From: Nitratidesulfovibrio vulgaris str. Hildenborough
GTDB lineage: Bacteria > Desulfobacterota > Desulfovibrionia > Desulfovibrionales > Desulfovibrionaceae
NCBI RefSeq assembly: GCF_000195755.1
Contig: NC_002937.3
Span: forward strand, 1,620,001 to 1,652,000
Direction of reading: 5' to 3'
DNA length: 32,000 bases
In this document: positions 1 to 32,000 of the stretch, one piece after another
Layout of the letters: the number at the start of each line of letters is the position of its first letter
Numbering within the stretch: the stretch's first letter is position 1
Position numbers and translations under genes: made by a program
The notes under the pieces: model-generated
Told to the model about the DNA's origin: nothing
What the model saw: only the letters and a program-made list of their open reading frames with translations
Database searches by the model: none

Positions 1-1793
1 GACGTCACGACGCCGACGGTGACGGGATGCCCCCCACGGGATGTCGAGAGTGTCGCACCGCCAAGAGGCTGGCTTGCGTCCCATGCGATGCCGGCGAGAG
101 GCGATGCGACGGGGGTTGCGTCGTTCACTCCGTCGGAGTGCAGGTCGAAACGCACCTGCCCCGTCGTGGCTGACAGGGCATCGTCGGCAGAGAGGCCGAA
201 CCCGGTCATGATGCCAAGGACAGTGGCGGAGAGGCCCGCAGCAGCGACATCACCGGTCTGGAGGCCGGGCGTCTCGTCAACTTCGAGGTGCGCGGCGTGT
301 CCCGGAACGTCTGCCGAGGTTTCGATAACCGGCCTGTCTTCAGTGCGGGAGACCGTGATGGTGGTGGTCGTCTCTGCACGGTTGTTGCCCGTGGTCAACT
401 CGCCGTCAGTGGCGGAAGACTCTTCGGCGATGGCTGCCACGGTGATGGTCGTGCCCGAGGCCCCGTCGGGGCGGGGTGTGCCGTCGCCGTGGCGCGTGTC
501 AGACCAGTCGCGGGTGGCGAAGGTGAGGTCGGCCTCCACTGCCCACGAATCGCCGGAGTTGACTCCGCCGGCATGTGCCGTGGTATCGCCCGTGACCTCG
601 ATGCAGAGCGTGTATGTGGTGTTCTCTCCCAGTGCATGGGCGGGCGTGGCGATGGGCAGATGTGTCGCAGGGTCGACGATGATCCAGCCTTGCGGCAGGG
701 TGCCTCCGAGAACCCAGTCGGTCGGGATGTCGCGGACTTCGATGAAGTGGCGCTCCGACCCGTCGAGGTCGGTGAACGTCCCGGACACGTGGATGGCGAC
801 GGGCGTCTCCTCTGTCGCTACGGGGGTGGGGGTCTCTGCTTCGAGTACGGGCCTGTCGGCAACGGCGTCCACGACCAGTTGCACGGTGGTGGAGAGCGTG
901 TCCGTGAGACCGGAATCGGGGTCGGTGATGACGGCGTTCGCCGTGAGGGTCATGTCCCGTGAACTGTCTTCGGGCGGGCGGATGAAGATGCCTTCGGCAA
1001 GCTGCCCCGGGGTCAGGGTGACGGACTGGTCGGGTGCGGTGATGACGATGAGCGCACCGCCGAATGACGGGTCGCCGATGCTGAGGCTGGTGCCCACATC
1101 GAACCCGGACAGCGTCAGGCTGACCAGTTCTTCGTTGTCTGCGGGCGTGAAGGCGACATCAAGCTGTATGGGCGTCGTGGTCGCATCGCCGAGGTGTTGC
1201 CCCGGCTGGTTGTCCTCGAAACCGCCCAGAGTGCCGGATATCGTGCCATCCGGCAGAGTCGTATTGATGGTGATGGAGAGTGCGCCCCCGGCAGGGTCGA
1301 TCACGCCTTCGTCCTCGATGCGTGGTTCTGTCGTCCTGTCCCAGTATGTGGTCGTCAGGGGGTCGAGTCTGTCGACAGAGTCGACGAGTCGTCCGGCATC
1401 GTCGTCGTACTCGCCCACGCCGCCACCGGCACCGCTGCCACCGCCGGCACCCGGCCCCGCAGCGGGGAGCAATTCTGCGTCTATGGCTGCCAGAAAGTCG
1501 TATCCCGGGAAGGAGGTGCCGTCAGGAAGAATGAAGTCGGGCAGTTCTGCTCCGTCAGTCACCGTATAGAATCCGTCTAGAACGAGTCTTGCCCCATCAG
1601 GGAAGTTGAATACGAGCGCATCGCCCTCTCGCTCAATGGTCGCGGCATCAGTCGGAAAATCAAGCAGGATGCGTGCAGCCCCGGCGACACTGTGATGTTG
1701 CTCGACAGTCCTTGCGGGCACAGACAGTGTGATGGTGTTTCCATTATCCGCAGCGGCCTGATGCAGGGGGGATTGAGGGCGGATGTTGCTCAT
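1..1793 (-). CDS. N-terminal ~597 codons of a very large secreted repeat adhesin (BapA/LapA-like type I secretion substrate); the rest runs off the window
   Basis: Absent from the ORF track because it is open at the window edge. Reading the reverse complement from ATG (CAT at 1791-1793) gives MSNIRPQSPLHQAAADNGNTITLSVPARTVEQHH...ATIEREGDALVFNFPDGARLVLDGFYTV..., with no stop down to position 1. It has a BapA-prefix-like module (GDxLvFxFxDGxxLvLxxF) and a Gly-rich linker (GPGAGGGSGAGGGVGEYDDD). D/T/V-rich Ig-like repeat sequence follows (VQLVVDAVADRPVLEAE, TFTDLDGSERHFIEV). Confidence 0.8.
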   Translation of the reverse strand, partial: MSNIRPQSPLHQAAADNGNTITLSVPARTVEQHHSVAGAARILLDFPTDAATIEREGDALVFNFPDGARLVLDGFYTVTDGAELPDFILPDGTSFPGYDFLAAIDAELLPAAGPGAGGGSGAGGGVGEYDDDAGRLVDSVDRLDPLTTTYWDRTTEPRIEDEGVIDPAGGALSITINTTLPDGTISGTLGGFEDNQPGQHLGDATTTPIQLDVAFTPADNEELVSLTLSGFDVGTSLSIGDPSFGGALIVITAPDQSVTLTPGQLAEGIFIRPPEDSSRDMTLTANAVITDPDSGLTDTLSTTVQLVVDAVADRPVLEAETPTPVATEETPVAIHVSGTFTDLDGSERHFIEVRDIPTDWVLGGTLPQGWIIVDPATHLPIATPAHALGENTTYTLCIEVTGDTTAHAGGVNSGDSWAVEADLTFATRDWSDTRHGDGTPRPDGASGTTITVAAIAEESSATDGELTTGNNRAETTTTITVSRTEDRPVIETSADVPGHAAHLEVDETPGLQTGDVAAAGLSATVLGIMTGFGLSADDALSATTGQVRFDLHSDGVNDATPVASPLAGIAWDASQPLGGATLSTSRGGHPVTVGVVT

Positions 1794-1931
1794 GGGTTTT
1801 CCGTTATTTTGTTTTGTGTGAGCTTCTCTGTGTCAGTGTCAAAGCGCATTTCCGGAACTGTGCAGGGTATCACCATGGTGTTCTGCAAGAGGATTGAAAT
1901 ATGCATGGTGAGAGCCTTGTTTCAACACTGC

Positions 1932-1960
1932 GATATAAATGCAGCTGACAATTGTGGCAA
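1932..1960 (-). promoter_or_regulatory. Candidate sigma70 promoter for the adhesin gene
   Basis: Minus strand reads TTGCCA-17 nt-TATATC (plus strand gatata 1932-1937, tggcaa 1955-1960). It lies downstream of a terminator-like hairpin and about 130 nt upstream of the adhesin ATG. Pattern match only. Confidence 0.2.
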
Positions 1961-2059
1961 TGCAATTGGTGGATGGCGTAGTGAAATACGGCATGGGAGT
2001 ATGAAGAGCCCCCATACAGTCGAGTAGGGAGCTTTAGAAAAAGCCGTGTAAAATCATGG

Positions 2060-2088
2060 AAAAAATCTGGGGAGGGGGCTTGGCTCCC
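2060..2088 (-). terminator. Possible rho-independent terminator of the PAS regulator gene
   Basis: Minus strand has a GGGAG/CTCCC 5-bp stem (plus 2070-2074 pairs with 2084-2088) and a 9-nt loop, followed by TTTTTT (plus-strand A-run 2060-2065). The stem is short. Confidence 0.35.
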
Positions 2089-2187
2089 TGAATCTGAAGG
2101 TAGGGAGCGTAACCTGTGCCGAGTACAGGAAAGGGAGGGTGAATACCCTAAGCCGGGGGAGTGTGCAAGCCGTTGACGATGGGGGCC

Positions 2188-3813
2188 TCAGCGGCAGCCT
2201 CCGTCCTGTTGCATGCCACGTACCAGCCAGTCGATGGAACGGCCTGTGCGAAGGCCTGTATCGATGATCCAGTCGGGGGGGACCCGGTCGTTTTTGCGGG
2301 CGTTGGAAATGGACGCGGCAGAGACATTGAGGAAGCGGGCCAGTTCCCTGTCTGTTTTCGCTCTTGCAGCTTCTTTCAGGCGTTCGATGACCATCGAGGC
2401 TTGGCGCAGTTCCATCTCGCCGCCGATGTCGCGGGCAACGACATACATCCGTGGTTCGCCATAGATGGTGTCGTTGAATACGAGTCTTGCGAGCACGGTC
2501 GTATATGAACCCGTCAGATTGCGAATCCGGCATTCGATGTGCTGTTCGCGATGTTCACGCAAGGCGGCATGGAGCGCCTGCCGCACCTTGGGCAGGTCGT
2601 CGACGTCGAGCAGGTCGAGAACGGGGCGCATGTCGAGGGTGTACGCCTCGAAGGGTTCGCGCTTGCCGAAAATGGATGGCGAGAGGGTCTGCAATGATCG
2701 ACGCAGGATGCGTCCCTGGTCGTCGGTGACCACCACCACGTCGGACTCCGTCGCGCGTAGTTGCTCCATGAATACGTTCTCCTGCCGCACCTTGCCGGAG
2801 ATGTCCTGTGCGATGCCAAGCAACCCGATGACCTCTTGCCGGGCATCATCGAAGATGGGGCGGCGTACCGTGCGGAACCATACTGCGGGGTCGAGCAGGT
2901 GGGGTACGGCAGGGTGCAGCAACTCCTGTTTCTCTTCGAACACTCGCAACGCCGCCTCCACCAGATAGCGAGCCTGTTCTGCAGGCAGAAAGTCATGCTC
3001 GGTGCGCCCAATGACGTCGTTGCGGTTACGGTTGTAGGCTTCGAGGTAGCTGTCGTTGACGGCGACGATGCGCAGGTCGCGTCCGCACACCCACGCCACG
3101 CCTGGCAGGGCATCGACGATGCGTGCGAAGTCGTTGGCAAGCTTGGACGAGAACACGAAGGGGCGTTGCTGGAAATAACCGCTGTAGGCGACCATCGACC
3201 CCGAAGCGTCCCGGATGGATTCGGCACTGTACCAGAGGATGAGCGGTGAACCGTCCTTGCGGCGCAACGTCACCTCGCCGTTCTCCACTTCCTTCTTCTC
3301 GAGCAATTGGCTGACGACGCGCCGCCGTGCGGTATCCGTGTAATAGAACTGTCGCGCCGGTCTGCCGATGAGTTCGTCGGGGGCATAGCCGCAGATGGCG
3401 CTCAGCATGGGGCTGACAGCGCTGATGTTGCCATTGGGCAGGATGGTGAAGCCCATCTCCCGCCCCCCCTCGGTGGTGCGCAATCTGCCCCACGCCAGCA
3501 GAAGCCGTCCTTCCGCAGCGGGAATGGTCAGGGTCTTCCAGTCCACCTGCCTGATGCCGGCACCGTCGGGTAGCGCCATGCGCAGCCGTGTTTCATGCAC
3601 GGGGGCGGCAGTGTCGCGCTCCGAGGTCCTCATGTTGTCGAGCAATTGCCGCGCCACGCCTTCAGGCTGTGCGCTCGTGTATCCCTCATCGAACAGGCTG
3701 CGAAGAGGCCCGTTCGCGTGCAGCACGTTGCCGTGCCCGTCGAGAAGCAATCCAAGGTCAGGCGAGGCATCGAGGCGCGGCCTGTAGAAGTCGACGAGTT
3801 CGTTCAGGGTCAT
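2188..3813 (-). CDS. Multi-PAS sensory transcriptional regulator with C-terminal phage CI-repressor-type HTH
   Basis: 541-aa ORF. It contains several PAS-like blocks (ISAVSPMLSAICGYAPDELIGRPARQFYY; IVAVNDSYLEAYNRNRNDVIGRTEHDFLP). The C-terminus KTDRELARFLNVSAASISNARKNDRVPPDWIIDTGLRTGRSIDWLVRG matches the CI-repressor HTH pattern (xxSxiSxxkkrxxiPxxWlxxxxxxxgxSxDWLxxG). Confidence 0.85.
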   Translation of the reverse strand: MTLNELVDFYRPRLDASPDLGLLLDGHGNVLHANGPLRSLFDEGYTSAQPEGVARQLLDNMRTSERDTAAPVHETRLRMALPDGAGIRQVDWKTLTIPAAEGRLLLAWGRLRTTEGGREMGFTILPNGNISAVSPMLSAICGYAPDELIGRPARQFYYTDTARRRVVSQLLEKKEVENGEVTLRRKDGSPLILWYSAESIRDASGSMVAYSGYFQQRPFVFSSKLANDFARIVDALPGVAWVCGRDLRIVAVNDSYLEAYNRNRNDVIGRTEHDFLPAEQARYLVEAALRVFEEKQELLHPAVPHLLDPAVWFRTVRRPIFDDARQEVIGLLGIAQDISGKVRQENVFMEQLRATESDVVVVTDDQGRILRRSLQTLSPSIFGKREPFEAYTLDMRPVLDLLDVDDLPKVRQALHAALREHREQHIECRIRNLTGSYTTVLARLVFNDTIYGEPRMYVVARDIGGEMELRQASMVIERLKEAARAKTDRELARFLNVSAASISNARKNDRVPPDWIIDTGLRTGRSIDWLVRGMQQDGGCR

Positions 3814-3843
3814 GGTTCATCCGCATTGAACAGCAGGGCTTGG

Positions 3844-3882
3844 CATTCATCAGATATGAATGAAAAATGAAAAGACATTCAT
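3844..3882. promoter_or_regulatory. Candidate operator: perfect inverted repeat CATTCAT-N5-ATGAATG plus a third CATTCAT half-site
   Basis: cattcat 3844-3850, cagat 3851-3855, atgaatg 3856-3862, and a further cattcat at 3876-3882 abutting a TTGACG -35-like hexamer. It lies in the 150-bp divergent region between the PAS/CI-HTH regulator and the FadL-like gene. Confidence 0.35.
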
Positions 3883-3909
3883 TGACGTTTTATTTCTGAC
3901 TGCTACAGT
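3882..3909 (+). promoter_or_regulatory. Candidate sigma70 promoter of the FadL-family gene
   Basis: TTGACG (3882-3887), 16-nt spacer, TACAGT (3904-3909). About 55 nt upstream of the ATG at 3964, which is preceded by AGGAAG. Confidence 0.3.
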
Positions 3910-3963
3910 CCTCTCGCCCTGTCAACCCTGACAGGAAAAATCACGTTCTTACAGGAAGATGTC

Positions 3964-5178
3964 ATGCGGAAAGTTCTTCTCGTGTTGTGTCTGGCCTTGT
4001 GTCCGTTGCAGGCATGGGCTGCCGGCTACGGCGTCTATGAGTGGAGTGCACGTGGCAACGCGCTTGGCGGTGCCATGGTCGCCCGGGACGCCGACCCCTC
4101 GTCTGTCGCCTACAACCCTGCCGCCATCACCGACCTTGAGGGTGCGCAGATCCAGATGGGGGCCACAGCCATCGCCCCTACGGCGAAGATGACCTCCAAT
4201 ACGCCCGGCAAGCGTGATGCCGAGTTCTCCGACTCCATCTGGGGGCTGCCCACCTTCTACTACACGCAGCAGCTTTCGGATAACTACTGGTTCGGTTTCG
4301 GCATGTTCTCGCGTGTTGGCCTCGGCACCGACTACAAGGACACCGATACATGGCCGGGGCGCTATAACTGTTCATACGCCGCCATCCATTCGGTGTCGCT
4401 CAACCCCAACCTTGCCATGAAACTCACTGATGAGCTTTCCGTGGCATTCGGCCTTGATGCGACCTACCTGCGATTCATGTACGACACCACTATTTCTCCT
4501 GTCGATGTCATGCAGCAGATAGACGCCGACGGTTGGGCCTACGGCCTCAACCTCGGTGCCCGCTACAAGCCCTACGACTGGCTGGCTTTCGGTGTGGCGT
4601 GGCGTAGCGAGATGCAACTCACGGTCAACGGCAACGTCGACTTCACGCAAAAGGGCGCTGTTCCCGCTCCTGCCGCTCGCGACGTACGCGGTACGGAACC
4701 CATACCCGAAAGCATCACCTTTGGTGTGATGGTGAAGCCTTTCGACAAGCTGAGCCTTGAAGTCGACGCCGTGTGGACGCGCTGGAGTGCCTACAACACA
4801 CTCGTCATCAATTATGATCCCGCCCTGTACGGCAAATCGAGTGTTTCGGCGGAGAAGAACTGGAAGAACACATGGCGTTTGCAGTTCGGTGCCGAATATG
4901 CCCTCACCGACAGCATCGACCTGCGCGCAGGCTACGTGTACGACCAGACCCCTGTCGATGACGCGCATGAGGATTACGCCGTGCCCTGTTCCGACAGGCA
5001 GATTGCCACCACCGGTATCGGCTGGAAGATCAACGAAGCATGGGTGCTCGACGCCTCCTACAGCTATCTCTGGATGACCGACCGAGAGTACGAGGCCCGT
5101 TCCGGTGGCATCTACGACTCCACCCGCGAGGATGCGCATGCGCACATGGCGGGGTTGAGCCTTACCTACAAGTTCTAG
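3964..5178 (+). CDS. Outer-membrane transport protein, OmpP1/FadL/TodX family (hydrophobic-compound channel)
   Basis: 404-aa ORF. Signal peptide MRKVLLVLCLALCPLQAWA|AGYG. N-terminal FadL-type hatch motif (YEWSARGNALGGAMVARDADPSSVAYNPAAI). Alternating beta-strand pattern with C-terminal ...LSLTYKF ending in an aromatic residue. Confidence 0.9.
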   Translation: MRKVLLVLCLALCPLQAWAAGYGVYEWSARGNALGGAMVARDADPSSVAYNPAAITDLEGAQIQMGATAIAPTAKMTSNTPGKRDAEFSDSIWGLPTFYYTQQLSDNYWFGFGMFSRVGLGTDYKDTDTWPGRYNCSYAAIHSVSLNPNLAMKLTDELSVAFGLDATYLRFMYDTTISPVDVMQQIDADGWAYGLNLGARYKPYDWLAFGVAWRSEMQLTVNGNVDFTQKGAVPAPAARDVRGTEPIPESITFGVMVKPFDKLSLEVDAVWTRWSAYNTLVINYDPALYGKSSVSAEKNWKNTWRLQFGAEYALTDSIDLRAGYVYDQTPVDDAHEDYAVPCSDRQIATTGIGWKINEAWVLDASYSYLWMTDREYEARSGGIYDSTREDAHAHMAGLSLTYKF

Positions 5179-5251
5179 CCCCGAGAGTGTGAAGGCGCGC
5201 GCGAAGTATTCTCCCGCGCCACTCTCGCCACGAGGGGAAGGCTTATGTCAG

Positions 5252-5283
5252 AAAAGAGCCGGGACATCGTTCCCGGCTCTTTT
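5252..5283 (+). terminator. Rho-independent terminator after the FadL-family gene
   Basis: 13-bp perfect stem AAAAGAGCCGGGA / TCCCGGCTCTTTT (5252-5264 pairs with 5271-5283) with a 6-nt loop. The T-rich 3' side means it could act in both directions. Confidence 0.7.
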
Positions 5284-5486
5284 CGCGTGAGAGTGGGGGA
5301 CTTGTGGGCTTGTAAATCTCCGCCTGTCCGTGCAGAGACAAAGAGGAGAAAGGCAGCCGGAATGGCTGTCGTGTTCGCCGCGTGCGGTGCGCTTTGGTCT
5401 CTGGCGCATGACGTGTGGCGGTTGGTGGGGCTTCATCTCCGGAGCGGGTGTTCACGTCCTTACGACAGGAGTTCGACTTGGACCTC

Positions 5487-6230
5487 ATGTTCAGGCTTTA
5501 CGAGGGGCTCGAAAGGCTCGGCCCCGGAAGCGCTGCGTCCACCGCCCGTGCCCTTGCGCTGGCGGGCGCGTTGCCAGCAGGTGCCCGGATTCTGGATATC
5601 GGTTGCGGAACGGGCGCGCAGACGCTCGACCTGCTGCGCCAGTGCGACTGCCACGTCACCGCAGTGGACATGCATCAGCCGTTTCTGGATTCTCTTATGG
5701 CGAGGGCGGAAGGGGCAGGGCTGGCGTCGCGGGTGCGCACGCTTTGTGCCGACATGAACGCGCTGGAACTTCCCGACGGCGCATATGACGTGCTGTGGTC
5801 GGAGGGTGCCATCTACCACATGGGGTTCGATGTCGGGCTTACGCAGTGGCGCCGCCTGTTGCGGCCGGAAGGTGTTCTTGTCGTTTCCGAGATGTCGTGG
5901 TTTGTGGACAGCCCCCCACAAGACGCGCTGGACTTCTGGCGGGAGGGATACCCGCAGATGCGGCACGAGAATGCCAATGCCGAAGCCATGGAACGACACG
6001 GGTATGAACTTCTCGGTTCATTCCGGCTGCCGGTGGCGGACTGGTGGGACGTGTACTACGCTGACCTGACCGTAAGGCTTGAGGCGTTCGAGACACTGTA
6101 TGGCTCAACAGAGGAGGGGCGTGCCATCATCGATGAACAGCGGCGGGAGTTCGACGTCATGCGCCGAGGTGGCGATAGTTGCGGATATGTCTTCTATGTC
6201 GCCCGAAAGCATGGTCAAGGCGTCTGCTAG
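5487..6230 (+). CDS. Class I SAM-dependent methyltransferase
   Basis: Motif I ARILDIGCGTGAQTLDL, then DMNALELPDGAYDVLWSEGAIYHMG and LRPEGVLVVSE. The start is uncertain: the ORF track uses GTG 5415, and GTG 5448 is also in frame. I chose ATG 5487 (MFRLYEGLERLGPGS), where homologous methyltransferases typically begin. Confidence 0.8.
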   Translation: MFRLYEGLERLGPGSAASTARALALAGALPAGARILDIGCGTGAQTLDLLRQCDCHVTAVDMHQPFLDSLMARAEGAGLASRVRTLCADMNALELPDGAYDVLWSEGAIYHMGFDVGLTQWRRLLRPEGVLVVSEMSWFVDSPPQDALDFWREGYPQMRHENANAEAMERHGYELLGSFRLPVADWWDVYYADLTVRLEAFETLYGSTEEGRAIIDEQRREFDVMRRGGDSCGYVFYVARKHGQGVC

Positions 6231-6311
6231 TCGGTGCTCAAGCCACATCTGGGAGACGATGCTCGTATGCGCATCGGCATCTCTCTCCCCTTCCGTGGGG
6301 CGGTTTCAGGT

Positions 6312-6968
6312 TCATAACAGTGAAGGCAGGTCTTCAAGCGTCACATCAGCTTTTTCAAGATGCAAGGCTGACGACGGCCCGGTCATCGCCAGACCATGCA
6401 AGTGGCTGAAGCGAAAGGACATGAGGTCTTCGAGCCGTGTTCGTGTCAGGGTACAGGCAACGACCCGCAGGCAGCCCGCGTGGGTGATGCACACTGCTGG
6501 GCGTGGCCCTTGGGCCATGTGACGCACTGCCGTCATGACACGTCGCTGGACATCGGCGAAGGTCTCGCCGCCCGGAATCTTGAAGTGGGCCATATCGCGC
6601 CCGCGTCGGTTGTATTGCTCAGGTTCCCGCTGGCGTATGGAATCGAAGGTGCGCCCATCCCACTGCCCCATGTCGATTTCGTCCATGTCGTCGATGAGGT
6701 GGACGGTGCATTCGTCGAGGAGGGGGCCTAGCGTGTCGCGGGCGCGGCTGGCCGGGCTTGCATAGAGGGCGGCGGGTCGACATTGTCGCATGACTTTGCA
6801 CAGGGCGGCAGCCTGCCGCAGGCCTTCGGGCGACAGGGGTAACGGGGTACGCCCGATGGCACGCCCTTCTCCGCCTGTGGTGGCGGCGTGGCGCAGCAGG
6901 ATGACGGCGCGGCTGGCATTCTTTTCCGGGGTGTCAGTCGTCTCGAAGGCTGGAACGCCCACAGTCAT
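6312..6968 (-). CDS. Histidine phosphatase family protein (phosphoglycerate mutase / CobC-like branch)
   Basis: 218-aa ORF with the catalytic pattern VILLRHAAT...LYASPASRARDT...EIDMGQWDG...PGGETF...CITHAG. The AAGGAG RBS sits very close to the ATG, so the in-frame GTG at 6962 is an alternative start. Confidence 0.85.
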   Translation of the reverse strand: MTVGVPAFETTDTPEKNASRAVILLRHAATTGGEGRAIGRTPLPLSPEGLRQAAALCKVMRQCRPAALYASPASRARDTLGPLLDECTVHLIDDMDEIDMGQWDGRTFDSIRQREPEQYNRRGRDMAHFKIPGGETFADVQRRVMTAVRHMAQGPRPAVCITHAGCLRVVACTLTRTRLEDLMSFRFSHLHGLAMTGPSSALHLEKADVTLEDLPSLL

Positions 6969-7025
6969 GCTCCTTGATAGGGCTAGTGTCTTCCGGTGGC
7001 TGGGGGCCGGAGGTTCAGACCCTTG

Positions 7026-8453
7026 TCAGAACGTTCCCCGTCGGACTTTCCGTTGCAGCAGGGGAAAAAGCTCCGTAGCCGTCTCCGATTCGAAGAGGTC
7101 GCGCACCATGAGCACCCGTGCCTTGCGGGCTGCGATGTCACAAGCCACATCGGGCCTGTGGGCCCACTCCCGAAGCCGTTCGTCGAAGCGTTCCTCTACA
7201 GGAATGAGAGATACCCCCCGCACGTATTTGTCTGCCAGCATGACCAGCGCAGCCTCGTCAATCTCCGGTCCCGCCTGTGGTGCGATGTCGCGGTGCGCCG
7301 CGATGATGCTTCCGACTTCGGGAAAACCATGGCGCGTCAGCAGTGCACCTCCGGCGGCTTCATGGCGCTGTGTGCCCTTGCAGATGTCGTGCAGCGTGGC
7401 GGCAGCGTGGATGAGTGGCCTGTCGAGGCGTTGAGGCGAGGCGGTGGCGGCGGGGGCTTGCTGTGCGGCATCCCGCGCTGTTCCCGGCATGTGGTCCGGC
7501 ATGTGCCCCGGCTGGCACGTGGGCATGGGGCCCGTTGTCACGTCAGGGGGGGGGCATGCCACATGGGCTGTGGCGGTGTGCGGCAGGGTGGTGTTGCCTT
7601 CGGCATGCACCGCATGAGTCGTCGTGGACGCTGGTACGGAACGTGGTTCGGCGTGTGCCCCGGAAGTCGAGATGCCGTGCGGGGCGGACTGTCTAGCGAA
7701 CGGGCTGATGAAGCCGCGTCGTGTGGCTTCGAGGTGTGCCGCCATGGCCAGTGCGGCGCGGGCCACCATGCGGCAGTGCGCCCGGACTCTCGCAGGGGTG
7801 CCAGCCATCTCCAGCAACGCCTCTCGTTCCCGCGGAGTGGGAATGTGGCGCAGGGGATGGCGGGCAACCAGTTGCGCGTGGTCAGCCGGGGTGTCCATGT
7901 CGGTCACGATGCCTTCATCCGCAACGGCTACGTCGTGGGTGGTTCCGCCCTGACGCTCAAGGGCCAGAAGCACTCCGCGAAGCCCTCCATCACCGGAAGA
8001 GGCCAGCACGGCGCGCATGGTGTCTGCGTCGAGAAGCGGGGGGTGCCCACGTTCACCGCACAGCGTAGGGTACGTGACGGCGGCCCTGTGCCTGCGGAAA
8101 GCCTCGACCACGAGGGCACAGGTGGCCGTGCGCACGAATGGGATGTCGGCCGGCAGCACCAGTACGCCGTCCACCCGTCCGACGATATGAGCAATACCGG
8201 TTCGTACGGACGAGAACATGCCGTCCTGCGGGGTGGTGTTCTCTGCCGTCTCCAGTGAGAGGCGAAGTGCCTCTGCCGTGACGGCATCGCCATGGTGCCC
8301 GGTCACGACAACCAAAGGGCCGTTGATGGCCGGTAGAAGGGTCTTTGCCACATGGGCTAGAACGGTCGATGCGCCTAGCGGAAGAAGGGGTTTGCAGGCC
8401 CCCATGCGCTTGCCCTCACCCGCGGCGAGCACGATTGCACCTATCCGTAACAT
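7026..8453 (-). CDS. MobA/MocA-like nucleotidyltransferase fused to an HD-domain phosphohydrolase (probable Moco cytidylyltransferase-type enzyme)
   Basis: The N-terminus MLRIGAIVLAAGEGKRMGACKPLLPL...VLVLPADIPF matches the MobA/MocA NTP-transferase signature. The C-terminus has HD-domain elements (VRAHCRMVARAALAMAAH ... AATLHDICKG ... IIAAHRD ... LADKY). These are split by a ~100-aa His/Thr/Pro/Ala-rich insert. Start set at ATG 8453 (GAAGG RBS) rather than the track start 8525. Confidence 0.8.
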   Translation of the reverse strand: MLRIGAIVLAAGEGKRMGACKPLLPLGASTVLAHVAKTLLPAINGPLVVVTGHHGDAVTAEALRLSLETAENTTPQDGMFSSVRTGIAHIVGRVDGVLVLPADIPFVRTATCALVVEAFRRHRAAVTYPTLCGERGHPPLLDADTMRAVLASSGDGGLRGVLLALERQGGTTHDVAVADEGIVTDMDTPADHAQLVARHPLRHIPTPREREALLEMAGTPARVRAHCRMVARAALAMAAHLEATRRGFISPFARQSAPHGISTSGAHAEPRSVPASTTTHAVHAEGNTTLPHTATAHVACPPPDVTTGPMPTCQPGHMPDHMPGTARDAAQQAPAATASPQRLDRPLIHAAATLHDICKGTQRHEAAGGALLTRHGFPEVGSIIAAHRDIAPQAGPEIDEAALVMLADKYVRGVSLIPVEERFDERLREWAHRPDVACDIAARKARVLMVRDLFESETATELFPLLQRKVRRGTF

Positions 8454-8590
8454 GTAACCTTCTTCAGTAAAGATGGCGGGTTGCTGCATCTGCCGGTGGT
8501 CGTCGTGCCGATGTCCTGCTGCCACGACTGCCGCTGTCTGGTCATGGCTGTCTCCGGCGGGCCATAAGGTGCGTGACGCGGTATGACGCC

Positions 8591-9721
8591 TTACGCCGAC
8601 GCGCGGTGCATCACAAGCTCCGCCATGATGCTGATGCCAATCTCCTCAGGGGTTTGTGCCTGTATGTCAAGGCCGATGGGGCAATGACAGCGGGCGAGGG
8701 TGGCATCATCCAACCCTTGCTCTTGCAGTTCGGCATACAGTGCGTCCCGCTTGCGACGGCTGCCAATCATGCCGATGTAGCGTGCCGGAGTCTTGAGGGC
8801 CTGTTCGAGGATTTCACCGTCGTGCAGGTGTCCGCGTGTCATGATGACAAGATAGGTGTCGGGGGTGACATGCAGCCCGTCGAAGGCTTCGGCGAACGAG
8901 GGGGGGATGCGAAGGTGGGCGTCGGGGAAACGTTCGGGGGTCGCGAAGTCGGGACGGTCGTCGATGACGGTGACGGAGAATCCCACGGCATGGCCGAAGT
9001 GCGCCGTGGGCACCGCCACATGCCCTGCGCCGAAGATGACAAGGCGTGGCGGTGGCACCAACATGACGTCAAGGCGGCAGCCGGACTCGGAGAGGGCAAG
9101 CCCCGTAGACGCACCGGACAGGCGTTGCCCATCGCTGTCCTCACCGGTTGTATGGACGGCGGCGCGCATGGGGCGAAAGGTCTGGCGCGTGGTCGCCCTG
9201 CCTGAAATGTCTGCCTTGTCCAGCGCGTTCGCCCCATCCTGTCCGGATGGGGAGTCCCATACGTACTCCACACCGAATGACGCGGACAAGCCATCAGCAA
9301 CGCGGTCACATGCGTGCAGGAGAATGTCTGCCAGCCCCTTGCCATGCCCTGCGCTGCATCCTGTCTGTTCTCCGGTGTGGCATCCGTTCACGTTGTCGTG
9401 GCAAGCCCCGGCATGTTCGATGATCACCGTGAGATGACCTCCGCAGACCATGGCTGCTTCGGCTGCCGTGGTGTTGTCGAGGGCGAAGGCGCAGAACAGG
9501 GCGCTACCGGGTGGTCTCTGCAGGAGGTCTCTTCCGGCTTCGATGCAACGGGCTTCGACCAGACCACCGCCGATGGTGCCGAGGATGGAACCGTCGGGGC
9601 GAATCACCATCTGCGCGCCATCGCCACGGGGGGTGGAACCGCTGTGGTTGGCGATGGTCGCCATGGCGATGCTCTCGCCTGCTGAGAGGATGTCGCGAAG
9701 GGATTCAAGGAACGTGCTCAT
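8591..9721 (-). CDS. xdhC: XdhC/CoxI-family molybdenum-hydroxylase cofactor-insertion chaperone
   Basis: MSTFLESLRDILSAGESIAMATIANHSGSTPRGDGAQMVIRPDGSILGTIGGGLVEARCIE matches the XdhC N-domain. The C-terminal Rossmann part reads PRLVIFGAGHVAVP...IGMIGSRRK. Start at ATG 9721 (AAGAGG, 7-nt spacer), 17 nt after the upstream stop. Confidence 0.85.
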   Translation of the reverse strand: MSTFLESLRDILSAGESIAMATIANHSGSTPRGDGAQMVIRPDGSILGTIGGGLVEARCIEAGRDLLQRPPGSALFCAFALDNTTAAEAAMVCGGHLTVIIEHAGACHDNVNGCHTGEQTGCSAGHGKGLADILLHACDRVADGLSASFGVEYVWDSPSGQDGANALDKADISGRATTRQTFRPMRAAVHTTGEDSDGQRLSGASTGLALSESGCRLDVMLVPPPRLVIFGAGHVAVPTAHFGHAVGFSVTVIDDRPDFATPERFPDAHLRIPPSFAEAFDGLHVTPDTYLVIMTRGHLHDGEILEQALKTPARYIGMIGSRRKRDALYAELQEQGLDDATLARCHCPIGLDIQAQTPEEIGISIMAELVMHRASA

Positions 9722-9738
9722 GGGGTTGCCTCTTGCTG

Positions 9739-11088
9739 TCAGGAAGAAGCCTGACAACGGGTTGCGATACGTCGTTTTGCAAAAAGCGTTTCGGGTGGAA
9801 GATGGTCGCGCGCTGCCACGCGAAGTTCGAGCGTGCCAAGGCGCATGGCGCGGGCTATGGGGCTGGCGGTCGAGAGAAGGCGTGTCAGTATGGCGACCGA
9901 CTCTTCCCGGGCGGTCATGGTCGGGCCGAGGCGGGGGATGTCACCACGAAGCAGCACGTCAACGGCAAGCACTGCGGGGGCGTCTTCGTGCAGGCAGGCC
10001 CGGTATTCGACCACATCGGGCAGGCCAAGCAGGCATTCGTCAAGGTCTATGAGTCGTAGGGGCGTACCATCCGGCAACAGGCGTTCGTCGGCCAGTCGGC
10101 CGGGTACGAGGTCTATGCGGCGCTGAGGGCTTCCACATGGGCATGTGCCCGGCAGGATGCGCCCACGGTCTCCCGTGCGGTAGCGTATGAGGGGCATGGC
10201 ACGCCTGTCGAGCGTGGTCACGACCAGTTCCCCCCATGTGCCATCCGGGAGCGGAACCCCGCTTACGGGGTCGGTGACCTCGACCAGCAGATCGTTTTCG
10301 CGTAGGTGCATTCCCGCTTCGCCGCAAGAGAGGGCCCCCCCCATGCCGGTTTCGGTCATGCCCCAGTGGTGGCGTACTTCGCAGCCGAGGGTCTCGGCAA
10401 GGAGCGCACGGAGTGCGCGTGGTGCCGCGTCCCAGCACAGGAGTACGGTCGAGATGGCTCCCGATGGGAACCCTGCCCGGTGCCATGCGAGGGCGAACTC
10501 CCTGACATGCAACGGTGAGCCTACCACCGCCCGCACACCCTCGCGGTGTGCCATGTCTGCGATGCTGTCCCATCCATGTTCCGGTGATGCGGAGAGGGGG
10601 CGCACACCGACGCGACCTGCCGCCTCGCCCAGAAGACGTCCCACGCTGGCAGGGCGTTCGGCAGGCAGAAGTGCCAGTAGCGCCTCTCCGCGCTGCATGA
10701 ACGAGAGCAGCCCGTGCGAGAAGAACGTGATGGTGTTCTCGATATCTTCTGCGGTGCAGAAGACGCGCTTGGGCGGCCCCGTACTGCCGGAGGTGTCGAA
10801 GGTCACCGCCCGCGCCACGTCATCCTGTGAGACGCAGAGCAGCTTGAGAGGCGCTTCGCGAAGAATGTCTGCCTCCATGAAGGGCAGACGGGCGAGGTCG
10901 TGACGGCTGTACAGCGAGGATGCAGCGATGCCCGCCAGCCTTTCAGCATGATAGGGCGAGTGCCGGGCATGTTCGAGGGTAGCCCGCAATCGCTCCATCT
11001 GCCAGCGTTCCAGTGCCGCCGCATCGGGAGGGCTGTCGCACTTCATGCGTTCGGCAAGAAGGGCGTCGAGGGGTGCGAAACGGCTCAT
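9739..11088 (-). CDS. Adenylate-forming ligase of the phenylacetate-CoA ligase / coenzyme F390 synthetase (PaaK-like) family
   Basis: 449-aa ORF. AMP-binding motifs TSGSTGPPKRV, WGMTETG and YRTGDRG, plus the PaaK-type N-terminal helical region (LERWQMERLRATLEHARHSPYHAERL). The start ATG overlaps the upstream stop (ATGA at 11085-11088). Confidence 0.85.
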   Translation of the reverse strand: MSRFAPLDALLAERMKCDSPPDAAALERWQMERLRATLEHARHSPYHAERLAGIAASSLYSRHDLARLPFMEADILREAPLKLLCVSQDDVARAVTFDTSGSTGPPKRVFCTAEDIENTITFFSHGLLSFMQRGEALLALLPAERPASVGRLLGEAAGRVGVRPLSASPEHGWDSIADMAHREGVRAVVGSPLHVREFALAWHRAGFPSGAISTVLLCWDAAPRALRALLAETLGCEVRHHWGMTETGMGGALSCGEAGMHLRENDLLVEVTDPVSGVPLPDGTWGELVVTTLDRRAMPLIRYRTGDRGRILPGTCPCGSPQRRIDLVPGRLADERLLPDGTPLRLIDLDECLLGLPDVVEYRACLHEDAPAVLAVDVLLRGDIPRLGPTMTAREESVAILTRLLSTASPIARAMRLGTLELRVAARDHLPPETLFAKRRIATRCQASS

Positions 11089-12719
11089 GTGCGCCCCCTG
11101 TACAGCGGGGTTCCATCAGCTGCGGTGCAGTTCCATGCGCAGAACGGTATGAGCGCGCCGTCCGTTGTCACGGCATGGATGCAGCACCCTTGCAGCCGTT
11201 CAAGGTCGAGGTTCCATGCATCCTGAAAGGCCATGGCCGAAATGGCGAACAGGTGCGTCGCCGCGCGTGCGAGAAAGCGGTCGAGGTCGTCACCAGCATG
11301 GTCGGGCCGTGGCTGGCCCGCAATTGCCGGAGACACGACGTCTGACGTGTCAGGCGAGATGTTTCGTGACGTGCCTGATGATACAGCCGTGGACGGCGCT
11401 GATGCGGCGTTGCCAGAGGGGGAGGGCGAATGTCCGCAGGGTGCTGCCGGGCACGAAGAGGATACGTCGGCATTCACGGAGGAAATGGGAGCGGTCATGG
11501 CGGCTGATGTCGTGCCGTCCGTGCCACATCCGCAGGCATCATGTACGGGGGCACCATGTCCGGGGGCTGCCCATTGCCGCCTGACGAAGGCACGGGCGGC
11601 AATGGCACCGTCGAGTGCCGGGTGTGCCGGTGGCGCAGACTCCGCGCGCGGGGCGGATACGCGCATCAGGGTTCCATCTTCACGGACGAGATAGTTGGCA
11701 TGGAACGAACACAGGGAATGCTCGCAACCGGGGGGAAGAAAGTCGACAACCTGTACCATGCCCGCCGTCTGTTCTTCGAGGCGATGCATCAGTTCAGGCA
11801 GGGTGATGCGGGCCGAGGGAGACGGGGCCCCCTGACATGAAGGGTGTCGACCGAAATGGCTCACAGGCTGGAAGTGCACCCCGCGTACAGCAGGGGCCAG
11901 CGACATGCCAAGACGGATGATGGCGCCCACGTCGTGGTCGTTGACGCCGGGAACGACCGTGGGAACGAGCACCACCCCCACTCCGGCTTCTCCCAGCGCG
12001 TCGATGGCCCTGCGTTTGTCGTCCAGCAGCGGGGCACCCCGCAGTGCCTCGTGGATATCCTGTGATGTTCCGTCGAACTGCAGGAACACCGAATCGAGCC
12101 CCGCCCTTGCAAGGTCATGCGCCAGAGAGGGCTGACGGCCCAGCAGAATGCCGTTGGTGTTCAGCTGTACGAACGGAAAGAGACGCCTGGCATGGGATAC
12201 GATGTCGCAAAGGTCATGGCGCAGGGTGGGTTCACCCCCGGAAAGCTGGATGTTGCACGGGCCTGTCTTCTGCCGCACGGCTTCGAGAAGGGCTACGAGA
12301 GTGTGGAGGGGCGGGTCGCCTACATGCGCAGATGGCTGCAAGGTCTGCGTCTCGTCGTCCTGCGCTGCGGCGAAGCAATAGCGGCACCGGAGGTTGCAGC
12401 GGGTGGTCACTTCGAAGACGGCGGTGCAGGTGTGCTGATTGTGCTGCGGGCATAGGCCGCAGTCGAAGGGGCAGCCCCTGTCTACTGTCCCAAGGGGCGC
12501 AGGGGGCGTCGGGAGTTTGGGCCGAAGCCATGTCGACATGTCCGGCCCGCCGCGCCAGACCGGCGTCTCTGTCCGGCCGTGTTCCGGGCATTCCTTGACC
12601 AGCCACACCTCATGGGATCGCTGCTCATATCGGGCGGGTATGCGTGCGAGGCATCGCGGGCAGAGGCTTTGCGTGTGGTGGACGACCCGGTATGGCTTCA
12701 TCTCTGTGTGCGCCATCAT
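11085..12719 (-). CDS. Radical SAM enzyme with N-terminal zinc-ribbon (same architectural class as archaeal MJ0619-type pterin C-methylases and Tes tetraether synthase)
   Basis: 544-aa ORF. Zn-ribbon CPRC...CPEHG, then GCPFDCGLCPQHNQHTC. Radical SAM triad CNLRCRYC (aa 108/112/115) and GGEPTL. Conserved C-terminal block FAISAMAFQDAWNLDLERLQGCCIHAVTTDGALIPFCAWN. An A/S/P/C-rich insert spans aa ~386-476. The start ATG overlaps the upstream stop (ATGA at 12716-12719). Confidence 0.85.
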   Translation of the reverse strand: MMAHTEMKPYRVVHHTQSLCPRCLARIPARYEQRSHEVWLVKECPEHGRTETPVWRGGPDMSTWLRPKLPTPPAPLGTVDRGCPFDCGLCPQHNQHTCTAVFEVTTRCNLRCRYCFAAAQDDETQTLQPSAHVGDPPLHTLVALLEAVRQKTGPCNIQLSGGEPTLRHDLCDIVSHARRLFPFVQLNTNGILLGRQPSLAHDLARAGLDSVFLQFDGTSQDIHEALRGAPLLDDKRRAIDALGEAGVGVVLVPTVVPGVNDHDVGAIIRLGMSLAPAVRGVHFQPVSHFGRHPSCQGAPSPSARITLPELMHRLEEQTAGMVQVVDFLPPGCEHSLCSFHANYLVREDGTLMRVSAPRAESAPPAHPALDGAIAARAFVRRQWAAPGHGAPVHDACGCGTDGTTSAAMTAPISSVNADVSSSCPAAPCGHSPSPSGNAASAPSTAVSSGTSRNISPDTSDVVSPAIAGQPRPDHAGDDLDRFLARAATHLFAISAMAFQDAWNLDLERLQGCCIHAVTTDGALIPFCAWNCTAADGTPLYRGRT

Positions 12720-13168
12720 TCCCCCTTCGGTATGGCGGGGTCGAAACCGTGTTCGATGAGGATGGCGTTGATGCGTTGATGTGATTCGGCAAGCAGCACG
12801 CCGCAGCGCGAAGGGTCGGGGGTGCGGCAGTCACCCCCCATGATGACGCCGCAGGTGATGCCCCCGTAGGGTGTCGTGGCATCATGGAACCAGTCGCGAA
12901 ATGCTTCCAGCAGCAGCGGTAGCCTCTCATCGACGGTGTCTCCGGCAAAGCCCTGCGCCGTGTGCAATGCAAGGACACACGCGCCGCCGGAGAGAATGCC
13001 GCATGGCCCTGAACAGTCGCCCATGCCGTTGCACAGCCCTGCCATGGCCCTTGTCAGGGGCGGGTCATCAAGTCCCATGCCTTGCAGCGAAAGCAAGACG
13101 AGAATCTGGCTGCAGCAGAAGCCTTGCCCTGCCAGTTCCATGATGGCGAGTGTGGAGTCGTTCAGCAT
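12716..13168 (-). CDS. C_GCAxxG_C_C family Cys-rich (putative redox-active) protein
   Basis: MLNDSTLAIMELAGQGFCCSQ...GLCNGMGDCSGPCGILSGGACVLAL...CGVIMGGDC...CGVLL follows the C-GCAxxG-C-C cysteine spacing, with CGILSG as a variant. Start set at ATG 13168 (GAGAGGA RBS, 4 nt after the upstream stop), not the track start 13234. Confidence 0.8.
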   Translation of the reverse strand: MLNDSTLAIMELAGQGFCCSQILVLLSLQGMGLDDPPLTRAMAGLCNGMGDCSGPCGILSGGACVLALHTAQGFAGDTVDERLPLLLEAFRDWFHDATTPYGGITCGVIMGGDCRTPDPSRCGVLLAESHQRINAILIEHGFDPAIPKGE

Positions 13169-13172
13169 GTGT

Positions 13173-14078
13173 TCAGTCCTCTCGGGTACCTTTGAGGCTT
13201 TGGGCCAGAAGAAGGAAGTAGCCGGGACGCGCAACCTGTTCCGTGACTGCCCGGGTTGCTGGCGGCGAAAAGGAGCATTCCGTCATGCTGCAAGGCGTCG
13301 CCTGTGGTGGGGCCGCAATACCTTCAGGGGAGCATCTGCGACACGCGTCCCGAGATGGGAAAGCACGTTCACCGCAGTTCATGGCCCCACCGTGCAATGC
13401 CCCCGAAAGCGCCAGTCGGGCGGCGGTTTCACGGAGAAGGGGGGAATGGTCTTCGAAGGTGTGCAGGGCGAACCCCGCCTCGTGCAGGAGGCTTTCGATT
13501 CTCATCCGTGTAGCCTGCCACGCGAGGCATGAACCTTCGGTGACGCGGGCATGCCCTTCACCCCGAAGATACAGGTCGCTGACACCTAACAGCCCTCCGG
13601 GCACCAGCAGCCGGCGCAAGCCACGCAGTACCTCTAACGGCTTCACGAGAAGCGAAAGAACGCATTCGCAGAACACCATCTTCATGCTTCCATCGGCAAA
13701 GGGGAGATTTGCAGCGTCTGCCGCGATGACAGGTAATCCCTTATGATTATTGGATCCCGGCGTCAGTGAGGTGCTGCGGTCGCACCCGAAGGCCGATGCC
13801 CCGTACCGCTGTCGCAGGTGCAGCACGGTGGCACCCGTGCCGCAGCCCACGTCCAGCACGCGCCAGCCGGGATGGACACCTGCCAGCGTGGCGAGTCTGT
13901 CGGTGAGTGAGAACCCTCCGGGGCGCAAGGTATCTCCCAGCGCCGTCCGCGCTTCCGGACGCGCCCATAACGGAAGGCCCGGCGCACACGTCGTTTCGGC
14001 AACAGGCAGTCCCTCGCGGTCCATGGTGTTCGTGCTACCGCTTGCTGTATGCGCAACCTCTGTCACGACGGACGTCAC
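13173..14078 (-). CDS. Class I SAM-dependent methyltransferase with Cys-rich C-terminal extension
   Basis: LRPGGFSLTDRL...RVLDVGCGTGATVLHL...ANLPFADGSMKMVFCECVL...LVPGGLLGVSD. The C-terminal tail carries CGERAFPSRDACRRC...CSMTEC. The GTG start overlaps the upstream stop (GTGA at 14075-14078). Confidence 0.8.
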   Translation of the reverse strand: MTSVVTEVAHTASGSTNTMDREGLPVAETTCAPGLPLWARPEARTALGDTLRPGGFSLTDRLATLAGVHPGWRVLDVGCGTGATVLHLRQRYGASAFGCDRSTSLTPGSNNHKGLPVIAADAANLPFADGSMKMVFCECVLSLLVKPLEVLRGLRRLLVPGGLLGVSDLYLRGEGHARVTEGSCLAWQATRMRIESLLHEAGFALHTFEDHSPLLRETAARLALSGALHGGAMNCGERAFPSRDACRRCSPEGIAAPPQATPCSMTECSFSPPATRAVTEQVARPGYFLLLAQSLKGTRED

Positions 14079-14290
14079 TTGTCCTCCAGCAGGTGCTCCA
14101 CCTGTGCCATCTTGCCCATGGCGAGTTCTTCAGGAATGAAGACGGCGCCGCATGATGGACAGGCGGGAAGTTCCACGTTGAACCGGCTTCCCATGTATTC
14201 GAGTTCGACGGCGCACGGTTGGAGAGATTTCCCGCAGGGGGCGCAGCGTAGTCCGGAATAGGAGCCTTCAAGAACCTTCATGCTGCTCAT
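14075..14290 (-). CDS. Small zinc-ribbon protein (YgiT/MqsA-type dual CxxC finger)
   Basis: 71 aa: MSSMKVLEGSYSGLRCAPCGKSLQPCAVELEYMGSRFNVELPACPSCGAVFIPEELAMGKMAQVEHLLEDK. Strong AGGAGGG RBS. The ATG overlaps the upstream stop (ATGA at 14287-14290). Confidence 0.7.
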   Translation of the reverse strand: MSSMKVLEGSYSGLRCAPCGKSLQPCAVELEYMGSRFNVELPACPSCGAVFIPEELAMGKMAQVEHLLEDK

Positions 14291-16680
14291 TGTCGCCCTC
14301 CTGCATCAATGACGTGCATACGGTGGCACCATACGTTGCGGACAAGCGGCACACCGTCTGCGTCGATGGTGTAAGCGACCCAGTAGGTAACGACGACCGG
14401 ACGGAAGCAGGCGATACGCACCCCTTCGTCGTTTGTATCGTCAATCCAGCGACCCGACTGCATGGCGTGATGCAGCACCTTGCGGACGTCACTGTCGAGG
14501 ATGCGCCTTTCCTCCATGAGGGCTGCGGCCTTTTCGGTGTAGTGAACGGGAATCGACGCCCATGCAGGCGCGGGTTGGGCATCGGCGCTACGGCCTTTCA
14601 GACGTTCGCAGAGTGCGACCCTGTTCTCACGGCGTTGCGAATAGCCGGGTGCCGGGGGCGTGCAGTCCTCCAGCGTAGTGTCGGGCGTCGAGAAGAAGAG
14701 GTTCAGCATGTGCGCTGTGGGTGTACCGGCCTTGACCAGCCTGTCACGGCACATGGCGCAGTAAGTGACAGCGTGCGTTCCCATGGCGGAGAGACGTTCT
14801 GCCCGACCGCGGGTCAGCTTGTCGGCAAGGGGAGGGTTGGCCTCTGCGACCAGCCCGCCGAAGCCGCAGCATTCGGTGCGTTCCCGTGTAAGGGCCGGTT
14901 CGCGGTACTCCACGCCGAGGGCTACCAGTAGCGCCCGGACGGCATTGCGCAGGGGCTCGTCTTCACGAGTGCCGCACGGGTCGTGCAGGACGAGGTCCCC
15001 CTTCCACGGATGGGGAGTGCCGAAGGGCTCAAGACCGTGCTTGTCTGCCACTTCGGCCATCTTCTCCCAGAGAGTCTCGACGGGGATGTGCGGCAGTCCG
15101 TTACGCAGTGTCGTCGCGCAGGAGGGACATGCCGTGACCAGTATGGGGCGGCCCAGTTCTTCCCAGTGCGATTCGACGGTGTGCAGTGTGTCCTGATGCA
15201 GTTGTTCGCGCCCTGCCCAGTGCGCCGGGGCTCCGCAACAGTGGGCGAGCAGACCCACACCGCTACGCTTCGCATCGTCGATGGCGGGAAGCCATCGTTG
15301 CAGCCAGCACCACGTTGATTCGACAAGACCCGGTGCAGAGGCGGTAAGCTGGCATCCGGGAAAGAAGAGCCATGTGCTGTTCTGTTTCTCGGCTTCGTGG
15401 CGGGCGACGACGCAGGTCCCGCTGTTGGCGAAGGCCATGTCGCGCAAGGCGAATTCATGCGCCGAGGGGGGCATCTTGTCGCGGTGCACCATGCTGCGGC
15501 GCGCATCGAGGCAGAGTGCCCCCATGTCGAAACCTTCCGGGCATACGGTCGCGCAAAGGCCGCACATCATGCATGAGTCGATCATGGTGTTCGCCTGACG
15601 CGTACCCATGACGATGGATTCGTTGTTGTAGATGCGTCTGGCGTATTGCTTGGGATAGCCGCCGTACTCCGCCAGATAGGCGCAGTGACGGACGCATTCC
15701 ATACATTCGCAACGGATGCACCGTGCCGCCTCCCGGCGTGCTTCGTCAGCCGTGTACCCTTCGGGAGGTTCGACGACGGGAGACAGCGGTACGACATCGG
15801 CGAGACTTGTGAACAATCTGGCCGAGAAGACCCCTTCGCGTTCGCGTCCCGCGACGAGAGACACCTTCTGGAGAAAGCGTTCCATCGAGGTCGCGGCGCG
15901 TCGACCGAGTGCCGCCATCTCCACGGGGGAATGACCCGGTGCGGTTTCGTCCGGCCTCTCCGAATCCCCCGGTCGTGCCGGGGGTATTGCCGCGAAGACG
16001 CCGGGGGTGGCGGTGCCGAGAGTCACGACGTCGGGTGGCTGGTCTTCTTCGCAATAGAGAGGATAGGCCACCGGGGCGATGAATACCGCATGTCCAGATG
16101 CGCCCCACTCGTCGATGGCTTGGGAGGGCGGAAGGGGGCCCTCATGGATGGTGACGCCCATGCGCCGGAGGGTGTCGACCTCTTCTGCGAGGTGGGCTGA
16201 GAGCGTGTCGAGTATGGCATGCCCGGCTGGACGCCGTAACCCGTCCAGAATCGCTTCAGCGGTGGAGAGGGTGTGAAGTGCCACGGTGATGCCCTTGCGG
16301 GACAGGTCCCACGCGGCAGCCAGCCCTGCAAGGTCGCCGCCGAGGATGACGGCATCAAGACCGCGACGGGGCATGGGCGGCGCGGGCGCAGGTCGCCCCG
16401 ATGCCTCGGCGCAGGCGCGCTCAAGTCCCGCGATATGCAGACCGCCTCCAGCCTCGTTCCGCAGGCAGGCGTTGCGGCATGGCTGGTCGCAGATACGTGC
16501 CAGCAGCGTGGGAAGCGGCAGCGTGCGGCAGAGTACGCCCCACGCCTTGCGGAGGTCGCCTTCCGCCATGTGTGTGCAGAAGGCCCGCACGTCGACATGC
16601 AAAGGACAGGCTGCACGGCACCGGGGCGGTTCCTCCTGCGTGCAGCGTGATTCCCACTGGCGTAGTTCGGACTGGTCCAT
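14287..16680 (-). CDS. Multidomain flavo/iron-sulfur oxidoreductase: GltD-type helical FeS domain, dinucleotide-binding domain, 2x[4Fe-4S] ferredoxin and two CCG (HdrD/GlpC-like) domains
   Basis: 797-aa ORF. N-terminus CRAACPLHVDVRAF...ICDQPCRNAC (glutamate-synthase small-subunit-type). GxGxxG-like VILGGDLAGLAAAWDL. Ferredoxin motifs CIRCECMECVRHC and CMMCGLCATVCP. CCG-type motifs FFPGCQ...CCGAP and LHDPCG...ECCGFGG. RBS GGAGAAGG before ATG 16680. Confidence 0.8.
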   Translation of the reverse strand: MDQSELRQWESRCTQEEPPRCRAACPLHVDVRAFCTHMAEGDLRKAWGVLCRTLPLPTLLARICDQPCRNACLRNEAGGGLHIAGLERACAEASGRPAPAPPMPRRGLDAVILGGDLAGLAAAWDLSRKGITVALHTLSTAEAILDGLRRPAGHAILDTLSAHLAEEVDTLRRMGVTIHEGPLPPSQAIDEWGASGHAVFIAPVAYPLYCEEDQPPDVVTLGTATPGVFAAIPPARPGDSERPDETAPGHSPVEMAALGRRAATSMERFLQKVSLVAGREREGVFSARLFTSLADVVPLSPVVEPPEGYTADEARREAARCIRCECMECVRHCAYLAEYGGYPKQYARRIYNNESIVMGTRQANTMIDSCMMCGLCATVCPEGFDMGALCLDARRSMVHRDKMPPSAHEFALRDMAFANSGTCVVARHEAEKQNSTWLFFPGCQLTASAPGLVESTWCWLQRWLPAIDDAKRSGVGLLAHCCGAPAHWAGREQLHQDTLHTVESHWEELGRPILVTACPSCATTLRNGLPHIPVETLWEKMAEVADKHGLEPFGTPHPWKGDLVLHDPCGTREDEPLRNAVRALLVALGVEYREPALTRERTECCGFGGLVAEANPPLADKLTRGRAERLSAMGTHAVTYCAMCRDRLVKAGTPTAHMLNLFFSTPDTTLEDCTPPAPGYSQRRENRVALCERLKGRSADAQPAPAWASIPVHYTEKAAALMEERRILDSDVRKVLHHAMQSGRWIDDTNDEGVRIACFRPVVVTYWVAYTIDADGVPLVRNVWCHRMHVIDAGGRQ

Positions 16681-16698
16681 GCCTTCTCCCCACGGTGT

Positions 16699-16731
16699 GC
16701 GGGCGGCACACCCGATGGATGTGCCGCCCGC
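16699..16731 (-). promoter_or_regulatory. 12-bp GC-rich stem-loop between mop and the downstream cassette (possible attenuator or mRNA-stability element; no U-tract)
   Basis: GCGGGCGGCACA (16699-16710) pairs perfectly with TGTGCCGCCCGC (16720-16731) around a 9-nt loop. It sits in the 70-nt gap between the mop stop (16751) and the next start (16680). Confidence 0.5.
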
Positions 16732-16750
16732 TTCATCTTTACGTGTCAGA

Positions 16751-19471
16751 TCATTTGCCCTGCAGACCTGCGAGCACCTTCTCGGGCAGCGCGGGCAGCC
16801 GCGTCACCCTCACCCCGCAGGCGTTGTGGATGGCGTTGATGATGGCCGCATGGGGGCAGGTGAGTGGCAGTTCGCCGACACCGCCCGCGCCGAAGGGGCC
16901 TTCGGGACGGGGCACTTCGACGTAGACGAGGTCGATCTCGTCCGGAATCTGCTTGATGTAGGGGAACCCGGCTCCCGGCATGGTCGAGTGCTTCTTGATG
17001 TCCTCGAAGTCCTCCGAAAGGGCGAGCCCTATGCCCTGCGCGATGCCGCCATACAACTGCCCGTCGACAGTCAGCCTGTTCACGATCTTGCCGATGTCGG
17101 CCACCAGGGTCATCTTGTCCACTGTGGTCTTGCCGGTGGCCAGTTCCACCGAGACCTCGGCAAGGAACACGCCGTACATGTACACGGCGAAGGGGCTGCC
17201 CTGACCCTCTGCGTTGCAGTCGGTGCAAGGGGCGGACCACTTGCCGCTGTACCGGGTGGCTATCTTCTCATCACGCATCTCGGCATAGGTGCGGAAGGTT
17301 CCGTCGGCTTTCCGCATCCCGCCCAGAAGGAGTTCGCAACCCGCCTTGATGGCGCGTCCGACAACGACCTGCGAACGGCTGCCTCCGGCAGGGCCTGCAT
17401 TGGGGCAGACCGCCGTATCGTTGAGGACAAGCCTGATGTTCTCGGGGGCGATGCCGAGGGGGCGCAGGGCTTCGTGGGCGGTACCCAGCGTACCCATGTC
17501 CGCACCCTGTCCGTGGTCGTGCCACGTGGCGAAGATGGTCACCGTGCCATCTTCGTTGAGTTCGACGGCGATCTCGGCCGTGTCCGGCCCGTCGAGACCG
17601 CAGCCGTATACGCCCACCGAGATGCCCACGCCCTTTTTCACCTCCGCCGTGGATTCACGCGCGGCCTTCTCCTTGGCGGCAAGGTAGCGCGGGCGGGCGG
17701 TGTCCAGCAACTCGGGCAGGCTCAAGACTTCGGGGACCTGTCCGGTGGGAGTGGTGGCACCTTCGCGGTAGACGTTGCGGTAACGCAGTTCAAGCGGGTC
17801 GATGCCCAGCTTCTCGGCGAGTTCGTCCATCAGCACTTCAGAGGCGAACTCGCTCTGTGGGGAACCATAGCCGCGGAAGGCCGACCCCCATGCATGGTTG
17901 GTGCACACCGTGCGGCCCAGACCGCGTATGCTCGGGATGTCGTAGCCGGCACCGATGAACTGCGCCCCGCGCAGCGTGAGCAGGTCGCCGAATTCCGAAT
18001 ACGGGCCGTGGTCGACCGACCAGTCGCTTTCCATGGCCAGCAGTTTGCCCTCACGGGTGGCCGCATAGCGCAGGTTGATGAAGAAGGGCGAGCGTTTGCC
18101 CGTGTATGTCTGTTGCTGGTACCACGAGTAGTTGAGGAACACCGGTCGCCCGGTCGCCATGGCCGCAGCACCGACGAGTGCCTCCATGGTGGGGCTGAAC
18201 TTGTAGCCGAAGGTGCCGCCCGTGGGGTTCTGCACCATGATGATGTTGTCGGGTTCGATGCCGAGACCTGGGGCGATCATGTACAGATGCAGGTGAAGGC
18301 CGATGGACTTGGAGTGGATGCACAGCTTGCCATCTTCATTGAAGAAGGCGAAGCCCACGTCGGGTTCGATGGGCATGTGCGGCTGGCGGCCCACATAGAA
18401 GTCGTCCTCGACCACGACATCCGCCTTGTCGAAGATGGGCTTCGTTTCCGGGCCCTTGACGAGGTGCTGCTCGAAATAGACGTTGGGTGTGCCGGGGTGG
18501 ATTTCCATGGCGTCGTCGGCCATGGCTGCTGGCGCGCTCATGTAGGCGGGTAGTACTTCAAGGTCTACTTTAACTGCCGCGGCTGCCGCCTTGGCGTGCT
18601 CTTCGGTGTCGGCGCAGACGATGGCGATGGCGTCCCCGTACTGGAACACCTTCTCATCGCAGAGGATGGGACGGTCCCACCCGTCGCCCTTGTTGGACGG
18701 GAAGGTGATAAGGCCGGTGATGCGGTTCTTGCCCTTGATGTCCTTGTGCGTGACGACCTTGAAGACACCGGGCATCTTCTCGGCTTCGCTGGTGTCGATG
18801 CCGAGTATCTTCGCGTGGGAGGCTTCGGCCTGAACAAGCGCGCAACGCAAGGTCTCCTCCGGCATCTTGATGCCAAGGTCGGCCCCGAAGTCGAGCGTGC
18901 CCGTAACCTTGGCGAGGGCGGACGGGCGGGGGTATTTGGTGCCCCAGATGCGACCATCGGCAGGGATGCGGTACAGCAGGTCGTCCACCTTCATTTCGCC
19001 CCGCACGACGGCGGCTGCGTCCATGACGGCGTCCACCAGAGGTTTGTAACCGGTGCAGCGGCAGGCATTACGGTGTTTCTGGAACCAGTCGCGGACATCG
19101 TCGCGGCTGGGCTTGGGGTTGGTGTCGATAAGAGCCTTGGCCGAGACGATGAACCCCGGCGAACAGAAGCCGCATTGCGCCGCACCATGGGCCATCCATG
19201 CCACCTGAAGCGGATGCAGGTTGTCCGGGGTGCCGATGCCCTCGAGCGTGGTGATGGTGGCACCCTCGGTGAGACGGCTCATCTTGTAGCTGCATGAGCG
19301 GACGAGCTTGCCGTCGACGATGACGTTGCAACTGCCGCAATGACCTTGCCCGCAGCCCACCTTCACACTGGTGAGGCCCAGGCTCTCGCGCAGGTAGGTT
19401 GCCAGTGTCGTGTCGGGGCGGGTGATTGCCATCCGGGGTGCTCCGTTGATCGTGACCATGCGTTTGATCAT
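16751..19471 (-). CDS. mop: Aldehyde oxidoreductase, MOP type (xanthine oxidase family; 2x[2Fe-2S] plus molybdopterin cytosine dinucleotide; no FAD domain)
   Basis: 907 aa from MIKRMVTINGAPRM...GCGQGHCGSCNVIVDGKLVRSC...GAAQCGFCSPGFIVSA...CRCTGYKP, followed by a large Mo-pterin-binding domain. Length and N-terminus parallel the Desulfovibrio gigas MOP protein. AGGAGG RBS 6 nt before ATG 19471. The 80-codon upstream extension in the ORF track (to 19714) has non-protein-like composition. Confidence 0.93.
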   Translation of the reverse strand: MIKRMVTINGAPRMAITRPDTTLATYLRESLGLTSVKVGCGQGHCGSCNVIVDGKLVRSCSYKMSRLTEGATITTLEGIGTPDNLHPLQVAWMAHGAAQCGFCSPGFIVSAKALIDTNPKPSRDDVRDWFQKHRNACRCTGYKPLVDAVMDAAAVVRGEMKVDDLLYRIPADGRIWGTKYPRPSALAKVTGTLDFGADLGIKMPEETLRCALVQAEASHAKILGIDTSEAEKMPGVFKVVTHKDIKGKNRITGLITFPSNKGDGWDRPILCDEKVFQYGDAIAIVCADTEEHAKAAAAAVKVDLEVLPAYMSAPAAMADDAMEIHPGTPNVYFEQHLVKGPETKPIFDKADVVVEDDFYVGRQPHMPIEPDVGFAFFNEDGKLCIHSKSIGLHLHLYMIAPGLGIEPDNIIMVQNPTGGTFGYKFSPTMEALVGAAAMATGRPVFLNYSWYQQQTYTGKRSPFFINLRYAATREGKLLAMESDWSVDHGPYSEFGDLLTLRGAQFIGAGYDIPSIRGLGRTVCTNHAWGSAFRGYGSPQSEFASEVLMDELAEKLGIDPLELRYRNVYREGATTPTGQVPEVLSLPELLDTARPRYLAAKEKAARESTAEVKKGVGISVGVYGCGLDGPDTAEIAVELNEDGTVTIFATWHDHGQGADMGTLGTAHEALRPLGIAPENIRLVLNDTAVCPNAGPAGGSRSQVVVGRAIKAGCELLLGGMRKADGTFRTYAEMRDEKIATRYSGKWSAPCTDCNAEGQGSPFAVYMYGVFLAEVSVELATGKTTVDKMTLVADIGKIVNRLTVDGQLYGGIAQGIGLALSEDFEDIKKHSTMPGAGFPYIKQIPDEIDLVYVEVPRPEGPFGAGGVGELPLTCPHAAIINAIHNACGVRVTRLPALPEKVLAGLQGK

Positions 19472-19509
19472 CAGGATCCTCCTGTAAGGAATGGTGGGCA
19501 TTCTCTGTC

Positions 19510-19539
19510 GGCCCGGAGAGTCGCACGACTCGGAGGGCC
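19510..19539 (-). promoter_or_regulatory. 30-bp imperfect palindrome or RNA hairpin in the mop leader
   Basis: Plus strand reads ggccc-gga-gagtc-gcac-gactc-gga-gggcc. As RNA on the minus strand it is GGCCC UCC GAGUC GUGC GACUC UCC GGGCC, i.e. 5+5 bp with a 3x3 internal loop. The CCUCC segment is complementary to the mop Shine-Dalgarno GGAGG, which lies about 50 nt downstream. Confidence 0.35.
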
Positions 19540-19589
19540 ACCGGTATGACGCTGTAGACCTCGCCCCGTGGGGCGTTTGCGGCGGGTGA

Positions 19590-20609
19590 CTACTTTCCGA
19601 ACGGGCACACCGGGTGGTGGCAGGTTTCGCAGCCTGCGCAGAATCCACCGTGTCCCAGGCTGGTGATGTCTCGCCTTGCCAGACGTTCCCCTGCCAGCAA
19701 TCGGGGGACGACAAGGTCGAAGATGCTCGCCCGGTAGTACATGACGCATCCGGGCAGACCGAGAACAGGGATGTCGTTCAGGTACGCCAGCATGAACATG
19801 ACCCCCGGAAAGGTCGGGGAACCGTAGGTGACCACCTCGGCACCCGTGGCGCGAATGGACGCCGGGGTCTGGTCGTCAGGGTCGACACTCATGCCGCCCG
19901 TCACCACGACCATGTCCGCCCCTTCACCGATGAAGGAGAGGATGGCGTCCCGTGTGGCTTCCGGCGCATCACCGACGAGGCGTTGCCCCATGACCGACGA
20001 CCCCAGCGCTGCGAACTTGTCACGCATGACGGGGCCGAACTTGTCCTTGATGCGGCCATGGAAGATTTCCGAACCGGTGGTGACGACGCCTATGCTGTGC
20101 GAACGCAGAGGTTTCACCTGTACGACAGGGTAGCTGGCGGCGCAGATACGCTCTACCTGCCGAATCTTCGATTCGTCGATGACAAGCGGTACGACCCGGG
20201 TGCCTGCCACGGCACGCCGCGCCGCGATGAACTGACCGCTGTGCATGGTGGCGAGGGCCACCTCATCGATGGCGTTGATGGCGTTCAACGCCTCGACGTC
20301 GACGCAGAGAAGCCCCGGCGATGCCATGAAGTTGATACGCCCCTCGGAGACCTCGGACAGCGATATGCCCGGTCCCGCCGCCGCAGTTGCTATCCGGAGG
20401 GCTGCTTCGTCCTCGTGTAGCTGGTGGGCTTCGAGGTTGAGCACATAGAGATGTTCTTTTCCGATGGAGAGAAGGAGGGGGATGTCCGCCTCGGTGACGA
20501 TGTGTCCCTTGCGGAAAGCGCGCCCCTTGTGTTCGCCCGGAACGATGCGGGTCAGGTCGTGGCAGAGGACGGTACCGACGGCTTGTTCGACAGGAATCGC
20601 TTTCATCAT
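19590..20609 (-). CDS. Molybdopterin-binding protein (MoeA N-terminal plus MoCF_biosynth domains) with Cys-rich C-terminal tail
   Basis: 339 aa. MMKAIPVEQAVGTVLCHDLTRIV... is MoeA-N-like. SIGVVTTGSEIFHGRIKDKFGPVM...ADMVVVTGGMSVDPDD is MoCF_biosynth-like. It ends GGFCAGCETCHHPVCPFGK (CxxCxxCxxxxC). Confidence 0.8.
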   Translation of the reverse strand: MMKAIPVEQAVGTVLCHDLTRIVPGEHKGRAFRKGHIVTEADIPLLLSIGKEHLYVLNLEAHQLHEDEAALRIATAAAGPGISLSEVSEGRINFMASPGLLCVDVEALNAINAIDEVALATMHSGQFIAARRAVAGTRVVPLVIDESKIRQVERICAASYPVVQVKPLRSHSIGVVTTGSEIFHGRIKDKFGPVMRDKFAALGSSVMGQRLVGDAPEATRDAILSFIGEGADMVVVTGGMSVDPDDQTPASIRATGAEVVTYGSPTFPGVMFMLAYLNDIPVLGLPGCVMYYRASIFDLVVPRLLAGERLARRDITSLGHGGFCAGCETCHHPVCPFGK

Positions 20610-20699
20610 GAGTGGGGGCTCCGAGGCTGTTTCGCTGTCGTGGGTGAACGTTCGAACAATAAAGGTGCGTCAATCATGGATATAGGATGATTATTTTTC

Positions 20700-20719
20700 T
20701 TATGCACAGACTTGCATAA
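20700..20719. promoter_or_regulatory. Perfect inverted repeat TTATGCA-N6-TGCATAA, candidate operator (ModE-like regulator?) overlapping a candidate promoter of the moeA-like/mop operon
   Basis: ttatgca 20700-20706, cagact 20707-20712, tgcataa 20713-20719. On the minus strand it sits inside TTGACT-17 nt-CATAAG. It lies in the AT-rich 230-bp divergent region between the ModE-like gene and the MoeA-like gene. Confidence 0.4.
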
Positions 20720-20839
20720 CAAGTCAACGAACATTCCCATGAGATGGAAATAATGCGAAGGAGTATGCTATAAAACGTGAATGTGCGGTGAGTTGCACCA
20801 ACGTGTGTGATGATGTCATGCGACAACAACGGAGATGGC

Positions 20840-21211
20840 ATGAAGCAGGAACGGTTCAAGCTTCGCCTCAAGCTATGGATTGACGCCGATGGCGAGAACG
20901 CCTTCGGCCCGGGCAGTGCCGCATTGCTCAAAGGTGTGGAGGAAACGGGGTCTCTGGCGGGCGCCGCCCGGGCGCTCGGGATGTCATACCGTGCCGCCTG
21001 GGGCAGGGTGCGCAAGATAGAAGCCCGCCTCGGCGAGGCGGTTCTACGGAAGCGAGGCGGAAACAAGGCGGGCTACGAGTTGACTGCCCGCGGGCATGCC
21101 ATGCTCGTTGCCTATGAGGCGCTGTTCGAGGAAATGGATACCCTTGCTCAGGCGAGATTCCAGGAGCTTTTCGCCAGTCCAGAATCTGCCGGCAGGGTTA
21201 GGGACGAGTGA
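20840..21211 (+). CDS. ModE N-terminal-domain-type winged-HTH regulator lacking Mop/TOBE molybdate-binding domains
   Basis: MKQERFKLRLKLWIDADGENAFGPGSAALLKGVEETGSLAGAARALGMSYRAAWGRVRKIEARLGEAVLRKRGGNKAGYELTARG matches the ModE/LysR-type HTH domain. At 123 aa there is no room for di-Mop domains. Start set at ATG 20840 (GGAG, 5-nt spacer) rather than GTG 20807. Confidence 0.8.
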   Translation: MKQERFKLRLKLWIDADGENAFGPGSAALLKGVEETGSLAGAARALGMSYRAAWGRVRKIEARLGEAVLRKRGGNKAGYELTARGHAMLVAYEALFEEMDTLAQARFQELFASPESAGRVRDE

Positions 21212-21269
21212 AAAACGTGGAGTGGAACAGGGGCATGACCAAGGTCGCCGTCTCTCAACCCGGCTGTCT

Positions 21270-24164
21270 TCAGCCGAGGTCGCGTAGCAGTGCCTCAGCG
21301 TCTACGGCGTCACGTTGCCATTCCGGCAGATGGTTTTCTGCGTAGGCGCGATAGACTTCTTCACGGATGAAGATGCAGAGCAATTCCCTGTCGATGTGGC
21401 CGCTTTTGGCCATGCCCACCATGATGTTCATGGCCTGTGAGAGGGTTTTTGCCTTCTTGTAGGGTCTGTCGGGTGCTGTCAGCGCCTCGAAGATGTCTGC
21501 CACTGCCATGATGCGCGCCAGAGGATGGAGCAGCTCTCCTTTGATTCTGCGCGGATATCCAGTGCCATCCATGCGTTCATGATGCCCACCGGCGATTTCC
21601 GGGACATTCTCGAGATGCGCCGGAAACGGAAGTTCGGAGAGCATCATGATGGTCTGGATGATGTGCTCGTTGATCTTGTAACGCTCCTCGCTGGTGAGCG
21701 TTCCCCACGGAATGGACAGGTTGTGCAGTTCTCCCCTGTCGTACAGCACTTCGGGGCGGGGCATGTCGAAGCCCCACCTGTCCTCCGTCTCTTGTGACAC
21801 TGCATCAGGCTTAACGACGAAGGCGCTCGAGTCACACAAGAGCTTTTCCATGACGGGAGGCAGGGGATGGTCGGGCTCTTTCCGTTCACGTTCCGCCCAT
21901 GAGATTCCCAGCGTGTCGTCGAGTGTCCTTTCCCATGTCCTTTCCGCGATGTTTCGCAAACGCTGGCGCGCCGCATCGTCTACAGGTGCCTCTCCGGTGT
22001 TGCACGCCGCGACGAAGGCGAAATCGTCATCAAGTGTGCGCAACTCGTCTTGCAGCGTTTTCTGTAGTGCCGCCCTGTCACCCTCCTCGGACACTCCTTT
22101 CCAGTAGGCGATATGCGCATCACGCTTGATGACCTCGAAGCGCGTTCTGATTTCATGGATGCGGTTGTGGATGGTTTCCAGTTTCGTCGCCTTGTCCACC
22201 ACGAATTCCGGGGTGGTGACCTTGCCGCAGTCATGCAGCCATGAGGCAAGGTACAACTCTTCCCACGACTCATTTGTCATGCCGAAGCTGGCGTAGGCAC
22301 CCTGTCGGGTGTCGCTGGCGGCTTCCGCAAGCAGGCGCGAGAGTATGGGAACCCGTGTGCAATGCCCGCCGGTGTATGGGCTTTTGGCGTCGATGGCTTG
22401 TGCCAGAAGCCGGATGAACGCCGAGAAGAGTTCCTTCTGGGTCTTGACCATGCGGTCGTTGTCCAGCGCCACCTCTACAACTCCTGAAGTGGCGCGGAGA
22501 AAGGCAAGGCGTTCCTGACTGAAAGGTACCTGGTCGATGACGAGCAATTCGCCGAGTACAGCGTCTCGCTTGTCCCGGAGGGTGACGGCTGCGAACCAGT
22601 GCTGGTGCTGCGCGTCCGTGCCGTTCAACAGTGTGCTGATATGACGATGGCAGGCGTCTTCGGGAGGAAGTCCCCCGGTGCGGATGGGAATCTTGCCTTG
22701 GGGGACGACTGTTGTCGGCGGCAGGGCTTCACTTTCGTCATGTCCAAGGCATTCACCACCGATGCCGCAGCCGGACCAGAGATGAAGCGTATGGTCCTTG
22801 TCCGGCATGTAAAGAAGAACCGCCTGGGTCGCGGTCGCCTGCTGCATTTCCTGTGTGAGAAGGGGCACCAGCCTGTCGAAATCACGAATGCGCGAGACGC
22901 TCTTCGCCAGTTGCATGAACTTGCGGATGGTATGCTGCATGTGGTCGACCGAAAGTGCGAGATCATTGATCTCGGTGACCACGGAGTGCGTGGACTCGCC
23001 AGCCGTGAAGTCGAACTTTCGTCCGCGTTCGGCTTCTCTGGCGACACATTGCAGTGGGGATGTCACTAGATGCGCTCCGTAGAAAAGGGCGGGCAGCAGC
23101 AGGATGAATCCCCCTGCCAGCAAGAGGAGCGTGTCGTTCCGGGTCGTGCGCAGCCCGGCGACAAGGGCGTCTTCAGGGACAGCCAGCACCATGGAGACGC
23201 CGTTTGCTCCCAGTTCCGGAAGGCTTTCACCTCCCGCAACCCATGCCCCGTCGTCGGTGACGATTCGCCTGAACCTCGGCGACTGGGGGGCCGTCTTCCC
23301 TGCCATGACCAACTCGTCAGCCGTAGCCTTCGAGAGAGGGCCACACGACAGGGGATGCTGCTCACTGCGTCTGGCAAGCCCTTTTGCGTCACTACAGGCA
23401 AGGATGTTCCCTGTTGCATCAATGAGGGCGATGCTCGCCTCGGGCGTCGGCTTCAGTGTGGCGAGGGCACCTATCAGTGATTCTAGGTTGATATCGGCCC
23501 CCGCGACCCCGTCCAGATTCTGAAGGCGGCGCGATAATGAAATGCCGAATTCTCCTGAGGAAGCAAAACGGTATGGCATGGTCACATGCAGAGCATCATC
23601 TTGCGTCGCCGTACCGTACCACGGTCGCTCTCTGGGGTCGAAAACAGGAGCTCTGTCTGATATGTCACTTGTTTTTATGAGATTAAGATCCTTGTCAAAG
23701 AATCTTAAAAGTCTTTTGTAATCGTGTTCTTCAATCGTTACAGTGTGAAGTATGTATGCGGTGTCGTCAGGAGCCATTTTATGGAGGTCGTCTTGCTTGT
23801 TGCTGCGAAGTATCATGAAATACTGCCCGTCATCATATCCCGTGTATATTGACGTGATGAAACGTGCGCTATCGAGTGTCTTCGTCAGAGATGTCGGAAT
23901 CGTCGTTGCATCTGTTTTTAAAAAGTAAGGTTTTTCAGAATGTATGGTTACGAGCTGCAACGTTGTGTCGGCCGGTGTGAAGAGAAGGTCGAGGCGTGCA
24001 TGGGCCTCTCCCATTGTCGGAGTGAATATGCTGTTGCGCGCTTCCGTGATGGTCTTGTCCGAGCGCATGAAATACATGCCCGTTGTGAACAAACCAGCGA
24101 GGGCAAGAATAAGAAAGCCAGCTGCTACGATGAGATGTTGCAGGCGGAATGAAGGTCGTGACAT
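21270..24164 (-). CDS. Membrane sensor HD-GYP phosphodiesterase (periplasmic Cache-like domain, HAMP, GAF, HD-GYP); probable c-di-GMP hydrolase
   Basis: 964 aa. TM1 LIVAAGFLILALAGLF, a ~300-aa extracytoplasmic domain, then TM2 LLLLAGGFILLLPALFYGA. HD-GYP signature WLHDCGKVTTP ... GGHHERMDGTGYPRR ... ADIFEALTAPDRPYKK. Confidence 0.88.
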   Translation of the reverse strand: MSRPSFRLQHLIVAAGFLILALAGLFTTGMYFMRSDKTITEARNSIFTPTMGEAHARLDLLFTPADTTLQLVTIHSEKPYFLKTDATTIPTSLTKTLDSARFITSIYTGYDDGQYFMILRSNKQDDLHKMAPDDTAYILHTVTIEEHDYKRLLRFFDKDLNLIKTSDISDRAPVFDPRERPWYGTATQDDALHVTMPYRFASSGEFGISLSRRLQNLDGVAGADINLESLIGALATLKPTPEASIALIDATGNILACSDAKGLARRSEQHPLSCGPLSKATADELVMAGKTAPQSPRFRRIVTDDGAWVAGGESLPELGANGVSMVLAVPEDALVAGLRTTRNDTLLLLAGGFILLLPALFYGAHLVTSPLQCVAREAERGRKFDFTAGESTHSVVTEINDLALSVDHMQHTIRKFMQLAKSVSRIRDFDRLVPLLTQEMQQATATQAVLLYMPDKDHTLHLWSGCGIGGECLGHDESEALPPTTVVPQGKIPIRTGGLPPEDACHRHISTLLNGTDAQHQHWFAAVTLRDKRDAVLGELLVIDQVPFSQERLAFLRATSGVVEVALDNDRMVKTQKELFSAFIRLLAQAIDAKSPYTGGHCTRVPILSRLLAEAASDTRQGAYASFGMTNESWEELYLASWLHDCGKVTTPEFVVDKATKLETIHNRIHEIRTRFEVIKRDAHIAYWKGVSEEGDRAALQKTLQDELRTLDDDFAFVAACNTGEAPVDDAARQRLRNIAERTWERTLDDTLGISWAERERKEPDHPLPPVMEKLLCDSSAFVVKPDAVSQETEDRWGFDMPRPEVLYDRGELHNLSIPWGTLTSEERYKINEHIIQTIMMLSELPFPAHLENVPEIAGGHHERMDGTGYPRRIKGELLHPLARIMAVADIFEALTAPDRPYKKAKTLSQAMNIMVGMAKSGHIDRELLCIFIREEVYRAYAENHLPEWQRDAVDAEALLRDLG

Positions 24165-24418
24165 GTGGCAGACTCCGACTTGGAGATACAGCTTCCATGT
24201 AACAGGCTTTGGGAAATGATGATACCATTTGATAGCGGGGGCCTCGCCATGGCGCAGACACGTCTGGATTCATGGCGTCTTGGCTTGACGTTGTTTCTTC
24301 ACGTTGCCCATGGCAGGCTCAAAGGTGTATTCTGTGACGGACATGCGTAACCAACAGCTGGTGTGAGTCTTTGTAACGACGACAGCCGAGACCTTGGACA
24401 AGGCATGGAGGGTGCAGA

Positions 24419-27400
24419 ATGGTCAACCTTTCGCTCGGGCGTTTCAGCTGGCGTGGCCAGCGCCGCGAAGCCTGCCGCGGGTTGACCTTCATTCTGCGAT
24501 GTCATCTCCTTCTCTTGTTCCTTGCGTTGTCGATGGCGGGTGCAGCGTGGGGCGCAAGCCCCAGAGTGCTGCTACTGAGTTCGTATGGTCCTGCTTTTCC
24601 GACTTTCTTCCAGCAGGTTGAGGGCGTCCGTGCTGTGCTTGCGTCTGCGGGCGTGGTCCTCGATGTCGAGTTCATGGACAGCAAGCGGTTCACCGATGAA
24701 TCCAGCGTCGATCATTTTGAAAGCTATCTCAGGTACAAGCTTGCAAGGCTTCCTGCGTATGACGTGGTCATCACGTCTGACGATAATGCCCTTGCCTTCG
24801 TCATGGAGCGTCATGGCGGATTACTGGGCAAGAGTCCGGTGGTCTTCTGCGGTGTCAACAACGTGGGGCTTGCACGCTCATTGTCGGGAAGCGAGACCTA
24901 CACCGGAGTCATCGAAGCCGTTTCGATGCATGAGACCATCAAGCTTGTCTGGAGTCTGAAGCCCTCTACGCAGACCCTCTATGTCATCTCGGATGTCATG
25001 CCCGCAGGTAAGGCCGACCTCGAAACATTTCATGACGTGGTGCGAGGGATTGCTTCCGTTCGCTATCAGGAGTTGTCCCTTGAAAACATGGGGTGGGAAG
25101 AGTTGGGAAGACGCTTGCAACGTGTCGGTGCCAACGATGCCATACTTCTTCTGTCCGCCTATAAGGACCAGCGGGGCGTAGTTCGGAATTTCGAGGAAGG
25201 GCTAGCCTTCATTCTGCAAAACACACGTTCCCCGGTATATCATCTTTGGGAACATGGCATGGGCAAGGGGCTGCTTGGGGGAAAGCTCATCTCTCACTAT
25301 GAACAGGGCCGTCTTGCGGCAGATATGGCCCTGAAGATTCTCGCAGGTGCCTCCCCAGCCTCACTGCCTGTGATCGAGGGAAACGATGCCAATGCCTACC
25401 TCTTTGACTATGAGGTGTTGCGACGACATGGCATCTCGACGCATCGCATACCTCAGGGTAGCAGGGTCATCAATGAACCTGAATCGATATGGCGAGACTA
25501 CTGGCGCGAGTTGCTTGTTGCGGTTGCGTTCGTTGCTGTTCTCTGCGTGCTTGTTGTCGTTCTTCTTAAACACGTGCTGCGCCTGCGTGAGGCAAGGACG
25601 GAAATCAAAAGGAGTGAAACACGCTACAGACTCGTCTTCGACCAGTCTCCGCTTGGGCTGGTGCAGTATGATGGAGACGGCATCATCATAGATGTCAATG
25701 AAAGGTTTGCCGAACTCTGCGGCGCATCAAGGGGTCAGATCATAGGTTTCAACTATATCAATCAGATGCATGATGCGCGAATGCTAGGTGCCGTACTCGC
25801 CTCGTTGCGTGGCGGGATTGGCGGTTTCGAGGGCGTCTACACGTCGCCGCTGGGGAAGAAGACGGCATTCATCCGTTGCCTGTTCAAAGGTGTGAAGGCA
25901 CCGGCGGGAGACGTCTTCATCGGTATCGGCATCATCGAGGATGTCTCTGACCGCAAACAGGCCGAAGAGGCGTTGCGCGAGAGGGAACTGTTTCTTCTCG
26001 AGACGCAGCGCATCGCCAAGATAGGGGGCTGGAAGGCCAACATCAGGACGGACTATCTCTTCTGGTCGGAGGAAGTGAACCGTATCCTCGATTTACCCGA
26101 AGACTACAAGCCGGGGCTTGCTGAATGGCTCACCTCCTTTATGCCGGAGTATCTGCCCCGGATACGTGCCATGCTTGAAGATGTACTCCATCATGGCGGC
26201 ACCGCCGATATCGAGTGTGAAGCCATGACAAGGCTCGGGCGGCGTAAGTGGACGCACCTTCGGGCGGTGGGGCGTGTGGATGAAGGGAGCGGGGCCTTGG
26301 TCGTCGGTACGTTTCAGGATGTGGACGAAAGGAAGCGTACCGAACTCGAGCTCGTCGAGGCAAAGACGAAGGCGGTTGCCGCTAATCGCGCGAAGGATGA
26401 GTTCCTGGCTAACATGAGCCATGAAATCAGGACACCGCTGAACGGTATATTCGGAATGCTCAGGATGCTTGCGGACGCGTCACTGGCTCCTCGTCAGCAG
26501 GAACTAGCAGAGATGGCGATGCGCTCGTGCCGCAGGCTGGCGGACCTGCTTACCGATGTCCTTGATATTTCCCGGATCGACGCGGGAAAGCTTGAGATTG
26601 TCAGCATTCCATTTGATTTGTCGCGTTCCATACGGCAGGTGAGAGAGCTCTTCATACCTTCAGCCATGCAGGCGGGAGTGAGTCTGCATGTCCATATCGA
26701 TGCAGCCATCCCGTCCCGCGTGGTCGGAGATGCCTCACGATTGCAGCAGGTGCTCACAAACCTTCTTGGCAATGCCTTCAAGTTCACGGAGAAGGGCAGC
26801 GTCACCCTGCGTGCCGAACATCTTTCGCCAGTTCTGGCGAATAGTTGCAGAGTGCTTTTCTCTGTTGAAGATACAGGATGCGGGATCCCTGACGAGAAGC
26901 ATGGCAAGTTGTTCACGCCTTTCACGCAGGCGTGCGAGGGGTTCAAGAGGTCGCATCAGGGGGCGGGGTTGGGGCTTTCAATCTGTCGGCGTATCATCCG
27001 GGTCATGGGGGGGCATCTAGCCTTCGAGAGTGAGGCTGGCACGGGGACGACAGTCTATTTCACGCTCAACTTCGGGCTTCCGGATGGCGATGAAGTACAG
27101 CCTGAAGCTGCCGCGGCGTCCTCCGCTGAACCGATACCCCCTTTGCGTGTTCTCGTCACAGAGGATGACGCTGTGACGCGCCGCTACATCACGTATCAAC
27201 TGGACAGGGATGGACACACGGTTGCCGTCGCCGAGGATGGAAGGCAGGCGTTGGAACAGCTTTCCACAGGAGATTTCGACATGGTGCTGATGGATATCCA
27301 GATGCCAGTCATGGACGGGGCAGAGGCTATCCTGCGAATCAGAAAAGGAGAAGCCGGTTCACGCAATACTGACATTCCGGTCATCGCACTGACTGCATAC

Positions 27401-27538
27401 GCCCTCAGTGGCGACCGTGAGAGGCTTCTGCAAATAGGGGCCGACGATTATGTGGCAAAACCTGCAGAGGTCGCACAGCTTCATGCCGCCATAGCACGGC
27501 ATGTCTCGCGCATGCAGTTGCGCCGTGCTGATGCGTAG
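24419..27538 (+). CDS. Hybrid sensor histidine kinase / response regulator with periplasmic substrate-binding-protein-like domain and PAS domains
   Basis: 1039 aa. Signal/TM segment, periplasmic ABC-substrate-binding-like region and a TM segment (LLVAVAFVAVLCVLVVVLL). PAS blocks are followed by HisKA (FLANMSHEIRTPLNG), HATPase (GNAFKFT...DTGCGI...GAGLGLSI) and a receiver domain (VLVTEDD...DMVLMDIQMPVMDG...KP). RBS GGAGG 7 nt upstream. Confidence 0.9.
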   Translation: MVNLSLGRFSWRGQRREACRGLTFILRCHLLLLFLALSMAGAAWGASPRVLLLSSYGPAFPTFFQQVEGVRAVLASAGVVLDVEFMDSKRFTDESSVDHFESYLRYKLARLPAYDVVITSDDNALAFVMERHGGLLGKSPVVFCGVNNVGLARSLSGSETYTGVIEAVSMHETIKLVWSLKPSTQTLYVISDVMPAGKADLETFHDVVRGIASVRYQELSLENMGWEELGRRLQRVGANDAILLLSAYKDQRGVVRNFEEGLAFILQNTRSPVYHLWEHGMGKGLLGGKLISHYEQGRLAADMALKILAGASPASLPVIEGNDANAYLFDYEVLRRHGISTHRIPQGSRVINEPESIWRDYWRELLVAVAFVAVLCVLVVVLLKHVLRLREARTEIKRSETRYRLVFDQSPLGLVQYDGDGIIIDVNERFAELCGASRGQIIGFNYINQMHDARMLGAVLASLRGGIGGFEGVYTSPLGKKTAFIRCLFKGVKAPAGDVFIGIGIIEDVSDRKQAEEALRERELFLLETQRIAKIGGWKANIRTDYLFWSEEVNRILDLPEDYKPGLAEWLTSFMPEYLPRIRAMLEDVLHHGGTADIECEAMTRLGRRKWTHLRAVGRVDEGSGALVVGTFQDVDERKRTELELVEAKTKAVAANRAKDEFLANMSHEIRTPLNGIFGMLRMLADASLAPRQQELAEMAMRSCRRLADLLTDVLDISRIDAGKLEIVSIPFDLSRSIRQVRELFIPSAMQAGVSLHVHIDAAIPSRVVGDASRLQQVLTNLLGNAFKFTEKGSVTLRAEHLSPVLANSCRVLFSVEDTGCGIPDEKHGKLFTPFTQACEGFKRSHQGAGLGLSICRRIIRVMGGHLAFESEAGTGTTVYFTLNFGLPDGDEVQPEAAAASSAEPIPPLRVLVTEDDAVTRRYITYQLDRDGHTVAVAEDGRQALEQLSTGDFDMVLMDIQMPVMDGAEAILRIRKGEAGSRNTDIPVIALTAYALSGDRERLLQIGADDYVAKPAEVAQLHAAIARHVSRMQLRRADA

Positions 27539-27758
27539 TGGTATATCGTTAGATGCCGAACGCCATGTCTTGTCGTGGTTATGCCTTCAGTATGGCCTTA
27601 TGATATATCGATTTGATATTTCAGTTTGCATTGCCTTCTGATGGAACAGGTCGAAGTAGCCGTCGATGGATGACCGACTGGGAGAAGGGAACATATGGCT
27701 CTCCATATGATCTGAATCCCTTCCCGAAACGCCTTCAAGGAAAGGATGCAGCAGCAAG

Positions 27759-28106
27759 ATGCTTTTTGCAGTGGCAGCACAGGGCCCCATGCCTGATTGT
27801 CTCGTTGAACCCGTTTTCGGCAGGGCCGACTGGTTCATTCTCGTGGCGGAAGACGGTCATATCTCCGGGGCGTTCCGAAATCCTCACCGGGACGACAGGG
27901 AAGCCGCAGGGCAACGCCTTGTGGCATTGCTGGCGGCCCATGGTGTGACACATGTCCTTTGCGGTGAGTGCGGTTCGAAGGCGCGCATCGTACTGGCTGA
28001 TGCCGGTATGACTCTTGCCGTCGGAGTCGGAGGAACAGTGCGGGATGCCATACTGCGACAGGGGGTCGTTGTGGCTGGCGGGCAAGTCGGTGCCTTCTCG
28101 GGCTGA
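27759..28106 (+). CDS. NifB/NifX-family (dinitrogenase FeMo-cofactor-binding fold) small protein
   Basis: 115 aa: FGRADWFILVAEDG...NPHRDDREAAGQRLVALLAAHGVTHVLCGECGSKARIVLADAGMTL is the typical NifX_NifB-like pattern. RBS AAGGAAAGG. Confidence 0.7.
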   Translation: MLFAVAAQGPMPDCLVEPVFGRADWFILVAEDGHISGAFRNPHRDDREAAGQRLVALLAAHGVTHVLCGECGSKARIVLADAGMTLAVGVGGTVRDAILRQGVVVAGGQVGAFSG

Positions 28107-28188
28107 CAGCTGCGGCTGGCTGGGGGCATCAGGGACGCATACCCACGATGGCTCGTTATCGTTGAAAAAAAGCCCATCAACGACAAGA

Positions 28189-28218
28189 CCCCCCGGTTTT
28201 CACCGGGGGGTTTGCTTT
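28189..28218. terminator. Bidirectional-looking rho-independent terminator between the NifX-like gene and the tRNA cluster
   Basis: CCCCCCGG (28189-28196) pairs with CCGGGGGG (28203-28210) around a 6-nt loop. On the plus strand it is followed by TTTGCTTT. An A7 run upstream (28165-28171) supplies a U-tract for the minus-strand tRNA transcript. Confidence 0.6.
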
Positions 28219-28220
28219 CG

Positions 28221-28297
28221 TGGCGCGCTGGGAAGGATTCGAACCTCCGACCTACAGGTTCGTAGCCTGTTGCTCTATCCAACTGAGCTACCAGCGC
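28221..28297 (-). tRNA. tRNA-Arg (anticodon ACG), copy 1, CCA encoded
   Basis: The reverse complement is GCGCTGGTAGCTCAGTTGGATAGAGCAACAGGCTACGAACCTGTAGGTCGGAGGTTCGAATCCTTCCCAGCGCGCCA. It folds as a cloverleaf with acceptor GCGCTGG/CCAGCGC, anticodon arm ACAGG-CTACGAA-CCTGT and a TPsiC loop TTCGAAT. Confidence 0.93.
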
Positions 28298-28316
28298 ATG
28301 CACGCCATTCGCCTTG

Positions 28317-28393
28317 TGGCGCGCCGGGAAGGATTCGAACCTCCGACCTACAGGTTCGTAGCCTGTTGCTCTATCCAGCTGGGCTACCGGCGC
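28317..28393 (-). tRNA. tRNA-Arg (anticodon ACG), copy 2, CCA encoded
   Basis: Same 77-nt structure. It differs from copy 1 in the acceptor stem (GCGCCGG/CCGGCGC) and the D-arm (TAGCCCAGCTGGATAGAGCA). Confidence 0.93.
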
Positions 28394-28425
28394 GTGTCGT
28401 ATAACTGTGGCGAATGCCCTTTCAA

Positions 28426-28502
28426 TGGTGCGCCGGGAAGGATTCGAACCTCCGACCTACAGGTTCGTAGCCTGTTGCTCTATCCAACTGAGCTACCGGC
28501 GC
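28426..28502 (-). tRNA. tRNA-Arg (anticodon ACG), copy 3, CCA encoded
   Basis: Same 77-nt structure. Acceptor GCGCCGG/CCGGCGC, with discriminator A instead of G. Confidence 0.93.
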
Positions 28503-28512
28503 AGCGAGAAGC

Positions 28513-28541
28513 GGTATAGGTTGAGTCGCCCCTTCCGTCAA
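28513..28541 (-). promoter_or_regulatory. Candidate sigma70 promoter of the tRNA-Arg cluster
   Basis: Minus strand reads TTGACG-17 nt-TATACC (plus strand ggtata 28513-28518, cgtcaa 28536-28541). The -10 element ends 10 nt before the first mature tRNA 5' end (28502). An A/T-rich stretch (gagaattttc) lies immediately upstream. Confidence 0.45.
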
Positions 28542-28549
28542 GAAAATTC

Positions 28550-28987
28550 TCAAGGTATTTTCAGGAAAACAGCATCCTCGACATCCCGCAGCCACTGAAA
28601 CCCTTGGGGCTGTATGGCTACTGGTGTGGTGTCTTCCTGGCTGGCAAACGGGATGAGGTGGGGCAGGCGGCGCAAGAGCATACCATGTGCCCTCTGCTTG
28701 TCGCCATCTTCCCGAAAGGGCACATGCACTCCATGAACAGTCAGGGCCTGTGTTCCTTCATGAGGGTTCTCCGCATGGCGGATTCTGTCGTCCACCAGCA
28801 GGGAAACGCGAGGGTCGGAACACATGTTGCCGTATTTCAGCGACCCCTTGCGCAGCATGAGGTAGATGCGTAATTGCTCCTCGTCCCACACATACCCCAT
28901 GAGCGAAGTATGTGGCCCTTTGGGGCCTGTCGTGGCAAGCACGCACATGTCGTGGGCTGCCAGTATGTTCATGACGGTATCCAGCAT
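28550..28987 (-). CDS. Pyridoxamine 5'-phosphate oxidase family (FMN-binding split-barrel) protein
   Basis: 145 aa from MLDTVMNILAAHDMCVLATTGPKGPHTSLMGYVWDEEQLRIYLMLRKGSLKYGNMCSDPRVSLLVDDR. RBS GAGGGAGAAG. The longer track ORF (to 29323) extends over the divergent neighbouring gene with non-protein-like sequence. Confidence 0.75.
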   Translation of the reverse strand: MLDTVMNILAAHDMCVLATTGPKGPHTSLMGYVWDEEQLRIYLMLRKGSLKYGNMCSDPRVSLLVDDRIRHAENPHEGTQALTVHGVHVPFREDGDKQRAHGMLLRRLPHLIPFASQEDTTPVAIQPQGFQWLRDVEDAVFLKIP

Positions 28988-29063
28988 GGCTTCTCCCTCT
29001 GGTCGAGTCTGGCAGGTCGGGGGATGCGGTGCAAGACGTTTCATCAGATTGAGGAGACCATCT

Positions 29064-29738
29064 GTGGAAGGACTCGAGTTGAAGGTCGCACGGGCGAGGC
29101 GAGTGTTGCTGGAGGTGGCCCACACGTGGAAGCCGCAGGATGTCGCTGTGGCGTGGACTGGTGGAAAAGACTCCACGGTCGCCCTCAGTCTCTGGCAGCG
29201 TGTCCTTGATGAGGCGCATCCCGGTATGCGTGCGAAGGCATTGAGCCTCGATACGGGCTGCAAATTCCCGGAGGTGGTGGCCTTTCGTGACAGGATGGCA
29301 CAGGAGTGGAGCATCGACCTCACGGTCGTGCGCCCTGATGTCGGCCCGGACTACCCGGTGGCTGTCGACCGTGTCGCCTGTTGTCGCGACCTCAAGGTCG
29401 AACCGTTGTTGAGGGCCTTGAAAGAGAGAGAAATAGCGGTGCTTCTGACGGGCGTGCGTGCGGACGAAAACCCTGAACGTGCGTCGCGTCCGCAGACGGA
29501 GACGTTCGATGCGCCATCGCATGTGCGCGTACACCCCGTCCTTGAATTCAGCGAGATGGATATCTGGGCCTATACGATGGCACAGGGTCTTCCGTACTGT
29601 ACCCTCTACGCACAGGGGTATCGTTCGCTGGGGTGTGTACCCTGCACCTCGCTGGTGGTGGGGGGCGATGAACGGGCGGGGCGGGACGCCACCAAGGAGG
29701 CGTCGATGGATGCCCTGCACGCCCTCGGCTATTTTTAG
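29064..29738 (+). CDS. PAPS/APS reductase-family PP-loop protein with FeS-type Cys motifs but no C-terminal catalytic Cys motif
   Basis: PP-loop AVAWTGGKDST. CC pair VACCRDLKVEPL and CxxC in YRSLGCVPCTS. It ends ERAGRDATKEASMDALHALGYF, where reductases carry GRW...K-ECGLH. Start proposed at GTG 29064 (GAGGAG 29051-29056, 7-nt spacer). ATG 28986 is the in-frame alternative. Confidence 0.75.
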   Translation: MEGLELKVARARRVLLEVAHTWKPQDVAVAWTGGKDSTVALSLWQRVLDEAHPGMRAKALSLDTGCKFPEVVAFRDRMAQEWSIDLTVVRPDVGPDYPVAVDRVACCRDLKVEPLLRALKEREIAVLLTGVRADENPERASRPQTETFDAPSHVRVHPVLEFSEMDIWAYTMAQGLPYCTLYAQGYRSLGCVPCTSLVVGGDERAGRDATKEASMDALHALGYF

Positions 29739-29747
29739 CGTGAGGCC

Positions 29748-29960
29748 CTATACCCTGTCGCAGTAGACCCCTTCCATGAAACGTTCCATGGCGTCATCCA
29801 TTTCCGCGACGTAGTCGGCGATGTCGTAGATTCTGTCACAGCTTTCGCAGCGCATGAACACTTCGTGGCAACTGCGCTGTATCTTCAATTGTGCCCCGCA
29901 TTCATGGCAGGGGACGGTTGTCTGTTCCGAACGCGAACGGTTGAACGTGGTTCCCCACAT
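29748..29960 (-). CDS. Small dual-CxxC zinc-ribbon-like protein
   Basis: 70 aa from MWGTTFNRSRSEQTTVPCHECGAQLKIQRSCHEVFMRCESCDRIYDIADYVAEMDDAMERFMEGVYCDRV. AAGGAG RBS before ATG 29960. The track start at 30005 lacks an RBS. Confidence 0.6.
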   Translation of the reverse strand: MWGTTFNRSRSEQTTVPCHECGAQLKIQRSCHEVFMRCESCDRIYDIADYVAEMDDAMERFMEGVYCDRV

Positions 29961-30123
29961 GTGTTGTCTCCTTGTGCCTTGGCGGCAAGGGCGGGGATAA
30001 ACCATGCGTAGGCGTCAGGCAAGAGGCTTCTGTTCGAGGCTTGCAGAAAGCCCCGCGTGGTGTACAGTAGGCCATTGATTTCAATCCCTCGTTTGATTCA
30101 ACCATTGGAGCAAGGAGACCGAC

Positions 30124-30633
30124 ATGCTCAGCCAGCGTATGAACGATGCCCTCAACGAACAGGTGAAATGGGAGCTCTATTCGAGCTATATGTATCTGTC
30201 GATGTCCTCCTATTTCCTGGATAAGGGCCTCGCCGGGTTTGCCAACTGGATGCGTATCCAGGCGCAGGAGGAACTTTTCCACGCCATGCGGTTCTTCGAT
30301 TTCATCGGCGAAAGAGGCGGGCGGGCAGTCCTTCATCCTGTCGACGCGCCCCCCGCAGAATGGAAGAATCCGCTGGATGCCTTCACTCATACCCTTGAAC
30401 ATGAAAGGCTTGTCACCTCGCGTATCAACGACCTCGTCAACGTCGCCATTGAAGAGAAAGACCACGCCACGAACATCTTCCTTCAGTGGTTCGTGACCGA
30501 ACAGGTCGAGGAAGAGGATAGCGTCAACGACGTCCTTAACAAGCTTCGCCTCATCAATGGCGAGGGGCAGGGCATGCTGATGCTCGACAAGGACCTTGCG
30601 ACGCGCGTGTTCACTCCGCCGACGACGGCGTAG
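30124..30633 (+). CDS. ftn: Ferritin (non-haem, Ftn type)
   Basis: 169 aa: MLSQRMNDALNEQVKWELYSSYMYLSMSSYFLDKGLAGFANWMRIQAQEELFHAMRFFDFI...EHERLVT...QWFVTEQVEEE carries the ferroxidase-centre residues in the canonical pattern. RBS AAGGAGA. Confidence 0.93.
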   Translation: MLSQRMNDALNEQVKWELYSSYMYLSMSSYFLDKGLAGFANWMRIQAQEELFHAMRFFDFIGERGGRAVLHPVDAPPAEWKNPLDAFTHTLEHERLVTSRINDLVNVAIEEKDHATNIFLQWFVTEQVEEEDSVNDVLNKLRLINGEGQGMLMLDKDLATRVFTPPTTA

Positions 30634-30643
30634 CGGCAGACAG

Positions 30644-30669
30644 GGCGCGCCCTTCATTCAGGGCGCGCC
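30644..30669 (+). terminator. GC-rich stem-loop after ftn (possible terminator without a clear U-tract)
   Basis: GGCGCGCCCT (30644-30653) pairs with AGGGCGCGCC (30660-30669) around a 6-nt loop. It lies 10 nt after the ftn stop. Confidence 0.4.
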
Positions 30670-30705
30670 GTCCGACCCGGAACGGTCTTTACCCGGAGGG
30701 ATTCC

Positions 30706-32000
30706 ATGCAGCAGGCGCCTCGGAGCATTGTCATCGGTGGCGAAGCGGGGCAGGGGCTTGTGACCATCGGCGACATGCTGGTGCGCACACTTATCCGTAG
30801 TGGTTATGGAGTGCTGGTAGCCCAGCATTACATGTCGCGGGTGCGGGGAGGGCACAACACCTACAACATCCGGGTCGGTGCCGGAGATGTCCTTGCACCC
30901 ACGGATGATGTGCATGTGCTCGTCGCGCTCGACCAGCGCACAGTCACGGAACAGGGACCCCGGCTGGGCGATGGGCTGCTCATCCTTGATGAACGTCTCG
31001 ACCCGGGCTCCCTCAACGCCTTGCGTGTTCCGTTTGCGGCGCTTGCCGGGCGTCCCCTGTATGAGAATATTGCCGCTCTCGGCGTGCTCGCAGCCCTGCT
31101 GGGGCTGGAACGTGCCCCGGTCGACCGTCTGGTCGGGGAGGCTTTCCACAAGAAGGGCGATGACGTCATCACGCGCAACCTCGAGGTGCTTGAGGCCGCA
31201 TGGCGATGGGCATCTGACCATCGTGCCGCATCCGAACCGTTATCCGCGCCGGAAGGGCCGACAGGTCGGATGATGCTGCAAGGGAATGAGGCCATCGCAC
31301 TGGGGGCACTGGCAGCGGGCGTGAAGTTCTGCGCTTTCTATCCCATGACGCCAGCCACATCGGTCGCCCAGAATCTCATCCTTCATGCGGAGCGCATGGG
31401 AGTTGTCGTAGAGCAGGCCGAGGATGAAATCGCCGCCATGAACATGGTGCTCGGGGCCAGCTATGCTGGCGCGAGGGCGCTCGTGCCCACATCGGGCGGA
31501 GGGTTTGCGCTCATGACCGAGGGGGTGAGCCTTGCGGGTGTCATGGAACAGCCCGTGGTCATCGTGCTGGCGCAGCGGCCCGGCCCCGCGACGGGGTTGC
31601 CGACGCGCACCGAACAGGCAGACCTCGACCTCGCACTCTATGCGGGACACGGAGAGTTCCCCCGTGTCATCTTCGCCCCTGCGACGCCCGAAGATTGCTT
31701 CCACCTCACGTACGCGGCCTTCGACCTGGCAGAGCGCTTCCAGATTCCGGCCTTTGTGCTGACCGACCAGTATCTCGCTGATTCCTACAGGCCCGTTGCG
31801 CCCTTCGACCTTGACGCGCTGCCGCCGCTTGCCGAGCCTGATTTCTCCACGGACAAGGGGCCGGAGGGCGACAGGTACAAACGGTACGAATTGACCAAAA
31901 GCGGTATCTCTCCTCGTAGGATTCCGGGGTTCTCGAAATCCCTGGTACTGGCAGACTGTCATGAGCACACGGAACAGGGATACATCACGGAAGACGCCGG
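30706..32000 (+). CDS. 2-oxoacid:ferredoxin oxidoreductase, fused gamma-alpha subunit (KorC/KorA or PorA-like); 3' end beyond the window
   Basis: Absent from the ORF track because it is open-ended. ATG 30706 follows GGAGGG. Translation MQQAPRSIVIGGEAGQGLVTIGDMLVRTLIRSGYGV... is the gamma domain. ...MMLQGNEAIALGALAAGVKFCAFYPMTPATSV...EDEIAAMNMVLGASYAGARALVPTSGGGFALM... is the alpha domain. No stop through position 32000. Confidence 0.88.
   Translation, partial: MQQAPRSIVIGGEAGQGLVTIGDMLVRTLIRSGYGVLVAQHYMSRVRGGHNTYNIRVGAGDVLAPTDDVHVLVALDQRTVTEQGPRLGDGLLILDERLDPGSLNALRVPFAALAGRPLYENIAALGVLAALLGLERAPVDRLVGEAFHKKGDDVITRNLEVLEAAWRWASDHRAASEPLSAPEGPTGRMMLQGNEAIALGALAAGVKFCAFYPMTPATSVAQNLILHAERMGVVVEQAEDEIAAMNMVLGASYAGARALVPTSGGGFALMTEGVSLAGVMEQPVVIVLAQRPGPATGLPTRTEQADLDLALYAGHGEFPRVIFAPATPEDCFHLTYAAFDLAERFQIPAFVLTDQYLADSYRPVAPFDLDALPPLAEPDFSTDKGPEGDRYKRYELTKSGISPRRIPGFSKSLVLADCHEHTEQGYITEDA

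What the first reader, a model, noticed from the sequence alone, without database searches (positions are those of the whole stretch)
6312..20609. Eleven-gene co-directional array: mop, a translationally coupled six-gene cassette of unassigned function, then Moco-maturation genes. Candidate undescribed cofactor-tailoring or enzyme-maturation system
Seen in the sequence:
- Eleven consecutive minus-strand genes have tiny or negative spacers.
- The order is MoeA-like (19590-20609), mop (16751-19471), 797-aa flavo/FeS/CCG oxidoreductase (14287-16680), 71-aa Zn-ribbon (14075-14290) and SAM methyltransferase (13173-14078).
- It continues with the C_GCAxxG_C_C protein (12716-13168), Zn-ribbon radical SAM (11085-12719), PaaK/F390-synthetase-like ligase (9739-11088), XdhC (8591-9721), MocA-like NTP transferase-HD fusion (7026-8453) and His phosphatase (6312-6968).
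- Four junctions are 4-nt stop/start overlaps: ATGA at 14287-14290, 12716-12719 and 11085-11088, and GTGA at 14075-14078. One more junction is a 4-nt gap.

Established knowledge: MOP-type aldehyde oxidoreductases use molybdopterin cytosine dinucleotide. MocA-type cytidylyltransferases make it and XdhC-type chaperones insert it. That explains the flanking genes, but the six middle genes belong to no Moco pathway I know.

Inference:
- Characterised relatives of this radical-SAM architecture act on a pterin (methanopterin C-methylation) or on lipid tails.
- F390 synthetase-type ligases nucleotidylate a cofactor.
- The NTP transferase, HD domain and His phosphatase all handle nucleotides.
- The cassette could therefore decorate or repair the pyranopterin cofactor, or mature the Mo enzyme.
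- Alternatively it could make or recycle a thiol-containing small molecule, with the CCG-domain protein acting as a disulfide reductase.

From memory, not a search: RefSeq uses family names such as 'DVU_1551 family NTP transferase', 'DVU_1553 family AMP-dependent CoA ligase', 'DVU_1555 family C-GCAxxG-C-C protein', 'DVU_1556 family methyltransferase' and 'DVU_1557 family redox protein'. If so, curators have noticed the neighbourhood as conserved, but I know of no assigned function.
Basis: partly seen in the sequence, partly recalled or inferred. Interest (0 to 1): 0.85.

Follow-up and report, generated by a model that had tools for sequence, protein, structure and literature searches.

The report
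Aldehyde oxidoreductase operon with TrsS cassette
This is a real eleven-gene operon for a molybdenum aldehyde oxidoreductase and its cofactor-maturation genes; embedded in it is a widespread radical-SAM cassette that database curators have named but nobody has explained, and it turns out to accompany three unrelated families of very-low-potential molybdenum/tungsten enzymes.

Summary

Nine of the genes pass the curated cut-off of a dedicated NCBIfam model (AOR, "diclust_near_Sec", DVU_1557/1556/1555/1553/1551 families, TrsS, XdhC_rel_AOR).

The "pterin-tailoring" reading is disfavoured:
- Megalodesulfovibrio gigas, whose native MOP was crystallised with ordinary MCD, carries the whole cassette.
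- The pterin-methylase claim for the radical-SAM relative MJ0619 has been withdrawn.
- The core also sits beside BamB-like tungsten benzoyl-CoA reductase paralogues and beside an acetylene-hydratase-like enzyme.

New anatomy found here:
- The array has three layers: the enzyme followed by a conserved hairpin, the MCD maturation genes, and a portable core.
- The core is a RelE-fold domain "X", DUF7479, a methyltransferase, a C_GCAxxG_C_C protein, TrsS and a ligase.
- 59 of 59 full-flank loci hold a Mo/W-pterin enzyme, and 6 of 6 sampled MOP orthologues hold the core.
- DUF7479 is always C-terminal and ends in an invariant -LEDK.
- TrsS has two family-specific cysteines that are selenocysteine in some lineages.

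Best guess (about 0.35): the core matures and wires a dedicated redox partner for these enzymes rather than modifying Moco.

The parts
19590..20609 (-). MoeA-like molybdopterin-binding protein (339 aa; MoCF_biosynth domain only, with a Cys-rich C-terminus)
   Evidence: Pfam PF00994, 86 bits. No NCBIfam model reached its cut-off. Found upstream of mop in 42 of 80 loci at 53-76% identity, and in M. gigas, N. termitidis, D. africanus and an Acidobacteriota MAG.
16751..19471 (-). mop/aor: MOP-type molybdenum (MCD) aldehyde oxidoreductase. It has 2x[2Fe-2S], hammerhead and MoCoBD_1/2 domains and no FAD domain.
   Evidence: NF045668, 1698 bits against a cut-off of 1100. Pfam domains. Full-length match to D. 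gigas MOP 1SIJ/1VLB (1489 bits) and D. desulfuricans 1DGJ.
16699..16731 (-). G+C-rich stem-loop 19 nt after the mop stop codon; a probable attenuator or transcript-stabilising hairpin (no U-tract here)
   Evidence: Fold of -36.6 kcal/mol, z = -5.1. A strong stem-loop lies at the same position after mop in most of the ~55 related loci folded, and about a dozen carry a U-tract. It is not a consensus terminator in this window.
14287..16680 (-). NAD(P)H/FAD (GltD-like) - 2x[4Fe-4S] - 2xCCG (HdrD-like) oxidoreductase, ending in domain X
   Evidence: NF045663 'diclust_near_Sec', 868 bits against a cut-off of 530. Pfam Fer4_20, Fer4_17 and CCG x2. The N-terminus resembles GltD/NfnB-type modules. It co-occurs with mop (60 and 58 of 80 loci) and is absent from BamB-type loci.
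14299..14553 (-). Domain X: the last ~85 residues (710-794) of the FeS/CCG protein. It has a RelE/ParE (BECR) fold and no Pfam model, and always lies immediately upstream of DUF7479.
   Evidence: - 38% identity, E = 8e-14, to the N-terminal half of the 160-aa X-DUF7479 protein of L031.
- Present in 73 of 84 loci and always adjacent to DUF7479.
- Weak match to DUF4258 in 4 of 26 members.
- AF2 model of a natural X-DUF7479 protein has pLDDT 90.6 and pTM 0.84. The only structural matches with sensible rmsd are RelE/HigB/HP0894 toxins, with probability up to 0.94.
14075..14290 (-). DUF7479 / DVU_1557-family 71-aa Zn-ribbon protein with an invariant C-terminal -LEDK (terminal Lys codon at 14078-14080)
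   Evidence: - NF045645, 102 bits against a cut-off of 60; PF24292.
- Only 208 clusters in 1.84 billion representatives; the domain lies at the extreme C-terminus in all but a handful of the 150 listed.
- Terminal K in 97%, E at position -2 in 97%, LEDK in 107 of 148.
- The model has a Zn-ribbon core and a low-confidence tail. Its best fold match is the N-terminal domain of MqsA, probability 0.96, E = 0.013.
13173..14078 (-). DVU_1556-family class I SAM methyltransferase (with lineage-specific N- and C-terminal extensions)
   Evidence: NF045667, 231 bits against a cut-off of 155. Pfam Methyltransf_11/25. Genuinely absent from at least one locus, L084.
12716..13168 (-). DVU_1555-family C_GCAxxG_C_C Cys-rich protein
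   Evidence: NF045669, 157 bits against a cut-off of 103; PF09719. Present in 76 of 80 loci. No solved relative.
11085..12719 (-). TrsS radical SAM enzyme, Cys form. All four GDGT-MAS-type metal sites are conserved. It also has family-specific Cys98 (12426-12428) and Cys332 (11724-11726), and a low-complexity insert at about residues 386-478 (11286-11564).
   Evidence: - NF045646, 601 bits against a cut-off of 490; Tes scores only 315 against 450.
- PDB 7TOL, E = 1e-68.
- Invariant C20/C23/C44/H47, C83/C87/C90/H93, C108/C112/C115 and C512/C513/C527, to compare with the metal-site motifs reported in PMC9433317.
- An in-frame TGA aligns to C332 in five loci and to C98 in L084.
9739..11088 (-). 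DVU_1553-family PaaK-like adenylate-forming ligase
   Evidence: NF045666, 399 bits against a cut-off of 300. The closest structures are phenylacetate-CoA ligases 4R1L and 2Y27. P-loop TSGSTG at residue 99. Present in 78 of 80 loci. A natural TrsS::ligase fusion exists, P0080.
8591..9721 (-). XdhC-family Moco insertion chaperone
   Evidence: NF045664 'XdhC_rel_AOR', 404 bits against a cut-off of 350; Pfam XdhC_CoxI and XdhC_C. Present in 55 of 80 loci.
7026..8453 (-). MocA-type NTP (cytidylyl) transferase fused to an HD phosphohydrolase domain
   Evidence: NF045665, 351 bits against a cut-off of 315. MocA TIGR03310 scores 126 bits, below its cut-off of 186. Pfam NTP_transf_3 and HD. Fused to XdhC in Desulfobacter curvatus.
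6312..6968 (-). Histidine phosphatase (CobC-like); conserved as the last gene of the array
   Evidence: TIGR03162, 120 bits, below its cut-off of 163. Found in the same position in 44 of 80 loci and in M. gigas.

Best explanation
What it is (shown): one operon-like array with three layers.
1. The MOP-type Mo-MCD aldehyde oxidoreductase. It is followed by a conserved hairpin that probably keeps downstream genes at a lower level.
2. Its MCD supply and insertion set: a MoeA-like MPT-binding protein, an XdhC chaperone, a MocA-HD cytidylyltransferase and a histidine phosphatase.
3. A portable accessory core: RelE-fold domain X, the DUF7479 Zn-ribbon, a SAM methyltransferase, a C_GCAxxG_C_C protein, the TrsS radical SAM enzyme and a PaaK-like adenylating ligase. 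In mop loci the core is grafted onto an NAD(P)H/FeS/CCG disulfide-reductase-like flavoprotein.

How it most likely works (inferred):
- The core does not modify the pterin.
- It builds and services a dedicated redox partner for Mo/W-pterin enzymes that work near -600 mV.
- X-DUF7479 is a module derived from a toxin-antitoxin pair. It docks onto the electron-transfer subunit: the CCG reductase in mop loci, a BamC-like ferredoxin in BamB-type loci.
- The ligase (ATP) and TrsS (SAM, acting on an unactivated C-H, with a catalytic Cys/Sec pair), helped by the methyltransferase and the Cys-rich GCAxxG protein, act on one of two things. Either they make a carboxylate-derived thiol/disulfide-type group, or they tailor the invariant -LEDK tail of DUF7479.
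- The CCG reductase then redox-cycles the product.
- The outcome is a mediator or activator that links the Mo/W centre to NAD(P)H or ferredoxin.
For: - Identity of every gene.
- Linkage: 59 of 59 full-flank TrsS loci have a Mo/W-pterin enzyme from three superfamilies. 6 of 6 sampled MOP orthologues carry the core, even where XdhC and MocA are elsewhere.
- Nested fusion series: GltD-FeS-CCG-X-DUF7479, then FeS-CCG-X-DUF7479, then CCG-X-DUF7479, then X-DUF7479, then DUF7479 alone.
- X and DUF7479 are always adjacent.
- In L031 each of two pterin enzymes has its own X-DUF7479, while MT-GCA-TrsS-ligase occurs once.
- DUF7479 is obligately C-terminal with an invariant Lys end and a low-confidence (flexible) tail.
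- The TrsS-specific Cys98 and Cys332 are replaced by Sec in different lineages, and Cys98 aligns to Ile in GDGT-MAS.
- A TrsS::ligase fusion exists.
- A hairpin or terminator follows mop in most loci, so the core is expressed sub-stoichiometrically.
- The G. metallireducens bamB2 cluster contains an F390-synthetase-like ligase, a radical SAM gene and MoeA, and is co-induced on benzoate (PMC1924859).
- No cofactor modification is reported for MOP (from my knowledge) or for BamB (PMC12096430).
Against: - There is no biochemical or genetic evidence at all; the mechanism rests on context and fusions.
- Four rearranged loci (L040, L043, L049, L059) keep TrsS and the ligase without X, DUF7479 or GCAxxG within the flanks. 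DUF7479 therefore cannot be the only substrate, unless it is encoded elsewhere in those genomes.
- MOP is purified as a homodimer that works with flavodoxin in vitro (from my knowledge), so a dedicated partner is not obligatory for activity.
- BamB is normally an electron sink and MOP an electron source, so 'wiring' must mean different directions in different hosts.
- Radical SAM enzymes normally need no private reductant.
- The RelE-like and MqsA-like assignments rest on weak scores: Foldseek E = 0.01-0.3 and Pfam E = 1e-4 in 4 of 26 members.
- I could not read Haft & Tolstoy 2025, which may already propose something different.
Confidence: 0.35

Rival explanations
1. Active-site or cofactor maturation or re-activation. 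The core acts catalytically on the Mo/W centre or its pyranopterin, for example terminal sulfido/selenido insertion, dithiolene repair or reductive activation. It would leave no permanent extra atoms, so the crystals look ordinary.
For: - The core is sandwiched between the enzyme and Moco genes: XdhC/MocA here; MoeA plus a MOSC domain in L024; MoxR/CoxE-type factors in L031.
- The partners share only the metallopterin.
- Expression is attenuated relative to the enzyme.
- The Sec/Cys chemistry in TrsS fits chalcogen transfer.
- The core is retained next to mop even where XdhC is absent.
Against: - One system would have to serve MCD-Mo, bis-MPT-W and bis-MGD sites, which have different ligands.
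- BamB and acetylene hydratase have Cys and water ligands, not sulfido.
- D. gigas MOP is reported not to need the sulfido ligand (from my knowledge, Santos-Silva 2009).
- Nothing in known Moco chemistry needs a PaaK-type ligase or a Tes-like radical SAM enzyme.
- The fusions tie DUF7479 to CCG reductases, not to Moco-handling proteins.
Confidence: 0.22
2. Metabolic pathway for aryl or alkyl carboxylates. The Mo/W enzyme supplies or consumes the substrate. MOP would run aldehyde to acid, and the ligase acid to acyl-AMP or acyl-CoA. BamB2 would reduce an aryl-CoA made by the ligase. TrsS and the methyltransferase would transform the activated acid.
For: - The closest solved relatives of the ligase are phenylacetate-CoA ligases and benzoxazole-pathway aryl ligases.
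- The ligase gene lies directly upstream of the BamB-like gene in L030. In G. metallireducens the ligase Gmet_1800 lies two genes from bamB2 (Gmet_1802).
- The cluster is induced on benzoate.
- Fe-ADH, aldehyde dehydrogenase and sigma-54 regulators recur nearby.
- Mo- and W-type aldehyde oxidoreductases are metabolic isoenzymes in Pelobacter.
- TrsS and the ligase form the most invariant pair.
Against: - The three partner enzymes do not share a reaction: BamB is not an aldehyde oxidoreductase, and the third partner resembles acetylene hydratase.
- Desulfovibrio species oxidise aldehydes but do not catabolise the aromatic acids further (from my knowledge).
- The hairpin or terminator after mop argues against stoichiometric pathway partners.
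- No transporter, thioesterase or beta-oxidation genes are conserved with the core.
Confidence: 0.2
3. Covalent tailoring of the pyranopterin dinucleotide (methylation, nucleotidylation) to give a modified Moco in the mature enzyme.
For: Nucleotide-handling genes (MocA-HD, His phosphatase) lie in the array. F390-synthetase-type ligases nucleotidylate a deazaflavin (established knowledge). The Pfam name of the TrsS zinc ribbon still refers to a pterin methylase.
Against: - M. gigas carries the cassette, yet its native MOP at 1.28 A contains plain MCD (from my knowledge; PDB entries listed).
- The pterin-methylase activity of MJ0619 was not reproducible and the annotation is called incorrect.
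- The core also occurs with non-dinucleotide W-bisMPT enzymes.
- MocA-HD and the phosphatase are absent from BamB-type and D. africanus loci, while the core persists.
Confidence: 0.05
4. Organometal or metalloid handling, for example arsenic, selenium or mercury methylation or detoxification that protects arsenite-sensitive Mo/W enzymes.
For: The methyltransferase has weak similarity to ArsM-type enzymes (E about 1e-11). An ArsS-like radical SAM plus DUF3641 gene lies downstream in L024. TrsS is a selenoprotein in some lineages.
Against: The ArsM similarity is confined to the generic Rossmann fold and lies far below cut-off. No ars, mer or selD genes are conserved with the core. The methyltransferase is dispensable in some loci.
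Confidence: 0.05

Closest known systems
NCBIfam 'DVU_1551-DVU_1559 / TrsS' conserved neighbourhood (NF045645, NF045646, NF045663-NF045669; TrsS cited to Haft & Tolstoy 2025, mSystems 10:e0141724)
   Same: Every gene from mop to the NTP transferase scores above the curated cut-off of the matching model. Gene order matches that of M. gigas, N. termitidis, D. africanus and Desulfobacter curvatus.
   Different: In content, nothing essential differs. This copy is a Cys-form TrsS with a ~90-residue low-complexity insert, and DUF7479 is a separate gene rather than a fusion. The kind itself has no assigned function, and I could not read the source paper.
D. gigas MOP / D. desulfuricans AOR (PDB 1VLB, 1SIJ, 1DGJ) with XdhC/MocA-type maturation as in E. 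coli PaoABCD
   Same: mop is a full-length orthologue (1489 bits). XdhC-family and MocA-type genes are present.
   Different: No described Moco pathway uses the six genes between them. MocA is fused to an HD domain. A histidine phosphatase and a truncated MoeA-like protein are conserved extras.
GDGT-MAS / Tes tetraether lipid synthase (MJ0619, PDB 7TOL)
   Same: The rubredoxin-type C-X2-C-X20-C-X2-H site, the N-terminal CX3CX2C+His auxiliary cluster, the radical SAM CX3CX2C and a C-terminal Cys cluster region are all conserved.
   Different: It scores below the Tes cut-off (315 against 450). The middle third (residues ~331-482) does not align. It carries extra invariant Cys98 and Cys332 that can be Sec. 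Its genomic context is Mo/W enzymes, not lipid synthesis.
Class II benzoyl-CoA reductase BamBC and its paralogue BamB2C2 (G. metallireducens Gmet_1802/1803)
   Same: In seven loci the core lies beside a BamB-family W enzyme (1010 bits to 4Z3W) and a BamC-like ferredoxin. The published bamB2 cluster contains a ligase, a radical SAM gene and MoeA, and is benzoate-induced.
   Different: The window has MOP, not BamB. The BamDEFGHI bifurcation module was not seen in the L031 flanks. I could not verify that Gmet_1807 is TrsS.
Prosthetic-group and organometallic cofactor maturation sets: LplA/LipA/E3 for lipoyl-lysine, and HcgA-G for the FeGP cofactor (analogy only)
   Same: The same toolkit appears: an adenylating enzyme, a radical SAM enzyme acting on unactivated carbon, a SAM methyltransferase, an NTP transferase, Cys-rich helpers and a pyridine-nucleotide/disulfide-type reductase. 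There is also a small protein with an invariant terminal Lys.
   Different: There is no sequence homology to any of those proteins, and no evidence that DUF7479 is modified.
DUF4258-MqsA toxin-antitoxin pairs and fusions (RelE/ParE superfamily; PMC11980606)
   Same: X has a RelE-like fold and weak DUF4258 matches. DUF7479 resembles the Zn-binding N-domain of MqsA. The order, toxin-like then antitoxin-like, is that of the natural DUF4258-MqsA fusions.
   Different: There is no HTH DNA-binding domain. The module is embedded in a metabolic operon and fused to a flavo/FeS/CCG reductase. It is conserved with strict synteny across phyla, so it is a domesticated scaffold and not a TA system.

Membership tests
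TrsS (NF045646) | Whole-protein score above the curated cut-off of 490 bits | tested here: met
   600.8 bits, aligned over residues 15-541.
TrsS (NF045646) | Selenocysteine, or the aligned Cys, at the family's recoding site | tested here: met
   The window has Cys at both positions where relatives have an in-frame TGA: C332 in 5 loci and C98 in L084. It is therefore the Cys form of a '(seleno)protein'.
Tes / GDGT-MAS tetraether synthase | Score above the NF045702 cut-off of 450 bits | tested here: not met
   314.9 bits.
Tes / GDGT-MAS tetraether synthase | Four metallocofactor sites: rubredoxin CX2C..CX2H, N-terminal auxiliary cluster, radical SAM cluster and C-terminal auxiliary cluster | tested here: met
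   Invariant C20/C23/C44/H47, C83/C87/C90/H93, C108/C112/C115 and C512/C513/C527, compared with the motifs in PMC9433317. The C-terminal site is inferred from alignment only.
Tes / GDGT-MAS tetraether synthase | Hydrophobic lipid tunnel and lipid substrate | not testable with these tools
   Residues ~331-482 do not align to 7TOL. No model coordinates are available for inspection.
HMPTM pterin C-methylase (Pfam label of the zinc ribbon) | Demonstrated methylation of a pterin | tested here: not met
   The founding activity could not be corroborated, and the annotation is called incorrect by the structure paper (PMC9433317).
MOP-type aldehyde oxidoreductase (NF045668; xanthine oxidase family) | Score above 1100 bits; 2x[2Fe-2S] + hammerhead + MoCoBD_1/2; no FAD domain; orthology to D. 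gigas MOP | tested here: met
   1698 bits. Domains. 1489 bits, full length, to 1SIJ/1VLB.
DVU_1557 / DVU_1556 / DVU_1555 / DVU_1553 / DVU_1551 families, NF045663 and XdhC_rel_AOR | Score above each curated cut-off | tested here: met
   Score against cut-off: 102/60, 231/155, 157/103, 399/300, 351/315, 868/530 and 404/350 bits.
PaaK phenylacetate-CoA ligase | Equivalog cut-offs (TIGR02155 646 bits; NF041878 700 bits) | tested here: not met
   95.7 and 110.7 bits. Only the ANL fold and P-loop are shared.
Coenzyme F390 synthetase | TIGR03335 cut-off of 458.7 bits | tested here: not met
   56.1 bits.
MocA Moco cytidylyltransferase | TIGR03310 cut-off of 186 bits | tested here: not met
   125.8 bits over the full 188-position profile. 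It is a MocA-like domain inside the distinct DVU_1551 family, which carries an HD fusion.
HdrD-type (CCG) heterodisulfide reductase | Two CCG domains plus a 4Fe-4S dicluster domain | tested here: met
   Pfam CCG (2 stretches), Fer4_17 and Fer4_8. The disulfide substrate is unknown.
Type II toxin-antitoxin (DUF4258-MqsA) | RelE-fold toxin plus Zn-ribbon antitoxin N-domain | tested here: inconclusive
   Three convergent but weak signals. Pfam DUF4258 in 4 of 26 members, best E = 1.4e-4. Foldseek RelE/HigB matches with probability up to 0.94 but E of 0.1-0.3. MqsA N-domain with probability 0.96, E = 0.013.
Type II toxin-antitoxin (DUF4258-MqsA) | Antitoxin HTH DNA-binding domain; autonomous two-gene module | tested here: not met
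   DUF7479 ends after one helix with -LEDK. It is always embedded in the cassette.
LysW-type amino-group carrier protein | Zn-ribbon with an acidic tail ending in Glu, loaded by an ATP-grasp ligase | tested here: not met
   The tail ends in Lys. The partner ligase is ANL/PaaK-type, not ATP-grasp. The resemblance is one of logic only.
Selenium-dependent molybdenum hydroxylase maturation (YqeB/YqeC/SelD) | yqeB, yqeC and selD near the hydroxylase | not tested
   None of the scanned window ORFs matched such families, but no dedicated search was made.

The most novel reading that the evidence does not exclude
The TrsS-ligase-methyltransferase set installs a new prosthetic group on, or uses as its carrier, the invariant C-terminal Lys tail of DUF7479. 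The toxin-antitoxin-derived X-DUF7479 adaptor would thereby become a lipoyl-like swinging arm or private redox mediator. A CCG (Hdr-like) reductase would cycle it. It would serve Mo/W-pterin enzymes operating near -600 mV: MOP, BamB2 and an acetylene-hydratase-like enzyme.
Probability: 0.15. Interest if true: 0.9.

Novelty: new member of a known kind. Interest (0 to 1): 0.6.

Why it matters
- D. gigas MOP and G. metallireducens BamB are textbook Mo/W enzymes. That both organisms carry a conserved radical-SAM, ligase and Zn-ribbon cassette of unknown role means part of their biology is missing. In M. gigas the cassette is shown here next to mop. In G. metallireducens it is inferred from the published bamB2 cluster.
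- The cassette occurs in at least 572 species of strict anaerobes, including sulfate reducers, Geobacter, acetogens, syntrophs and Anaerolineae.
- If it matures a new protein-borne or small-molecule redox mediator, it would add a new cofactor class. It could also explain how electrons at about -600 mV are handled. It would matter for heterologous expression of MOP and BamB-type enzymes in biocatalysis (acid reduction, arene reduction).
- If instead it is a catabolic side pathway, it would define new radical-SAM chemistry from the Tes lineage.
- Either way, the hypotheses are now directly testable in genetically tractable D. vulgaris Hildenborough (DVU1551-1559).

Tried and rejected
- Reading Haft & Tolstoy 2025 and Haft & Gwadz 2023: neither is held. 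Only a review table naming TrsS was found.
- Full-text searches for DVU1551-1557 found nothing. DVU1559 appears only as 'Aor, ethanol metabolism' in a proteome table. Its supplements do not list DVU1552-1558.
- 'Shared aldehyde step' as the link between core and partner enzyme. I held this after finding 'AFOR' neighbours. I rejected it when the AFOR proved to be BamB-family and the DMSOR-type partner proved acetylene-hydratase-like.
- Selenocysteine in other cassette genes: all TGA hits were ordinary stop codons.
- A canonical intrinsic terminator or sigma-70 promoter inside the array: none beyond chance.
- Further universally conserved neighbours: none occurs in more than 12 of 80 loci.
- Homologue search with domain X alone failed because the word index found no candidates. 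A profile of X against the PDB gave only noise.
I redid it with permitted proteins.
- GCAxxG has no solved relative. The papers that mention GCAxxG concern other paralogues.
- The FadL-type transporter and second methyltransferase downstream (3964-6230, + strand) are not conserved with the cassette.

Full report
OBSERVATION

All eleven minus-strand ORFs are present at the stated coordinates, each with one terminal stop. The junctions are as described: ATGA overlaps at 14287-14290, 12716-12719 and 11085-11088, a GTGA overlap at 14075-14078, and a 4-nt gap between the methyltransferase and the GCAxxG gene. The other spacers are 17, 57, 70, 118 and 137 nt.

In each case the NCBIfam alignment begins at profile position 1-2 within the first 2-5 residues.

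The hairpin at 16699-16731 is a perfect 15-bp G+C stem (-36.6 kcal/mol, z = -5.1; coordinates verified). It lacks a U-tract and is not a consensus terminator.

GENE IDENTITIES

Nine genes score above the curated cut-off of a dedicated NCBIfam model:
- NF045668, pterin aldehyde oxidoreductase: 1698 bits.
- NF045663, 'diclust_near_Sec' flavo/FeS/CCG protein: 868 bits.
- NF045645, DVU_1557 family: 102 bits.
- NF045667, DVU_1556 methyltransferase: 231 bits.
- NF045669, DVU_1555 C-GCAxxG-C-C: 157 bits.
- NF045646, radical SAM (seleno)protein TrsS: 601 bits.
- NF045666, DVU_1553 ligase: 399 bits.
- NF045664, XdhC_rel_AOR: 404 bits.
- NF045665, DVU_1551 NTP transferase: 351 bits.

Pfam agrees. The last gene is a CobC-like histidine phosphatase below cut-off. 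The first is a protein with only a MoCF_biosynth domain.

The neighbourhood has been noticed by curators, and a 2026 review table attributes TrsS to Haft & Tolstoy 2025. I could not obtain that paper. No paper in the library mentions DVU1551-1557.

DISTRIBUTION AND LINKAGE

The best 80 loci come from Desulfovibrionales, Desulfobacterales, Geobacter, Acetobacterium, Desulfotruncus, Pelotomaculum, Anaerolineae, Actinomycetota, Spirochaetia, an epsilonproteobacterium, Sterolibacterium and Telmatospirillum.

A tblastn census with the eleven window proteins gave these counts out of 80 loci, almost always in the same order and strand:

| Protein | Loci |
|---|---|
| TrsS | 80 |
| Ligase | 78 |
| GCAxxG | 76 |
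| DUF7479 | 71 |
| Methyltransferase | 66 |
| FeS/CCG | 60 |
| mop | 58 |
| XdhC | 55 |
| NTP-HD | 48 |
| His phosphatase | 44 |
| MoeA-like | 42 |

Of 59 loci with at least 7 kb upstream of TrsS, 53 have a mop orthologue. The other six all have another Mo/W-pterin enzyme within 10 kb.

In the reverse direction, six MOP orthologues sampled by exact-protein look-up all carry the core directly downstream. They are M. gigas, an Acidobacteriota MAG, Fretibacterium, Nitratidesulfovibrio termitidis, Desulfobacter curvatus and Desulfocurvibacter africanus. In D. africanus, XdhC, MocA and the phosphatase are not in the locus, yet the core is.

An unbiased clustering of all other ORFs in the 80 loci found no further gene in more than 12 loci. 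The recurrent extras are ABC transporter components, DUF364, Fe-alcohol dehydrogenase with a sigma-54 two-component system, aldehyde dehydrogenase and a CoxM-like FAD subunit.

THE PARTNERS ARE NOT ALL ALDEHYDE OXIDOREDUCTASES

In the mop-less loci I first saw an AFOR-family enzyme plus a ferredoxin next to the core. This pair is 79-90% identical across L008, L026, L028, L030, L031, L033 and L036.

That enzyme is BamB-family. It scores 1010 bits over its full length to 4Z3W, the tungsten subunit of class II benzoyl-CoA reductase, against 210 bits to P. furiosus AOR.

In L024 the partner is a [2Fe-2S]-fused DMSO-reductase-family enzyme. Its best solved relative is acetylene hydratase. It has a CoxM-like FAD subunit upstream and MoeA, a MOSC domain and an ArsS-like radical SAM gene downstream.

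L031 additionally has a second X-DUF7479 gene directly in front of an FDH-like molybdopterin oxidoreductase, with MoxR/CoxE-type genes.

The core thus accompanies three superfamilies with different cofactors: MCD-Mo, bis-MPT-W and bis-MGD. The couples concerned are aldehyde/acid at -580 mV and the BamB W-cofactor at about -650 mV; acetylene hydratase must be reduced to W(IV) to be active. What the three share is a metallopterin and very low working potentials, not a substrate.

Published microarray data fit this. The G. metallireducens bamB2 cluster (Gmet_1795-1810) is induced on benzoate, as follows (PMC1924859):
- bamB2: 23.6-fold.
- bamC2: more than 15-fold.
- An 'F390 synthetase-like' ligase, Gmet_1800: 5.6-fold.
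- MoeA, Gmet_1804: 4.5-fold.
- A radical SAM gene, Gmet_1807: 2.6-fold.
- A molybdopterin oxidoreductase, Gmet_1810: 2-fold.

That Gmet_1807 is TrsS is my inference from the matching layout of L030 and L031. I did not verify it.

AGAINST PTERIN TAILORING

1. P0121 is 100% identical to the crystallised D. gigas MOP. It is encoded in the M. gigas chromosome directly upstream of FeS/CCG, DUF7479, MTase, GCAxxG, TrsS, ligase, XdhC and the phosphatase. The native enzyme's high-resolution structures contain ordinary MCD. This point is established knowledge (Romao 1995; Rebelo 2001), not a tool result.
2. BamB crystallised from G. metallireducens contains a W-bis-MPT cofactor described as highly reminiscent of that of other family members, with Cys and water ligands (PMC12096430).
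3. The only 'pterin' precedent for this radical-SAM architecture, MJ0619, is the protein solved as GDGT-MAS (7TOL, the best PDB hit). Its authors could not reproduce pterin methylation and call that annotation incorrect (PMC9433317).

ANATOMY OF THE CORE

TrsS:
- It keeps all four GDGT-MAS metal sites: C20/C23/C44/H47, C83/C87/C90/H93, C108/C112/C115 and a C-terminal C512/C513/C527.
- It scores below the Tes cut-off, and its middle third does not align to 7TOL.
- It has two invariant extra cysteines. An in-frame TGA aligns to C332 ('PPG-U-ENxLCSFH') in five Desulfobacteraceae loci and to C98 in Fretibacterium. C98 aligns to Ile in GDGT-MAS. No other cassette gene has an internal TGA.
- A Cys pair in which either member can be Sec suggests catalytic redox or nucleophilic residues rather than cluster ligands. 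This is inference.

The ligase is PaaK-like with an intact P-loop, and a natural TrsS::ligase fusion exists (P0080).

DUF7479:
- It is rare: 208 clusters among 1.84 billion representatives.
- In all but a handful of the 150 listed representatives it lies at the extreme C-terminus of its protein.
- It ends in an invariant tail: Lys last in 97%, Glu at -2 in 97%, 'LEDK' in 107 of 148.
- Its fusions form a nested series: GltD-FeS-CCG-X-DUF7479, FeS-CCG-X-DUF7479, CCG-X-DUF7479, X-DUF7479, and DUF7479 alone.

Domain X:
- It is a previously unannotated ~85-residue domain. In the window it is the C-terminus of the FeS/CCG protein (residues 710-794, nt 14299-14553).
- It is 38% identical (E = 8e-14) to the N-terminal half of the X-DUF7479 proteins of BamB-type loci.
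- X and DUF7479 are adjacent in 73-75 of 84 loci.

A high-confidence model of a natural X-DUF7479 protein (pLDDT 90.6, pTM 0.84) gives structural matches with sensible rmsd only to RelE/HigB/HP0894-type toxins (probability up to 0.94, E = 0.1-0.3). X also weakly matches Pfam DUF4258, a RelE/ParE-superfamily toxin family. DUF7479 alone best matches the Zn-binding N-domain of antitoxin MqsA (probability 0.96, E = 0.013). Natural DUF4258-MqsA fusions in that order are documented (PMC11980606). Three weak signals converge: X-DUF7479 looks like a domesticated toxin-antitoxin pair that has lost the HTH domain and gained a conserved Lys tail.

EXPRESSION

A strong G+C stem-loop directly after the mop stop codon is conserved in position, though not in sequence, in most of the related loci folded. 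About a dozen carry a U-tract. This implies that mop is made in excess over the downstream genes. It fits accessory roles better than stoichiometric pathway roles.

INTERPRETATION

Shown:
- What the genes are.
- That the array is modular: enzyme with hairpin, MCD maturation set, and portable core.
- That the core is tied in both directions to Mo/W-pterin enzymes of three superfamilies.
- That X-DUF7479 is physically coupled to CCG-type reductases.

Inferred, about 0.35: the core does not alter Moco. It builds or services a dedicated redox partner. X-DUF7479 docks onto the electron-transfer subunit. The ligase and TrsS, with the methyltransferase and GCAxxG protein, make or tailor a thiol/disulfide-type group, possibly on the DUF7479 tail. 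The CCG reductase cycles it.

Rivals:
- Transient active-site or cofactor maturation or re-activation: 0.22.
- An aryl/alkyl-carboxylate pathway: 0.20.
- Covalent pterin tailoring: 0.05.
- Metalloid handling: 0.05.

Main caveats:
- Four rearranged loci keep TrsS and the ligase without X, DUF7479 or GCAxxG.
- MOP works in vitro without a partner (from my knowledge).
- BamB and MOP move electrons in opposite directions.
- The fold assignments are weak.
- I could not read the paper that named TrsS.

VERDICT

This is a real, ordinary-looking operon that belongs to an already catalogued but functionally unexplained neighbourhood. I classify it as a new member of a known kind.

Interest is moderate to high (0.6). 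Two textbook enzymes, MOP and BamB, are linked to the cassette: by direct evidence for MOP in M. gigas, and by inference from the published bamB2 cluster in G. metallireducens. The cassette is an untested radical-SAM, ligase and Zn-ribbon system found in at least 572 species of anaerobes. The hypotheses are directly testable in D. vulgaris Hildenborough.

Noticed in passing
L031:5773-8266 (also L008, L026, L028, L030, L033, L036): The 'AFOR + ferredoxin' beside the core in mop-less loci is BamB/BamC-like, that is the tungsten subunit of class II benzoyl-CoA reductase (1010 bits to 4Z3W). It probably corresponds to the benzoate-induced bamB2/bamC2 paralogues of G. metallireducens. No BamDEFGHI genes were seen in the flanks.
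   Followed up: partly
L024:3301-16229: An unusual chimeric Mo/W enzyme set lies directly upstream of the core: flavodoxin, a CoxM-like FAD subunit, and an XO-type [2Fe-2S] domain fused to an acetylene-hydratase-like DMSO-reductase-family catalytic subunit. Downstream are MoeA, a MOSC-domain protein and an ArsS-like radical SAM plus DUF3641 gene.
   Followed up: partly
window 14299-14553 (-); L031:8352-8651: Unannotated ~85-aa domain 'X' with a RelE/ParE (BECR) fold and invariant R, D, W, Y and H-R-M residues. It occurs as the C-terminus of the FeS/CCG protein or fused to DUF7479. Together with the MqsA-like DUF7479 it looks like a domesticated DUF4258-MqsA toxin-antitoxin pair.
   Followed up: yes
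window 14078-14089 (-): DUF7479 proteins nearly always end in -LEDK. The terminal Lys is conserved in 97% of 148 representatives that are at most 50% identical to each other, and the domain lies at the protein's extreme C-terminus in all but a handful.
   Followed up: yes
L002, L005, L006, L007, L012 (TGA at the TrsS C332 position); L084:6069 (TGA at the C98 position): There are two different selenocysteine recoding sites in TrsS in different lineages. In L084 the gene was called as two ORFs split at the TGA.
   Followed up: yes
window 11286-11564 (-): The window's TrsS carries a ~90-residue Ser/Ala/Pro-rich low-complexity insert in the variable linker. This makes it 544 aa, against about 450 aa in most relatives. 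The methyltransferase likewise has a 48-aa N-terminal extension and a Cys-rich C-terminal insert.
   Followed up: partly
window 3964-6230 (+): A FadL/TodX-family outer-membrane transporter and a second class I methyltransferase lie convergently downstream of the array. The methyltransferase has a weak, below-cut-off match to the DVU_1556 family (69 bits). Neither is conserved with the cassette elsewhere.
   Followed up: partly
window 7000-20000 versus 21000-30000: The array is richer in G+C (0.62-0.67) than the region upstream of it (0.54-0.59). This could reflect acquisition by transfer or merely coding bias.
   Followed up: no
L086:20334-22481; L081:12800-13414; L087: Lineage variants:
- An XdhC::MocA::HD triple fusion in Desulfobacter curvatus.
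- A nitroreductase gene inserted between mop and FeS/CCG in M. gigas.
- A HEAT-repeat protein after the array in M. gigas and D. africanus.
- D. africanus lacks XdhC, MocA and the phosphatase in the locus.
   Followed up: no
L004, L010, L011, L018, L050, L057, L061, L067, L076, L078, L086: An Fe-dependent alcohol dehydrogenase, and often a GAF histidine kinase with a sigma-54 response regulator, lie near the array. This is consistent with ethanol and acetaldehyde metabolism as the physiological setting of MOP.
   Followed up: partly
window 2188-3813 (-), 21270-24164 (-), 24419-27538 (+): The flanking genes are signalling proteins: a PAS protein with a CI-repressor-type HTH, a dCache/HD-GYP-type protein, and a hybrid histidine kinase. 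A CI-type HTH gene also flanks the M. gigas locus.
   Followed up: no
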